Below are positions 1-56,247 of a DNA stretch of 56,247 nucleotides, one piece after another. Positions within the stretch are counted from its first letter, which is position 1, and every line of letters begins with the position of its first letter. A program made the translations under genes and the position numbers. The notes under the pieces are model-generated. The model did not search any database and was not told the DNA's origin. It was given only the letters and a program-made list of their open reading frames with translations. This stretch comes from a virus (Duplodnaviria; Caudoviricetes), in IMG/VR virus record IMGVR_UViG_3300049427_000022, positions 1-56,247 of that record, one strand, 5' to 3'.

Positions 1-447
1 CTTTACAATCTGGCGAATTGCCGGGGAAGTATCGCCGTCGTAGGTGAAGCTTTTAATGTCGATTCCCATTTCGGCAATGATTTCGTTTAGTTCGCTTTTT
101 TGGTCTTGCGCCAGGGCCTTCGTCAGAAATAAGTAAAGGGCGCGGGCGTCGTCGTCTTCGGCTACCGCCTGTAGAACAGGAAGGTTATAGCATAGCGTTT
201 TTCCCGAAGCTGTCGGGGTTACAGCTACTACGTTTTCGCCTTTACGAATAGTTTCGTAAGCGGTGTACTGGTGACTGTATAAATGTTCAATCCCTCTTTT
301 AGCCAGTGCGTCTTTTATGCGCGAATCTACGCTATCAGGCATAGGTCGGGTTTTTGCTTCTATAGGTTCAACTTCGTGCCAGTTGATTATATTTTCATTC
401 CCTTTTAATTCCTCTATGAGTTGGGAAAGATTTTTCTTTCGAAACAT
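1..447 (-). CDS. mrfA: DEAD/DEAH-box helicase MrfA/YprA, 5' part only (runs off the window)
   Basis: Not in the ORF track; translated by hand: MFRKKNLSQLIEELKGNENIINWHEVEP...LYSHQ...TPTASGKTLCYNLP...LYLFLTKALAQDQ...TYDGDTSPAIRQIVK. Contains Q motif, Walker A and motifs Ia/Ib of the YprA family. RBS AAGGAG upstream. Confidence 0.88.
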   Translation of the reverse strand, partial: MFRKKNLSQLIEELKGNENIINWHEVEPIEAKTRPMPDSVDSRIKDALAKRGIEHLYSHQYTAYETIRKGENVVAVTPTASGKTLCYNLPVLQAVAEDDDARALYLFLTKALAQDQKSELNEIIAEMGIDIKSFTYDGDTSPAIRQIVK

Positions 448-467
448 TATAACATCACTCCTTTATA

Positions 468-479
468 GAACGACTGTTC
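468..479. promoter_or_regulatory. LexA/DinR (Cheo) SOS box upstream of mrfA
   Basis: GAAC-GACT-GTTC matches Firmicute GAAC-N4-GTTC; lies between a minus-strand TATAAT (484-489) and the RBS. Confidence 0.7.
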
Positions 480-506
480 CCCCATTATAAACGTTCCTGG
501 CAAAAT

Positions 507-537
507 AAAAAAAGCCTATTTTTAACAGGCTTTTTTT
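507..537. terminator. Intrinsic terminator, bidirectional geometry
   Basis: A7-GCCT...AGGC-T7 downstream of ORF 550..744. Confidence 0.65.
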
Positions 538-549
538 CTGGCTCATTAT

Positions 550-744
550 TTATGATTGTAATATTTCATATTCCCAGGCGCAGCCTTGGCAAGCTGCTAC
601 GGTTTCGGTTTCCGTTTCCCCTGTTATTGTATGTATCGTCGTTACCCGGAAGCGGTCGAATAGTTCGGTTTCCCGGCAGCTGCGGCAGTACCCGGTAGCA
701 GTCGTCAGATAGACGCGGCTTACTGGTTCCTGGTTCTCGTTCAT
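550..744 (-). CDS. Small zinc-ribbon protein
   Basis: CRSC...CQGC; start overlaps upstream stop (ATGA). Confidence 0.65.
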   Translation of the reverse strand: MNENQEPVSRVYLTTATGYCRSCRETELFDRFRVTTIHTITGETETETVAACQGCAWEYEILQS

Positions 745-1055
745 GCTCGACTAAGCCCCCTATGTAATGGGTCAATAAGTTTCTCGCAGGCTTCCAGCTT
801 CGTATGGTCATACATTCCGAGTCGTTCCGCTATCCGCATATGTTGGTTAGGTTGTCCTTCTCGTTCCAGGTAAAGAAGCGCCCCGGCGCAATGTTCTTTT
901 TTTGCTGTGTTTAGCGTCTTATGACATTGGAAGGAGTTCCCTGCCATAAGATCGTTAGCTATGCCTTTTATACGGCCTTCTTCCAGTGTTGTATTCGTAC
1001 TGCTGCCTTCGATAAAGGGGCAGTCTTTACATGGCTTCGTTAGGTTAAAGTTCAT
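741..1055 (-). CDS. Cys/His-rich hypothetical phage protein
   Basis: PCKDCPF...FQCHKT...HCAGAL; G-rich RBS. Confidence 0.7.
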   Translation of the reverse strand: MNFNLTKPCKDCPFIEGSSTNTTLEEGRIKGIANDLMAGNSFQCHKTLNTAKKEHCAGALLYLEREGQPNQHMRIAERLGMYDHTKLEACEKLIDPLHRGLSRA

Positions 1056-1068
1056 GCCCGGCCCCCCT

Positions 1069-1572
1069 TTACGCGAATACCGATTTACGGCAGTATCGGC
1101 ATTTCCCGCATGTTACCGCGTCGGCTTCCTGGTCAGTAATGCTTTCCGGGTCTATTGTTCCAGCCAGGCCGCAGCCAGTGGAATTTTTGCTATCTGGTTC
1201 GTACAAGTGTATTTTCGGGTTTCCCTGGTAGCGTACCGTTTGTACGGTCTTCGGTAGCATTACGCCCAGGTCTGCGGCTACCCGCTTTTCGACTGCCGCG
1301 AAGTCTACAGCGATTACTGGCGCAGCTGCTATACTTGCCGCATGTTCGCCCCAGCCCAGCAATTCAAGCAGTGCTTTCGCCCTTTGCGCTTTATCCGGGT
1401 TAGCTGCCATATAGAGAGGTATCATTTCTTCCAGCAGTTCACGCTGGCCGAATTCCGGGCCGTTCGCTTTCGCTAGGGCATCGAGCAGCGCGCGCGTTTC
1501 CGGGACTAACTTTGTGCTATATACTACCAGGGTCTTACCTTCCGCGATTCGTTTACCTTTTGCCATTTGCAT
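1069..1572 (-). CDS. Putative ribbon-helix-helix DNA-binding protein with C-terminal Zn finger
   Basis: Strand-helix-helix pattern VVYSTKL-PETRALLDALAKAN-QRELLEEMIPLY; C-terminal H..C...TCGKC. Confidence 0.55.
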   Translation of the reverse strand: MQMAKGKRIAEGKTLVVYSTKLVPETRALLDALAKANGPEFGQRELLEEMIPLYMAANPDKAQRAKALLELLGWGEHAASIAAAPVIAVDFAAVEKRVAADLGVMLPKTVQTVRYQGNPKIHLYEPDSKNSTGCGLAGTIDPESITDQEADAVTCGKCRYCRKSVFA

Positions 1573-1608
1573 TACCGCCCTCGTTCAATGGATTATGTAT
1601 CTACCATA

Positions 1609-1640
1609 ATTATACTAGTAAAGATAACTTTAAGTAAAGA
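1609..1640 (-). promoter_or_regulatory. SigA-type promoter overlapped by a TAAAG-N4-CTTTA site
   Basis: TTTACT(1633-38)-18-TATAAT(1609-14); palindrome at 1619-1632 and extra TAAAG at 1635-39. Confidence 0.55.
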
Positions 1641-1659
1641 CTTTTAATGACTGATTAAG

Positions 1660-1903
1660 GGCTGCAACTATGATATATAAAACCATCGTTCCGAAAGGGG
1701 GGTACTTCTATACAAAAAGTAAAAGCCGGGTAAGTGTACTAAGAAAGTACCCCCCCGGCAAATTACAGCGTTCTTATATTAAAAGTTCAAAAGAGTAGAA
1801 CAAAGAAGTAATACTATAAGTAATAGATACTAATAATAACTATATATATATATAACTATTATTATTTATTATTTATATATTTATATTATATATTAGTAGT
1901 CTT
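1660..1903 (+). repeat. Origin-like element A; inverted homolog of 31918-32154
   Basis: 11-bp IR GGGGGGTACTT(1697-1707)/AAGTACCCCCC(1745-55), then AATAAC(TA)7ACTATTATTATTTATTATTTATATATTTATAT (1835-1886). Confidence 0.85.
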
Positions 1904-1919
1904 TTTACGCTGGAAGTCT

Positions 1920-2276
1920 TTACAGCCAGGTTTGCAGCTTTTCGAAATCCTTACCAGTCGCTTTTACATATAAACGCTGGCCGTCTTCGAAAGATATTAC
2001 CGCTGTACTAGCGTCTTTCTTACGGCCCCCAATTGCCGCGCCTGCAATCAGGCCTAAGCCCCCTGTAAGCACTCCGCCAATGATTGCCCCTGCTGCGGCT
2101 TTTCCCGCGCTTCGGGATGCGGCTTCCTGCCAGTCTAGCCCGGCGACTGTTAGCGTCGAAGAAGTGAACAATCCCGTTTTAAATTTAAGCGTACCTGGAT
2201 TGTTCCCCTTGTCTATGTATACGTCTATCCCCTTCACATGCTTACAGCCCGTTACGATTTTTAATCTAAGTGACAT
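1920..2276 (-). CDS. Glycine-zipper membrane-associated protein
   Basis: Start refined to MSLRLK after GGAAGGGG RBS; GKAAAGAIIGGVLTGGLGLIAGAAIGGRKK motif. Confidence 0.7.
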   Translation of the reverse strand: MSLRLKIVTGCKHVKGIDVYIDKGNNPGTLKFKTGLFTSSTLTVAGLDWQEAASRSAGKAAAGAIIGGVLTGGLGLIAGAAIGGRKKDASTAVISFEDGQRLYVKATGKDFEKLQTWL

Positions 2277-2307
2277 ACGTACCCAGCCCCTTCCTATTAT
2301 TTCCTTT

Positions 2308-2338
2308 ATTCTACATCGAATGTTCTCCCTAGACAACA
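2308..2338 (-). promoter_or_regulatory. Promoter with degenerate repressor operator
   Basis: TTGTCT-17-TAGAAT; TGTTCTCCCTAGACAACA at 2321-2338. Confidence 0.45.
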
Positions 2339-2347
2339 AAAAACGAC

Positions 2348-2369
2348 AAAAGGCCCGCTATGGGGCCTT
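2348..2369 (-). terminator. Probable terminator
   Basis: AAGGCCC/GGGCCTT stem with short U tract on the minus strand. Confidence 0.45.
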
Positions 2370-2372
2370 CTA

Positions 2373-2657
2373 CTAAGTATATATGCGTATAAAGTTGTCT
2401 TCGTCTGCAATGGCTGTGTTATCCCATTTTCGGGAAGCTAGCAGCTTCGCCTGGGCGATGTCGCCAGCCCTTACGGCCTTCTGTATTTCTCCTATACGGT
2501 AATGGCGCTGCTTGTCGTGAATGGATACCAGCGCCAGCTGCGAAAGAATGACCAGCTGGCCGTCTGTCATGTCTGCGGTAAAAAGGCCCTTCGTGTAATT
2601 CTCTACCGCCATCTTTATGTACTTGTCTATAAATTGCTGCGTCGCTCTTTTATTCAT
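2373..2657 (-). CDS. Hypothetical protein
   Basis: 94-aa ORF with GGGAGAG RBS. Confidence 0.65.
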   Translation of the reverse strand: MNKRATQQFIDKYIKMAVENYTKGLFTADMTDGQLVILSQLALVSIHDKQRHYRIGEIQKAVRAGDIAQAKLLASRKWDNTAIADEDNFIRIYT

Positions 2658-2693
2658 TTGTCGCCACTCTCCCTATTCTTTACAGATATTATG

Positions 2694-3002
2694 TCATTTC
2701 GGTGCTACAGGAACAATAAGCCATTTACCGGGTACAATGCGGTACGCCGGGTTCGTGTCCAGCACTTCGTAAGCTTCCGGGTCAAGCCCCTGGTCTATCA
2801 AGTCTGCGGGGCGTTTTACGAAAGTGCCGTCGTTCAGCGGGTTACGTGCTTTCTGCGCCAGCTGTAGGCTTCCGCTAAAAGCTTTCGGCTTTATCATTTT
2901 CCCGCAGTCCGAAGCCCATACTACAGCATGGCTGTAAGTCCTATCAGTCGTTCGCGTTACCTCTATCCCGTTAACTACTGCTGAACAAATCGTTTTTGCC
3001 AT
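2694..3002 (-). CDS. Hypothetical protein
   Basis: Start refined to MAKTICS after GAGGG RBS. Confidence 0.65.
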   Translation of the reverse strand: MAKTICSAVVNGIEVTRTTDRTYSHAVVWASDCGKMIKPKAFSGSLQLAQKARNPLNDGTFVKRPADLIDQGLDPEAYEVLDTNPAYRIVPGKWLIVPVAPK

Positions 3003-3025
3003 ATTGTCGCCCTCATTTCGTAAGT

Positions 3026-3092
3026 TGTTATCTATAGGCAACATTATATATAAATAACAATTAAAAGTAAAGACATCTTTATAACTTTACTT
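3026..3092 (-). promoter_or_regulatory. Promoter carrying both a repressor operator and a TAAAG-N4-CTTTA array
   Basis: TTTACT(3066-71)-17-TATAAT(3043-48); operator TGTTATCTATAGGCAACA 3026-3043; array 3068-3089. Confidence 0.7.
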
Positions 3093-3247
3093 ATTCAATA
3101 AGCAAAGACTTATAAATTAGAGAGTCGCCCCGAATTATCTAAAATTTCCATGGGTACTATATGCATTTAAATATTCACACTTTAGCCACATGAATGTTAT
3201 CCCAAAATTAGAAGGATTACCCGAAAATGTCGAATGCGATAACGTAC

Positions 3248-3291
3248 AAAAAGCCTACGCTGTAAGGTTTTTCAGCGTAGGCTTTATTTTT
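3248..3291. terminator. Strong hairpin / bidirectional terminator
   Basis: 13-bp perfect stem AAAGCCTACGCTG/CAGCGTAGGCTTT. Confidence 0.65.
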
Positions 3292-3426
3292 GTTGGATAC
3301 AATTGTCTTCATTTGTCGTTTAGTGTCGATATATTATGATAGCTTCGTATCAAATTTACATTTATTATAGAAAAAAAGAACTCTACGCTAGCGTAGAATC
3401 GCGGTCGGAGTAAACCGTAAAACGGT

Positions 3427-3663
3427 TTACTTTACTGCCTTCTCACCAAACAACAAAAAGCCATTTTCGTATAAAGCACGGGGGTCGCAGCCTAAAACAT
3501 TGGATACAATGAATATGCTTCTTAAAGACATAGCACGTTCATTAGTAGCCCAAAAGGATATTTGCCGAAAATCAAAACCCGTTTCTTCGGCTAACTTCTG
3601 CTGGTTCCAACCTTTGGCGGCTAATTGGTTATTGAGAAGGCAGTGTCCGACTTCACCAGTCAT
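3427..3663 (-). CDS. XRE-family HTH protein
   Basis: WNQQKLAEETGFDFRQISFWATNERAMSL HTH pattern; GGAGG RBS. Confidence 0.8.
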   Translation of the reverse strand: MTGEVGHCLLNNQLAAKGWNQQKLAEETGFDFRQISFWATNERAMSLRSIFIVSNVLGCDPRALYENGFLLFGEKAVK

Positions 3664-3803
3664 AACGGCCCTCCGAATGATACATTTTTCAACTTATCTA
3701 TCATAAGGTATTTTCGCTTTACAGGAAAGGAGTGGAAAATAATACAATTGATTATTGTATGTGTTAGAAGTATTTAACTTACATCATAAGAGGGGTACTA
3801 CAC

Positions 3804-4028
3804 ATGTGGATAACGGATAATGAGGACTTAACTGAATTGATTGCTTCCGCAAAAAATAGACTAAAGATATTACGCAGGCAGCAAGAAGAAGATTTAGAGG
3901 AATTGGCAGCAGCTAATAAAACCGTTAAAAATGCACAAGAAGCGCTGCTACATAATTTACAAAAATCGGCTATGGATGAAATAAACGCGCTACAAGCAGC
4001 CGTCGACGCTGCGCTATTTAACGCTTAA
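3804..4028 (+). CDS. Hypothetical helical protein
   Basis: GAGGGG RBS, 74 aa, followed by a terminator. Confidence 0.65.
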   Translation: MWITDNEDLTELIASAKNRLKILRRQQEEDLEELAAANKTVKNAQEALLHNLQKSAMDEINALQAAVDAALFNA

Positions 4029-4033
4029 AATAC

Positions 4034-4064
4034 ACCCGGACAGATTTATCTGTCCGGGTCTTTT
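4034..4064 (+). terminator. Intrinsic terminator
   Basis: 12-bp stem ACCCGGACAGAT/ATCTGTCCGGGT followed by CTTTT. Confidence 0.75.
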
Positions 4065-4076
4065 AATATAACAAAT

Positions 4077-4105
4077 AAAAAAGCCCCCAGCCGTTAGGCT
4101 AGGGG
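4077..4105 (-). terminator. Terminator of the lysis operon
   Basis: CCCCTAGCC-TAAC-GGCTGGGGG then T6 on the minus strand. Confidence 0.7.
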
Positions 4106-4157
4106 AAAAGTCGAAGGAAAAAACTTCCCAGCTTTGGGGCTACGCCCGCCGCCAGGA

Positions 4158-4367
4158 TTACTTCGTATTCGTTTCGTGTCCGAAAGTGCTGTAAATCCCG
4201 CCGCCTAATAGTGCGTAGGTAATAAGGTCTACGTACAGCTGGTAAGTTCCCAGGTCGGGCGCTTGTCCGTATTTCGCAAGTACCTGATAAATCACCGAAG
4301 CTATAGCCGCCAGGAATAGCGGGTTTGTAATTCTCTTTTTAAATGCTGCTTTCTGTTTCTTTGTCAT
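4158..4367 (-). CDS. Holin
   Basis: Two hydrophobic helices, basic N-terminus, next to the endolysin. Confidence 0.75.
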   Translation of the reverse strand: MTKKQKAAFKKRITNPLFLAAIASVIYQVLAKYGQAPDLGTYQLYVDLITYALLGGGIYSTFGHETNTK

Positions 4368-5125
4368 TTGATACCAGCCGCCTTTCGCGCTTCTTCCGCT
4401 AATGTATGTTGCCTGTCACGAAGGGCCAGCTGCTTCTTCGCTTCTGCTGCGTTTCCTACCTTCTTCGCTGCTAGGTATGCTTCGTTATGTTTGCCCCATG
4501 CAGGGCCTAGAAACCCGTCGATAATGTCCTGCGCGAAGGGCTTAAAGCGTTTCTGCGATTCTTTTAATGCCATTTCGTCGTCCTCCCCTATTCGTGTGTA
4601 CAGTTCCTGCCAGGGGAATTTCGGCCCAGGGCAGTAAGGTTTTCTTACCGGGTCAATTTGAAAGTGACCGACGACGGTATAGCTGTTGAGAGGAAAGCGC
4701 TCGGATTCGCCCCATATACGGGCTACTTCGTCAGTTATGTACTTATGCAGCCACACACTTGCCGCCAGCTGCGCTTCGGTTAGCTGGCCGTCGGTTCCCT
4801 CATGTTCGATTCCAATTAGGAATTTATTGGGGTTAACAAATTCTTTACGACATTTATCTTTTACAATTTGGGCCTTAACTTTTGACAGGGTTACAGCAGT
4901 AATCCCTTGCGTCCATGCCATGCGACGAATATCTACGTATTGGTCGATTTCGCCCGACTTGCTTATGCCGAAGTGCGCGCTGCTTACTTCGTTCCCTGCG
5001 CTGGTAAACCATTGCCGCATACTGTACATAGTGCCACCGCTTATATGGTCACAGATACCGATAGGTATATGACCTTCCCGGCTGCTGTTGTTCGTGTGTG
5101 CGTTACCTCGCTGTACAATTTGCAT
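4364..5125 (-). CDS. Endolysin, N-acetylmuramoyl-L-alanine amidase (Amidase_2)
   Basis: CDH, SAHF, AWTQG, IGIEHEG, GH, K.YCPG motifs. Confidence 0.9.
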   Translation of the reverse strand: MQIVQRGNAHTNNSSREGHIPIGICDHISGGTMYSMRQWFTSAGNEVSSAHFGISKSGEIDQYVDIRRMAWTQGITAVTLSKVKAQIVKDKCRKEFVNPNKFLIGIEHEGTDGQLTEAQLAASVWLHKYITDEVARIWGESERFPLNSYTVVGHFQIDPVRKPYCPGPKFPWQELYTRIGEDDEMALKESQKRFKPFAQDIIDGFLGPAWGKHNEAYLAAKKVGNAAEAKKQLALRDRQHTLAEEARKAAGIK

Positions 5126-5508
5126 TAAGGCGTACCTCCTTTCGCGGCTAGGTAGCCGATTAGTGCAGCTACGGTTATGGTTACAATCTTTACTATTGTT
5201 GTTTGCCAGTTGGTGGATTGCTGGCCGCTTTGCTTCGTCATATTTTGCAGCAGCTTCGCGCTATCGCTAGTCATTTGACCGAATATAGTTAAGATACGGT
5301 TTTCGAAGCCGTCCAAACGTGGGAAAATCGTTTCTACTAAGGTCTGCGTCTTTACCTGGTTACTTCCTAGCAGCTGTACGTCGCTTCGCAGCTGGTTATA
5401 GTTGTCTTCGATTCGCGCCAGGCGCTGCCGCGTTTCTATCGCTTCTGCGTTAAGCCTGGCGATATGTTCGCCGTATTCTTCCGGGCTGGGTATTCTTCCT
5501 GGTTCCAT
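5125..5508 (-). CDS. XhlA-like lysis-associated membrane protein
   Basis: Coiled coil plus C-terminal TM helix, upstream of the endolysin. Confidence 0.6.
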   Translation of the reverse strand: MEPGRIPSPEEYGEHIARLNAEAIETRQRLARIEDNYNQLRSDVQLLGSNQVKTQTLVETIFPRLDGFENRILTIFGQMTSDSAKLLQNMTKQSGQQSTNWQTTIVKIVTITVAALIGYLAAKGGTP

Positions 5509-5602
5509 CTGGCCGCTGCCCCCTTCTTGTCGTCAATAGAAAAAACCCCCAATTTTTGGGGGCATCGGTATTCTAACTGTGTAGGTTGAATTCTTGTTAT
5601 CT

Positions 5603-5869
5603 TTACGTCAGAGGTACAGGCACATACTGCGGGTCTTCCGGCCCTTTGAGTGCTAACGTATCGGCATGGTGCTGCGGGCTAATCCAGCCGTTCGCAAGGG
5701 CGCGGTCAATATCATTAATAAAGTAACTGCGGGCAGCGTAGTTCATAACCGGGCCGCCTGTTGGTTCTACATATTCGGGCCTAGTTGCTTCGATTTTCTC
5801 GAAACTGTTTGCCCCTGTAAGATAGACGTTAGTGGCGTAAGACTTTACAAGTAGATTATTTACAGCCAT
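5603..5869 (-). CDS. Small tail-associated protein
   Basis: Position after tail fibre and its chaperone. Confidence 0.55.
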   Translation of the reverse strand: MAVNNLLVKSYATNVYLTGANSFEKIEATRPEYVEPTGGPVMNYAARSYFINDIDRALANGWISPQHHADTLALKGPEDPQYVPVPLT

Positions 5870-6276
5870 TAAATTACCCCCGTTTCGATTAGTAGTTCTA
5901 GCATTTGTTGCAAGGTATCGCCTTGTTCCTTAACTACCCGATTACTAGCTGCCTGTTCGTCTCTAGCCGTTCGCAATTCAGCTTCCAGGCTTTCTATTTT
6001 TAGCTGCTCGTCTGTCTTCGGAGTTGGCTCGTTCTCCTTATCAATTTCCTCCTGTGTCTTTTCGCGTGGCAATACATTAACCAATTCACCTTCTACCACA
6101 TGAAGCGTAAAGTATGGGTGGAACTGTTTGATCTTAGCTGCCAAACCCGCGCCTTCTTCGGTGCCGCAATCAACAATATAATAAGGTTCCGTCGAGTCAG
6201 GATATGTCCCCTCATGTAGCCAGTAACCCGTTTCGTATGCCCCGCTTTCGAATATAAGAAGCTTGTCTTGATTCAT
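5869..6276 (-). CDS. Putative tail fibre assembly protein (XkdW-like position)
   Basis: Start refined to MNQDKL after GGAGGG RBS; C-terminal coiled coil. Confidence 0.55.
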   Translation of the reverse strand: MNQDKLLIFESGAYETGYWLHEGTYPDSTEPYYIVDCGTEEGAGLAAKIKQFHPYFTLHVVEGELVNVLPREKTQEEIDKENEPTPKTDEQLKIESLEAELRTARDEQAASNRVVKEQGDTLQQMLELLIETGVI

Positions 6277-6286
6277 TGTCACCCTC

Positions 6287-8824
6287 CTATCTAAACGCGA
6301 TGTACTGATATACAGCGCCGTTAAAATTCGTCCATGCGTGCTGGAATGTATCCCCGTTGTATCCAACGGAAATCTTATTTGTGCCTATGACTAATTGCGG
6401 CGTCCCAGCCATCGAGAGTATTGAAGGATAAGCCGTAGTTACTATGCCACCCCTATTGTATCCACCATCCCCGGAGGGGATGTAAACCATGCTAGGTGTG
6501 AAAGGTAGCGCAATATCCCTCGAAGCCGTTCCTGTGCCTACGTATGAACCAGAAACAACGGGGTTGTAGTCCGTTCTTAAAAACTCAGCCCAAGCCGTCC
6601 AAATGCCCGCTGCTTGCCTGCGCTCCCATACGCGATTAGTGTAAAAATCACGGGCGGTCTGCGTTACATATCCCCCAGCTTCTGAGTAATTCGTTACATC
6701 TAGGTAAAGCCAATCAGTAACCCCAGCAGGTCTGTTGACGGTTAGCACACCGTTATACTTACCGTTAGTGATTACTGTATCTAGGTTAGTCCCAGAAGCT
6801 AAGAAAATCGTTTCATTGCTAACCTGTCTCCAAGTACTCCAGACGTTGTTTATCTGTCTTCTCGTCCAGAATCTACGGTCATCAGTAGCGTAAGCGTTTT
6901 GTACCGTGTACTCGCCAGCTGGATACCTGGAAACCTCTATAAAGAAGTTCATTCCCGCTGCAGGAACGTTTGTGCCTTGAGGTACGTGATACCAACCGTC
7001 TGTTTTAAGAGTATCAGCGTTTACGCCTGTACCTTGATTGACCATCTCCCGACTTACTAGAGTCCAAGTAGTCCAAACGCCCACTGCTGTTTCCCTGCGT
7101 GTCCATACTCGATTATCGTTGAACGAATATGCAGTTTGTGCAGCGAAGTTCGCAGCGTTATTAATGCTTATTACGTCAATCAAAAATCCACCGCCCGCTA
7201 TCGGACCGTTTACTGCGTTAAATACGCGGTATCTACCTGTAGTTATTAGAGTGTTAATATTAGTGTTGTCAGTAAGAATGACCGTAGTATTCGCCCTGTT
7301 AGCTTTCGCCGCAATCTCTTGCAGCGCGCCTTCTACGTCAGTGGAGGTGATAATATTACCAGCGTCAGCGACAGTAATTATAGATGCGGCATGAGTTGCA
7401 GGATGAGTATAGTTGGTTGCACCTTCCGCTACCCCGGCGAGCTTTGTCTTTTCAGCAGTTGTAAAGTCCTCCATAGACAGCTGCTTACCCGCAACCTTAT
7501 CGACCTTATCCGTGTTTAACGCATCGAGCGATTTGTCCGGCGCTGTGTACCAGTTCGCTTTACCTGTAATGCCCTTAATCATATTTCCGAGTTGCCCCAG
7601 AAGCGACGTAAGGGCGTCGGCTGCACCCGCTGTCTGTACTGTCGTGTCAACGATTTGCCTTGTACCTATCGCTGTGTCGTTAACTGCGCCAGCTGCTAGG
7701 CCTGCCGAAGTAATTTTCGGGGCGTCGCCAGCTGCGCCTGTATGTTTATGACCAACTGCGGCGTCAAATTTCGTATTTACAGCTTCCAGGGAAATAGCCG
7801 GGGCTGTGTACCAAGCAGCCTTCCCGGTAATCTGCTTTGCCATATTCCCCAGCATGGAAAGGTTATTTGTAAGAGTTTGCGCCCCGGCCGCCGCTACTGT
7901 CGTATCTACTAAAGTACGGTTCCCTATTTTTGCGTCAGTCCCCCCGCCGTCCTTTAGCTGAATATGGCCGTTAGTAAATTGTAGACTTACATCGTCAGGC
8001 GTTCCCCCTACCTGGACTAACGTAAGCGCAGTCGTGCCTAGGGTAATTACTCCCGTTGTCGTTAGCTGCCAAGTCGTGAACTGGTTAACTGTACCTTCCA
8101 ATACTCGCGCAGACATCCCAGTCGTAACCTTTCCTGCTGTATCTGCGTCGACTGCTCGCGACCAGGCTGCGGCCTGTACGACGTATACGCCATTTTGTGC
8201 TGCTGTCGTCTGATTCTTTACAAGTACCCGGTCGCCTGCTATTACAGCAACGCCGTCAATCGTTTGCGGGGCTGATAGGTTAATATTCGCGGTAGTTGCA
8301 GCCCTTACCGCGTCTTTTGCGTCACGGATATACAAAAAGCCCCTGTTTACTATATCGCTGTCTACAGCTGGGTCTGCTACCTGGGCGCGCCCGGCTACGT
8401 CGCGCTTCATAAGTACGGAAGCCGTCGCTGCGTTTGTGGCTGCGGTAAGCGTACTGTTCGTCGCTTCTAATGTAGTCGCCGGGGATGTGTACCAGTTCGC
8501 CTTCCCGGTTATGCCTTTTATCATGTTCCCGATTTGTCCCAGTAGCGTAGTTGCTGTAGCAGCAGCCCCCGCCGTTTGCGCTGTGGAATCGGTTATCGTG
8601 CGATTTCCTATAATGGCGTCTGTTGCTGCGCCTGCTACCAGGCCAGCGGTTCCGATTTTTGGCCCTTTACCAGCCGCCCCGCTGTGGTCGTGGCCTGTAG
8701 TTTCGTGGAAAAGTCCGTCCAGCTTTACCCAATTATCCCGCAGCATGGTATCGGTATTAAATACGTTCTCGCCGTCCGTTGCTGTATCCGGGTAATAAAG
8801 CCCCAGCTTCGTAGTTGTTGCCAT
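6287..8824 (-). CDS. Tail fibre / receptor-binding protein
   Basis: Three GNM.K.ITGKA.WYT.P repeats, HxH motifs, VLVKNQT..QNGVY domain, three Q.A....R.W.R....W..W knob-like repeats. Confidence 0.9.
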   Translation of the reverse strand: MATTTKLGLYYPDTATDGENVFNTDTMLRDNWVKLDGLFHETTGHDHSGAAGKGPKIGTAGLVAGAATDAIIGNRTITDSTAQTAGAAATATTLLGQIGNMIKGITGKANWYTSPATTLEATNSTLTAATNAATASVLMKRDVAGRAQVADPAVDSDIVNRGFLYIRDAKDAVRAATTANINLSAPQTIDGVAVIAGDRVLVKNQTTAAQNGVYVVQAAAWSRAVDADTAGKVTTGMSARVLEGTVNQFTTWQLTTTGVITLGTTALTLVQVGGTPDDVSLQFTNGHIQLKDGGGTDAKIGNRTLVDTTVAAAGAQTLTNNLSMLGNMAKQITGKAAWYTAPAISLEAVNTKFDAAVGHKHTGAAGDAPKITSAGLAAGAVNDTAIGTRQIVDTTVQTAGAADALTSLLGQLGNMIKGITGKANWYTAPDKSLDALNTDKVDKVAGKQLSMEDFTTAEKTKLAGVAEGATNYTHPATHAASIITVADAGNIITSTDVEGALQEIAAKANRANTTVILTDNTNINTLITTGRYRVFNAVNGPIAGGGFLIDVISINNAANFAAQTAYSFNDNRVWTRRETAVGVWTTWTLVSREMVNQGTGVNADTLKTDGWYHVPQGTNVPAAGMNFFIEVSRYPAGEYTVQNAYATDDRRFWTRRQINNVWSTWRQVSNETIFLASGTNLDTVITNGKYNGVLTVNRPAGVTDWLYLDVTNYSEAGGYVTQTARDFYTNRVWERRQAAGIWTAWAEFLRTDYNPVVSGSYVGTGTASRDIALPFTPSMVYIPSGDGGYNRGGIVTTAYPSILSMAGTPQLVIGTNKISVGYNGDTFQHAWTNFNGAVYQYIAFR

Positions 8825-8841
8825 TTATCCAGGCTCCCTTC

Positions 8842-9396
8842 TTATAAACTTTCTCCGAATGGTGCTAAGTTTTTAAGTTTCAGCAGATTTAGGTCTTTTA
8901 TTTTCATGAGGTTTATTTCCCGAACTTTTACGTACCTATATTGGAAGACGTGGCCCAGGTGTGCATGGATAATATTTTCTACCGCGTCGTCAACGTCGGC
9001 GATTTTATCCGGAACGCCAAGGGGGCCACCGAATTTAATATTTACCATACTGCCTACCAGGTCTATACTTACGTCTACCTGACCGTTAACGAAAGATTCA
9101 CAGACGGTCTTCACCAGGGACGCCGAAAAGTTACCAGGGCTTCGCCAACGGGAAAGTACCCGCCCCCGCCTGGTTTCGTAACTGTCGGTAGTAAGGGTCG
9201 GGATATGCAGCTGGTCTTCGTAAAACTTTAAGCCCCATGTCGCTGTCTTAATTCGCAGTTGCGCTTTAAGATCGGCGTTTTTGTCGTCTTCGGTATCATA
9301 TTCGCTGCCCTGGGCCGCCTGGATTTCGGCGTATACCGCGCTAGTTTCGTAGTATTCTGGGGCCTGCGATAGCATACGGTCTACGCGCTGGGTCAT
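8842..9396 (-). CDS. Baseplate protein, XkdU/YmfQ-like
   Basis: TATWGL..YE and IIHAHL motifs; follows baseplate J. Confidence 0.8.
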   Translation of the reverse strand: MTQRVDRMLSQAPEYYETSAVYAEIQAAQGSEYDTEDDKNADLKAQLRIKTATWGLKFYEDQLHIPTLTTDSYETRRGRVLSRWRSPGNFSASLVKTVCESFVNGQVDVSIDLVGSMVNIKFGGPLGVPDKIADVDDAVENIIHAHLGHVFQYRYVKVREINLMKIKDLNLLKLKNLAPFGESL

Positions 9397-10532
9397 AGGC
9401 CAGTCACCGTACCCAGCGTCGGTGCTTGTGACTGTGTTATCGTAAGGTCTGCCGTACCGCCGTTAATGGTTAAGGTCGAAAAGCTTTTAAGCCCGACCGT
9501 AAAGGCCAGCAGCCCATAAATTTTGTTATAGATTACAGGAAGTGGCGTCTTCGTTGACGGGTCTACTTCGAATACCAGTTCTTTAAGGTACGCCTTAACC
9601 GACGATTGGAAGGCAGCTTTTACCGTAGCTGGAATAGCGCCAGCGGCGTACTGCGTCCCGGTTACTGTAATGTTTACGGCCAGGTTATCCGCCGCTGCTA
9701 CTGTACAGGCGTTCCCCAGCGGTACTTTACCGTCGCCCAAGCCAGTAGCGCCAGGGTCTAGGTACACCTGGGTATCGGTTACTACCTGGGGCGTAGCTGG
9801 CGTTAAATCCAGCCCGGCCAGCAGTACCTTCGACGTATTAACGCCAGCCCAGCGTGGAATAACTTTCGCCTTACCGACGCCTGCGACTTCCTGCGCCCAT
9901 CTTTGAAGGTCGTACTTATTACCCCCGGTGTCTGGGTGCGTCGCTTTAAAGTCGTACCGTTCCCAGGCTTCTTCGTCTGTTTCTGGATCGCGCGCTAGAA
10001 TGGTCGATCCCTGGTCTGCGATAATCCGTACGCCTGGAATAGAAGGCTGTAAAACGAATTGACTGCCTGCCGCCAGGTTCCCAATAGTTCCTGCCGTTTG
10101 ACATGTAATTTTAAGGATAAGCGCGGTACTGGTCGCCCAGTTTACCCCAGCGTCAGCGGTGAATTTAAGCGGTTGGCCCTGGTCGTCCAATACAACCGCG
10201 TATAGCTGTTGCCCTTGTGGGATATTTACGCCCGCGTCAGCTGTGATAAGGAGTGCGCGCTTATTAGGCGTAGCCCCAATTCGAGTTAGCCCGACGTCGT
10301 ATAGGCAGTCGTCCAGGTCGCTACCTTCCGCATAAAAGGCAAAACGGCTGGCTAGAATCGTGTCCTGGTTTATTTGCAGCTGCTTAATTTCTGCCGGGCT
10401 AGGGGCTATTGCGTCGAACATAAAGTCGCCAGGTTCGGCCCGCCAGCCGTCAGTCTCTACTTTGGCTATCATACGGTCGCGTATGGTCATTTCGGTTTCT
10501 TCGAAAACGGGCTGGAATTTATTACGTGCCAT
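9393..10532 (-). CDS. Baseplate J / XkdT-like protein
   Basis: C..AG..GN, ETDE, GGNKYD..WA.EV.GV motifs. Confidence 0.9.
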   Translation of the reverse strand: MARNKFQPVFEETEMTIRDRMIAKVETDGWRAEPGDFMFDAIAPSPAEIKQLQINQDTILASRFAFYAEGSDLDDCLYDVGLTRIGATPNKRALLITADAGVNIPQGQQLYAVVLDDQGQPLKFTADAGVNWATSTALILKITCQTAGTIGNLAAGSQFVLQPSIPGVRIIADQGSTILARDPETDEEAWERYDFKATHPDTGGNKYDLQRWAQEVAGVGKAKVIPRWAGVNTSKVLLAGLDLTPATPQVVTDTQVYLDPGATGLGDGKVPLGNACTVAAADNLAVNITVTGTQYAAGAIPATVKAAFQSSVKAYLKELVFEVDPSTKTPLPVIYNKIYGLLAFTVGLKSFSTLTINGGTADLTITQSQAPTLGTVTGL

Positions 10533-10551
10533 TAAGCTTATCCCCCTTCCT

Positions 10552-10968
10552 TTATGCGGTGAATGTTAAAGTATCCGTACCGTAAACATGGTCGAAAGTT
10601 GCCGTTATTACGGCTTCGTCCATGCCATGGCGCTGTATCGTTATGTCGCGTACGTCGTGTAACCAGGGGTCGTATATAACGGCTTCTCTTACGGCACGTT
10701 CCATTTCCGAAAGCTTCGCAGCAGTCGGAAGATCCGATATTCGAATATTGTCTACGTCGCTGCCGTAGGTATGGCCCCGGCTTCCTTCTACTTCCGGGTC
10801 GGCTGCGTAAATTAAAAAAAGCCCGCGAATAGTCTGCTGGGCTTTTAATACAATTTGTTCTACGGCTTCCGTGCCTGTGACCGTTCTTACCTTCCCGGCT
10901 GCGTCAAATGCGAATTCCCCAGCCTGCCAATCGTATACCGGGGTTTTTCGGTTGTCTTTACTTGCCAT
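10552..10968 (-). CDS. Baseplate wedge protein, XkdS-like
   Basis: YGSD, E.ER.VREA..YDPW, VYG motifs; synteny. Confidence 0.8.
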   Translation of the reverse strand: MASKDNRKTPVYDWQAGEFAFDAAGKVRTVTGTEAVEQIVLKAQQTIRGLFLIYAADPEVEGSRGHTYGSDVDNIRISDLPTAAKLSEMERAVREAVIYDPWLHDVRDITIQRHGMDEAVITATFDHVYGTDTLTFTA

Positions 10969-10981
10969 GAATACCGCCCCC

Positions 10982-11434
10982 TTAATACTTATTAAGAATG
11001 ATATAGCTTACCTGGCTATCGTCCCAGGTCGGCGCTATTGCTACCCGGTCGCCGTTTGCCAGCGAAAGGCCGTTCGGCTTTGAAGCGCTGTAAGTCGCCG
11101 CCATTCCGTCGGGCTTTACTTTGCTACCGTCCCAGGTCGCCATAACCAGGCCCCCGTTAAGCTTTGCCAGGATAGCCCAGCGGTTACTGCCGCCTTCGCC
11201 CCCGGCTACCGGGAAAGCCAGCAGCTGGTCGCCTTCGCGCAGCGGGTAACACTCTACCGGGATTTCGAATATATCCAACCCCAGGGCCAGCTTCGTACCT
11301 TGCATAACAAAGGTAATGGGGTCGGGTTCGGAAGTCTTTACTTCTACAATATGCAAGGCGTTTTCGCCTTCGCCGCTGCTCATATTTCGAAGCAGTTGAA
11401 GCAGCGCTACGGTCTTATCTGTATTTTTTGCCAT
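10982..11434 (-). CDS. Baseplate spike protein, XkdR-like
   Basis: PL.EGD OB-fold motif; synteny. Confidence 0.6.
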   Translation of the reverse strand: MAKNTDKTVALLQLLRNMSSGEGENALHIVEVKTSEPDPITFVMQGTKLALGLDIFEIPVECYPLREGDQLLAFPVAGGEGGSNRWAILAKLNGGLVMATWDGSKVKPDGMAATYSASKPNGLSLANGDRVAIAPTWDDSQVSYIILNKY

Positions 11435-11447
11435 CCTAACCGCCCCC

Positions 11448-12617
11448 TTACTTCTTCGCGTCTAGGCCGTACTTCTTAATTAGGCCCTTCATTTCTTCGT
11501 TATAAACTGGTGTTTCGCTTACGCCCTTACCTTTGCCGTCTTTGTCCTTACCGTCGGCTGCCGCTTTTTTCTTCTTCGGCTTCTTAATCTTTTTACCGTT
11601 TGCCGTATAGTCCTTCGTGTCGTCTTCGGCGCTATCGAATGGTACAGGCGGTAAGCCCGGCGCTTCTTCGACGTCAAAAACCAATGTAATCCGTCGGCTG
11701 CTTTGGAAGGTATGTTCTACCCGACGAATATAATAAGGGCCTAGCGCCTGGGTTAGATCGTCTTCGACGTAAATAACGTCGCCTACGTGGAAGATAGGCA
11801 TTACCATATCGTCGTTAACGCCTTCGATACCGATAGACGCTTTAATCTTTACGCCTTCTTCCAGCATAGCCGCCGCGTCAGATTCCATTGTCTTTTCGTG
11901 GTCTTTGTCAACTTCTTCGAAGCGCGTTCTGGCCCCGAAGTTCTCTATGGCTTTTTCGTCGAATTGTACCACTGTCTTACCCGTTTCACGGTTAACCAAC
12001 TTAACTACGTTGTAGTGTTCTTCCAGGCTTTCTTCGTACTTCGCAGCAGTCATATTTACACCGCGCTGGAAGGCCCACATTTCCGAAGGCATTTTCCTTT
12101 CGAAGATCGTAGCCCCGAAGTCTTTTACCGAAGGGTCGAAACGTAGCCAATACTTTTTACCGCCGCCCCTGGAAGTCTTTACCAGGCCGTCGATTATGAC
12201 TTTATCTCCTTCGGCTTTCTTGTAAAAAGATGCAGGAAGAACTACCCCAGTAGGGGCAAGCTTCCCGCGCGCTACGCCGATGTTTTGCAGGACTTCTTCG
12301 GCCCTTTGACTTGCTGTAAGGCCCCCGGCGAAGTAGTAGTCGTCAGGATTCTTAACCAGGAAGTAAAGCGGGTCGTAAACTTTGTATGTTATCGTACCTT
12401 TAGCTTCCCAGCCCCTAACTTCTAGGAAGCCAAAAAATTCGCGCCTATCGCCTACGAATAGTTCGACTGATTGGCCTAAGTAATTTACAAGACCTTCGGC
12501 AGCTTGCAGCTGGAAGTCCAGCGAACGACATGACGCTTCTATATCGTCCGTAATTCTAGGCGGGGACGAAAGCAGCGAGGCTATATCTTGCATATTAATA
12601 ACCAGGCGCAGAGTCAT
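11448..12617 (-). CDS. Baseplate hub, XkdQ-like
   Basis: Size, synteny, YDPLYFL and GD.IYV...Y.I..VEH.F motifs. Confidence 0.8.
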   Translation of the reverse strand: MTLRLVINMQDIASLLSSPPRITDDIEASCRSLDFQLQAAEGLVNYLGQSVELFVGDRREFFGFLEVRGWEAKGTITYKVYDPLYFLVKNPDDYYFAGGLTASQRAEEVLQNIGVARGKLAPTGVVLPASFYKKAEGDKVIIDGLVKTSRGGGKKYWLRFDPSVKDFGATIFERKMPSEMWAFQRGVNMTAAKYEESLEEHYNVVKLVNRETGKTVVQFDEKAIENFGARTRFEEVDKDHEKTMESDAAAMLEEGVKIKASIGIEGVNDDMVMPIFHVGDVIYVEDDLTQALGPYYIRRVEHTFQSSRRITLVFDVEEAPGLPPVPFDSAEDDTKDYTANGKKIKKPKKKKAAADGKDKDGKGKGVSETPVYNEEMKGLIKKYGLDAKK

Positions 12618-13291
12618 AGCTTATATACCTGGCCGGGTTTTATTAGGTTTGGGTTAGTGCCGATTACCGCTTTATTGTCTTCGTAAATCGTCTTCCAGGG
12701 CTTCGGTACTTTCTTACCGATAAGCGTAAGTGTATCGCCGTTTACTACGGTGTACGTATTCGAAGCATCTGCCGCAGTCGCCGGGGCAGGTCTGTCGTCG
12801 GCTGTTTGCCCAGTCGATACTGGCGTACCGTCGGGCTTAACCTTCTTCGGGGCCAGCTTTATATGTTCGGTAAAGTTTACCGTGTAATATATGTCGCCTT
12901 CCGCACCCCGCAGCTTCGGCTTAAACGATTGTAAAAACATTGTTTTATTAAGTCCGAAGGCCGCTATGATTACCTGTAAGCTAGTACCGTTATCCTTCCA
13001 GCTAGAAAACTGGTTACGGTAAGATAATGGCGTTTTAAGCAGGCTAGGGCCGACGGCGCAGTAGCTAGGGTCGTGCCTGGCCGGGAAGAAAGATTCCCAG
13101 CCTATGCTGTCCAGTTCTACGCCTGCGGGTATGGCTACCGTTCCCAGGTCTAAAATATCCACGGTTATCGGCTTTTGGTCGCCGTCGTCGTAGGCTATTT
13201 CGCCGATGGTCGGAAGTACGGGAATAGTTAAACTTTTCCCGGTTTCGTTGTCTTTTATAGTTATTTCTACTTTGATACCCGGTAAGGTCAT
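12614..13291 (-). CDS. LysM-domain tail protein, XkdP-like
   Basis: SFFPA, GDIYY; C-terminal LysM YTVVNGDTL...NPNLIKPGQ. Confidence 0.9.
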   Translation of the reverse strand: MTLPGIKVEITIKDNETGKSLTIPVLPTIGEIAYDDGDQKPITVDILDLGTVAIPAGVELDSIGWESFFPARHDPSYCAVGPSLLKTPLSYRNQFSSWKDNGTSLQVIIAAFGLNKTMFLQSFKPKLRGAEGDIYYTVNFTEHIKLAPKKVKPDGTPVSTGQTADDRPAPATAADASNTYTVVNGDTLTLIGKKVPKPWKTIYEDNKAVIGTNPNLIKPGQVYKL

Positions 13292-16143
13292 ACCAGCGCC
13301 CCCTTATCTGCCGACGTAAGGATAGCCGCCGCTTCCTTGGCCCTTGTATGCAGGCGGTCGATAAATTGGTCTAACAGGTCGTCGGCATTGTCACCCGGCT
13401 GGGTGTGTACTTCTATCTTTCCTACCAGGCTAGCAACGTTTATATCGCCGCCTGCCTTCGCCGCCGGGGCTGCTACAGCGTTTACGCCTGTCGGGGCGAT
13501 ATTCGTTCCTGCTGCACTAAACGACGCGCCAGGGGCCATTGTAGCGCCGCTGGCAGTGGCCGTTACGTTCATACCCATGTTAGTACCCGCGAAAGCATTG
13601 CTTACAGCGTCTTGGAGGACGCCCTGCTGCTTGTTTACGCCAGTCGCTAGGGTAGTCATTACCGCGCCCCCGCTATACGTTAGCTGGGAAAGTGGCCCCT
13701 TCTTCGCGTCGGAGAATGGCAGAAATTCGCGTACCTTTTCCATAACGCCCTTAACCGCGTTTACCGGGGCCATAGCCATAGATTTAATACCGTCTACCAG
13801 CGTCGTAATGATAGCCTTACCCGAATCATAGAATAGGCTACCAAGGCCGCCGAAGAAGTCTATAATACCGTTCCAAATTCCTTCGAAGATGGTTTTTATG
13901 CCTTCCCAGGCCATTTTCCAGTCCCCAGTTAGCAGTCCCAGCGCCGTCTGTATAAGCCCGGATATAATCGCCCAGGCTATACTTATAATGCTAGTAATCG
14001 TATTCCATACGAATTTAACGACGGCCATAATTACCTGGAAGCCGCCGACTATGATACTGCCGATAGTGCTTAATGCAGCCATGATAAACGGCCCTAAAAC
14101 TGTCCAGGCTGCCATAATGATTACGAAGGCTGCTAGAATGATTTTACTTATCGCGGGCCAAATTGCCGTTACCCAGTTAAGTACTTTCGTAAAGGCCCCG
14201 ACTATTGACGTTGCTATCTGTACGACTACGGGAATTACCGCAGCTGCCAGCTGGCCTATTACTTTGTATACCAGCATGATAGCGGGCCATAAGATCGTAG
14301 TAACTGCCCAGGCTATGATACCTACCAGCATAAGTACCGTCGGCGCGATAGCCTTAAAGAAGTTATAAATGGCCGCGCCTAGTGGTAAGGCTACGGCCAT
14401 TATCGACTTAAAGGCTTTTACCGCTACGGAAAGCAGCAGCTTAACAGTCGGTATTACGTTCTGCTGTACAGCTTCCCACGTATGCAGCATCGTATTTTGT
14501 ATCATAGGCCATACACGTTTTGCTACTGCCTGGATAAGCTTAAAGCCGTTTACCAGGTCATTGACTACGCCCATTGCGATACCCGATATAGTCGGCCAGT
14601 ATTTCATAGCCTGTTGCTGAATCCAACGGAAGGCCGCGCCCAGGGCGTTTAATACCGTTAACGCTACGGCCTTGATAATCGGCCAGTATTTTATAGCCTG
14701 CTGCTGCATCCATTTGAAATGGTTAACCAGCGCAGAAAAGACCGCCAGGGCCGTAGCTTGTATCTGCGGCCAATAAGTCTTAAACAGGAATACGGCATAT
14801 TTCGCGTAGTAGGCTATGCCATGAAATACATACCAAGCAGTATCAATAATAGAATAAAGCGCCCTATTAAATCCGTCACTAAAGCCTAAATCTATCAGTT
14901 TCGAAGGGTCTGCGTTATTCCATATAGCCGCGATTGCCTGGCCGAATTTTTTAGCGAAGTTCCACATATCAATCAGCTTCTTCTTCGCGCCGTCCATACC
15001 GCCATTCATTTTTATAAATAAGCCTATAAGCAGACCGATACCTAAAATAATCCAGCCGATAGGATTCGTAAGCATGGCTGCCGATAGCAGCCGCATAGCG
15101 ATAGTCGCCGCCATTGTATAAGTCTTCATTGCAGTCATAACACCGACTACCGCGCCTATGGCAATAGCGACACCCTGTACAAAGGGCTTTATATCCTGCC
15201 AGTTCGTTTTAATGTATTGGAAGACTGGTGCGCTGGCTTTCCGGGCTGCCTTGAAAGCCCCAACGATAACCTTTTGCGCGTATGCCATTTCGTTCCCTAC
15301 AACGGCCCCAAACTGGTGTACTTTACTTATAAAGCGGTCTATGGCCCCGTTTTCCTGCAATTTGTTTAAGAATTCCAGGTAATTCGCCAGGTTCTTCTTC
15401 GCCCTATCGAAAAGCGGTTTACCTAGGTTTCGCCCTAGCGTCGCTACGAAGTCCGAAGCATTGGAAAGCATCCCTTTATAACTTGTTGCCTGCATAGCCA
15501 TACCGCCCTTAAAACGCTTTTCCATTAGGGCGAATAGCGCAGCATTGAAGGCAGTCATATCGGTTATACTGCCCTTACTATCTATCGGGTTAGTACCTAG
15601 GGCCTTCGCCTGGTCTTGTATCATGCCTTTAGTGATACCGAATTCTTTTAACCGTTCTACTTCCCCGGTCTGTGCATCGGCGACGGCTTCGACGGCTTGC
15701 ATAAGGTCTTTACCCATTACAGAAGCCATATCCCCTACGACGCCTAACGTTTTTTCAGCACTAATACCGTATGCTGCCATTTTCGTTGTAGCTTCGACTA
15801 CCTGGGGAATTTCGAAGGGGGTCTGCGCGGCAAATTTATTAGCCCAGGCCAACGTCCTAGTAGCTTCTTCCGCGCTACCCAGTACGACTGTTAACGTATT
15901 TTGGTATTGTTCCATATCAGCGTTCGAACCTATCAGCCAGTCGAAGGCTTTTTTACCTACTGCGATGCCGCCCAGGGCTACGGCCAAGGCCCCCAGCTTT
16001 CCTATCAAACCGTCGGCGCTAGTTGCAGCGCCCCGCATACTGTCCCGGAAGCTGTTTGTATTTCGGTTCGCTTCCCGTATACCCCGTGTAAAGTCGTTAT
16101 CGAAGTAGTTAAGCCGTATTCCCATAGTAAACTCGCGCGACAA
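13288..16143 (-). CDS. Tape measure protein
   Basis: 951 aa; FAAQTPFE, ERLKEFG, Trp/Phe periodic repeats, LPFSDAKKGPLS. Confidence 0.93.
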   Translation of the reverse strand: MSREFTMGIRLNYFDNDFTRGIREANRNTNSFRDSMRGAATSADGLIGKLGALAVALGGIAVGKKAFDWLIGSNADMEQYQNTLTVVLGSAEEATRTLAWANKFAAQTPFEIPQVVEATTKMAAYGISAEKTLGVVGDMASVMGKDLMQAVEAVADAQTGEVERLKEFGITKGMIQDQAKALGTNPIDSKGSITDMTAFNAALFALMEKRFKGGMAMQATSYKGMLSNASDFVATLGRNLGKPLFDRAKKNLANYLEFLNKLQENGAIDRFISKVHQFGAVVGNEMAYAQKVIVGAFKAARKASAPVFQYIKTNWQDIKPFVQGVAIAIGAVVGVMTAMKTYTMAATIAMRLLSAAMLTNPIGWIILGIGLLIGLFIKMNGGMDGAKKKLIDMWNFAKKFGQAIAAIWNNADPSKLIDLGFSDGFNRALYSIIDTAWYVFHGIAYYAKYAVFLFKTYWPQIQATALAVFSALVNHFKWMQQQAIKYWPIIKAVALTVLNALGAAFRWIQQQAMKYWPTISGIAMGVVNDLVNGFKLIQAVAKRVWPMIQNTMLHTWEAVQQNVIPTVKLLLSVAVKAFKSIMAVALPLGAAIYNFFKAIAPTVLMLVGIIAWAVTTILWPAIMLVYKVIGQLAAAVIPVVVQIATSIVGAFTKVLNWVTAIWPAISKIILAAFVIIMAAWTVLGPFIMAALSTIGSIIVGGFQVIMAVVKFVWNTITSIISIAWAIISGLIQTALGLLTGDWKMAWEGIKTIFEGIWNGIIDFFGGLGSLFYDSGKAIITTLVDGIKSMAMAPVNAVKGVMEKVREFLPFSDAKKGPLSQLTYSGGAVMTTLATGVNKQQGVLQDAVSNAFAGTNMGMNVTATASGATMAPGASFSAAGTNIAPTGVNAVAAPAAKAGGDINVASLVGKIEVHTQPGDNADDLLDQFIDRLHTRAKEAAAILTSADKGALV

Positions 16144-16161
16144 TGTAGTACCCCCCTTCTC

Positions 16162-16332
16162 TTATTTCTTCTTAGCTGCTTTTTGTTCTTCTTTTATTTT
16201 TAGCATTGTAGCCTGGTAGATAAATTCCCTTTCGAATGGCGGTAGGGCTAATATTTCCGACGGAAACTTACCTTTGTCGTTCCATATGTAGCCCAGTAGT
16301 TTCGCTTCGCCATTCGATTTTAGGAGTTTTTT
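16162..16332 (-). CDS. -1 frameshift extension of the tail assembly chaperone (gpGT-like)
   Basis: Slippery A AAA AAC at 16326-16332; -1 frame reads LLKSNGEAKLLGYIWNDKGKFPSEILALPPFEREFIYQATMLKIKEEQKAAKKK*. Confidence 0.8.
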   Translation of the reverse strand, partial: KKLLKSNGEAKLLGYIWNDKGKFPSEILALPPFEREFIYQATMLKIKEEQKAAKKK

Positions 16333-16796
16333 ACGGCTTCCTGCGTTTCTTTCGCGGCTTTTTGTCCGAATCCGCTATCGCTCTGAATTTTTACAGCGAA
16401 GTTAATAATTTCGCCCGGCGATAGTAGAATGCTGATTGCTTCGTCGGCAGTTGTTACTGGCGGCTTACCTTCTTTTGCGTTCGCTTCTGTCAATTTGTCC
16501 AGCAGTGCCTTACTAGCAAAAGTAAAGTTGCTTCGCGTGTCTTTGTGTACAGCTGCGATTACTACACGCGCCATCATTTTATCGTCGTCAACTTCGGGTT
16601 CCATACCACCCGTTCCGTTAGGTGTCATTTTTACGCAGTCTTTTTTAATTTGCTTGTACTCTACGGAATCAATAGCCGTATACGGTACGTCGCCTAGCTT
16701 GTCTACTTCGAATTCACCTTGTTTAATTGCTGTGAGTTCCGCAGCGTCTTTGCCTAGTATGTCCTCTAAAGAAATGAATTTTTTTACGTTTGCCAT
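16320..16796 (-). CDS. Tail assembly chaperone, XkdN-like
   Basis: LLSPGEI...SGF...VKN motif between tube and tape measure genes. Confidence 0.85.
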   Translation of the reverse strand: MANVKKFISLEDILGKDAAELTAIKQGEFEVDKLGDVPYTAIDSVEYKQIKKDCVKMTPNGTGGMEPEVDDDKMMARVVIAAVHKDTRSNFTFASKALLDKLTEANAKEGKPPVTTADEAISILLSPGEIINFAVKIQSDSGFGQKAAKETQEAVKNS

Positions 16797-16859
16797 GTTT
16801 GTTTACCATCCTTTCGACTGTTGGAAAAATTTAAGGGGCTGGCATTTCGCCGCCCCTAT

Positions 16860-16886
16860 TATCTTTATATCTTTACTTCTTTACTA
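16860..16886 (+). repeat. Three 8-bp-phased NNTCTTTA units
   Basis: TATCTTTA TATCTTTA CTTCTTTA. Confidence 0.7.
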
Positions 16887-17306
16887 CTAGATCGTTTGTA
16901 CGTAGTTAAAAGCGTCGAAGGTGAAGTCCAGCGATACTTCTACGTTACTGTCTACTGCGAAGTGCATAAGCGGCGCGCTATCGAAGCTTACGCCGCGAAG
17001 TAGTACCGCTTCCTGGCCCCGGCTTGTCGGGTCTGCCAGGACGCCCCGGAATACGAATTTAGCCGTAGGGTTATCGGCTATTTTCTTTTGTAGGCGACTG
17101 TCGATTTTAAGGAAAGTCATGCTACCGCTACCAGTACCGCCCATTACTTTATGGGTGCTTAAAAACTGGCCGGGCAGCTGAATTTCTTCTTTAGCGAATT
17201 CGACATTAGCTTCGAATTCTTGTACGGTTTGGTTTTCCTGGCCGTTTTCGTCGTACAGGCGGCCGTACTTACCGTTAATAATTTCGTTACCGTCAATGTT
17301 AGCCAT
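16887..17306 (-). CDS. Tail tube protein, XkdM-like
   Basis: INGKYG, GSGSMTF, L.DP, VSFD, FTF motifs. Confidence 0.9.
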   Translation of the reverse strand: MANIDGNEIINGKYGRLYDENGQENQTVQEFEANVEFAKEEIQLPGQFLSTHKVMGGTGSGSMTFLKIDSRLQKKIADNPTAKFVFRGVLADPTSRGQEAVLLRGVSFDSAPLMHFAVDSNVEVSLDFTFDAFNYVQTI

Positions 17307-17326
17307 TTATATTTGCGCCCCCTCTC

Positions 17327-18742
17327 TTAAAATTTCACGCCGAATTTTTGGTAGATTTTTTCCATAGAATCGGTCGGCCAGTAGTCGGAGTAGAAAAAGG
17401 CTTCGTCGATTTTCGGGTTTTTGCTGGCTTTGTCGCCGTGGTAATCCGGGTCTTCCTTGTAGGAATAGGAAGGCTGGATAATTTCGTCACGTACTAGGCC
17501 CCGGAAGAATTCGTCTTCGATAGTCGCAGCGAACGCCTGGCGGGCTGCCGTTGTGTTCGACTTCGTTTTCTTATACTCGTCGCCGAAGGCTTCCGTAGCG
17601 CGGTTAACGTAGTCGATAGTACGGGATACGCGCATTTTACGCATTTCCAGCTTTTCGTCGCCCGTTACAGCAGAAAGGGTATTTACGCCTTCGTCGATTA
17701 CAACTTTGCCGCCCTTCATTACGAAAAGAAGCGTACCCTTTTGCTTCGCCAGGATACGGTTAGCCTTCGTAAGCTGCGTCTTCGAATTGACTGCTTTAAA
17801 TGGTGTTACCTGGTCTGTTACGCTTGTATTAAGCGGTCGGCTGCAAGCGTAAGCCGCTGCAAAGATCGCCATATCTGCCGCGTTGTAGCCGTCGCAGCCG
17901 TTACCTACGTTAACGATACCCCTGTAGTTAATGGCTACGCTTTTCGCGTTCGGCAGGGTTAGGTCGGTATCCCAGCCAGCAACGCCGCCCCGGTAAGCTT
18001 CCAGGTAAAGGCCTTCACCGCGTACGCGCTTTACCCAGGTTTCCAGTACCGCTAAGACGGCTTCGTCGGTTGTACCATCAAGCGCTACCGCGTTTGCTGT
18101 ACCGTCTGTTTCGACTTCCGTTAGGAACGCTGTATATTCGGTTACAGTCGGCGCTGCGCCATTGTTACCGCCTGCGAATACTACGCCTGCCGTATTAGAA
18201 GGCAAGTTCGTCCCCAGTACTTTTACCCGTACTACTGGGCTGGATGAGAATTTAGCCGCTAGGCCTGCTACTGTGTCGGATTCGTCACCCCATAAAACGA
18301 CGCCAGCTTCCACGATTTCTACGCGGGTAGTGCCTACCGCTACGCCTGCTTTAACGACTGCTGTAAAGGCGCGGTCAGAAGGGTAAAGGGTTTCCAGCGT
18401 CCAGGTCGTACCCGAAGCTACCGCCAGGATAGCCGTACCTTTCGCCGCAGCTGCCACCGCCAGGCGATAGCCTAGTAGGATATTCGGCTTGTACGTCGCG
18501 TCAGCGTAAGCCAGGTCGTAGACTTTGTTCGCCGTAAAGGCCGTACCGTCTGCGTTATTTGTGTCGTTAAAGTCCTTCGCCGAAGCGTAAGGCAGTAGCT
18601 GGTTAACAGGCCCCCAGTTTGCCGTAAATGGGAAAGCAGCTACGCCAATATCTGCGCTAGGCCCTTGGCTAGAAACCGCCTTTACTAGCGAATATACGCC
18701 GCTTAATTCCTGGCTTTGCCCTTCTGTGTATGTTCCTGCCAT
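17327..18742 (-). CDS. Tail sheath protein, XkdK-like
   Basis: WGP, GG.NG, I.EGVNTL, K.RVSRTID, DSMEKIY. Confidence 0.92.
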   Translation of the reverse strand: MAGTYTEGQSQELSGVYSLVKAVSSQGPSADIGVAAFPFTANWGPVNQLLPYASAKDFNDTNNADGTAFTANKVYDLAYADATYKPNILLGYRLAVAAAAKGTAILAVASGTTWTLETLYPSDRAFTAVVKAGVAVGTTRVEIVEAGVVLWGDESDTVAGLAAKFSSSPVVRVKVLGTNLPSNTAGVVFAGGNNGAAPTVTEYTAFLTEVETDGTANAVALDGTTDEAVLAVLETWVKRVRGEGLYLEAYRGGVAGWDTDLTLPNAKSVAINYRGIVNVGNGCDGYNAADMAIFAAAYACSRPLNTSVTDQVTPFKAVNSKTQLTKANRILAKQKGTLLFVMKGGKVVIDEGVNTLSAVTGDEKLEMRKMRVSRTIDYVNRATEAFGDEYKKTKSNTTAARQAFAATIEDEFFRGLVRDEIIQPSYSYKEDPDYHGDKASKNPKIDEAFFYSDYWPTDSMEKIYQKFGVKF

Positions 18743-18748
18743 TTCGGT

Positions 18749-18973
18749 TTATTCCCCTTTCGTTCCGTCTTCGACTGTTTTAGTCGTTACGGTCTTCGTT
18801 CTGAATTCTTCCAGGCGAGTTTCAGCTTCTTCCCTGGTAATGGGTTCGGAGACGCCGTAAAGCGCCCCGGCCATTAGTTCGAGCGAAGCGCCGAAGTGTG
18901 CCGCCCCTGCAATAAGATCGCCGGGCATAAAAACAGCAGGCGCTTCGCCCTGCTCTTTCCTACTCTGTTTCAT
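18749..18973 (-). CDS. Small neck/tail protein
   Basis: AGALYG...IT.EEA; directly upstream of the sheath gene. Confidence 0.6.
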   Translation of the reverse strand: MKQSRKEQGEAPAVFMPGDLIAGAAHFGASLELMAGALYGVSEPITREEAETRLEEFRTKTVTTKTVEDGTKGE

Positions 18974-18988
18974 GTTGTGGCTCCTTTC

Positions 18989-19456
18989 CTATCCTGGCGG
19001 GTTGTAGTGTGGATTCGTTACTACGGTCGTAGCAGCTGGCGGTTCTACTGGTCGGTTACGGCTGTATGTTGCTTCATATTCGACACTAAAGGGAACGTCA
19101 AGGGCTTCGCTAGTTTCGAAGCGTACCGTAACTTCTTTCAGAATGCCGATTTTAGCGCCTGTACGGTCGAATACGTCCAGTAGACCGTCGCGGTCTTCCA
19201 GGTCTAGCTGTATACGGGCCTGGTAACCCAGCAGCTGCGGTAGATCGGCAGCGAATAGCCGCCCGTATTGCCGCACCTTGTTAACGAAGACGTAGCGGCT
19301 GATATTTCTATCGCGACTCCGCTGCGGCGCTTCCCATAGGATTACGGGCCGGGCTACGGTAGGAGGGGCAGCCGATAGAAGCATACTGCTAAGCCCTGCT
19401 GTAGCTTTTACCCAGCGGGTTATGGCTTCAAGTTCGAACGTAAAATAATTTCCCAT
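18989..19456 (-). CDS. Tail completion/terminator protein
   Basis: Start refined to MGNYF; synteny. Confidence 0.6.
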   Translation of the reverse strand: MGNYFTFELEAITRWVKATAGLSSMLLSAAPPTVARPVILWEAPQRSRDRNISRYVFVNKVRQYGRLFAADLPQLLGYQARIQLDLEDRDGLLDVFDRTGAKIGILKEVTVRFETSEALDVPFSVEYEATYSRNRPVEPPAATTVVTNPHYNPPG

Positions 19457-19466
19457 GCCTGCCCCC

Positions 19467-19958
19467 CTAACTAAATAGCTTTTGATACAGCCTACGGAAT
19501 TCATATTCCAAAATATCGCCCAGGTCGTCTTCCAGATCGTCCATCGCCCTTTCGAACATATGGCGGCCCGGAATAACTTTACCCGAAAGGATAATACCCC
19601 TGTGATGATGCGGCATATAGTAAAAAGTCCCGCTGCGCCATTCTCCCGGTACATACTGCCCACGTGTCATAGTCCAGCCGTCGTTAACTTGTTCCGCATA
19701 TGGTACAGCTGTACCGACGAAGACGTATCCCCTGTTTCCAGCTTGTAACTTAAATACGTTATCCGGGCCACCCATTGACATACTGCCGCGTAAGCGTCCC
19801 GTTCTTACTGGCGTATAATCGTCCAGGTGTTCCAGCGCCCGTAAGCCCGAAGAACGAAGGATACGGCTTTGAGTGTTCTTTACTTCTGTATTTTCCAGAC
19901 TTACTAGCCATTTCTGCCATTCCTTTAAGCCGCTTTGTTCAATAACGCGCCGGGCCAT
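19467..19958 (-). CDS. HK97 gp10-like neck protein
   Basis: TPVRTGRLR.S, YAEQVNDG, PGRHMF. Confidence 0.85.
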   Translation of the reverse strand: MARRVIEQSGLKEWQKWLVSLENTEVKNTQSRILRSSGLRALEHLDDYTPVRTGRLRGSMSMGGPDNVFKLQAGNRGYVFVGTAVPYAEQVNDGWTMTRGQYVPGEWRSGTFYYMPHHHRGIILSGKVIPGRHMFERAMDDLEDDLGDILEYEFRRLYQKLFS

Positions 19959-19959
19959 T

Positions 19960-20334
19960 TTAGCCGCCCAGCCATGTTACGCCGTTGTCGGCCTGGGCTG
20001 TGTTGGCAGCTTCGAAGGCTTTTTTATACGGCAGTAACATTTTATCGACGGCAGCCAGCGGGTTACTATTTGCTTTATCCCGGCTAAAGGAAGAAACCGG
20101 GGCGCTTTCGGTAATAATCCCTGTAACGCTGTCGGTCTGTGAAGTCTGCCCTTCGGCCAGGATTTCGAAGGCCGTAGAAACGATTACTTTTAGGTTATCG
20201 TCTACGTTAGGCGGTTCGCCGCCGATTACCCCAAAACAATAAGCGTTAGCGCGTCCCAGGTACTTCGTTACGTCGCCTTCTGCCATATTGTTAGGGTAGT
20301 AGGTCGGCAGTTCCGCAGCAGTAAGGAAAGCCAT
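19960..20334 (-). CDS. Head-tail connector/adaptor
   Basis: MAFLT..EL start, LLPY end; synteny. Confidence 0.65.
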   Translation of the reverse strand: MAFLTAAELPTYYPNNMAEGDVTKYLGRANAYCFGVIGGEPPNVDDNLKVIVSTAFEILAEGQTSQTDSVTGIITESAPVSSFSRDKANSNPLAAVDKMLLPYKKAFEAANTAQADNGVTWLGG

Positions 20335-20348
20335 ACGGTAGCCCCCTA

Positions 20349-20723
20349 TTACTTGATTAACGCAGCTGCGAAGCCTTGCGCGATTACTGCGGCAATAATT
20401 TCGGGCTTCTTCGCGTCGTATGCCATGTCTACGCCTGCTTCTTTCGCAGCTGTGTACAGCTCGTCGCGTTTGTATTGGCCGTCCAGCGCTTCCGCTTGCT
20501 TTTCGGCTTCGGTCGCTTCAAGGCCGCCCGCGTTATGGTCGGGTACTTTGGCAGCAGGTTCGATGTTCTGCGCGTGGCCCGATTTAATAAGCGAAGCCGC
20601 GCTTTTTTCGCTAATTTCGATTACTTTCCCTTTGGGAATGTCTGCCCCTGATAGGGAAACCCCCGTTGCGATTACCGTTACTTTCACCATTACAACTTCT
20701 TTTTCTGCTTCTTCTTTTGCCAT
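20349..20723 (-). CDS. Head accessory protein with C-terminal HeH/Rho-N-like motif
   Basis: KRDEL..AKEAGV......KKPEII; follows the major capsid gene. Confidence 0.6.
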   Translation of the reverse strand: MAKEEAEKEVVMVKVTVIATGVSLSGADIPKGKVIEISEKSAASLIKSGHAQNIEPAAKVPDHNAGGLEATEAEKQAEALDGQYKRDELYTAAKEAGVDMAYDAKKPEIIAAVIAQGFAAALIK

Positions 20724-20801
20724 GTTCGTTTACTCCCTTCAAATGTTTCTATTTTTAAGAAATACCCCGGCTATCCAGCAGGGGTATTCAATATTTTGCT
20801 A

Positions 20802-21815
20802 TTACAGCAGTACCGTAGTTTGGAAGATAAGGTTCGGGTTCGTGATTTTCGGGAACGAAGAAGCGACGACGTTAATTACCGAGCGCGTCGGCATTTTAAG
20901 GTCGATCGTTTCCGCGAAAATACCCGGTTTCATTTGGTTTTCAATCGTCGGCCCCATAAGCTGGTTTCCGATTTCGGCGCTTTCGCGAAGGAATACGCCT
21001 TTTTTCGGGTTAAGCAGGCGGGTAGTCGTGCGCGCGCCAGTATTAAGGTCGCGGTACGTTACGCTGCCGTCGAATGCTTCGATAGGCGGCATGTTGCGGC
21101 CACGAAGGAAGGTATTCACTTCGTCCAGGGTCAGCAGCTTGTCGGAATAGCCCGTAATGGCTTTACGCGTCGCCAGGTCGTTAAGGATTTTGCCCACGAC
21201 TTGCGTAGACGTCATGTAAACGTCGGGCGCTACGCCGTTAAGGTCTAGGTACAGCTGTACCCAGGCTTCGTATTCCGTAATGATCGTCGGGTTAACGTCG
21301 TCCCATTTTACAGCGGCTACTTTCTTATTCGATGCGGGTACGCCGAAGTCGGTAGTAAGGATAATGCCGTCTTTGTTGTACGTCATTACGCCTTCGCCTG
21401 CTGCCTGCCATCCCATCCATTCGATACGGGCGTCAATATTGTCTTTAATCTGCGCTGCCTTGCCCAGCAGCTGCGTTTCGGCCAGCTGGCGCTTCGTTGG
21501 GTCGCTGCCCTTGTCCATAAGCGCGCCCAGTTCTTCCTTAGTTACCAGGTATCCCTGTGCAATATCCGCGATTTCACCCGATACCTTTTTCATAGGGTCA
21601 CGGTCAGTTAAAGGCACTTCGCCCAGGCCGCTTACCAGGTTCGCCATATCAGCCTGGCGCGTTACGTAGGAATCGTAGAATTTCGTATCGAAAGTATCCT
21701 GGCGTGGCAAGAAGCGGCCCATTACGTACGGCTTCTTCTTGATAGGAATTGCTTGAATGAATTTGGTGAAAAGCGGATTACTGAATTTTTCGCTATATTG
21801 AGCTAAACCTGCCAT
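20802..21815 (-). CDS. Major capsid protein (lambda gpE-like)
   Basis: Start refined to MAGLAQ; ARIEWM, DFGVP, W motifs; size and synteny. Confidence 0.88.
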   Translation of the reverse strand: MAGLAQYSEKFSNPLFTKFIQAIPIKKKPYVMGRFLPRQDTFDTKFYDSYVTRQADMANLVSGLGEVPLTDRDPMKKVSGEIADIAQGYLVTKEELGALMDKGSDPTKRQLAETQLLGKAAQIKDNIDARIEWMGWQAAGEGVMTYNKDGIILTTDFGVPASNKKVAAVKWDDVNPTIITEYEAWVQLYLDLNGVAPDVYMTSTQVVGKILNDLATRKAITGYSDKLLTLDEVNTFLRGRNMPPIEAFDGSVTYRDLNTGARTTTRLLNPKKGVFLRESAEIGNQLMGPTIENQMKPGIFAETIDLKMPTRSVINVVASSFPKITNPNLIFQTTVLL

Positions 21816-21852
21816 TTGCGTATTCCCCCTGTGGGTGTTTTTTGTGAATAAC

Positions 21853-21882
21853 AAAAAGACGGCAGGATTTTCAGCCGTCTTT
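21853..21882 (-). terminator. Terminator-like hairpin upstream of the capsid gene
   Basis: AAAGACGGC/GCCGTCTTT stem plus T5 on the minus strand. Confidence 0.55.
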
Positions 21883-21896
21883 ATCTACAGATAACG
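21879..21896. promoter_or_regulatory. Repressor-operator-like palindrome
   Basis: TTATCTACAGATAAC, identical to the core of the operator at 53628-53645. Confidence 0.7.
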
Positions 21897-21913
21897 GTAT
21901 GCTTAAAAAAATT

Positions 21914-22330
21914 TTAGACGTTGACGTACTTAATTTGCGGCGTGTCGGCCTTGAAGCCTGCCGTTACCCCGATTAGCTGGCCTTCGTAAACCGAAGCGCG
22001 CGTAAGCGCCTGGCCGAAAATCGTATCGGCGTTCGTGCCATCGTCCTTTACAATCAGCTTGATAGACTGGTCAAGAATGACCGGGTTATCATGCGTAGCT
22101 GGGATATGGCCCGTAGCGTCTACGACGCCGCCCGCATTGTACGGTACGTATTTCTTCGTCGCTTTTTCACGTACCAGGCATTGCCCTTCCAGGATAAGCG
22201 CGCCTACCGCGAATTTCGTACCGTCCAGCGTACCGCCGATTAGCATTACGTCATAGTTCGCGCTGGCCTTAATTTCTTTGCTGCCCAGTACCGAATCTTT
22301 TCGGATTTGGCCGTCATAAGTTCCCGCCAT
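21914..22330 (-). CDS. Head decoration protein
   Basis: 138 aa between scaffold and capsid genes. Confidence 0.65.
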   Translation of the reverse strand: MAGTYDGQIRKDSVLGSKEIKASANYDVMLIGGTLDGTKFAVGALILEGQCLVREKATKKYVPYNAGGVVDATGHIPATHDNPVILDQSIKLIVKDDGTNADTIFGQALTRASVYEGQLIGVTAGFKADTPQIKYVNV

Positions 22331-22354
22331 TGTGTGATTCCTCCAATTACTAAT

Positions 22355-22408
22355 TTAAGTTGTCTTTACTTCTTTACTTCTTTACTTCTTTACTTCTTTA
22401 CTTCTTAC
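22355..22408 (+). repeat. Tandem 8-bp array
   Basis: TTAAG-T-TGTCTTTA-(CTTCTTTA)x4-CTTCTTA. Confidence 0.9.
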
Positions 22409-23187
22409 TGTTCGGGCTTGTGGCCAATAAGCGCCAGCATGTCGGCTACGGCTTTGTCTTCCTTAGCCTGATTGCCCGCACCGCCGCCGCCATTACCGCC
22501 GCCAGGCGGTTTACCTTGAAACGTGCCGCTGCCTTTGCCGCCCTTGTCCGCTTCGTCACCTTTGTCGTCTTCGTCTCCAGCGCCGCCTTCGGGCGTTTTG
22601 AATAGGTTTGGTTCCGCTTTTGCCAGCTTCCGCAGTACCAGGTCTACGCTACGTTTGTCGGGTACGTCGTTTTCGTCGTACTCGATTTCGTCGACATAAT
22701 CACGAAGGGCACGTACGACCTGGTTAGGATTAACCGGGGTATATTGCCCGCCAGCGTTTCGGAGTACCGCGTTTTCCAGCGATAGGTCTTTAAGCTTGTC
22801 GCCCATGCTTTTCGCTTTTCCAGCGTCTTTACGCAGCTGCGTTAACTCCGCTTCGGTTACGGTTCCTTCTTTTTTGCCGTCGCCTTTAGCCAGTCCTACG
22901 ATATGCGCTAGTAGGCCCTTATTATCTACGTCCAGTTCTACGCCCGCCGTTTTAAATTCCTTGCGAATGATACGGCGCGCGACGTTAACCGCCATACGGT
23001 CTACGTCTTCCTGGCTGTAGATCAATTCGCCGCCTTCCGGGGCTTTAGGGTTGAATTCCAGCGCTTTGTCGTGTTCATCCTGGGTTAAGTCTTCGTCTGC
23101 CAGCAGATCGGCTACCTTCGCGTCATACTGTTCCTTCGTAAGCTTGCCAGCGCGGTACTTTTCCTGTAATTTTTTCAGCCAGTCCAT
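22405..23187 (-). CDS. Capsid scaffolding protein
   Basis: Start refined to MDWLKK after AAGGA; YSQEDVD, P.LF, Gly-rich tail. Confidence 0.8.
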   Translation of the reverse strand: MDWLKKLQEKYRAGKLTKEQYDAKVADLLADEDLTQDEHDKALEFNPKAPEGGELIYSQEDVDRMAVNVARRIIRKEFKTAGVELDVDNKGLLAHIVGLAKGDGKKEGTVTEAELTQLRKDAGKAKSMGDKLKDLSLENAVLRNAGGQYTPVNPNQVVRALRDYVDEIEYDENDVPDKRSVDLVLRKLAKAEPNLFKTPEGGAGDEDDKGDEADKGGKGSGTFQGKPPGGGNGGGGAGNQAKEDKAVADMLALIGHKPEQ

Positions 23188-23335
23188 AACTGTATTCCTT
23201 TCAGCGCAGTAATAAAGGGCTGCCCCTATATGCGCCCTGTTTTTTCGATACAGGTAAACGAGTATTTGCCCCTTTCGGGTATATAGAAAAGGCCCGCAGC
23301 TGTGAAAGCCTGGGGCCAACCTATCCTCTATTAAC

Positions 23336-23614
23336 TTAGATAACGGCCCCAGGGGGCGCGCTACCAGGTTCGGGTACTTCCCCGGTAAATTCCGCTTCGG
23401 TTAGTACCCGGTCGATAATCAGTTTAGCCGATAAGGCGCTGCGTAAGTGCTTCGTTTCCGTCTGTTGCCCTACCGGGCCAACCAATTCGCCTTCCAGGTT
23501 AGCCACTTCGTTTAATACCATGCGTATAGCCGTTCCGTTCCCGGTTAGGCTGCCATCCTGCCAGGCTATCTTTACTTCTTGGCTTCCTACTTTGCCAGCT
23601 GCTTCGAATCTCAT
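23336..23614 (-). CDS. Hypothetical protein; candidate immunity protein for the MuF toxin
   Basis: Start overlaps the MuF stop codon. Confidence 0.55.
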   Translation of the reverse strand: MRFEAAGKVGSQEVKIAWQDGSLTGNGTAIRMVLNEVANLEGELVGPVGQQTETKHLRSALSAKLIIDRVLTEAEFTGEVPEPGSAPPGAVI

Positions 23615-25668
23615 TTAGACGCCAGTACCCCCAATACGAAGTTATAGTAATCCGGGTCGGTTTCAATTTTGTAGCTGCCTGTGAAGATGCTTTCGGCCCC
23701 CATAGTGAAAATTTCGAAGTAAGACGTTTCCTTATTGCCGTAGTCCTTACCCATATATCGCGATAAGAATTTATCGAAACGCGCTTTTTCGCTTTTAGCG
23801 TACCCGGAAGAAGGTAAGTCTTTTCCTAGCCATTCCAGGGATTCACCAGCAGTTCTTCGGTCGTAGAATTCCTTTTCCAGCTTTTTAATTTCGGGTATTA
23901 TGTGTTCGAATCTATGACCGAATTCGTGTACCGCGACGCGGTTTAAGCTATCGTCTGTACTGCCGCTTATCTTGAATTCCGACGAATATCCTTTAGGGCC
24001 GCCAGCATAATAGCCCCGGCTTACTACTTTAGCATCCAGGCTATTGAAAGCGTGGCTTTTTTCTAACCATTCGGACGGATAAAACTTCTGCGCCCTCATT
24101 ATAGCATCCCTAGCCTTTTTTTGAGTGCCTTTGTCCCAGGTATGGGCCTTCGTGCTTCCCATAGTCCTAATTTCGGCCAGGGTCTTTACTGCTACGTCGC
24201 CGCGTAACGTAGTAAGGGCCTTCTTCGCTTCGGCTAGTTCCTGCCGCTTCGTCATAAGCTGCCGGCTGTTTTCGGTGCTCCAAGCATTGAATACTTTATA
24301 CCGGGCGGCGTATTCCGGGTCACCCCATTGCATAGCCAGTATTTCGTTCGTTTTTTCCTGGCTAGCTTCGTACAGGGCGTCGGCTTCGTCCGTAAGCTGG
24401 TTTATACGAAGCTGTAATACTGGGGCAGCTTCGGCTACCCGGCTTTCGACTTCCTGGCGTACCAGGTCACCGACTTGTCGGGCCTTTTCTTCCGTATCGA
24501 CGCCCCCGGCTATAAGTTGCGTTACTGGGGCGGCCCAGGTAAGCGCTGCGGCTGCCCCTGTGGCCGTTTTACCTACCGAATCGACTGTAGGGCCTGTACC
24601 CTTCTCCCCGCGCCGTAGATAGCGCGCTGGGTCGTCATTACGTAGCCTTTCGTCCAAGTCTATACCGCGTTCCTTTGCGTATGCCCGGTAATCCTTTGCA
24701 TTCGTGTAGTAGTTTTCCCCGAAGTTCGTAGGCGTGTCGTCATCGCCCCTTGCTATGCGTTCCCCTTCTCTTACTCCCAGGGAAGCCAGTACAGGCGACC
24801 ATTTACAGCGGCAATTAGGATGATTCGGGATACGTTTTCCAGGTATAGCGGGCATTTCCGGGGTATCGTAGCCCAGTTCGAATATTTGGCCGTCGCATTC
24901 TGCACATTTCGGGCTAGTTCTGCTATCCAGGGTCGCGTTATACCGTTTGCCGTCCAATACGTCGGCGTTCTGCATGAATAAATGGCTTGCGCCCTGGCCT
25001 GCTGCCCTGGTCATTTCCGTACGTGCCAGTCTTACGCTGTTAAAGTAGCCCTCCCCGGCTATATCGTTAATTCGTCGGGCTATTCGTTGGGTATCCCAGC
25101 CTTTTTGTACAGCTTCTTCGACGCTTTCACGCATTTTTAGGCCTAAGTAAGCCGTATTCGCGCGTAAGCGGTCGCTGTATGTGTTCCCATCTGGAAGCCA
25201 AGGGTTAGCCAGTACACCCATTACCTGGGCATGGGTTACAACCGGGACAAGAATAGCCACCTGGGCCGCTTGCTGTAAACCGAAAGCATTAAAGTAATAG
25301 CTATCAGTGTACGTAAACGCCAGGTTATTCGTTAGTTTATCGGTTTGTTCCGCTTCGCGTACATACCGTTGTAGCTTGCCTAAGTGTTCCAGCGCCCGCT
25401 GCATATTCCGCATTTTAGCTGCCTGTATAGGCTGCCTGCGAATAGGTACGCCGTTAGCGTCTACGATTTCCCCTACTATTTTCGCCATTTCTTCGCCGAT
25501 AACCTTCCCGGCCCGGTTCCAAAATGGCGCTATTTCTGCGGCATACTGCGCGGATCGCTTATCCATTATTTCGTCGTACTGGTTTATGTGGGCTTCCAGC
25601 CGGGCTTCGCGTTCCGCTATGCGCTTATCTAGTGCTGCGTTTTTCGGCGGCTTCGGATTCGCTGCCAT
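23611..25668 (-). CDS. MuF/SPP1 gp7 minor head protein with C-terminal HExxH metallopeptidase-like domain
   Basis: RLARTE, ATLDSRTS..C..CDG, HPNCRC; then HEFGH...YFEIF. Confidence 0.88.
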   Translation of the reverse strand: MAANPKPPKNAALDKRIAEREARLEAHINQYDEIMDKRSAQYAAEIAPFWNRAGKVIGEEMAKIVGEIVDANGVPIRRQPIQAAKMRNMQRALEHLGKLQRYVREAEQTDKLTNNLAFTYTDSYYFNAFGLQQAAQVAILVPVVTHAQVMGVLANPWLPDGNTYSDRLRANTAYLGLKMRESVEEAVQKGWDTQRIARRINDIAGEGYFNSVRLARTEMTRAAGQGASHLFMQNADVLDGKRYNATLDSRTSPKCAECDGQIFELGYDTPEMPAIPGKRIPNHPNCRCKWSPVLASLGVREGERIARGDDDTPTNFGENYYTNAKDYRAYAKERGIDLDERLRNDDPARYLRRGEKGTGPTVDSVGKTATGAAAALTWAAPVTQLIAGGVDTEEKARQVGDLVRQEVESRVAEAAPVLQLRINQLTDEADALYEASQEKTNEILAMQWGDPEYAARYKVFNAWSTENSRQLMTKRQELAEAKKALTTLRGDVAVKTLAEIRTMGSTKAHTWDKGTQKKARDAIMRAQKFYPSEWLEKSHAFNSLDAKVVSRGYYAGGPKGYSSEFKISGSTDDSLNRVAVHEFGHRFEHIIPEIKKLEKEFYDRRTAGESLEWLGKDLPSSGYAKSEKARFDKFLSRYMGKDYGNKETSYFEIFTMGAESIFTGSYKIETDPDYYNFVLGVLASK

Positions 25669-25685
25669 AGCTTACGCTCCCTTCG

Positions 25686-27323
25686 TTACTGATCGTCTGT
25701 GCCTGCGCCAGCTGCGCCTGTATTCCCGAATTCACCGCCGAATCCGATAGCTGCCGCTGCTGCTGCCGCTGCTGCCTTCGATGCGTCGTCTTTCTGCTGC
25801 TTCATTTCGTCTAGCGCTGCTTTCGGGTCAGGAATGAACCATAGCAATTCGTATAAGTACGAATCAGGTACAATCCCGGCCAGCTGCGAGACAATTTGCG
25901 CGATTTCCAAGTAATTCTGCGGCATATTTCGGTTTAGCGTGAAGTCTACCCATTCAGCTTCGTACAGCTGTACGCTAGTCGGGGGGTTCATCTTCCCGGT
26001 AAGAATGTCGTATACATTTTCCGGGTCTACTTTGCCGTCATTTACAAGGCGGCGCCCATTAAGGAAGTCAGTAAGTACGGCTACCAGGCGCTTTACGGCC
26101 CCAGTGAAGTAAACTTCCTTCTTCCCGGCCTTAATATCTACGCCCGCATATTTCACCTTAATTTCTGTCGCCGTAACACCCGATAGTTCGGATAGTTTCG
26201 GAATAAACGCCTTTTCGTAAAGCGTATCCCGCAGCCTGTCCAGGTAATTTTCTACTGCCTGGTCGTCCTGGGGCGGTGCTATGAATTTCGCGTCACTTGT
26301 CCCGCTTTTTAGGGCGATAGCCCGCGCTTTTCGCATTGCCATTACTTCGCCTTCGGCTGCCGTCTTTGTATTACCCAGGGTCGCCCCAATAAATACCAAG
26401 AAGGCGTCTTGCAGACGGTCTACCAGGTTCGCCTTATCGCTTATGGCGTTCGCGTATTCGTCCACCAGGTCAATAATGCCCCCGGCCAGGTCGGATACGC
26501 CCGCCTGTTTCTTTCTTTCGATGTAAGTCGCCGGGGTTCCATTCAAAAAGACGGAAACAGGGATACGTGCGGCCATGTGTTCGAAGACTGCGGCTTGATT
26601 CTCACCGGGGGCTTCGTTCGGGTCTAACCCGTATTCCTCGCCGTCGTCACTTATCAGCCAAGTTACGAAGCGCTGGTCGTAAATTTCGACTTTCGTTATG
26701 GTCTTTGGTGTGTCTTCCCCATCCGTATAAATCTGGGTTTCATACGCCCGGATAACCAGCCGAAGCCTTTTACGTGGGTCGTATACTGGAATGATTTCCT
26801 GTATCGGGAATTCCTCATAGTCGATATTCCCGGATTCGTCCACCCAGCCCAGGCTGGCCGACTGCCCGCCGACGCTGCCCTGGGTAAGCATTTCGCGCAG
26901 TACCCGCTGGCCTTCTTCGTTTACTAAAAGTTCCAGCAGTTCCGTACGGAAGTTTTCCAGCAGTTTCGTTTTAGCTGTGTCGGGCTTGCCGCCGTCTTCT
27001 TTGTCTTCGAAAGCCCATACGATCGGCTTACCCAGCATATAATCCACAACGAAGTCGATAACCATCCCAGCCAGCGTTGCCTGTATCTTATGATTTATAT
27101 CGTCGCCCCTGGCTTTTTCTCGAATTTCGACACTTTCCAGGTATCCGTCGTACGCTTTTTGATATTTTTCTACTTTGTCTTCCTCTAGCTGCGTCTTATG
27201 GCTGGATATTACGCCTTTCAGCCAGGCGTTATTATCCGCTACCCATTGGGCCGCAGCTGCGCGGGCCGCTTCCAGGCTGTCGTATCCCGAAAGCAGCTTC
27301 GGTATATTCCCTACTACTGCCAT
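25686..27323 (-). CDS. Portal protein (SPP1 gp6-like)
   Basis: VDYMLGKP, SG...K..YA, F.LNRNMPQN; synteny. Confidence 0.9.
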   Translation of the reverse strand: MAVVGNIPKLLSGYDSLEAARAAAAQWVADNNAWLKGVISSHKTQLEEDKVEKYQKAYDGYLESVEIREKARGDDINHKIQATLAGMVIDFVVDYMLGKPIVWAFEDKEDGGKPDTAKTKLLENFRTELLELLVNEEGQRVLREMLTQGSVGGQSASLGWVDESGNIDYEEFPIQEIIPVYDPRKRLRLVIRAYETQIYTDGEDTPKTITKVEIYDQRFVTWLISDDGEEYGLDPNEAPGENQAAVFEHMAARIPVSVFLNGTPATYIERKKQAGVSDLAGGIIDLVDEYANAISDKANLVDRLQDAFLVFIGATLGNTKTAAEGEVMAMRKARAIALKSGTSDAKFIAPPQDDQAVENYLDRLRDTLYEKAFIPKLSELSGVTATEIKVKYAGVDIKAGKKEVYFTGAVKRLVAVLTDFLNGRRLVNDGKVDPENVYDILTGKMNPPTSVQLYEAEWVDFTLNRNMPQNYLEIAQIVSQLAGIVPDSYLYELLWFIPDPKAALDEMKQQKDDASKAAAAAAAAAIGFGGEFGNTGAAGAGTDDQ

Positions 27324-27353
27324 TTCATGCCCCCCCTTCCGTCATTTTTGAAT

Positions 27354-29048
27354 TTACCCGCCTATATCATCCCGATTGTAGGCCGAAGCTTTGCGGCCTT
27401 CCGGGTCTTTTATCATGTACGCGGCCCGTATCAGCAGAAAAAGCCCAATAGCTACGTCGTCATGTGGTACATGACCTTCGCGCCTGGGCTTTGCTGTATG
27501 AGGTACGTGGAAATTTATCTTTTGTTCTTTTTTCGCTACCCTTACCAGGTTTTCAAGCTGCCAGCGGGCTTCGTCATACAGGTCTGCTTGCTGCGGATTA
27601 TTGTCCGGGCGTCTCGGCATACGGAAAAGACCGCCTTTGACGTAAGAGTAAGCCAGGTAACCCAGCTTACTTTTATTTTCGTCGCCTGCGGCCTTGAATT
27701 TGTATGCTTCTATTTCCATTTCGGGCAGCTGTTCGATTAGCCAGTATATCAGCGCTTCGCCCAGCCCGGTAGCGTCGCCGCTGCCGCCTATACAACTCCA
27801 ATGTTTAAGAATTGTCTTTATCTGTAACCGCTGCTGCGTATGCCCTTTACCTACCCATTGATACCAGGCTACCGGGACTATAACGCCGTCCGGGAATAGT
27901 TCGCCTATGGTAAGTATCGTTGCATCGCGTTTATGGTTCCCGGCTTCTACTTCGTCGGCCAGTTCTGTAGGCTGTTCTTCCTGCCCGGCTACGTCTATCG
28001 AAAATATATAGCTGCTGCTGGGTTTCGGCCCTTGCCTGGTTTCGTACTGGCTGGTAAATATCCGGGTTATTTCTTCGTCATTAAAGTACTTACCTATCGT
28101 GTCTACGAAGGTAAGGCGGTACTGCGTCTGTACGGCGATATGATTTTCTCCCAGGCGCGCTACCAGGTTTTCGTAGAATTCCTTATAGTTCGCGTTCCCA
28201 GCTGCTATTACCCGGTCGGCGTCTATCTTAAAAACCAGCTTCGGCCTGTAGCCTAACTTCTTTTCCAGCCGGGTTTCCATATCGTAGGCCTGCTGCATCC
28301 CCTGATAAATAAAGCTTCCTTTCGTCCATGCGACGCCATAAAGTACGGTCGTCGCATTGTTGAAGCTTCCCATAGGCTGCGCGTCCCGGTTCCATTTGGC
28401 TTCGTCTATGTCCTGGGCTTCGTCACCTTCCAGCAACGTAAAGGCTGTCTGCGAAGCGACGTTAGCCGTAGGGTTGATAGAGAGGAACGCCCATTTATTC
28501 GAATCCCTGGGCTTGCCTATATGGAATTTATAGCCGTCGCTTTTCGTAAATGTGTGCTTCGTTAATATACTTCCTGCCAGGCCGCCCGCGTCCGGGGCGT
28601 CTGCCCCTTCCAATCTATCCATAGAAGCCTGTACCTGGGGCTTATGAACAGGGGCAAATTTAACGCCGCTTATCCGTTCGCCATGGAACCAGCCGTATAA
28701 TAAAAGAAAATGCTGTACGAAGGCGCTAATTTCGTTCTTCCCAGCCTGGCGGCTAATCATGACTACGATAAACCAGCCAAGGCCCATTAAGGCAGAATAT
28801 ATAATAGCGTCGGCGACTTCCAGCTGGTAGTCGTAGGGGTCATTCTTACGAAGAAGTCGCCAGGCTGTCCGTAAGTTTTCCCTTAAAAAGAGTTCTTCCA
28901 GGCTGTTTATCGTATTGTAGGGCAGCGCTTCGCGGGCTTCCTTTACCGTCTTAGGTACGCTTACTACGGAAGGCGCGCCGCTTATCGGGTCTACTTCTTC
29001 CAGGTAATCGTATTCCATTAGCTTATAAGCGCTACTGCCGTCCATCAT
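27354..29048 (-). CDS. terL: Terminase large subunit
   Basis: SRQAGKNE Walker A, GDEAQD Walker B, IDVAG, DATGLG, HDD nuclease motifs. Confidence 0.92.
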   Translation of the reverse strand: MMDGSSAYKLMEYDYLEEVDPISGAPSVVSVPKTVKEAREALPYNTINSLEELFLRENLRTAWRLLRKNDPYDYQLEVADAIIYSALMGLGWFIVVMISRQAGKNEISAFVQHFLLLYGWFHGERISGVKFAPVHKPQVQASMDRLEGADAPDAGGLAGSILTKHTFTKSDGYKFHIGKPRDSNKWAFLSINPTANVASQTAFTLLEGDEAQDIDEAKWNRDAQPMGSFNNATTVLYGVAWTKGSFIYQGMQQAYDMETRLEKKLGYRPKLVFKIDADRVIAAGNANYKEFYENLVARLGENHIAVQTQYRLTFVDTIGKYFNDEEITRIFTSQYETRQGPKPSSSYIFSIDVAGQEEQPTELADEVEAGNHKRDATILTIGELFPDGVIVPVAWYQWVGKGHTQQRLQIKTILKHWSCIGGSGDATGLGEALIYWLIEQLPEMEIEAYKFKAAGDENKSKLGYLAYSYVKGGLFRMPRRPDNNPQQADLYDEARWQLENLVRVAKKEQKINFHVPHTAKPRREGHVPHDDVAIGLFLLIRAAYMIKDPEGRKASAYNRDDIGG

Positions 29049-29164
29049 GGCCGCAGCCCTGCTAGCATAATAATAGCTTCGGGCTTTAAGTGCTTATACT
29101 GCTGCGGGCTTACGCCTTGCGCTTTAAGAATTTCGATAGCCTGGGATACTGTACCCTGCGCCAT
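29045..29164 (-). CDS. 39-aa ORF translationally coupled to terL
   Basis: Hand translation MAQGTVSQAIEILKAQGVSPQQYKHLKPEAIIMLAGLRP*; GGAAGGGG RBS; ATGA overlap. Confidence 0.55.
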   Translation of the reverse strand: MAQGTVSQAIEILKAQGVSPQQYKHLKPEAIIMLAGLRP

Positions 29165-29209
29165 AATACCGCCCCTTCCTGGAATGTAAAAAGCCGCCTA
29201 GCGGCGGCC

Positions 29210-29710
29210 TTATATATGTGTCCATATTTTTCTATTAATGATATCGGATACCGTAGGCTGCGTTATGCCGTATCGTGCGCCTAAGTCCTTCATTCGTACT
29301 TTGCCTGGCACATATTCGGCCCGTATTGCCCGTACGTCGGCTTCCGTAAGCTTTGTCATGGCCTTCGTAGCTTTTGTCTGGCTTTCCAGCTTACGCGCTC
29401 GTTTTATGGCCGCCAGTTGTTCGGGGTCTATTTTTTCGCCCTCTATATGGCCCCAAGTAGCCCCGTTAACAATATTTTCCACACTAGAAGACGAAATACC
29501 GTATATTTTTCCCAGTTCCTGGGCATTTTCGCCCCCCCGGTACTTTTTTCGGATTTCTAAAACCTGTATATAAGATAGTTTTGAGTTCTTGTGTTTTTCC
29601 CCCCGTGGGGTACTGGCCTGGTGGCTTTTTTTATAAAATTCCATATATTCTTCAAGTGAAGCGAATTCCCCAGTAAGTCCAGCATGACGTTTAGGCGTCT
29701 GTTCTTTCAT
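29210..29710 (-). CDS. Protein with two tandem HTH modules of the type found C-terminal in HNH endonucleases
   Basis: KL....V..IR..Y.......L...YGI....V..I......W.HI twice; no HNH core. Confidence 0.75.
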   Translation of the reverse strand: MKEQTPKRHAGLTGEFASLEEYMEFYKKSHQASTPRGEKHKNSKLSYIQVLEIRKKYRGGENAQELGKIYGISSSSVENIVNGATWGHIEGEKIDPEQLAAIKRARKLESQTKATKAMTKLTEADVRAIRAEYVPGKVRMKDLGARYGITQPTVSDIINRKIWTHI

Positions 29711-30197
29711 AATCAGCGCCCCTTACGTCTTTCCATATCTTAAAGGCTAGAATATCGCTTATTGTCTTAATATTGACGCCGTATTCATTCGCCAAATGAA
29801 GCTTTTTAGCCCCTTCTGCGAATCTCTGGCGTATAGCTTGTACTCTTAACTTATCTAGCTTTGCATTCGGGTGACTTGCAGGGCAGGCGGCAGCTTCGGC
29901 TTTCTTGGCTGCCTTGTATTCTTCAACGCTGCCATATTCGCCCATAGGGATATGCTGCCAGGATTTCCCGGTAACAATGCCCGCTATAGTGGAATTGCCT
30001 ACACCGTATTCCTTTGCTAGGTGCTTCGTCCCGACTAAGCCAGGTAGATACTTCTTTCGAATCTCTATTACCTGGGCTTCGGTAAGTACTGCCGTTCTGC
30101 TTTTTTCGCCTTGCTTGGCTTCTGATTGCTTTTTACGTGTCTGCTCCCTATGGGCTTCTACGTATTCTTCCAGGCTTCCGAATTGGCTGGGGTTCAT
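29691..30197 (-). CDS. Paralogous double-HTH protein
   Basis: Same module twice; GSLEEY motif shared with the neighbour. Confidence 0.75.
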   Translation of the reverse strand: MNPSQFGSLEEYVEAHREQTRKKQSEAKQGEKSRTAVLTEAQVIEIRKKYLPGLVGTKHLAKEYGVGNSTIAGIVTGKSWQHIPMGEYGSVEEYKAAKKAEAAACPASHPNAKLDKLRVQAIRQRFAEGAKKLHLANEYGVNIKTISDILAFKIWKDVRGADYERTDA

Positions 30198-30214
30198 GTG
30201 TCAACCTCCCTAAA

Positions 30215-30262
30215 CGTTATCTATAGATATCATTATACAATAAATGTTCTCTGTAGTAAACG
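30215..30262 (-). promoter_or_regulatory. SigA promoter with two repressor operators
   Basis: TTTACT(30255-60)-17-TATAAT(30232-37); CGTTATCTATAGATATCA and TGTTCTCTGTAGTAAACG. Confidence 0.7.
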
Positions 30263-30322
30263 GTGTAGTTACGGTAAACCCAGCTACATACAGTAGCTTA
30301 TTCTAATGAACCTTATTTATAA

Positions 30323-31255
30323 TTATTTCCCAGCTGTACTATCGCTGTTTTCTAGCGATTCTACAGGGTTTTGGCGCGCTTGCGCTTCACCGCCCCAGGA
30401 AATACTTACTTTGCCTTTTGAAGCTGCGCGAAGTTCCGCATTAACCTGGCCCAGCAGATCGTCGCCTTTATCTGGGTTAAGTCGGGCATGTTTTTCTATT
30501 AAACGGCCCAGGGTATTTAAGGCTCTATCCAGCGTTCGGTCTTCCAGGCTTCCCGCGTGATAGAAGCTACGCGCGCCTTCGCCTTCTGAATACCATACCC
30601 TCGATTCTGCGTCCGCGTACTTTTCGGCTTCTTCGTGCGTCCGATTCGCTACCCATCTTTCGATAGCTTCAAGGCGCTTATCGTGGCACATAGCGTTAAG
30701 GCAGTATCCAGGTTTACCTTCCAGTTCACCCTTCACAAAAGTTCGCCCACAGTCAGGATTAAGGCATTTATATTTAACGTATTTTTCGGATAGCTTGCGG
30801 TTGTAGAAGCTTTCCCACTTCTTACGCCAACGTACCAGGTAAACGCGTATCTTCGCTTTAAGCATGTAGATTTCATGCTGCAAGCCCATAGATTCGGTTA
30901 CCAGTTCTTCTTCGTACGCGGCCTGTTCTGCGGGGCTTAACGCTTCGCTGTAAAAGCCATGCTTTCGCGGGTTGTTGGCTACAACTGCTTTTCCTTCTTC
31001 CGTTTTCGGCCCGGTGCTGCTACCCCCGCAAAACTTACAGCGTCCGTATCCTGGGTGCTGCGTCCCGGCCCCTGCGGTCGATTTACAAAAGCCTGGCCCT
31101 TTTTTCTTCTTGGCCCCGCATGTTAAGACTTCCCGGCCCCGGACAATATCTACCCGGTTCTTTTGGTCGGCCTTCGCGTTTAGCTGGCTTTTCTTCGCCA
31201 TATCGTAGGCAGGGTCGGCAGCGACGGCAGGCGTAATATTTTTTTCGTCGGCCAT
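30323..31255 (-). CDS. terS: Terminase small subunit (HGGxSTG-like) with Zn-ribbon insertion
   Basis: Start refined to MADEK; CGAK...C...RCKFCGGSSTGPKT.EGK...KHGFYS; position upstream of terL. Confidence 0.75.
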   Translation of the reverse strand: MADEKNITPAVAADPAYDMAKKSQLNAKADQKNRVDIVRGREVLTCGAKKKKGPGFCKSTAGAGTQHPGYGRCKFCGGSSTGPKTEEGKAVVANNPRKHGFYSEALSPAEQAAYEEELVTESMGLQHEIYMLKAKIRVYLVRWRKKWESFYNRKLSEKYVKYKCLNPDCGRTFVKGELEGKPGYCLNAMCHDKRLEAIERWVANRTHEEAEKYADAESRVWYSEGEGARSFYHAGSLEDRTLDRALNTLGRLIEKHARLNPDKGDDLLGQVNAELRAASKGKVSISWGGEAQARQNPVESLENSDSTAGK

Positions 31256-31277
31256 TATCGCGCCCCCTTTTTTTAGT

Positions 31278-31309
31278 AGTAAAGACAACTTTACTTCTTT
31301 ACTTCTTGA
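31278..31309. repeat. TAAAG-N4-CTTTA site with phased 8-bp units
   Basis: AGTAAAGA CAACTTTA CTTCTTTA CTTCTTGA. Confidence 0.8.
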
Positions 31310-31321
31310 AGTTTGTTCCGT

Positions 31322-31439
31322 AAAACGAAAAGGGCGCGCCTTGGAAAGGCCCGCCCCCGCTATTTTGCCTTCCTTATGTCCTAGGACATAAGTTAAGCAG
31401 CTTACCATAACTATACTTTAAAAATGCGTAAAATGTCAA
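31322..31439 (-). promoter_or_regulatory. Late promoter and leader with palindrome and attenuator-like terminator
   Basis: TTGACA-18-TATAGT; perfect 20-bp palindrome 31373-31392; GC hairpin plus T tract ~31322-31356. Confidence 0.55.
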
Positions 31440-31876
31440 GCTTCGACTTTTACCGACTTAATCTTAGCTAATAGCAAGCCGTGCGCCGCTTGCAGGCCTT
31501 CCAGCCTGGCCTTTTCTTCGGCTGCTTTCCCGTTTATTTCCCGGTATAAAAATTCTTGGCCCTGTTCCAGCCCCCGGATAAATACCGGGCGACGTACATT
31601 AAGGATACGCAGCGCTTCCTTCTGTAGGATCGGCCTTATATAGTGAAACCGAACGCAGTAGAACGAAAATGACAATTCCTTACGCAGCTGCCCCAGCGCC
31701 TGGTCTAACATAATCTTATTCAAGCGCCCGCCGCTTACGCCGTCGGTCTGCTTCGGGCCGCTGTTCACTATTTTTACCTGGCCGTCGTCGATTTGGTCGC
31801 CTGCTTCCAGGCTGCCGTAGTTTTCCAGCCAGCGTATTACATTCTTCTTCGAGACATACCCTTCAATATGCGCCAT
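31436..31876 (-). CDS. Putative late transcription regulator (ArpU/Q-like position)
   Basis: Last gene before the late promoter; C-terminal region-4-like helices. Confidence 0.55.
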   Translation of the reverse strand: MAHIEGYVSKKNVIRWLENYGSLEAGDQIDDGQVKIVNSGPKQTDGVSGGRLNKIMLDQALGQLRKELSFSFYCVRFHYIRPILQKEALRILNVRRPVFIRGLEQGQEFLYREINGKAAEEKARLEGLQAAHGLLLAKIKSVKVEA

Positions 31877-31917
31877 TCCCCAGCCCCCATAAATTGCCAG
31901 TTCCCCGGCAAAGAAAT

Positions 31918-32154
31918 AAAGACTATATAATATATAAATATATAAATAATAAATAATAATAGTTATATATATATAGTTATTTAATAGTTAGTAAGTATAG
32001 TAATACTTACTGCTCTTTTCTTTTAATATTTTGATATAAGACTGCTGTAAATCTTAGGGGGGGTCATTTCGCAGCCCGGCCTTCGTTTGCCGACTACTAC
32101 ACTAAGAGTACCCCCCCTAAGAAACGCGACATTTATATATCATTTTTCGCAGCC
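31918..32154 (-). repeat. Origin-like element B; inverted homolog of 1660-1903
   Basis: 13-bp IR TCTTAGGGGGGGT(32052-64)/ACCCCCCCTAAGA(32110-22); minus strand AATAAC(TA)6ACTATTATTATTTATTATTTATATATTTATAT. Confidence 0.85.
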
Positions 32155-32156
32155 TA

Positions 32157-32753
32157 TTATTCGGGCCATTCCTCCCTAGCAGCCTGTTCGCAGCTTCCAG
32201 GGCAGCAGTTCGGGCAGCCTGGCGCTTCTGATTCGGCCGGGCCTACTTCATAGGGTATATGTTGCGCCCCGCGTCCTTTAATGTTAAAGGCATAATCCTC
32301 CTGGCAGTTATGAGGTATCGTGTTAAAAATCAGTTCGTCGCAGGCTGGGCATAATGTAGGCGCTGGCCCTAGCAGGGGTTTTATGCCGGATTCCTGCTGC
32401 CATTCCACTCTACCCGAAGGCTGGTGGCAGAAGCTACACATAAACCAGGCGGCCGTCGTTTCGTGTATAGTGCGGTTCGTAAAATTAAAGACGTTAACCT
32501 GGCTACACTTCGGGCATTTCGCCCCGACGCTTAGCAGAGTTTCACTTTCCATGCTTGCCTGCTTTGCAGCCAGGGCTGCCGTCTGCTTACGGGTTGTTTG
32601 CCCGATAATGTCGGCGGCTTCAATTATCTGAATAAAAAGCGCGTTACAATCGCCCATTACGGCTATTTCGTCGCCTTCCTGGTAAATAACCAGGGCCTGC
32701 GTCGTTTCTACTTCGCGGGTCGTACCGTCGTCCCTTACTAGCGTTACCTTCAT
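32157..32753 (-). CDS. Cys-rich hypothetical protein (several CxxC)
   Basis: Start refined to MKVTL; CPKC, CSFC, CPAC, CPNC. Confidence 0.65.
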   Translation of the reverse strand: MKVTLVRDDGTTREVETTQALVIYQEGDEIAVMGDCNALFIQIIEAADIIGQTTRKQTAALAAKQASMESETLLSVGAKCPKCSQVNVFNFTNRTIHETTAAWFMCSFCHQPSGRVEWQQESGIKPLLGPAPTLCPACDELIFNTIPHNCQEDYAFNIKGRGAQHIPYEVGPAESEAPGCPNCCPGSCEQAAREEWPE

Positions 32754-32863
32754 TTGTGGCCCCTCCAATCCGTTCTATAAATGAATTTTGTTATGATTCC
32801 GTCTTTATAATTCGCGATTAGCGCCCAATCGTCGCCCGAAGCAATTACGTGCGTTGCCCTCAT
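32750..32863 (-). CDS. 37-aa ORF
   Basis: Hand translation MRATHVIASGDDWALIANYKDGIITKFIYRTDWRGHK*; ATGA overlaps at both ends. Confidence 0.5.
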   Translation of the reverse strand: MRATHVIASGDDWALIANYKDGIITKFIYRTDWRGHK

Positions 32864-33060
32864 ACTTCCGCGCCCCCTCTTATCCAGTCGTAAGCTTCCC
32901 GCCAGGTTCGAAAGTCTGGCGGGTTCGCCGCGTCCAGGTTATCGCCGTAAGCCTTTATCGGCCAGCCGCCCCAGCGGTCGTACTTCCGAAAGCGTATGCC
33001 GACTTTATTACCAATAGTGCGGGCCGCTATTTCGTTGCTTCGCTCTTTTAATCCCCGCAT
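32860..33060 (-). CDS. Hypothetical protein
   Basis: RBS and operon coupling. Confidence 0.6.
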   Translation of the reverse strand: MRGLKERSNEIAARTIGNKVGIRFRKYDRWGGWPIKAYGDNLDAANPPDFRTWREAYDWIRGGAEV

Positions 33061-33071
33061 GGCGGCCCCCT

Positions 33072-33117
33072 TAAAGTAGTAAAGTATACTTTATAACATA
33101 CTATCTTTATGTCTTTA
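33072..33117. repeat. TAAAG-N4-CTTTA site with phased units
   Basis: TAAAG(33072) TAAAG-TATA-CTTTA(33080-93) CTTTA(33105) CTTTA(33113). Confidence 0.75.
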
Positions 33118-33331
33118 TGTGTTTGTACCAGGCCTTAATTACCACGCCGTTACTGGTTTCTATGTGGTAAACCTTCGCCGGGCGCGACCTAACGTACTTT
33201 GATGATATTTTGATTACCCGCCCTTCCCAAGGCTGGGGGGGAAGCGTTTCGCCGTCCTCTACTATGGCTTCGGTTACAGTAACAAGCGCCCCGATTTTGT
33301 ACCCGCGCGGGTTATTTTGGTATACCCTCAT
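33107..33331 (-). CDS. Hypothetical SH3-like protein
   Basis: Start refined to MRVYQ; YKIG..V.V...GRVIK. Confidence 0.55.
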   Translation of the reverse strand: MRVYQNNPRGYKIGALVTVTEAIVEDGETLPPQPWEGRVIKISSKYVRSRPAKVYHIETSNGVVIKAWYKHIKT

Positions 33332-33519
33332 AGCTTCGCCTTCCCTTCGTCGGTTATCGCTAGGTACGGCTGCTGGCAGTCGCCTACTTTTCGCTGCTCG
33401 TCCTGCAAGTACCCGGATTTGTGTAGCTTCCCTAGCCATTTATCAATTTGTCCCGGCCCCAGTCCCCCGGATTCCTGGGCAACGAATAGCAGCGCCTTTA
33501 ATATCCGGGCTTCATTCAT
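33328..33519 (-). CDS. Small winged-helix-like protein
   Basis: L.KL..SGYL...ITDEGK. Confidence 0.55.
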   Translation of the reverse strand: MNEARILKALLFVAQESGGLGPGQIDKWLGKLHKSGYLQDEQRKVGDCQQPYLAITDEGKAKL

Positions 33520-33725
33520 TCGAAGGGCGCCGTAGCTTTTACGATTTCCATAGCCTGGGCTTCGGTAAAGCCTTCCGCTACCAGCGCCAGATACTTCGCC
33601 CGGCGAATTTTCGCATGGCTGGCGGCAATTTGTATTTGATAAGGAAGGGCTTCCAGCATCATATCGACGGCCAGGGCCATTTCTACGGGCGTAACGCGCC
33701 CGGTCGGCTGGTCTTGTTTACTCAT
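33516..33725 (-). CDS. Hypothetical phage protein
   Basis: Y.ALVAEGFTEAQAMEIV motif. Confidence 0.65.
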   Translation of the reverse strand: MSKQDQPTGRVTPVEMALAVDMMLEALPYQIQIAASHAKIRRAKYLALVAEGFTEAQAMEIVKATAPFE

Positions 33726-33745
33726 TTATACGATTCCTCCTAGGA

Positions 33746-34009
33746 CTAACATAAAAGTTTTTTAATTTCCCGCCGTTTCGTAGCGTTAAATATCTCAATA
33801 CATCCGTGGTCGCCGTTCTTATTCAGTCGTACCCAGGTATCCATATGAAGCTGGTTTTGTTCCTTATAATACTTTAGTGTGTCGTCTTTCCCTTCGAATG
33901 GCAGCTGTGAAACCCGGTTATAATCCAGCTTGTTACTTAGCATGGTTTGTTCGAGAAGGTGCATATATCCCAGTAAATCGGTACGCTGAATTTCAACAAA
34001 ATCGGTCAT
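33746..34009 (-). CDS. Hypothetical protein
   Basis: Operon coupling, RBS. Confidence 0.6.
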   Translation of the reverse strand: MTDFVEIQRTDLLGYMHLLEQTMLSNKLDYNRVSQLPFEGKDDTLKYYKEQNQLHMDTWVRLNKNGDHGCIEIFNATKRREIKKLLC

Positions 34010-34266
34010 TAGCCCTCCCCTGGGGCGACTAGAGCCCCTTCTTTTATGATAAAATGCTGCTGGCCTTCAGGCGCTGGTATTTCCCATAAGGAGAACATAT
34101 CCAGCAGTGCGTCTTCGGCGTTTTCTGCCCTGCCTTCCAGCAGTCGCCGCTTTACTTCGGCTATTACGTCTTCTACACGTACTACGATTTCGTCGGCCAG
34201 CTTTATAGCGTTCGTAGCTATCCAGGCCTGCCTGTGTATTTCGCTAGGTTTCGGCCAGCCTTTCAT
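34009..34266 (-). CDS. Hypothetical protein
   Basis: Operon coupling, RBS. Confidence 0.6.
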   Translation of the reverse strand: MKGWPKPSEIHRQAWIATNAIKLADEIVVRVEDVIAEVKRRLLEGRAENAEDALLDMFSLWEIPAPEGQQHFIIKEGALVAPGEG

Positions 34267-34268
34267 GG

Positions 34269-34742
34269 TTAGCCCCCCGCCTGGTCGCTGGCATATCTTA
34301 CGTGCATAAGTCCCGGAAGCATAAGCGGGGGCTGCTGGTGTAGCTTGTCCAGGTAGTAGCTTTCCATTTCTTCGGCCCTGCGTTCCAGCCCGATAAGCGC
34401 CCAGCTTATCGCTTCTATGGCCTGTTCTTCGGCCAGTACATTACCTGCTATGTCCCTGGTAAGCGGCCAAAAATGAATGTGAAGAAGTTCATGTACTAGC
34501 GTCTGTTCCATATTGTAAGGCAGGACGTTCGTAGGGTCGTAGTCGCCGGGTTCCATTATGCGAATACGCGCCAGGCGCTTATCTTCGTAAACATTAATAC
34601 GGGCGGCTGCGTCGCCTAGGTTAAAGCCCCGGTCAAACATAATTACAATTGTCCAGTCTAGCAGGCCTAGGCGGCCCTGCCAGTATCGCAGACGGTCTTC
34701 TAACTGCGCCATATCGTAAATAACGGTTTTCATAATAATCAT
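34269..34742 (-). CDS. Putative zinc metallopeptidase
   Basis: EQTLVHELLHIH...EE. Confidence 0.65.
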   Translation of the reverse strand: MIIMKTVIYDMAQLEDRLRYWQGRLGLLDWTIVIMFDRGFNLGDAAARINVYEDKRLARIRIMEPGDYDPTNVLPYNMEQTLVHELLHIHFWPLTRDIAGNVLAEEQAIEAISWALIGLERRAEEMESYYLDKLHQQPPLMLPGLMHVRYASDQAGG

Positions 34743-34754
34743 ACAGCGCGCCCC

Positions 34755-35372
34755 CTATTCCAGTACGCTACCCGCAGCGCGGGCCGTTACTTCGCCCGGT
34801 CTTACCGGGTCGGGTTCTTTTTGTGCTGCGAAGTCTAACAGATATGAGGCAGATTCCGAACTAAGCAAGGTAAAAGGCGTTATAAGAGATTCGCAACGCG
34901 TCCCAGTTCCTGCTAGATAGGCCCCAAAGGCGGCACGAAGCGTATCTATTTCCATAGTGGCCAATGCGGGAGTATCACCTTTTCCGTCCCGCCCATTTAC
35001 GGTAAGCGGCATATAGAAAGTTGTACCGTTCCTTTCGGTAGCTAGGCCTTTTATGGTCGTCATACGGCCTAGAATATTTACGCCTGCTGCGAATTCCCAG
35101 GGGTTGGTGTCGTCCATGGCATAAGCAGGGTTCGGCTGCCCCATTAGCAGCAGTGGGTTATCATGTTCCCGCCATAATTTAATATATTGATAGTTTTCTT
35201 CACAGTTAATTTCTATGAATTCTTCGGTTACGTTGTTACTAAAGATACCGTCGTCGTGCAAGGTCTTAACTATGAATTCGTGCGCTTCCGCTAAGTCCTT
35301 AAAGCCCAGGTCGTCGCCTAGCGTTATTTCGTGCTTCGCGCCCAGGTTCGTTACTATTTCGGCCTTAATCAT
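34755..35372 (-). CDS. Hypothetical protein
   Basis: 205-aa ORF in operon. Confidence 0.65.
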   Translation of the reverse strand: MIKAEIVTNLGAKHEITLGDDLGFKDLAEAHEFIVKTLHDDGIFSNNVTEEFIEINCEENYQYIKLWREHDNPLLLMGQPNPAYAMDDTNPWEFAAGVNILGRMTTIKGLATERNGTTFYMPLTVNGRDGKGDTPALATMEIDTLRAAFGAYLAGTGTRCESLITPFTLLSSESASYLLDFAAQKEPDPVRPGEVTARAAGSVLE

Positions 35373-36087
35373 TTCGTTTTTTCCCCCATTCGATTACGTA
35401 TACTTTCTTCTTTTGCCTGCCCCATTCCAGGGCTTCGTCCAGGTCGGCTATATATAAGTCGATATGGTTACCGTTTACCGCGCCGCCCTTATCTTCTACC
35501 GTCCGTTCGCCTACGTCTTCGATATAGACGCGCGTACCGACTGGCAATACGTTCAGATCGGCGGCAATCGTGCGGCCTTCCTTTACGGTAGTGCCGCTGT
35601 ATGTGATTCCGTAGCCTTCCTGGCCGGGCTTCTTCTGCGTCGATTCGTACCCGGCAGTATAGGCCGTTATAGTAAAACTTCCCCGATAATCAGCCCCAGC
35701 AGTAGGCCCGTTAGAAGATAAAACAGGCTTCGAAGTTTCGCCTGGTGCTTCGTTTTTCCCAGCAGCTGCCGGGCTGCTATCCAGTATTCCAGGTTCGCCT
35801 GGCTTACCTTCTTTTCTGCTTCCCAGGCTGCCCGATACTTCCGGGCTTGGTCGGTTAAATAGTTCGCTTCCGCTTTGTCTATGTCTTCCCCAGTTATATA
35901 GCTTTTCATAGGCCGCGCCCCTTCCCTTCGTTTGTACGTCTGCTGCGATTCCTTGCGCTGGGCTTCCCGTTGTCTGCGTTCGTATCCCTTCCCCCAGCCT
36001 GTCTGCTTCTTTGCCATGCGCCCCAGCCCCTAGCAATAAGGTTAAAAGCAGCGCCGCCGAAGCGGCTACTGCCCTGCGTTTATTCAA
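35365..36087 (-). CDS. Secreted 3D-domain (MltA-like) cell-wall protein
   Basis: Signal peptide MNKRRAVAASAALLLTLLLGAGAHG; ITAYT...IAAD...EDKGGAV..NHIDLY. Confidence 0.88.
   Translation of the reverse strand: MNKRRAVAASAALLLTLLLGAGAHGKEADRLGEGIRTQTTGSPAQGIAADVQTKGRGAAYEKLYNWGRHRQSGSELFNRPSPEVSGSLGSRKEGKPGEPGILDSSPAAAGKNEAPGETSKPVLSSNGPTAGADYRGSFTITAYTAGYESTQKKPGQEGYGITYSGTTVKEGRTIAADLNVLPVGTRVYIEDVGERTVEDKGGAVNGNHIDLYIADLDEALEWGRQKKKVYVIEWGKKRND
35667..36017 (-). CDS. Nested out-of-frame ORF with C-terminal TM helix (alternative start at 35909)
   Basis: G-rich RBS before both ATGs; helical body; LFYLLTGLLLGLIIGEVLL terminus. Confidence 0.55.
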   Translation of the reverse strand: MAKKQTGWGKGYERRQREAQRKESQQTYKRREGARPMKSYITGEDIDKAEANYLTDQARKYRAAWEAEKKVSQANLEYWIAARQLLGKTKHQAKLRSLFYLLTGLLLGLIIGEVLL

Positions 36088-36863
36088 AAAGGAAGTCCAG
36101 TCATTTCTTCATATAGTAGGTCGCGCAGCTGCGCTTCGTCGGGGCCTATCAGTCCTTCGATCTTCTCCAGGTAATGCAGCCAGCCGTCGGCGTTAATATG
36201 GGTAGCCTGTAGGGAAAAGCTGAATCTGTTTAAGTAATCCAGCGGGTCGTGGTCTACCTGGGGCGCTGTTAAGTGCCTAAACATGCTGTACTGTACGGTA
36301 TAGTTAAAGAGGTCTACGACGCTATCTCGTACGCCTTCGCCCTTTACCGAAAGTTCGCCCCGCTTAATCCAGGTACGGCAGCGGTCTAGCTTCTTTTCGA
36401 CTTCCCAGGCCCATATCGTCCGGGCTGCTTCATAGCCCCGGCTTTCGTTGTAATGAATTAAGGCCCGCATAAAACGGCTATCGTAGTCGGTGTTCTTCGC
36501 TACGAAGACGTCCGTAGCTTCATCTAAAAATGCTGACCAAGTGCGAACAGTCGGGGCTGGTTCGTGAATTGTTAGGCCTAATATTTCGGCTATGTGCCGT
36601 TCTAGCTGCGCACCCTTGGAATTTTTCCAGCCGGGCAGCAGGGCTACAATGTCGGCTTGCAAAAGCTGAAAAAGCCCTGCCCTTATAAAATTGGCGTACG
36701 TTTGGTTCCCGCTATTGTCGTCGTTATCCGCTGGGTTTAGCGTGTAATAGCCTTTAGCTTCCCAATCAGCTGCGGCTTTGTTGAAAGCGGGGTAGTTACT
36801 TTCAGGAATCCCGGTCATTGGCCCCGCAATGTACACTTTGCTCATTACTGACTTATTCGTCAT
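36084..36863 (-). CDS. DUF4406-like (NDT fold) domain fused to a DUF1599/MazG-like helical domain
   Basis: KVYIAGPMTG..NYPAF...LNPA...LPGW.NSKGA.LE; KNTDY...KLDR...DSVVDLFNY. Confidence 0.75.
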   Translation of the reverse strand: MTNKSVMSKVYIAGPMTGIPESNYPAFNKAAADWEAKGYYTLNPADNDDNSGNQTYANFIRAGLFQLLQADIVALLPGWKNSKGAQLERHIAEILGLTIHEPAPTVRTWSAFLDEATDVFVAKNTDYDSRFMRALIHYNESRGYEAARTIWAWEVEKKLDRCRTWIKRGELSVKGEGVRDSVVDLFNYTVQYSMFRHLTAPQVDHDPLDYLNRFSFSLQATHINADGWLHYLEKIEGLIGPDEAQLRDLLYEEMTGLPF

Positions 36864-37191
36864 CTAAAAAAGCCCCTTTCTTATTCGAATCTGCTGCCCG
36901 GCGCATAGCACGGTTAAGCTTCACTTTGTACATATTGTTCATTGCATGTGCTTTTACAGCGTCCGGGCTATGGTTAAAATCCAGTTCCTGCAATATGAGC
37001 AGTTTTTCCTTTATACGGGCTACTCGTTTGTCGCCTAATCCATAAACCAGGGCTACCGCTTCTAACGCATGTTCAACACCTAGCCCATAACTCGCGTTGT
37101 TCATAGCGACGACTTCCGACGGGGCAAAGGCTTTACGAGAATCGAAGGCCGCCCCCTTGCGTTCGAATTCCTTACGTTGTTGTCGGTTCAC
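36853..37191 (-). CDS. Hypothetical protein
   Basis: MNRQQRK start; operon coupling. Confidence 0.6.
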   Translation of the reverse strand: MNRQQRKEFERKGAAFDSRKAFAPSEVVAMNNASYGLGVEHALEAVALVYGLGDKRVARIKEKLLILQELDFNHSPDAVKAHAMNNMYKVKLNRAMRRAADSNKKGAFLDDE

Positions 37192-37468
37192 GCTGTAGCC
37201 CCTTTCGTATGCTTAACTCATTCATAATGCGTTGGGCTACTGGCCCCATGCCTGAAAGCTGTCGCGCGCCTGGTAGCGGATTTACTACCCCGGTACGCTT
37301 GTCCTTTCGATGCGGGCTTACAACCCAGGCAATGCCACCGCATTGTTCCGATATAATGCCGACTATCTGGCCCGGTTTGTTATATTGCTGACTCTGTGCA
37401 GTTTCGGGGGCATACTTTGCCGCGTATGTCCCGTTTTGCCCGAAACTGCCTTCATATTCATGTGCCAT
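37172..37468 (-). CDS. Hypothetical protein
   Basis: Directly follows the polymerase gene. Confidence 0.6.
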   Translation of the reverse strand: MAHEYEGSFGQNGTYAAKYAPETAQSQQYNKPGQIVGIISEQCGGIAWVVSPHRKDKRTGVVNPLPGARQLSGMGPVAQRIMNELSIRKGLQREPTTT

Positions 37469-40063
37469 TTATGAAGCCCCTTTCCGCGCTGCGCGCTTTT
37501 CTTCCAGCCATTTTTCGACGCTCATTTTCTTGCCCCAGGCGTAGCCTACCGAAGCTTCCGCTTCAATCGGTACCGGGAAGCCCTCTATAGGCGGCTTCGT
37601 CATGGTGGCTTGTACCCAATGCCAAGCGGCTTCTACTACGTCCGGGTCGTCGTCCATTTCGAAAATCATCTCATCGTGTATTTGGGCTTCCATATCCGTT
37701 TTGCCGTGTACCAGGATTGGGGGCGCTTCGCCTAGGTCGTGGGCCAGCTGCGCCGGATTTATGCCCAGTTCGTCAGCGTCGAATGCCAGGTTAGTACCGC
37801 GCCCGGTTTCTTCGTAGACTTCGTTCTGCGCCTTCTTCATAACGTCGGCTGCGGTTCCCTGGATAGGCGTATTTGCGGCCTGGCGGGCTGCCGATTGCCT
37901 GTAATATGTGTTCGTGCTGTTAATTTCGGGAAGCAGTCGAATATAGCCGTAGATCGTGCTTACGAATCCGTCTTCGCGGGCTTGCAGCGCGATTTCTTGC
38001 TGGAATACCGGGACGCCTGGGTAAGCTTTCTTCGTACCGTCTACCATTACCGCACATTCGGCCAGAGTCTTACGTTGACCGTAATCCGTCTTAATGGTTT
38101 TTTGTAGTGCGTGTTCCGTACCGCCATAGGCCATACCGAAGTTCGCAGGCTTCGCGTCCGTCCGTTCCTGCTTCGTTACTTCGCTTTCTGGCTTATTCGT
38201 AATGGCAGCGCCTGTCTTTCTGTGCATATCGCCGCCAGTACAGAAAATTTCTATCATGACTTTATCGCCCGACTTCCAGGCTAAGATTCTAAGTTCGAAG
38301 CCGCTAAAGTCGATAAAGAATAAGATTTTGCCCGGCCCGGCTACGTAGAAGTTCCTTACGCCCAGTTCGTCGTTTTCCAGGCGCGGTACGTTCTGCCCGT
38401 TCGGCTTCATACTGTTTAGGCGGCTGGTATCCGTCCAGGGCGTATAACTCGCGTGAATTTTCCCGGTTACTGGGTTCTGCCATTTCTCCCTGCCGTCAAC
38501 ATGGGAAGAAAGCAAGGTATTCATTTTTTGATACCGCCCCATTAGTTCAAGCATTCGCAAGCCTACGTCTTTAAATGGATGCGGGGGCCGATTTCGTAGA
38601 TCAATTGCTGCGCGCTGGTCTTTACCTAAGTCGTACCATTCGGGGCTATCTTGCTTGTAAGACTCCCAGCCTTCGGGTAGTTCGACAGACAATAACTTTT
38701 CTTCTGCCAGTTCTTCCAGGTTGTTTTCCAACATGAATTTAATATCTATTAAGGCTTCTTCGTCTAGCGATATGCCGCCTTTATCGGTGGGCTTTCCTTT
38801 TGGTAATTTCATCATGTTAAATAGCACATACTTAACACTGTTCGTTTTCCCTGTCTTTCCTAATGAAATTTCCATCCCTACGGATTCTTTCGAAAGTTGG
38901 TTAATTTCGTTAGCGGCTTCTGCTTGAATAGACCAGGCTTCTTCTCGCTTCATTTGTGCCAGGTGATTATCCCAGCCCATGCCGTTATATTCCATAAGGC
39001 CGATAACCCTAGAAAACGGCATTTCGATTTCGTGCAGCCATGTATCGTAATTCGTTCCCTGTCGGTCGTCCTTAATCTGTACGGCCACCTGTTTCCAGTA
39101 AAGGTAATGTTGTAGGCCGTAGTCGGCGTCTTCTGCGGAATATACCAGGCCGTCGCCGCTGTCTGCTGCGATTTCGTCAAAGAAGTCTACGCTGTACTTC
39201 GCCAGCAATTCTTTAAATTCGCTCATGTTTACGCCGAAAATCGCTTTAGTAGCTGGCTTCAAGCCCCATCCAGTCGCGGGTTTCTTCTGATCGTTTAAGC
39301 GCTTCGAGTCGGCGACTTGCAGGCAGCGTACCCACATTACCAGCGGGTCGGCGACTGGCAGAAGAATGTACTTACCGTACTTTGCAGCGAATTTAGTTTC
39401 GAAAGAAAGATTTACTGCTATCTTTACTACTTTACGATTACGGAATATAAGACGGTCTAGAGTATCCATAACCAGCCTCCGGGCTTCTTCACGGCTTAAC
39501 GTCGGTTCAAATACCCGGCCTGCCTTATGGTCAATCGGTACGACGCGCGATTCATGTGGCGCAGCGGCTAGGGATACGGTACAAACTTCGCCCCGGTGAG
39601 GGTCTAGCGGCGTCAATAGATATTCTTCGCGCGCTGCCGCCAGCTGCGCTTCGTACTCTTTCTTTAGCGCGGCTCTTTCTTTAGCGTCGTTTTCATCCAT
39701 TGGGAAGCCGTCCAGGTTCGCTATTTTCTTTTCTACTTCTGCCTTATAAGCAGCGAAAGCTTCGCGGGCCGCTTTACTTGCTGCGGTTTCCCAGTCGAAG
39801 CTGCATAAGCCTAGGGCTTCGCAACGGTCTGCGTAGGCTTCTAGTTCGGCCTGTGTCAGTATCGGTTTGTAGTCCTTTATTTGCTGCTGCGGTATCGTCG
39901 GCCAAACTATCCCGAAGTCGCCGGGGCGTTTCTTAGGCGCTATTGCTCTAGCCAGGGCCGCCCCAGGTACGGGCAGCGGCTGGCTAGGATCGGCAGGCTT
40001 TGCGGGCAAGGCTTTCGCCAGGGTTTTCTGTGGCATGTTTCCAAAAAGGCCGCCTAGTTTCAC
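37469..40063 (-). CDS. Family A DNA polymerase with 3'-5' exonuclease domain
   Basis: DWET (ExoI), DFSGFELR (A), K..NFGMAYG (B), IHDE (C); likely GTG start at 40063. Confidence 0.93.
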   Translation of the reverse strand: MKLGGLFGNMPQKTLAKALPAKPADPSQPLPVPGAALARAIAPKKRPGDFGIVWPTIPQQQIKDYKPILTQAELEAYADRCEALGLCSFDWETAASKAAREAFAAYKAEVEKKIANLDGFPMDENDAKERAALKKEYEAQLAAAREEYLLTPLDPHRGEVCTVSLAAAPHESRVVPIDHKAGRVFEPTLSREEARRLVMDTLDRLIFRNRKVVKIAVNLSFETKFAAKYGKYILLPVADPLVMWVRCLQVADSKRLNDQKKPATGWGLKPATKAIFGVNMSEFKELLAKYSVDFFDEIAADSGDGLVYSAEDADYGLQHYLYWKQVAVQIKDDRQGTNYDTWLHEIEMPFSRVIGLMEYNGMGWDNHLAQMKREEAWSIQAEAANEINQLSKESVGMEISLGKTGKTNSVKYVLFNMMKLPKGKPTDKGGISLDEEALIDIKFMLENNLEELAEEKLLSVELPEGWESYKQDSPEWYDLGKDQRAAIDLRNRPPHPFKDVGLRMLELMGRYQKMNTLLSSHVDGREKWQNPVTGKIHASYTPWTDTSRLNSMKPNGQNVPRLENDELGVRNFYVAGPGKILFFIDFSGFELRILAWKSGDKVMIEIFCTGGDMHRKTGAAITNKPESEVTKQERTDAKPANFGMAYGGTEHALQKTIKTDYGQRKTLAECAVMVDGTKKAYPGVPVFQQEIALQAREDGFVSTIYGYIRLLPEINSTNTYYRQSAARQAANTPIQGTAADVMKKAQNEVYEETGRGTNLAFDADELGINPAQLAHDLGEAPPILVHGKTDMEAQIHDEMIFEMDDDPDVVEAAWHWVQATMTKPPIEGFPVPIEAEASVGYAWGKKMSVEKWLEEKRAARKGAS

Positions 40064-40087
40064 TGTGGATAACACCTACTTTTATTT

Positions 40088-40105
40088 TGTTATTTACAGA
40101 TAACG
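40088..40105. promoter_or_regulatory. Repressor-operator-like palindrome
   Basis: TGTTATTTACAGATAACG. Confidence 0.7.
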
Positions 40106-40127
40106 ATATGAGTAAATTTTTTTCCTT

Positions 40128-40295
40128 TCATCGTGCTGTTCGGATTTTCGTCACTTCAAACATCCTTAAACTGTGATCATCGCGAACCTTATTAACCGCC
40201 CTACAAATTGCCGCGCTTCTTTTTAATCCGGGGAATTCATATTGTTTGGTTGTCTTCCCGGAAACCGAATCTTCAAGTATGATGATCACTTTCAT
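40128..40295 (-). CDS. 55-aa hypothetical protein
   Basis: Hand translation MKVIIILEDSVSGKTTKQYEF...; GGAGG RBS. Confidence 0.55.
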   Translation of the reverse strand: MKVIIILEDSVSGKTTKQYEFPGLKRSAAICRAVNKVRDDHSLRMFEVTKIRTAR

Positions 40296-40334
40296 ATGCA
40301 AATCCCTCCAAGTTCCTCAATAATCAATCGTTGT

Positions 40335-40487
40335 TCATCCCTCGTAGGGCTTAAAATCCTCACCGACCAGCTTGCACAGTTCTTCAAGCGCAGCATCATA
40401 ACCGTAGTGAAGCGAGACGATCCGTTCCCCGTTTTGCTCCCGTTGCCAGTACAGATTATCAATTACCTTTTTGATTTTTTCGTCCAT
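40335..40487 (-). CDS. 50-aa hypothetical protein
   Basis: Hand translation MDEKIKKVIDNLYWQ...; GGAGG RBS. Confidence 0.55.
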   Translation of the reverse strand: MDEKIKKVIDNLYWQREQNGERIVSLHYGYDAALEELCKLVGEDFKPYEG

Positions 40488-40520
40488 AGTAATACCTCCC
40501 ATGTATTTGCGTATTCAGGA

Positions 40521-40760
40521 TTATTCCTGTTCGCTTCTGTATGCCTGAATGACCTTCTCGACAGCTGTTTCGTCATCGTCGCCATCCTCTATATGTCTAA
40601 CCATATCTATTGCATCCCCCGCACCGTCTTCGTAGCCAATCGTGTATGCTTCTAGTAGCAACTTCTCTACCTTGGCAATGGACATTGTTTTCGATACCCC
40701 GACCAATGTAACACCGCGCTTTCCTATAATTCTTTCAATGGTTGTTTTCATGAATTCCAA
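40521..40760 (-). CDS. Hypothetical protein
   Basis: ORF track; G-run RBS. Confidence 0.6.
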   Translation of the reverse strand: MEFMKTTIERIIGKRGVTLVGVSKTMSIAKVEKLLLEAYTIGYEDGAGDAIDMVRHIEDGDDDETAVEKVIQAYRSEQE

Positions 40761-40794
40761 TACCCCCCATGTTCTTGATTATTCATTCAGATAC

Positions 40795-40941
40795 TTAATC
40801 TTCGACTGTTGCCACTGCGGAAAACTCATTCGTTTTACCGTCATGTACCATTTGAAGGTTGTGAACGATATATCCTAAATCTTCTAAATATCGTTGAATC
40901 GCTTTTCCAATTGCTACTTCATCAATCCTTACTTTCTTCAT
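40795..40941 (-). CDS. 48-aa hypothetical protein
   Basis: Hand translation MKKVRIDEVAIGKAIQRYLEDLGY...; AGGCGG RBS. Confidence 0.5.
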   Translation of the reverse strand: MKKVRIDEVAIGKAIQRYLEDLGYIVHNLQMVHDGKTNEFSAVATVED

Positions 40942-40959
40942 CTCATGTACACCGCCTAT

Positions 40960-41136
40960 TCAATTTGTTACTTCGACAATAGCTTCATAAAGGTCGTTAA
41001 GACTTCTTACGTCACCCGTAGCCAACTTATTAGATAATTCATCTCAAAACTTTCTAATTACCTGAATATCTCTAGAACCTGAAATATTGCTCAACATCAT
41101 CCCAATCTCAGTATGAACCTTTTGAATTTTTTCCAT
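40960..41136 (-). pseudogene. Small ORF with an internal TGA
   Basis: MEKIQKVHTEIGMMLSNISGSRDIQVIRKF*DELSNKLATGDVRSLNDLYEAIVEVTN*. Confidence 0.45.
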
Positions 41137-41174
41137 TTCTCATACACGCTCCCTATTCATCCAGATACTTGATT

Positions 41175-44100
41175 TTAAATAAAATCGTCTTCCATATTAT
41201 CGAAAAGGCCTTCTTCGAATAGCTTGGCTATGAAGGCATTAAAGCGGGCCGTTTTCCGATAGCCCCCGCTGGTCTGCTGAATCATTCGCATATTAGCCAG
41301 TAGGGCTATGATAGCCTTACCTTCTTCCTTCTCTATTGCCAGCATAGCTTCGACGTCATTCTGCCGAAGGTACTGCTGCTGGGCAAATAGCTTAACGAAT
41401 TTGTAGTAGGCCTGGTCGCCTTTCAGCGTGGATAATTCCCGCAGCTTTTCGGTAATCTTGCCGTACTTTTCGGCGTCCAGTTCTTCTTCCCTTATAGCCA
41501 GCTTCGCGTAGTAGTTAAGACCGCAGCCTGGCGCGTTATACAAGCTTTTAAGGTATTCCCGGATAAAGTCTACATGTCCCGGCCATACGACAATTCTTTC
41601 GCCCGATTCGTCTACGCTGTGCGTCAATGCTGCCAATGCGACGGAAAGCCGGGCTATCTTATTACGCTGGTCAGAAGGCGATACCAGCGGTACGTCGCTG
41701 GCGTTTCCGTATATCTTCGACAATTCGGTAGCTACTTCCAGGATACGGTCTATCGTATCCGCGTTAAATATTACGTGTTCGGGCTTGCGTGACCAGGCGA
41801 ATAGGATGTTATTTTTAAGCGTTTCAGAATTTACGAAGCTGGGATACGTCGGCAGCTGCCGGGTATATTCTTCGGCGCTCACGTCGTTCATTCGCATAAA
41901 TACCGCGAAGTCAAAACGGCGAATGTCCTCATTATTGAAAATGTCCCGCAGCACTTCTACGCCCTGGCCGTAGCTTGCCAGCCTGCGGCCCTTCGGCGGG
42001 TTCCCGGATAGAATAGCGCGTACCCGGCATGGTGTTTCTGCGGTAACGGCCTTCTTAACTTCCAGCCGTCCGTCGCTGCGCGCCAGGGTCATTTCGCCGT
42101 AGTTCTCTTTTTCTATCCCGGTGTCTTCGTCAATCCATATTAGTTCTTTGTCCGAAAGCGGCCATACGCCCCATACGATATACCAGGCCCCGGCACTTCC
42201 GCTTTGCTCCATTTTGTACGTAAGCCCGGTACGGCTGGTACTTTCCGCGTTTACGCGATTCCCAAGCCCGGTAAACTTCCGTATGCCTTCGATAAGTTCA
42301 CTTTTCCCGGTTCCCGTGTCCCCGACTATTTTTAATTCCAGCCAGCCCCGAATCGGTAAGCTTGTCCAAGGTACATTAAAGCGTAGGACGCTATGGTAAG
42401 TAAGTAAAACGCCTAGCAGCGTTTCATCGCGTTCTACGATTTTCGTTACATTGTAAGTAAGATCGGCGCATATGGCCGCCAGCTTTTCTTCGATTGCCGC
42501 AGCTGTGTAGTTTGCCGGGCGCAGGGCTTCCATGCTTTCCTTTACGCCGTCGTCTAATGTGAAGCTGTCTACGACGTCCTGTAAAGGCTTCGCTTCCTTA
42601 ACCAGTATCGTAGCTTCCTGGTTCTTCGGATGCGGGAAAACATGGCCTGTTATTTCATAGTATTTATTTTCGGTTACGTCCGACTTACCGATAGAATAAG
42701 CCTTCCGCATTACGTAACGCCCCTTACCTTCTTCGGATTCTGTGCTACTTGAATCAGCCATAGGAATTACCAGCAGTTCTTCTACGTTCGTCGTTTCGCT
42801 TATTTCTGTATTGTACTTATTGCAGGCTGGGATACCCGATATAGTCCGAAGGATTCCAGTAATGTTGTCCTTCGCCGTCGCCGTCATTTCCAGCAGTTCC
42901 GGGTCGCCTATGCCTAAGTCCTTAAAAAGCGTATGGCTGGGAATATCGTAAAGCGGGCAATGCGTCTTTTTGCAATCCTTACGGCCCCAACAATAATATT
43001 CAATTTTCGAAGGTACGATATAAGGCGTATGCTTCTTCCCTGCTACCATTACCTGGGTCTTAACCAGCTTGCCATGCAGTTCAGCGTCGCCAGTATGCGC
43101 CAGGTGAAGGCTTACAGATTTGCTATCGTCGTTCGTTGCTTTTTTTAAGCAATGGCATAAGGCCCCCGCGCAGGCTACCCGGTCGTAGTCCTGGCTTCCT
43201 GGTATCTTTTCGCCATGAAGCGCCCGGATAAAGGCGCATCCAAACTTATAGCCATTTTCCTTATCGTAGACGGCTTCTACGACGCTGCGCGTATTGGCTA
43301 CCCGCTGTTCGGCGTCGTATTTGCTGCCTGCGCTTGTATGCTTACGTACCCATTCTTCCAGCAGCTTTAAGGCTTCTTCCTTCGGGTGGCCTGCTTCTTT
43401 GTAATAAGCCGCCAGTTGTACGGTCGCCTGGTTTCGGTCGCCTTCCTTCTTCCAACCGCCAGTTAAAATATCCGTAACACATACCGGGGGTCTATCCTTT
43501 CGGAAGTTGAATTCTTCAGCGAATTTTTTTACGGAAGTGGCAGCGGCTTCGCGCCATTCCTTTTCTTTATCCTCATAAAATAGGACGGCCTTCGGTCGCA
43601 TATCCCGCGCAGCTTTTCGCTGTGCAGGGTCTAAAACAGGATAAAGGCGGGGGCCGTTAGCCATGCCTTTAATTTCTTCTAGGGTCTTCGTTCGAAGTTC
43701 GTCTATGCTCAATTCAATTTTGAAAAGCTTTGTACCGCTGTGAATACTGTTAGGTAGCCGCAGCATACGCGAAGAAGTGTAAACTACCAGGTCTAAAGCA
43801 CGAAGGCCTAACCTATGTACCAGGTAGCCCGCGATATGTTTATAAACCTTATGCAATTCTGTACCCGGCTGAATGTCCAGGGCTTGAAAGTCTATTAAGA
43901 TATGGAATCCTTTGCTGCCCGAAAAATATAAATGAATATCGGTTTCCTGTATTTCCAGTTCGTTCATAAAAAAATCAATAAGCTTTACTGCGTCTGCCTG
44001 GCTTACTGCGGGGTCGCTCTTATAATCCAAGTCAAAATACAAAGGGGCGATAAAGCTTTCGCCCCGCGCCCCCCTGCTTTTGCTGGTATAGCGCTGTACG

Positions 44101-44255
44101 GTACAAAAGCAGTTGAAGTTATTGGCTTCTTCCTGCTGGTACTTCTTGACGCCTTCCGGGTATTCTACCCGCGTCCAGGGTACAGGCTGCCCGCTGTCGT
44201 TTGTATGCCAGGCGTCTACGAATTTATAGTCTGTTATCTGCGGTTCCCTTGCCAT
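41175..44255 (-). CDS. AEP primase - MCM-type helicase fusion (BcMCM-like)
   Basis: YFDLD, FSGSKGFH, RLPNS (AEP); VGDTGTGKS, GLT, IWIDE, SGNP, RRFD (MCM AAA+ motifs). Confidence 0.88.
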   Translation of the reverse strand: MAREPQITDYKFVDAWHTNDSGQPVPWTRVEYPEGVKKYQQEEANNFNCFCTVQRYTSKSRGARGESFIAPLYFDLDYKSDPAVSQADAVKLIDFFMNELEIQETDIHLYFSGSKGFHILIDFQALDIQPGTELHKVYKHIAGYLVHRLGLRALDLVVYTSSRMLRLPNSIHSGTKLFKIELSIDELRTKTLEEIKGMANGPRLYPVLDPAQRKAARDMRPKAVLFYEDKEKEWREAAATSVKKFAEEFNFRKDRPPVCVTDILTGGWKKEGDRNQATVQLAAYYKEAGHPKEEALKLLEEWVRKHTSAGSKYDAEQRVANTRSVVEAVYDKENGYKFGCAFIRALHGEKIPGSQDYDRVACAGALCHCLKKATNDDSKSVSLHLAHTGDAELHGKLVKTQVMVAGKKHTPYIVPSKIEYYCWGRKDCKKTHCPLYDIPSHTLFKDLGIGDPELLEMTATAKDNITGILRTISGIPACNKYNTEISETTNVEELLVIPMADSSSTESEEGKGRYVMRKAYSIGKSDVTENKYYEITGHVFPHPKNQEATILVKEAKPLQDVVDSFTLDDGVKESMEALRPANYTAAAIEEKLAAICADLTYNVTKIVERDETLLGVLLTYHSVLRFNVPWTSLPIRGWLELKIVGDTGTGKSELIEGIRKFTGLGNRVNAESTSRTGLTYKMEQSGSAGAWYIVWGVWPLSDKELIWIDEDTGIEKENYGEMTLARSDGRLEVKKAVTAETPCRVRAILSGNPPKGRRLASYGQGVEVLRDIFNNEDIRRFDFAVFMRMNDVSAEEYTRQLPTYPSFVNSETLKNNILFAWSRKPEHVIFNADTIDRILEVATELSKIYGNASDVPLVSPSDQRNKIARLSVALAALTHSVDESGERIVVWPGHVDFIREYLKSLYNAPGCGLNYYAKLAIREEELDAEKYGKITEKLRELSTLKGDQAYYKFVKLFAQQQYLRQNDVEAMLAIEKEEGKAIIALLANMRMIQQTSGGYRKTARFNAFIAKLFEEGLFDNMEDDFI

Positions 44256-44284
44256 GTAGACGCCCCTACCTTCTAATTAATTTT

Positions 44285-45127
44285 TTACGCTTGTGCTTTT
44301 TCGTCTTCGGCTACGGTTACGTCGGAAGCTTCGAATTCAGTAGCCGAAGGGTCGATACCGTAATCTGCTGGGTTAAACAAGCCCAGGCAAGTAAAATCAA
44401 TACCTAACCAGGAAGTTTTGTCTTTCGAACGTTCGGCGGTCGTAAAGCGCGTTACTACATGCTTCGCGCTACTGTTCGCTGGTACACCGATAGACTTAAA
44501 TTTGCCGTCAAAGATCGACATACCATACTGGCCCCAGCCGAACGTATCGCCAGGCGCAAAATTCATAAGATAAATTTTAGGGCTATCTTCGGGATTCAAG
44601 AATTTAACAGGAACGATATACGCTAGGTATCTCAGCTGTAAGTCACTTTGCTCATAACGATCAAGTACCGAAGGGTCTGTCTGTGCTGTAGTTGCCAGCC
44701 AGTTATCAAGCGTAGCGCGGGCTGTTGCTTCCGCTTTCGCTACCATGCGCTTCCCAATTTGTACTTTCGTTAAACCAACAGATTCTTCTGGCAACAATTC
44801 TTCTTTCGCAGGCAGGGATACGATAAGCTGACCTTCTTCGGCTGTTTCTTCGCCGCCCCACAGTACCCAACGCGTTTCACCTTGAGCTACTACGACGTCT
44901 AGAGTTTCGCCATAGCTTACGGTATCGTCGCGGGATTCTACGAAGTTTCCTTTTTTGTTGATTTTCAAGTATTGGCCCATGCGTACATAGTCGAAGTCCA
45001 GCCCTTCATTGACTTCCAGGAAGGCCGACTGCTTCGCCTGGATTACTTCCGCGATATAGTTAGCCCCTACATTTGCCAGCGCTAGCGCGCCCTTTTGTTG
45101 TACTGCTGGTACGTTTGATGTAGTCAT
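44285..45127 (-). CDS. Putative single-stranded DNA-binding protein
   Basis: Position in replication module; acidic C-terminus. Confidence 0.5.
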   Translation of the reverse strand: MTTSNVPAVQQKGALALANVGANYIAEVIQAKQSAFLEVNEGLDFDYVRMGQYLKINKKGNFVESRDDTVSYGETLDVVVAQGETRWVLWGGEETAEEGQLIVSLPAKEELLPEESVGLTKVQIGKRMVAKAEATARATLDNWLATTAQTDPSVLDRYEQSDLQLRYLAYIVPVKFLNPEDSPKIYLMNFAPGDTFGWGQYGMSIFDGKFKSIGVPANSSAKHVVTRFTTAERSKDKTSWLGIDFTCLGLFNPADYGIDPSATEFEASDVTVAEDEKAQA

Positions 45128-45181
45128 TGTGTAATTCCTCTTTTCGATTAGTTTTTATGGTTAGGCTTTTCGCCGAATACC

Positions 45182-45199
45182 TGTTATTTATAGATAACA
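45182..45199. promoter_or_regulatory. Repressor-operator-like palindrome
   Basis: TGTTATTTATAGATAACA. Confidence 0.72.
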
Positions 45200-45240
45200 C
45201 TAGGAGCAAAAAAATTTCCCTGTCTAAGGTGTTTCAAAAC

Positions 45241-45585
45241 TCATTTACGGCGCTGCTCCCTTGCTTCCTGGCGTTTCTGCTGCCGATTCTTCGGGGGCGA
45301 ATACAAGGGTGGCCGTGGAGCCTGCTGTGGCGTTTCTGCTTTTTCCTGGTCTAGTTGTCCGGCTTCGGCTACTAGGGCCGCTTCCTGGGCCTGCTGCGCT
45401 GCCTGGCGCTGCTGTTCGATAACTTCTTCGGTAAGCGGCTGCGCTCCCTTCGGTTTGTCATACCCTACTTGTGCGCCTGTCGGTTGCCCCATTTCGTTCA
45501 TGTGTACAGCCAGCCATACGCGGCGGGTAAATAAAAGCTTAATGGTCTTAAAGAACGGGACTTTCTGCGGGTAAAAATTAACCAT
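45241..45585 (-). CDS. Hypothetical protein
   Basis: AGGAGG RBS. Confidence 0.65.
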   Translation of the reverse strand: MVNFYPQKVPFFKTIKLLFTRRVWLAVHMNEMGQPTGAQVGYDKPKGAQPLTEEVIEQQRQAAQQAQEAALVAEAGQLDQEKAETPQQAPRPPLYSPPKNRQQKRQEAREQRRK

Positions 45586-45609
45586 TTGGATAATACCTCC
45601 TAAAGTTTT

Positions 45610-47325
45610 TTATAGGGGAAGATCGAAGCCCGGCATATTTAGTAGGAAGTCCTTAACGTTGTCCTTCTTTGTCCGGGGCTTCTTCGCCAAGCTGATACCT
45701 AGGCGGGTATAAACCTTTCGCCTGCTCAAATATTGGTCGTAGAATGTTCCGTCGCTGCCGTCTACGTAGTCGTACCAGGTCGCCTGCTTGTCCGGGTTAT
45801 TTGGGTCGGGACGCATTATGCGACCTATTGCCTGCTCAATTCCCGAACCGTTAGCAGCGTTTCTACCGTCGCCTCGCTGCGGGGTTGCTAGGTGTCCGTC
45901 GTAAAGATTCGGAATGTCCAGCCCTTCCTTTACCAGCTGGGACGTAGCGAAAAGTATATCCAGCTGCTTACCTTTCGCGGTTTCCATAATGGCCTTACGC
46001 TGCGTCGGCGTTACTTGCCAGGCTGCGAATTCAGCTTCGGTGTACTGTACTTCTTGGCGTTCCCATCGTTTAAGGCGTTCGTTACGCCTAGCGCCTGGGT
46101 CAGTCTTCTTACATTTACGCCAGGTTAACTTCGTAAGCCCGCCATGAACGACGGCCATACGTGGTACGACGCCTAGCCTAGACCGGGCGAATGTTTCTAC
46201 TAGGTCGCGCAGCTGGAATAAATAGCGTACGCTATCGGCCAGTACAATTACGGCCCCGCCTTTAGGGCTTACCTTAAAGCAGCTTTCCAGCACGTTTTCG
46301 GCTACCAGCTTCGAGCGCTTCGGGTCTTCGGTAAGTTCCTTTAGAAGCGCCCCATAGTCCAGGTCTTCGCCGCCAGCGTCTACGCTGTTTTCGACGAATG
46401 CGCCCGCGCTGTCGTCTACTTCCAGCGGCCCAGCGAATCCTTTTTCCCTGCCGTATTCGGTGTAAACGAATTTCACTTCGGGAAGAATTAGGGCGCCAGC
46501 TTCGTACATACCGTCGCGCTTTACTGCGTAAGCCGTCGGCCCCAGCCCGGCGTACATAAAGCTTTCCAAGCCGTCTTTACGCTGTGGTGTCGCAGTAAGG
46601 CCCAGTAGGTACTTCGCTGGGAATTTCGCCGCGACGTCTATAAATTGCTGCGCCGGGAAGTGGTGCGCTTCGTCTACGACTACTACGCCTACCATGTTCG
46701 CCAGGGTCGCTACCAGCGTAGGATTCGCCCCTAGGGTCTGTACCGTAGCTACAAAAAGCTTACCGCTGCCCCAGGTTACTTTCCCTTCGCCGATTATCCC
46801 GACTTCGCCCACGCCGCCCAGGAAGGCCTTCGCGGCTTTCGCGCTTTGGTCTAATAAGTCCAGCGTATGGGTTAGCCATAAGGTCGGCTGGCCCCATGCC
46901 TGTATGATTCGAAAGCCCATTAACGTCTTTCCGCTTCCTGCTGGGCTTTCAAGTAGCCCGCCTTCTTGCTTTAGTACTGCGTCTACGGCTGGCTGCTGAT
47001 AGTCCCGCAGTTCGTGGCCTATCCATTGGCCGAAGTCTACGCTGGTGGGTTCGTTAAAATTGTACTTAATGACTTCTGCCGGGTTTAATCCCTGCTGTTT
47101 CAGCAGATCGCGTAAAGCCCTTTCGAAGCCCCTGGGTAGTACCAGGTCGCCCATATCCCATAAGAAAACTTCAAGCTTTTGCTGTACGCCCCAGGTCGGT
47201 TTCCCTATCCGCTTCATTTTCACGTAAGCAGGGTTCGGTACTGTTAGTGCCTGGGTAATGGCCGACCGTAAGGGGATGCTTGCCCCGCGAAGGCGTATAT
47301 TATTGCTTATAGTGATTTGCAGCAC
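45610..47325 (-). CDS. Superfamily 2 DEAH helicase
   Basis: LRDYQ, PAGSGKT, DEAHH, TATP, EGLDIP, QAIGRIMR. Confidence 0.93.
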   Translation of the reverse strand: MLQITISNNIRLRGASIPLRSAITQALTVPNPAYVKMKRIGKPTWGVQQKLEVFLWDMGDLVLPRGFERALRDLLKQQGLNPAEVIKYNFNEPTSVDFGQWIGHELRDYQQPAVDAVLKQEGGLLESPAGSGKTLMGFRIIQAWGQPTLWLTHTLDLLDQSAKAAKAFLGGVGEVGIIGEGKVTWGSGKLFVATVQTLGANPTLVATLANMVGVVVVDEAHHFPAQQFIDVAAKFPAKYLLGLTATPQRKDGLESFMYAGLGPTAYAVKRDGMYEAGALILPEVKFVYTEYGREKGFAGPLEVDDSAGAFVENSVDAGGEDLDYGALLKELTEDPKRSKLVAENVLESCFKVSPKGGAVIVLADSVRYLFQLRDLVETFARSRLGVVPRMAVVHGGLTKLTWRKCKKTDPGARRNERLKRWERQEVQYTEAEFAAWQVTPTQRKAIMETAKGKQLDILFATSQLVKEGLDIPNLYDGHLATPQRGDGRNAANGSGIEQAIGRIMRPDPNNPDKQATWYDYVDGSDGTFYDQYLSRRKVYTRLGISLAKKPRTKKDNVKDFLLNMPGFDLPL

Positions 47326-47813
47326 GTTACCAGCCCTTTCAAGTCGTAAGAATTATCTGCCGCTATCCTGGGAAGGTTCGCGCTGGGTATTGCTCCCTGC
47401 GTTAATTCTTCCAGGGTAACGTATTGGCGTTCCTTGCTTTGCATGTACTGTATAGCCCTGGCTAAGCGGAAGGCGTAAGCTTCGTCTATCCCTTTTGCTT
47501 GGTTATTGAAGCTTATGAATACCAGGCCGTAATTACGGGCCAGGCAGCGGTCGAAAAGCAGCAGCCCTTTTACCTGGTCGGGACGAAGGAAACTTAATTC
47601 GAAGCGGTCGCTTTCCGTCCGTTTTAGTTCGGCCAGTATGTTTACGTCTTCCAGCAGTACGATTTCGTCGGCTGGGCGGGTTCCCCCGCCGCCGTCTTTG
47701 ATTCTCATACGCCAGCAGTTCGGGATATGTGCCCAGCTGCTTCTTATTTCAGACTGGAAGTCTTCGCCCCGCTGCTGCCGTTCCCGCTGTAAGTCGCGCT
47801 GGTTCGCGTTCAT
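47307..47813 (-). CDS. RecU-like Holliday junction resolvase (PD-D/ExK)
   Basis: RGEDF, PAD, ELKRT, PDQ. Confidence 0.75.
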   Translation of the reverse strand: MNANQRDLQRERQQRGEDFQSEIRSSWAHIPNCWRMRIKDGGGGTRPADEIVLLEDVNILAELKRTESDRFELSFLRPDQVKGLLLFDRCLARNYGLVFISFNNQAKGIDEAYAFRLARAIQYMQSKERQYVTLEELTQGAIPSANLPRIAADNSYDLKGLVTCCKSL

Positions 47814-48034
47814 TAGTGCCCCCTAGCTGGGGTATAAAGCGGGGCCACATTTCCGTATTTTGTCGTAGTAATCGTTACCTTGACGTTACCGTTCTTCTGC
47901 GCCCATACGCTTACAATGCTTGATACTTTGCGTGTTTCCCCTTCGGCGTTTACAATTTCCTGCCCGCGTTTCACGATTTCCCCCGGCTTTAATGTAATCG
48001 TACCCTGGGGCGCTTTGCGGCAATTATTTTTCAT
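47813..48034 (-). CDS. Hypothetical protein
   Basis: Operon coupling. Confidence 0.6.
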   Translation of the reverse strand: MKNNCRKAPQGTITLKPGEIVKRGQEIVNAEGETRKVSSIVSVWAQKNGNVKVTITTTKYGNVAPLYTPARGH

Positions 48035-48609
48035 TGGTTCCCAGCCAGGTATTGAAGCAGGCGGGCCTGTACAAAGGCCTTACTGCGTACCGAATCGGAA
48101 GCCTGTACGGCTTTGTCCCAGCCGTCGCGGGCAATCGAAGCGGTAACTTCCAGGGCGGCCAGTTCGCCTTCGACTTCTGCCAGGCGCTTACGGCTTTCGC
48201 TGCTTACCGTCCTGCGGAAAGCGTCGCGGGCCATATCATTTGAAAAGGGATACGTAACGCCGTTCCATTCGACGCTTTTACCATCGGCTTTAAGGCCGTT
48301 CATAATAGCGTCTGATTCTTCCAATTTAATTTGGTTCTCTAGCTTCCAGCGTTCTTTAAGCAGATCGGCCTTATTGCCGTAAGCAGCTTCGCGCTGGTCG
48401 CCTTTGTTTAGAATGTCGTCTACGCTTGCGTCTAGTTGGGTTACGGTATCGGCTAGGATTTGCGCCCCAATTACGCGGAAATGTTCAGCCGGGATACTGC
48501 GGGAAGCTGGCCCCAGTAATGCCGCTACCGTGTCGCGTACTTCTTCTTTACCGTAGGCCAGTACCAGGTCTGCCGTTACTGCGCCAATTTCTTTTAATTT
48601 ATCTACCAT
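48031..48609 (-). CDS. Hypothetical coiled-coil protein
   Basis: RBS GGGAG; operon. Confidence 0.65.
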   Translation of the reverse strand: MVDKLKEIGAVTADLVLAYGKEEVRDTVAALLGPASRSIPAEHFRVIGAQILADTVTQLDASVDDILNKGDQREAAYGNKADLLKERWKLENQIKLEESDAIMNGLKADGKSVEWNGVTYPFSNDMARDAFRRTVSSESRKRLAEVEGELAALEVTASIARDGWDKAVQASDSVRSKAFVQARLLQYLAGNQ

Positions 48610-48850
48610 TTCGTTTATCTCCCTTCGATTGTAAAGAAGTCTTTACTACAAACATTTCGCCGCCTGTCGGGTGTCCGTTTTCGTCTACGGCCCAGGTTCG
48701 CATAATTACGTAACTGCCGCAGGCGGTGCAAATGGTCTTACATGTGCAGTCGTCCAGCCAAGCGAAGCTTAATTCGGTAAGTTCGGGCGTCATAGGTTCC
48801 GAGTGGCCGCAATGGCCGCAGCCTACCATTTCCTGCTGCTGCTCTGTCAT
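48599..48850 (-). CDS. Zn-ribbon protein
   Basis: CGHC...CTAC. Confidence 0.6.
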   Translation of the reverse strand: MTEQQQEMVGCGHCGHSEPMTPELTELSFAWLDDCTCKTICTACGSYVIMRTWAVDENGHPTGGEMFVVKTSLQSKGDKRNGR

Positions 48851-49110
48851 TCAGTAGCAGCCAATAGTACTAATAAGGTCAATTCGGTTAATTCCTTTAC
48901 TACAGGCTCGATATGCACCACATGACTTTCGCGCTGGTGCTTTTTCTCGTCCCAGTACATAAGGTGCAGCTGTAAAGGGTCGGCGCTGGTGATAATGGCG
49001 TTATATTCACGAAGCTTATAGCCGCTTCTTTCTTTGATTACTACCCGAACGGCTACGCCTGGATTAAAAACATTCATATCAAAAGTGGGTTTATTGACTA
49101 CGCCTTTCAT
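48847..49110 (-). CDS. Hypothetical protein
   Basis: GGAGG RBS. Confidence 0.6.
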   Translation of the reverse strand: MKGVVNKPTFDMNVFNPGVAVRVVIKERSGYKLREYNAIITSADPLQLHLMYWDEKKHQRESHVVHIEPVVKELTELTLLVLLAATE

Positions 49111-49114
49111 GGGC

Positions 49115-50110
49115 TTACCTCCCTTCGGCCATGCGGGCCGCTTCGATTTTTTCCAAGGCCAACCGCACGACTTCCGGGGCTAGCCCTTCCTTTTCAGCTA
49201 CTGCTTCGATAATTTGGTTAATGTCCAGGCGCACCTTTTCGCCGCTGGCGGTTTGAATTAGCGCCGCGAAGTTTTCCATAGCGTACTGGCGCTGCTGGTC
49301 TTTCTCGATACGGCTACGGTCTAGGACGTCTTCGCCGGGCTTCGCGCTTTGAAGCGGTAGCAGTTCAATATGTCCCTGACTGCCTTCAATAGTAATTAGT
49401 GCGGCCTGTATCGTACGGCTTATTTCGCCCTGACTTGCAGACAATCGAGTAAGACTTCCAGGGTTACAGAAAATAACGCCGTCTCCCCTTCGGTAAATCC
49501 CATACCCTGTATGGTCATGCCCAGTAAACACCATATTCGCGGTAGTCTTTACTTCTTGTATCAGGGTAAAGCGGTCAAAAGGTGGCGTGTGGTCTAATAA
49601 CATGCCATGCGCGACATGAAGCTTATAAGTCTTCCCATTCGGGTACGAAGCCAGGTCTACTTCGGGGCTATACCCGTATCCGTCGCGGTCGATATTACCG
49701 CTGTAAGGCGTAAAGGTTACAGATACTTCATCATGATTCCCGAATATTACAGGCTTTGCCGGGTCATTGATTACGCGCAGCTGTGGTACGAGTCTTTCCA
49801 GCAGTCGTAAGCTGGTATTTCCATAAGCTGCGACGTTGTAACCGGGTATATCGTGATTTCCCGCCGTCGTATAGATAGGGGCCGGGGCTTCGATAAAGAC
49901 GTCGGCGGCGTCGTTTAGAACACTATTTGCGACGTCAGGAAGGTCGAAGGTATCCCCCGGCTGTAAAAAGGCGTCTACCTGGTGCAGCTTCCCCAGTGCC
50001 CATATTTCCCGCAGCTTCGCCTTCCAGGCTTCCGGGTAACTATCGGTACGGTTCCTGGGATTCGTGCCGCGTATATGCGGGTCACCGAAGTATAGGAATT
50101 TAATGGACAT
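49115..50110 (-). CDS. sbcD: SbcD/Mre11-like metallophosphoesterase nuclease
   Basis: GDPH, GDTFD, GNHD, GHDH, NPGSL; start refined to MSIKF. Confidence 0.9.
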   Translation of the reverse strand: MSIKFLYFGDPHIRGTNPRNRTDSYPEAWKAKLREIWALGKLHQVDAFLQPGDTFDLPDVANSVLNDAADVFIEAPAPIYTTAGNHDIPGYNVAAYGNTSLRLLERLVPQLRVINDPAKPVIFGNHDEVSVTFTPYSGNIDRDGYGYSPEVDLASYPNGKTYKLHVAHGMLLDHTPPFDRFTLIQEVKTTANMVFTGHDHTGYGIYRRGDGVIFCNPGSLTRLSASQGEISRTIQAALITIEGSQGHIELLPLQSAKPGEDVLDRSRIEKDQQRQYAMENFAALIQTASGEKVRLDINQIIEAVAEKEGLAPEVVRLALEKIEAARMAEGR

Positions 50111-50507
50111 TCGGGGTTTCCCCTTCGTCGCCCCGACGTCTGCGGGTAGTAACTTCCCCGGTTTCAGTATTGATAGAGTAGGCGCGGTCATGGTTCGTTA
50201 TAGCCAGTTCAGCGTATACGCGCAGCCATAAGCCTTTTTCTATCGCGTCGTACTTCTCATAATCCGCTGCTTGCTGTTCGTTAATTGGTTTTTGAAGTTC
50301 GGCTACCGCTTCTTCGCTAAGATCGTTTTCTAGCATAGCCCGACGTCCATTAAGAACCAGCTGGTCTACTTCGATTTCGGCCAGTGCTACGGCTTTCGTG
50401 TTAGCGTTAAAGGCGGCCAGCAGCTGCGGGCTTACAACCCCTATTAGAATTTCGTTAGGGTCTTTTATGTCCCCAAAAATTTTACGTAGCTCACATTTAA
50501 TACACAT
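50100..50507 (-). CDS. Hypothetical protein
   Basis: MCIKC start; GGAG RBS. Confidence 0.65.
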   Translation of the reverse strand: MCIKCELRKIFGDIKDPNEILIGVVSPQLLAAFNANTKAVALAEIEVDQLVLNGRRAMLENDLSEEAVAELQKPINEQQAADYEKYDAIEKGLWLRVYAELAITNHDRAYSINTETGEVTTRRRRGDEGETPNVH

Positions 50508-50534
50508 TGTTTATCTACTCCCTTATTGGTTGAT

Positions 50535-51176
50535 TTAGATTGCTTTTACTTCCGACTCTTCGCGGCTGTTCAGTGTTACCCGCAGGCCCTTATCGGCTAC
50601 GGCTGCCAGTGCTTCATTATGTGTGATAAGCAGGATTTGACGGCCCAGCTGTTCGCTGTACTGCTTTAGGAAGTAGGCGACGTTCTGCGAATATTCGGCG
50701 CTTACGTGTTTTCCTACTTCATCCATTAATAGCGGCCCCTGTATTTCTTCCAGTTCAGCTATCCCTAGGCGAAGGCCTAGGGTAATTACGTCTACATAAC
50801 CGCCGCCGTTGTCATAGTCGGGCGGCTTTAACTGGGTTTTTACGCCGTTCCGGGTTAGCCAGTATTCGGCAACTGGCTGCGCCCCCTTGACGTCCAGCAC
50901 GATTTCGAACGCGAATTCGTTACCTGGGAATACTACCAACAGCAGCTGGGTTACAATGTCTTCTATGCGCCCCTTCGCTTGCTGCCTGGCGTAGTCGCTT
51001 GTCTTCTGCAAAAGGATTTGTACCAGGTCGTACTGGCCCAGCTTATTTACAGCTTCCAGGCTTCGCAGCTGTGCCTGGTCGCGGTCTACTGTAATAAGGT
51101 CACGCTGGCCGATTTTCGCGGACAGGCGTTCGCGCTGGGTTTTAATGCTGGTCTTTGCAGCTTGCAGCCTATACAT
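50535..51176 (-). CDS. sbcC: SbcC/Rad50-like ATPase, C-terminal half
   Basis: NGGG signature, LLMDE Walker B, ITHN H-loop. Confidence 0.85.
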   Translation of the reverse strand: MYRLQAAKTSIKTQRERLSAKIGQRDLITVDRDQAQLRSLEAVNKLGQYDLVQILLQKTSDYARQQAKGRIEDIVTQLLLVVFPGNEFAFEIVLDVKGAQPVAEYWLTRNGVKTQLKPPDYDNGGGYVDVITLGLRLGIAELEEIQGPLLMDEVGKHVSAEYSQNVAYFLKQYSEQLGRQILLITHNEALAAVADKGLRVTLNSREESEVKAI

Positions 51177-51402
51177 TCGGTATTAGGCCTTCGACTTTCG
51201 TTAATTCTGCTTCGATTTGGCTTTCCAGGGCTGCGATTTCGGCCTGGGCCGTTTCAGGGGTTACATTCAGTTCTGCCATTTTTGCAGTTACTTCGCCCTG
51301 CTGGCGTTCTGCTGCTGCCTTCTCGGTTTTTGCGATTGTTTCGGCTGTTTTAGCCTTTTGAATTCTCACTTTTGCCAGTTCAATACGTTGTTTAGCGTCC
51401 AT
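51169..51402 (-). CDS. Small coiled-coil protein between the SbcC halves
   Basis: Heptad-rich, 77 aa. Confidence 0.7.
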   Translation of the reverse strand: MDAKQRIELAKVRIQKAKTAETIAKTEKAAAERQQGEVTAKMAELNVTPETAQAEIAALESQIEAELTKVEGLIPNV

Positions 51403-51428
51403 TTATATACGTCCCTTCGATTCAGTTA

Positions 51429-52868
51429 TTAGTGGGTATGGGCTACGGCCTGTTCGCATAGTGGGCAAGTGCCCCCGGTTGCTTCCCAAGCTTCGGCCAG
51501 TTCTTTATCAGCTGCCGCCAGTTCATTCGCTGCGCGCGTTACTGCTGCCGCTGCGCTGTCTAGCGTCTGCGTTTTTATTTTATAAAGGTTATAAAGTTCA
51601 CGAAGCTTCGTCAGGCGTACCAGGTTCCCTTCTGTGCTACTTACCAGGTTTTCGGCTTCCGTTATCCCTAGAAGGCTGTCCATTAGGCCCTGGTAGCGGC
51701 TTACGCTTGCTGTCGCGGTATCGTAAACGCCTAGCAGCTGCCGCATATCGGTAATCCTGCCGAAGCTAAGTCTCACGCCTTCCAGCGCGCTTTCAGCTAC
51801 GTCCAGGTCTTTAGTGCTGGTAATGACTTCCGTCGCCCTCTTTACATCGGCTTCGTATTTGTTATACTGTTCCGTAAGATAACTAAGGCTGGCCCGGCGA
51901 TTTTCTGCGGTTTCTGCTTCTGATAGCAGCCATTCGCAGGCGTCAAGTCCTGCCAAGTCTCTAAGGCGCTGGGTTAGGTTCTCTACTGTGGCGGTAGTCC
52001 TTCCCCATTGTCCGTATAAGTCCAGTAAGCGGTCGTACCGTTGCTGGGCTTTTTCTATTTCTACCAGGTCTTCTTCCAGCGCTGGGATATTCGCCAGCTT
52101 GTCCAGCGTAGCAGCAGCTTCGTTTATGTCCTGGTTAATACCATTAAGCAATTGCAGTAAACCTTCGATGTTCGTTTTTTTCCCCAGCGCTGCGTCTATC
52201 TCTTGAAGTATCCAGTCGCAAGCGTCCAGCTGGCGGGCAATGTCTTCCAGCCCTTCGAACGCTTTTAGCTGTTCGACTTTTCTTTCGTACTCTTTATCGG
52301 CGGTCTGCTTTTCGTTCCTGGCTGCATATGTATCCTTCGCCGTCGATTTTATAGCGCCGTCTACTGCTTCCGTCCCGGCCAGCTTACCCAGCACCTTCGC
52401 CCCTGCGCTTCCTGGTTCGCTTATTAAGAAAGGCGCGGCCAGTTGAAAAGCGAAGTGTAAGTCTACTTCGTAGTCGCCGAAGATGCTTGTTTTGATTCCC
52501 AGGGCTTCCTTTACCGCTTCGGGTACTTCGGCCTTTTCGAAAGGTTCGTCGTACAGCGGCTTTACCCAGTATTTCGTCTTGCCCTTCCTGCGGGTCTTCG
52601 TGATCGTTACCCCGGTATCCAGTTCGACTTCTACCCCAGCTTCTTCGGCCTGGCGCTTAATGGTTACGCCGTCGGCTTCGTAAACCGTATGCAGGAAGTC
52701 GTCGCCCGATGGTTCGCCTTTTGCCAGCCATCGAAGCGCCCGGATTGTCCCAGCTGTCTTCCCTGCCCCCGAAGGCCCTGTAAACACATTCAAGCCTTCT
52801 ACCAGGTCATACTCTGCGGCTACCCATGACTGGAAGCCCCATACCCTTACGCTTTTGATTTTTGCCAT
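51429..52868 (-). CDS. sbcC: SbcC/Rad50-like ATPase, N-terminal half ending at the Zn hook
   Basis: GFQS, GPSGAGKT, Q-loop, coiled coil, terminal CPLC. Confidence 0.88.
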   Translation of the reverse strand: MAKIKSVRVWGFQSWVAAEYDLVEGLNVFTGPSGAGKTAGTIRALRWLAKGEPSGDDFLHTVYEADGVTIKRQAEEAGVEVELDTGVTITKTRRKGKTKYWVKPLYDEPFEKAEVPEAVKEALGIKTSIFGDYEVDLHFAFQLAAPFLISEPGSAGAKVLGKLAGTEAVDGAIKSTAKDTYAARNEKQTADKEYERKVEQLKAFEGLEDIARQLDACDWILQEIDAALGKKTNIEGLLQLLNGINQDINEAAATLDKLANIPALEEDLVEIEKAQQRYDRLLDLYGQWGRTTATVENLTQRLRDLAGLDACEWLLSEAETAENRRASLSYLTEQYNKYEADVKRATEVITSTKDLDVAESALEGVRLSFGRITDMRQLLGVYDTATASVSRYQGLMDSLLGITEAENLVSSTEGNLVRLTKLRELYNLYKIKTQTLDSAAAAVTRAANELAAADKELAEAWEATGGTCPLCEQAVAHTH

Positions 52869-52963
52869 TAGCTGCTAGCCCCCTGTACCAGCAGCTGCGC
52901 TAGGTAAGCCCTAACTGCTGCCCGGCCCCTAAGTAGTGGGCTTCGTACTAATCTTACGTGCAT
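52868..52963 (-). CDS. 31-aa ORF
   Basis: Hand translation MHVRLVRSPLLRGRAAVRAYLAQLLVQGASS*; G-run RBS; stop overlaps sbcC start. Confidence 0.45.
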   Translation of the reverse strand: MHVRLVRSPLLRGRAAVRAYLAQLLVQGASS

Positions 52964-53151
52964 ACTGCTTCCCCCCTTTCGATTCCCGCAGCCACTTCGC
53001 CGCTTAACATGAAGCTGTTACCTAGTACCGCTTCGCAAGCCCCCGCAGCGTCTTTATTTTTTGCTGCTTCATATATGGCCTGCATTTCTGCTACGTCCCG
53101 CAGCTGTGCCGCTTGTAGCCGTTTCATTCGGGCGTCCATTTTCGTTCTCAC
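52954..53151 (-). CDS. Hypothetical early protein
   Basis: ORF track; operon position. Confidence 0.55.
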   Translation of the reverse strand: MRTKMDARMKRLQAAQLRDVAEMQAIYEAAKNKDAAGACEAVLGNSFMLSGEVAAGIERGEAVCT

Positions 53152-53172
53152 CCCCTCTCATGCTTGCCGCTA

Positions 53173-53370
53173 CTAACTTGCTGCGGCTATCAATTGTAAA
53201 GCATCATTCCATAAGTGCGTTATTGGCTTCGTACCTTTTCCCCATGCTGTTAATAATTCAAGCGCCCCAGTCGGGTTCGTTTCTGCCAGTTCAGCTAACT
53301 TAACAGGTAAGTACGCCATTTTCTGCACTAATTCGACATTAATCGGGAAACCGTCGTTTACTTTGGACAT
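53173..53370 (-). CDS. Hypothetical early protein
   Basis: RBS; follows cro. Confidence 0.6.
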   Translation of the reverse strand: MSKVNDGFPINVELVQKMAYLPVKLAELAETNPTGALELLTAWGKGTKPITHLWNDALQLIAAAS

Positions 53371-53388
53371 TATTTATCGCGCCTTTCC

Positions 53389-53604
53389 TCATGCCTTTTT
53401 TACGATAAAGTCGTCGAACGGCAAGTTATTTGCTTCACAATAGGTATGAAGTTTGCCTAGCATTACCGGGCCAGCCTTGCTTTCAGTATTTAATACTTTA
53501 TGAAGGTGGGACGGCTGTACGCCTAGCATTCTAGCCAATAAGCGGAATTTTCCTTGTGCTGAATCCTCCATTAACTGCCAAAGCCTTTTCTTATTCAGTT
53601 CCAT
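53389..53604 (-). CDS. cro: Cro-like HTH regulator
   Basis: Start refined to MELNK after AGGAGG; LARMLGVQPSHLHKVL HTH; divergent from cI. Confidence 0.8.
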   Translation of the reverse strand: MELNKKRLWQLMEDSAQGKFRLLARMLGVQPSHLHKVLNTESKAGPVMLGKLHTYCEANNLPFDDFIVKKA

Positions 53605-53627
53605 TCCAGATAACACCTCCTGTTCAT

Positions 53628-53747
53628 CATTATCTACAGATAACACTTTCTGTGTTCCCACATAATACCCCCGAATGTTATCTACAGTCAACACAAATAT
53701 CGACAAAATAATAAAATGTTGCCTGTAGAGAACAGTTGCGATATAAT
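53628..53747. promoter_or_regulatory. Immunity switch: three 18-bp operators and divergent promoters
   Basis: CATTATCTACAGATAACA(53628), TGTTATCTACAGTCAACA(53676), TGTTGCCTGTAGAGAACA(53717); leftward TTGACT-18-TATTAT; rightward TTGCCT-17-TATAAT. Confidence 0.85.
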
Positions 53748-53787
53748 GACAATCATAATTTACTTAAAGGAGAATCAGTAAAACACT

Positions 53788-54600
53788 ATGTTTAACAAAG
53801 AGAAGTTTTCTGAATTACTTAAATTAGCGCAAGGTAAAAGATCACTTAATGAATTTGCTCGGCAAGCCGAAGTTTCGAATTCTTATATATCAAACCTTAT
53901 GAATTGTAAAAACGAGAACGCCCCAGAAGCTAAGACGATAAAAAAGATCGCCGACGCCGCGCATAACGAAGTATCATACGCGGATTTGTTAGACGCTGTA
54001 GGGTTGCTCACTCCCGACGTAAAAGAAAAAATAGACCGCCTTACAACATTAAAAGGATTAAACCATGAATACGAGAAAGCCGAAAATGATTTAGTTAGAG
54101 CAAACCGCGACTTAGAAAAAACCACTCATTTAGTAAAAGAAGCAGAAGCCGAATATCAAAACTTATTAGATTTAGAAAAAATGGGTGCTAAAACTGTAGG
54201 TAATTTTATTCGCGTTCCGCTGCTGGGGAATATAGCCGCAGGCCTGCCTATCTTCGCTAGTGAAAACATAATCGAATGGGAATATGTTGCGGATACCTTC
54301 GGGGCCGCAGAAGGCGAGATTTTCTCTTTAGTTGTTAAGGGTGATAGTATGACAGGTTCGCGCATTTACGACGGCGACAAAGTTCTAGTACGAATCCAGC
54401 CCGAAGTATCCGACGGAGAAATAGCAGTAGTAAACGTTGACGGCGAAAATGCAACGCTTAAAAGAGTAAAACACGTAGAGGGAAAAGTGCTATTACTTGC
54501 CGATAACCCTAAATACTCCCCTATCCTGATCGAAAGCGAAAGCGCCAGAGTATGCGGAAAAGTAATTCAAGTTTTATTTGATCCTAACAGAAGGTATTAA
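53788..54600 (+). CDS. cI: CI repressor (XRE HTH, coiled coil, S24 autoprotease)
   Basis: HTH; IAAG cleavage site; GDSM and TLKR catalytic motifs. Confidence 0.92.
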   Translation: MFNKEKFSELLKLAQGKRSLNEFARQAEVSNSYISNLMNCKNENAPEAKTIKKIADAAHNEVSYADLLDAVGLLTPDVKEKIDRLTTLKGLNHEYEKAENDLVRANRDLEKTTHLVKEAEAEYQNLLDLEKMGAKTVGNFIRVPLLGNIAAGLPIFASENIIEWEYVADTFGAAEGEIFSLVVKGDSMTGSRIYDGDKVLVRIQPEVSDGEIAVVNVDGENATLKRVKHVEGKVLLLADNPKYSPILIESESARVCGKVIQVLFDPNRRY

Positions 54601-54612
54601 GGGGGATGGCGT

Positions 54613-56247
54613 ATGCAATCCGTAGCAGAAATACAGGAGATTGCCGACTATTTCAGCCAGCAAAGGGCCGTCTATTACTACAAGCAAGTCCCATCGGGTA
54701 AAGACCTTCGCGTATTTATCTATATCCGGGTTTCAACAAAAATGCAGGAACACCGTTTTTCATTGAAAGGCCAAATACAGGAATTAATCTCATATGCTAA
54801 TAGTATGGGCTGGGTTATCGTGGGGATTTATCGGGATGTAGATACCGGGGGGAAGTTGGACAAAGCGGGCCTAACCCAGTTACTGGACGACGTAGACGAA
54901 GATAAAGGCGACATAGTTCTATGTATCGACCAGGATAGGGTTTCTCGTCTAGATACCGTAAGCTGGGAATACTTAAAAAGCCAGCTGCGCGAAAATAGTG
55001 TAAAGATAGCCGAACCTGGAAAGATAACCGACCTTGCAGACGAAGACGACGAATTCTTCGCTGACCTTAAAAACTTATTCGCCCGCAGGGAAAAGAAAAA
55101 AATTGTTAAACGTATGATGCGCGGTAAACGGCAACGTACGCGGGAAGGTAAAGGCTGGGGTAAAGCGCCCTGGGAATACGATTACGATAAGAATACTGGC
55201 AGCTATAGCATTAACGAGAAATGGGCCTGGATTATACCCTTTATCGACGACTTATACCTAGGCGAAGAAGGCCTAAGCGATACGAATATAGCAATTAGAC
55301 TTACGGAGATAACTAAGACGCCCAGCGGTAAAACCTGGGATTCCCAGCACATAATGCAGCGCCTTACATCTAAGCTTTATCATGGCGTCATGGAAAAGTC
55401 ATTCGGTAACGGCGAAACGATTGTCGTAGAAAATGTCTACCCACCTCTGCGGACAGAAGAAACCTGGCTAAAAATACAGGCGAAACGAAAATCGAAGTAC
55501 CAACGTCGCGCCCCGATATACCCGCATATTCTGCGTAACATTAGTACGACTTGCGGGCATTGTGGAATGAAGCTGACTCTAAAACAAAGCGGCACGAAGA
55601 CCAATATACACTATTATTACCAGCATGGCCGCGAATACAAAGCGACGTATTCCCCAGGCTGCGGTCTATCCATAAATACGATCCGCATAGAATTCAACTT
55701 CGTAGCGGCCTTAAAGGGCATTCTAAGCAGTGAAGAAACCGCGAAGCACTATATACAGTTCGAATACGGACAAAGCGATATAGACCAGCTTACGAAGGAA
55801 ATAGACGCAACGAATAAGCTATTACAGGCTGTCCAGGGGAAAATAGATAACCTTCTGGATTTATACCTGGATGGCGGCTTTACTAAAGACGTTCTGAACT
55901 CTAAAAAGGAAACGCTGGAAAAGGAACGCGATTTACACCAAACGAATAAGCGCCAAATGGAAGCGAAGAAGGAAGCCATAGCGGCGAACCAGTTTAATTA
56001 TTCGACAGTTTACCAGTACCTCGCCGTCGCCGAACGGTTCGAAGTCATGTTAACGGAGAATGAAAAAATGGAAATGGTCGGTACGCTATTCGCCAGCGGC
56101 GTACTATTCGAAGATCGGTACGTACTACAGGGGAACATGGCGGGGATACCTTTCGAAGTCGTAATACCAGTAGCCGACAATCCTTTCGAATTCATGAAAA
56201 ACCCAAGAACGAAAAAGCCCCGCGCTGAAAAGCAGCCAGGGCGATAA
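54613..56247 (+). CDS. int: Large serine integrase
   Basis: YIRVST, DRVSR, recombinase domain, CGHCG Zn ribbon, coiled coil. Confidence 0.95.
   Translation: MQSVAEIQEIADYFSQQRAVYYYKQVPSGKDLRVFIYIRVSTKMQEHRFSLKGQIQELISYANSMGWVIVGIYRDVDTGGKLDKAGLTQLLDDVDEDKGDIVLCIDQDRVSRLDTVSWEYLKSQLRENSVKIAEPGKITDLADEDDEFFADLKNLFARREKKKIVKRMMRGKRQRTREGKGWGKAPWEYDYDKNTGSYSINEKWAWIIPFIDDLYLGEEGLSDTNIAIRLTEITKTPSGKTWDSQHIMQRLTSKLYHGVMEKSFGNGETIVVENVYPPLRTEETWLKIQAKRKSKYQRRAPIYPHILRNISTTCGHCGMKLTLKQSGTKTNIHYYYQHGREYKATYSPGCGLSINTIRIEFNFVAALKGILSSEETAKHYIQFEYGQSDIDQLTKEIDATNKLLQAVQGKIDNLLDLYLDGGFTKDVLNSKKETLEKERDLHQTNKRQMEAKKEAIAANQFNYSTVYQYLAVAERFEVMLTENEKMEMVGTLFASGVLFEDRYVLQGNMAGIPFEVVIPVADNPFEFMKNPRTKKPRAEKQPGR

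Follow-up and report, generated by a model that had tools for sequence, protein, structure and literature searches.

The provirus record IMGVR_UViG_3300049427_000022, analysed here over its whole length of 56,247 nt and called the window below, carries two intergenic DNA elements, A (1660-1903, plus strand) and B (31918-32154, minus strand), which lie 30.2 kb apart. Every packaging, morphogenesis and lysis gene stands between them, so that they bracket the late region just as the initial annotation of this DNA had claimed. A is flanked on one side by the divergent gene167 (1069-1572, minus strand), for which no protein family was found, and on the other by the last late-side gene, whose 3′ end faces it; its AT tract points towards the late genes. 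B separates the last early gene (32157-32768) from gene146 (31436-31876, minus strand), which encodes a small protein; the element runs in the same direction as these genes, and its AT tract points towards gene146. The AEP-MCM and PolA genes reported earlier are real, with Pfam matches to MCM and DNA_primase_S in an AEP primase-MCM helicase fusion (41175-44255, minus strand) and to DNA_pol_A in a family A DNA polymerase (37469-40075, minus strand); neither element adjoins the replication genes. The window also encodes SbcC/SbcD-like proteins, a ResIII/DEAD-box helicase whose homologue in Bacillus phage vB_BboS-125 is annotated as UvsW helicase, and a large serine integrase (54613-56247), its sole recombinase. 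Cumulative GC skew runs straight through A and B, its only turn coming near 54 kb, where gene orientation turns as well.

That A and B are homologous is evident both on reading and on alignment. They are collinear from GGCTGC (1660 in A, 32154 in B) to the end of the AT tract (1903 and 31918), and their AT cores differ by the single TA unit already described. An ungapped inverted repeat of 51 nt (1843-1893 and 31925-31975) matches at 96%, and self-blastn pairs 1743-1904 with 32070-31918 (162 columns, 77.8%, E 1.9e-27) while finding no third copy in the 56-kb provirus. The pattern ATATATAAA-N8-30-GGGGGGT-N25-55-ACCCCCC matches only A and B (0.00 matches expected from 100 shuffles), and these two are likewise the only matches in the record to a covariance model built from 18 family members, with 101.8 and 93 bits. 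A miniature transposable element, which would be scattered through host genomes in many copies, does not fit: three of three Paenibacillus genomes hold exactly two sites, both inside the prophage.

Each copy combines a two-fold-symmetric platform of about 110 bp with an AT tract of 100-150 bp, which is found on one side of the platform only. The platform reads, in order, ATATATAAA, 13-17 nt, G6-7TA, an A-rich spacer of 46-47 nt, TAC6-7, 16-19 nt and TTATAT. In A, the outer left box ATATATAAA (1673-1681, plus strand) is, on the other strand, a -10-like TATAT box facing gene167; the inverted arms G6TA and TAC7 (1697-1756) enclose a 47-nt A-rich spacer (1703-1749), and the outer right box TTATATT (1774-1780), 17 nt past the C-run, faces the AT tract. 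The same order is found on the minus strand in B, with the left box ATATATAAA at 32132-32140, the arms at 32057-32117 (G7 at 32111-32117, C7 at 32057-32063, again with a 47-nt spacer) and the right box TTATATC at 32033-32039, also 17 nt past the C-run. The internal G/C inverted repeats noticed earlier are present as well, as GGGGGGTACTT/AAGTACCCCCC in A and as a 13-pair stem in B. The platform thus holds two inverted half-sites, each made of a TATAT box, 13-19 nt and a G/C run, rather than direct repeats, and it is quasi-palindromic and scores on both strands.

It is the geometry of this platform that is conserved, not its sequence. Anchoring succeeded for 56 of 57 copies. In all 56 the left box stands 13-17 nt from the G-run; the last G is 46-47 nt from the first C in 45 (range 41-53), and the C-run is 16-19 nt from the right box in 41. 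The spacer sequence varies by lineage, and 17 of 18 spacers contain more A than T, always on the same strand. The arms co-vary by lineage (GTGAGGGGTAC/GTACCCCTCAC, GAGGGGG/CCCCCTC, GGGTTATTAAACTT/AAGTTTAATAACCC), but such joint changes are seen in a few lineages only, and the G and C runs themselves are nearly invariant. These runs are held five helical turns apart by an A-tract-rich spacer, a fixed length more in keeping with a DNA-protein assembly than with an RNA loop.

The AT tract of A (1837-1906, plus strand) includes a pure A/T run (1857-1895) and reaches 90% A+T over 1806-1905; it ends in the conserved TAGTAGTCTTTTT (1894-1906), followed by GCTGGAAG (1909-1916). That of B (31918-31975, minus strand) has its pure run at 31924-31961 and reaches 90% A+T over 31910-32009. 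The origin-like look attributed to the elements holds, since in four of four genomes tested the tracts are the two most AT-rich 100-nt segments, at 90-93% A+T against 74-82% for the next best. Such a tract should melt easily. Within some genomes the two tracts are nearly identical, over about 130 nt in G003, about 95 nt in vB_BboS-125 and 51 nt in the window; those of G007 are only about 75% alike. The top strand is slightly T-rich, so that the transcript would be U-rich and any R-loop that it formed would be weak.

Among related records, 27 have two copies at a distance of 23-35 kb, including vB_BboS-125 and the B. cereus prophage phBC6A51, where they are 31.2 kb apart. Their positions are constant, one copy before the first late gene and the other past the lysis genes. 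A search of other AEP-MCM records, proposed along with the pair, found two sites in 17 of 22 further near-complete ones, so that relatives do not in general have one copy or none; three of the 22 have one site, which could reflect provirus trimming, and two have no site. By these comparisons, A and B both represent a single cis-acting DNA element that is ancient and kept as a pair. phBC6A51 has in common with the window the SbcCD-like proteins, the helicase, the AEP-MCM fusion (65% identical, annotated there as 'MCM domain family protein'), PolA (54%) and gene146, but homologues of the window's terS, terL, portal and capsid genes were not detected in it. Since the pair is kept there despite different packaging genes, it goes with the replication module and travels with the AEP-MCM gene. 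It is also kept in vB_BboS-125, in whose annotation no integrase, repressor or recombinase was found, which makes a role in lysogeny alone unlikely.

The two copies are inverted in 24 of the 27 two-copy records and direct in three (G002, G006 and G028). B is flipped in place in G002 and G006, as it is in L163 and L193, and the copies of G028 are direct repeats. Either orientation is tolerated, and the element appears to act as double-stranded DNA. This tells against both models put forward in the initial annotation. Twin strand-specific origins would need opposite strands, yet three pairs are direct and the platform scores on both strands; inversion as a selected function meets the same three direct pairs, and no invertase gene was found beside either copy. 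The further statement that no described temperate phage was known to have such a layout overlooked the oriL and oriR of SPP1, one of which lies in the late region (PMC6316719). The pair itself, its recurrence in relatives and its origin-like look are supported, then, while the two models and the claim of novelty are not.

What, then, does the pair do? Its members are probably either replication origins or switch-like promoters. Our preferred reading, held tentatively and at somewhat less than an even chance, is that the element is a promoter-coupled replication origin like T4 oriF and oriG, present twice like SPP1 oriL and oriR. We infer protein binding, promoter activity, unwinding and initiation at the elements from their sequence. 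The platform would be a protein-assembly site built from two inverted half-sites, each with the geometry of an activator-dependent promoter, in which an unusual box takes the -35 place and is followed by a sigma-70-like -10. The tract-side half-site would fire into the AT tract or help to open it, and the phage AEP-MCM primase-helicase and PolA would start synthesis in the opened tract. Two such origins would be kept about half a genome apart, as SPP1 keeps its own. The promoter-like half-sites, in which the C-run precedes the TATAT box by 16-19 nt (41 of 56 copies), are consistent with this, as is the A+T-rich tract directly downstream of one of them, which an origin of the T4 type requires. 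The conserved geometry, the tolerance of either orientation and the association of the pair with the replication module also speak for it. Against it stand the cumulative GC skew, which turns at neither element, the separation of both copies from the replication genes, the few near-complete AEP-MCM records with one site or none, and the slightly T-rich top strand of the tract. An initiator protein for the elements was not found.

Like T4 oriF and oriG, each element is a compact site in which a promoter, putative here, would combine an ordinary -10 with an atypical upstream box for a factor of the phage and lead directly into an A+T-rich tract for unwinding (a prediction here), and like them it occurs in several intergenic copies per genome, away from the replication genes (PMC3016281). 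The window's helicase, through its UvsW-annotated homologue, adds to the resemblance. The promoter-like unit is however doubled here into a two-fold-symmetric platform, the copies are mutually homologous whereas the sequences of T4 oriF and oriG have little in common, the length of the tract is two to three times greater, and the helicase is an AEP-MCM fusion rather than gp41 with gp59. SPP1 likewise has two homologous origin-type elements in one Firmicute phage genome, in which protein-binding repeats (binding is putative for those described here) lie by an AT-rich unwinding element, and one copy occupies a long intergenic region among late genes (PMC6316719). The SPP1 repeats, to which gp38 binds, are direct, in contrast to our inverted half-sites; oriL is contained in gene 38 whereas both copies here are intergenic, the helicase is of the DnaB type rather than AEP-MCM, and the SPP1 copies are about 13 kb apart instead of 23-35 kb (PMC6316719).

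A purely transcriptional role explains much of the same data, because the half-site motif occupies the very positions in which one would look for promoters of gene146 and of gene167 (or the integrase) and because gene146 looks like sigma region 4. Such a boundary switch, the main rival of the origin reading, is possible, though we consider it on the unlikely side. The platform would consist of back-to-back activator-dependent promoters with the A-tract spacer as their shared upstream element; B would turn on gene146 and hence the late operon, A would activate what lies past the late block (gene167 or, in other lineages, the integrase), and the AT tract, uninvolved in replication, would be a leader that is bent or binds a silencer. 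In every genome examined, gene146 is indeed the first gene after B. In the clade where B is flipped, the TATAT box stands 25-40 nt before the gene146 start codon, with a TTTTTC stretch and then a Shine-Dalgarno sequence in between. No sigma-70-type promoter was found in B; the gene167 side has a sigma-70-like one (TTTACT-18-TATAAT) at 1638-1609 on the minus strand. The outer half of A faces gene167, and in G023 and G043 its AT-tract side faces an integrase-like reading frame. Sigma region 4 domains are the top Foldseek matches of the predicted gene146 model, albeit with E-values all above 0.1, and this likeness suggests that gene146 is probably a late-transcription regulator; its place just before terS is presumably that of RinA/ArpU-type activators. 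But one half-site per copy points into the 3′ end of a convergent gene, and both halves are conserved in every copy. The genomes contain no further occurrence of the half-site motif, which is therefore not a general late promoter, and 100-150 bp of 90% A+T is more than a promoter needs. In phBC6A51, a terminator-like hairpin, recognized by eye, separates the outer box of A from the integrase gene.

An AEP-MCM loading site, taken together with recombination between the two origins, is an unlikely reading. With the half-sites at a distance of five turns, two hexamers would be loaded in head-to-head fashion next to the melting tract, as at a symmetric origin of archaeal or eukaryotic style but in bacterial viruses, and the homogenised tracts would recombine to give two isomers differing in the orientation of the late module. 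The core origins of SV40 and papillomaviruses and the paired ORB sites of archaea do place symmetric initiator sites by an AT-rich tract in promoter regions, an arrangement suited to the head-to-head loading of two hexameric AAA+ helicases; G-rich strings form part of the ORB sites. This likeness would be one of architecture only: no Orc1/Cdc6 or large-T-antigen-like origin-binding domain was found here, and the 47-bp spacer and outer TATAT boxes are without counterpart.

Some other role at the borders of the late block is rather doubtful. The elements might serve as silencing or looping anchors that keep the block quiet in the lysogen, as programmed fork barriers or break sites that switch replication to concatemers, or as partition-type sites. 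Two copies occupy these borders whatever their orientation, their geometry is phased in helical turns, and the SbcC/SbcD-like proteins and the helicase with the UvsW-annotated homologue are encoded. In SPP1, moreover, oriR is a proposed fork barrier and switch to concatemer synthesis, with an initiator bound there stalling the fork (PMC6316719). A candidate binding protein was however not found, and vB_BboS-125 keeps the pair although neither integrase nor repressor is annotated.

It is improbable that the copies are recombination sites selected to invert the late module or to convert theta into double rolling-circle replication. Inverted repeats do bracket phage late genes here, as in the Mu G and P1 C segments or at the FRT repeats of the 2-micron plasmid, and the 11.5-kb metagenomic contig L087 (which contains L018) carries the junction expected after inversion, in which gene167 and an A-type platform are followed, across the AT tract, by gene146 and late genes over 10 kb; a B-side contig from the same metagenome, L130, breaks at the AT tract. 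Yet an assembler graph cannot orient a segment between inverted repeats, so that L087 may be a mis-join, and assemblies of these phages break or mis-join at A and B because of the repeat. All other flank-mapped assemblies are standard, including three long Paenibacillus chromosomal contigs. Direct pairs are unable to invert, neither copy adjoins an invertase, vB_BboS-125 is without an annotated recombinase, and G007 shows how far tracts may diverge. The repeats are also about 240 bp long against 26-34 bp in those systems, and the block would be a whole 30-kb late module. Sequence exchange between copies does occur, as seen from the B-type patch in three of 12 B. cereus-group A copies and from the one recombinant junction contig; it appears to be a side effect of the repeat.

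A structured RNA (small RNA, leader or terminator) formed by the G-run/C-run hairpin is very improbable. The stem is conserved, its arms co-vary in some lineages, and B folds better than shuffles (z -3.2); but the top strand of A does not (z -1.4), Rfam and ARAGORN gave no matches (no tRNA or tmRNA), and neither element has a T-run after the stem or any terminator-like site. Moreover, it is the length of the loop (46-47 nt) that is kept and not its sequence, the runs hardly vary beyond the few joint arm changes, and the element occurs in either orientation relative to transcription. A pac site for the small terminase, like SPP1 pac before gene 1, can practically be set aside: although B lies about 0.5 kb before a terS-like gene and the portal is SPP1-like, the phBC6A51 lineage keeps both copies where the packaging genes differ, and headful packaging gives no role to another copy at the opposite end of the late block.

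BcMCM, the AEP-MCM fusion of phBC6A51, has been studied as an enzyme on generic templates, and no natural origin for it is named in the accessible text of PMC3273815. Nor was a description of the element found in the openly readable literature on vB_BboS-125, BcMCM, phBC6A51 or Elmenteitavirus. The element family, present in phBC6A51 itself, offers a concrete conserved candidate site for this enzyme. Should it prove to be an origin, it would reveal how a bacterial virus recruits an MCM-type helicase, and it would give a second Firmicute phage group with paired origins; were it the loading site, the BcMCM family, known from biochemical work, would thereby gain its first origin. If instead A and B are a promoter pair, they would define how a widespread phage group of Paenibacillus, the B. 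cereus group and alkaliphilic Bacillus, hardly studied so far, switches from early to late.

Elements A (1660-1903, plus strand) and B (31918-32154, minus strand) were described in the initial annotation as collinear and as sharing a near-identical AT core; alignment bears out both statements, with the core 96% identical over 51 nt. Self-comparison of the window (self-blastn) recovers the pair with an E-value of 1.9e-27 over 162 columns and no third copy, and a three-part pattern derived from the element matches at A and B only, against 0.00 matches expected. When element A was compared with a phage collection by blastn, its sole match was the AT tract of the Bacillus phage vB_BboS-125, and neither Rfam at gathering thresholds nor ARAGORN gave a match. 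A TTCCAGC/GCTGGAA motif near the elements was dropped as a defining feature: it is present in several copies, not all, and lies partly inside the coding sequence of gene146, the first gene after B.

Comparison of 18 family members, and later of 57 copies, divides the element into two modules. The first is a quasi-palindromic platform that reads, in order, an A-rich stretch followed by ATATATAAA, 13-17 nt, G6-7TA, a spacer, TAC6-7, 16-19 nt and TTATAT(ATT). In 45 of the 56 anchored copies, 46-47 nt separate the last G from the first C (range 41-53); the spacer sequence varies by lineage, yet 17 of 18 copies have more A than T on the same strand. Scored on both strands, a covariance model gives about 90 bits per site forward and about 45 bits in reverse, which shows the symmetry of the platform, and in some lineages the arms covary. 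The second module, on the C-run side, is a tract of 100-150 bp with 90-93% A+T, terminating in TAGTAGTCTTTTT; in all four genomes tested, no other 100-nt window is as AT-rich as the tracts of the pair. Both copies of one related genome (G044; loci L281 and L282) bear an additional short G6-N5-C6 hairpin immediately following the G-run, by which the platform is enlarged in this lineage specifically. In another (G027), whose G-run is short, the arms are extended into a perfect inverted repeat of 14 bp around a 20-nt loop.

Two sites each are found in the window, in the related genomes G001, G002, G003, G004 and G006, in vB_BboS-125, in the Bacillus cereus prophage phBC6A51, and in three Paenibacillus chromosomes, one of which (G009) equals G001 in its protein identities to the window and is counted with it. 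The paired element also recurs in other MCM-encoding phages, where it had been proposed to look for it: 39 further viral records with AEP-MCM relatives include 26 with at least one site and 17 with two. Restricting this set to the 22 records with a completeness of 90% or more leaves 17 with two sites, three with one and two with none. This brings the total to 27 two-copy records, with copies 23.5-35.3 kb apart, record counts that do not represent independent events, since many B. cereus-group records are close relatives. The three Paenibacillus genomes contain only two matches each, both within the prophage, which rules out a dispersed repeat. A metagenome pattern search returned 117 matches, of which the 34 AT-rich ones were scored with the covariance model and eight passed; the remaining 83, judged by spacing and composition alone, look unrelated.

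The provirus record of the window (56,247 nt, completeness rating 99%) ends with a large serine recombinase, the integrase (54613-56247, plus strand), whose stop codon (56245-56247) includes the last base of the window. It is preceded by an S24/HTH repressor (53788-54600, plus strand), and the remaining long genes all lie on the minus strand. The early block descends from about 53.7 kb to 32.2 kb and encodes, among others, SbcC/SbcD-like proteins, a ResIII/DEAD helicase, a fusion of AEP primase and MCM (41175-44255) and, at 37469-40075, a family A polymerase. The late block descends from 31876 to about 1920; it has a terS-like gene and an HNH gene and encodes, among others, the large terminase, an SPP1-type portal and the endolysin (4364-5125). 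The N-terminus of a DEAD-box helicase occupies 1-447 (minus strand), its reading frame continuing past the window edge; as a 91%-identical copy adjoins a related prophage (G007) in a Paenibacillus chromosome, this stretch is probably host DNA. Two other relatives (G008 and G009) have a homologous DEAD-box helicase on the integrase side instead. Because the record starts inside the helicase gene and ends exactly at the integrase stop, its provirus limits derive from gene calls, and the attachment sites fall outside the window.

Three further stretches of the window stand out. Between the polymerase and AEP-MCM genes, 40076-41174 is a 1.1-kb low-GC stretch (41% GC, GC skew -0.24) with plus-strand reading frames at 40242-40655 and 40642-40878; the corresponding gap is 62 nt in G007 and holds a DUF6283 gene in G008; it is a variable insertion slot. 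Just beyond the endolysin, 3045-4363 (1.3 kb, 36% GC) has small reading frames only (3427-3663, minus; 3804-4028, plus; 4158-4367, minus), some of them kept in relatives. Between the terS-like and large terminase genes, 29210-30197 holds two neighbouring HNH/HTH-type endonuclease-like genes whose identity to relatives, 32-68%, is low compared with that of the flanking genes.

The location of the two copies is itself conserved. The B-type copy precedes a gene146 homologue in every genome examined, and the A-type copy lies on the far side of the late block, past the lysis genes, adjoining gene167 (1069-1572, minus strand) or, in other lineages, an integrase; 12 of the 13 IMG/VR-classed proviruses with two copies have one within about 3 kb of a record end. 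The platforms of the Paenibacillus phages cluster by type, A platforms being 80-84% alike across genomes and A and B only 64-73% alike inside one genome, which indicates an old duplication. In phBC6A51, a terminator-like hairpin (GACGAC...GTCGTC, then a T-run) lies between the A outer box and a site-specific recombinase gene, on the plus strand of the record (about 59800-59830; about 28800-28830 in locus L202).

What, then, might such a pair do? Each half-site has the predicted geometry of a promoter, with the C-run at the -35 place and a TATAT box at the -10 place. SV40, papillomavirus and archaeal origins, RinA/ArpU-type activators and UP elements all offer comparisons. According to the available text on phage T4, oriF and oriG each combine a promoter whose upstream box is non-standard with an A+T-rich unwinding tract that follows it (PMC3016281); our element, as known from its sequence, likewise joins a promoter-like half-site to an A+T-rich tract. 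The Bacillus phage SPP1 is described in the portion available as having two homologous origins in one genome (PMC6316719), just as two homologous elements are found here. On the strength of this geometry and these precedents, we tentatively rank a putative promoter-coupled replication origin first. Counting against it, GC skew along the window has no inflection at A or B, and no initiator protein was found. The terms "origin of replication" and "inverted repeat" do not occur in the vB_BboS-125 genome paper, and the BcMCM study, on the AEP-MCM fusion of phBC6A51, used generic templates in the part available (PMC3273815).

The half-site could also belong to a purely transcriptional switch, a possible though somewhat doubtful alternative. 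This reading and the origin share two findings: in the clade with a reversed B copy the half-site is correctly positioned to drive gene146 (31436-31876, minus strand), and no sigma-70-type promoter was found in B. The search of four genomes revealed no half-sites outside the two elements, and a general late promoter was accordingly rejected. Gene146 has no match in Pfam, NCBIfam or PDB sequences; its predicted model (mean pLDDT 74) finds its best structural matches among sigma region 4 domains (TM-score 0.67-0.82 relative to the target, rmsd 1.3-2.4, about 60 columns), none at E ≤0.001 in Foldseek. No family was found for gene167, and the ESM Atlas returns only unnamed viral clusters with scores below 0.9. 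Tandem octamer repeats, CTTTACTT on the plus strand and AAGTAAAG on the gene strand, occupy short gaps before late genes (16853-16889, 22354-22406 and 31271-31315; also 1620-1650), one gap being that between gene146 and the terS-like gene, and in several relatives similar GTAAAGA repeats adjoin A-type copies on their outer side. The octamers may act as late promoters or be bound by the gene146 protein.

Other DNA-level roles at module borders are improbable, and inversion as the selected function is still more so. Inverted pairs number 24; B is reversed in place in G002, G006 and two fragments (L163 and L193), so that its platform stands 25-40 nt away from the start codon of gene146 and its AT tract faces the early genes, and G028 also has direct repeats. 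The element thus works whichever way it faces with respect to its neighbours and to transcription, which argues against both proposals of the initial annotation, strand-specific twin origins and, as the conserved function, inversion of the late module. As to exchange between copies, the A and B tracts are near-identical in certain genomes, over about 130 nt (G003), about 95 nt (vB_BboS-125) and 51 nt (the window), only about 75% alike in G007, and also less alike in the two direct-repeat genomes compared (G002 and G006); three of 12 A copies in the B. cereus group contain a B-type patch. An 11.5-kb metagenomic contig (Ga0101941_1001918, L087) connects, at 9403-10718, an A-type platform and its neighbour gene167 with gene146 and late genes by way of the tract, the junction expected from an inverted late module; it is either the inverted isomer itself or the product of mis-joining at the repeat, and a B-side contig from the same metagenome (L130) ends at the B tract. 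The same tolerance of orientation speaks against a leader RNA or terminator; a structured RNA is very improbable.

Least probable of all is a pac site, since phBC6A51 has none of the window's packaging or head genes and keeps both copies. What phBC6A51 and the window do have in common is their early and replication genes together with gene146, which links the element to the module for replication and regulation.
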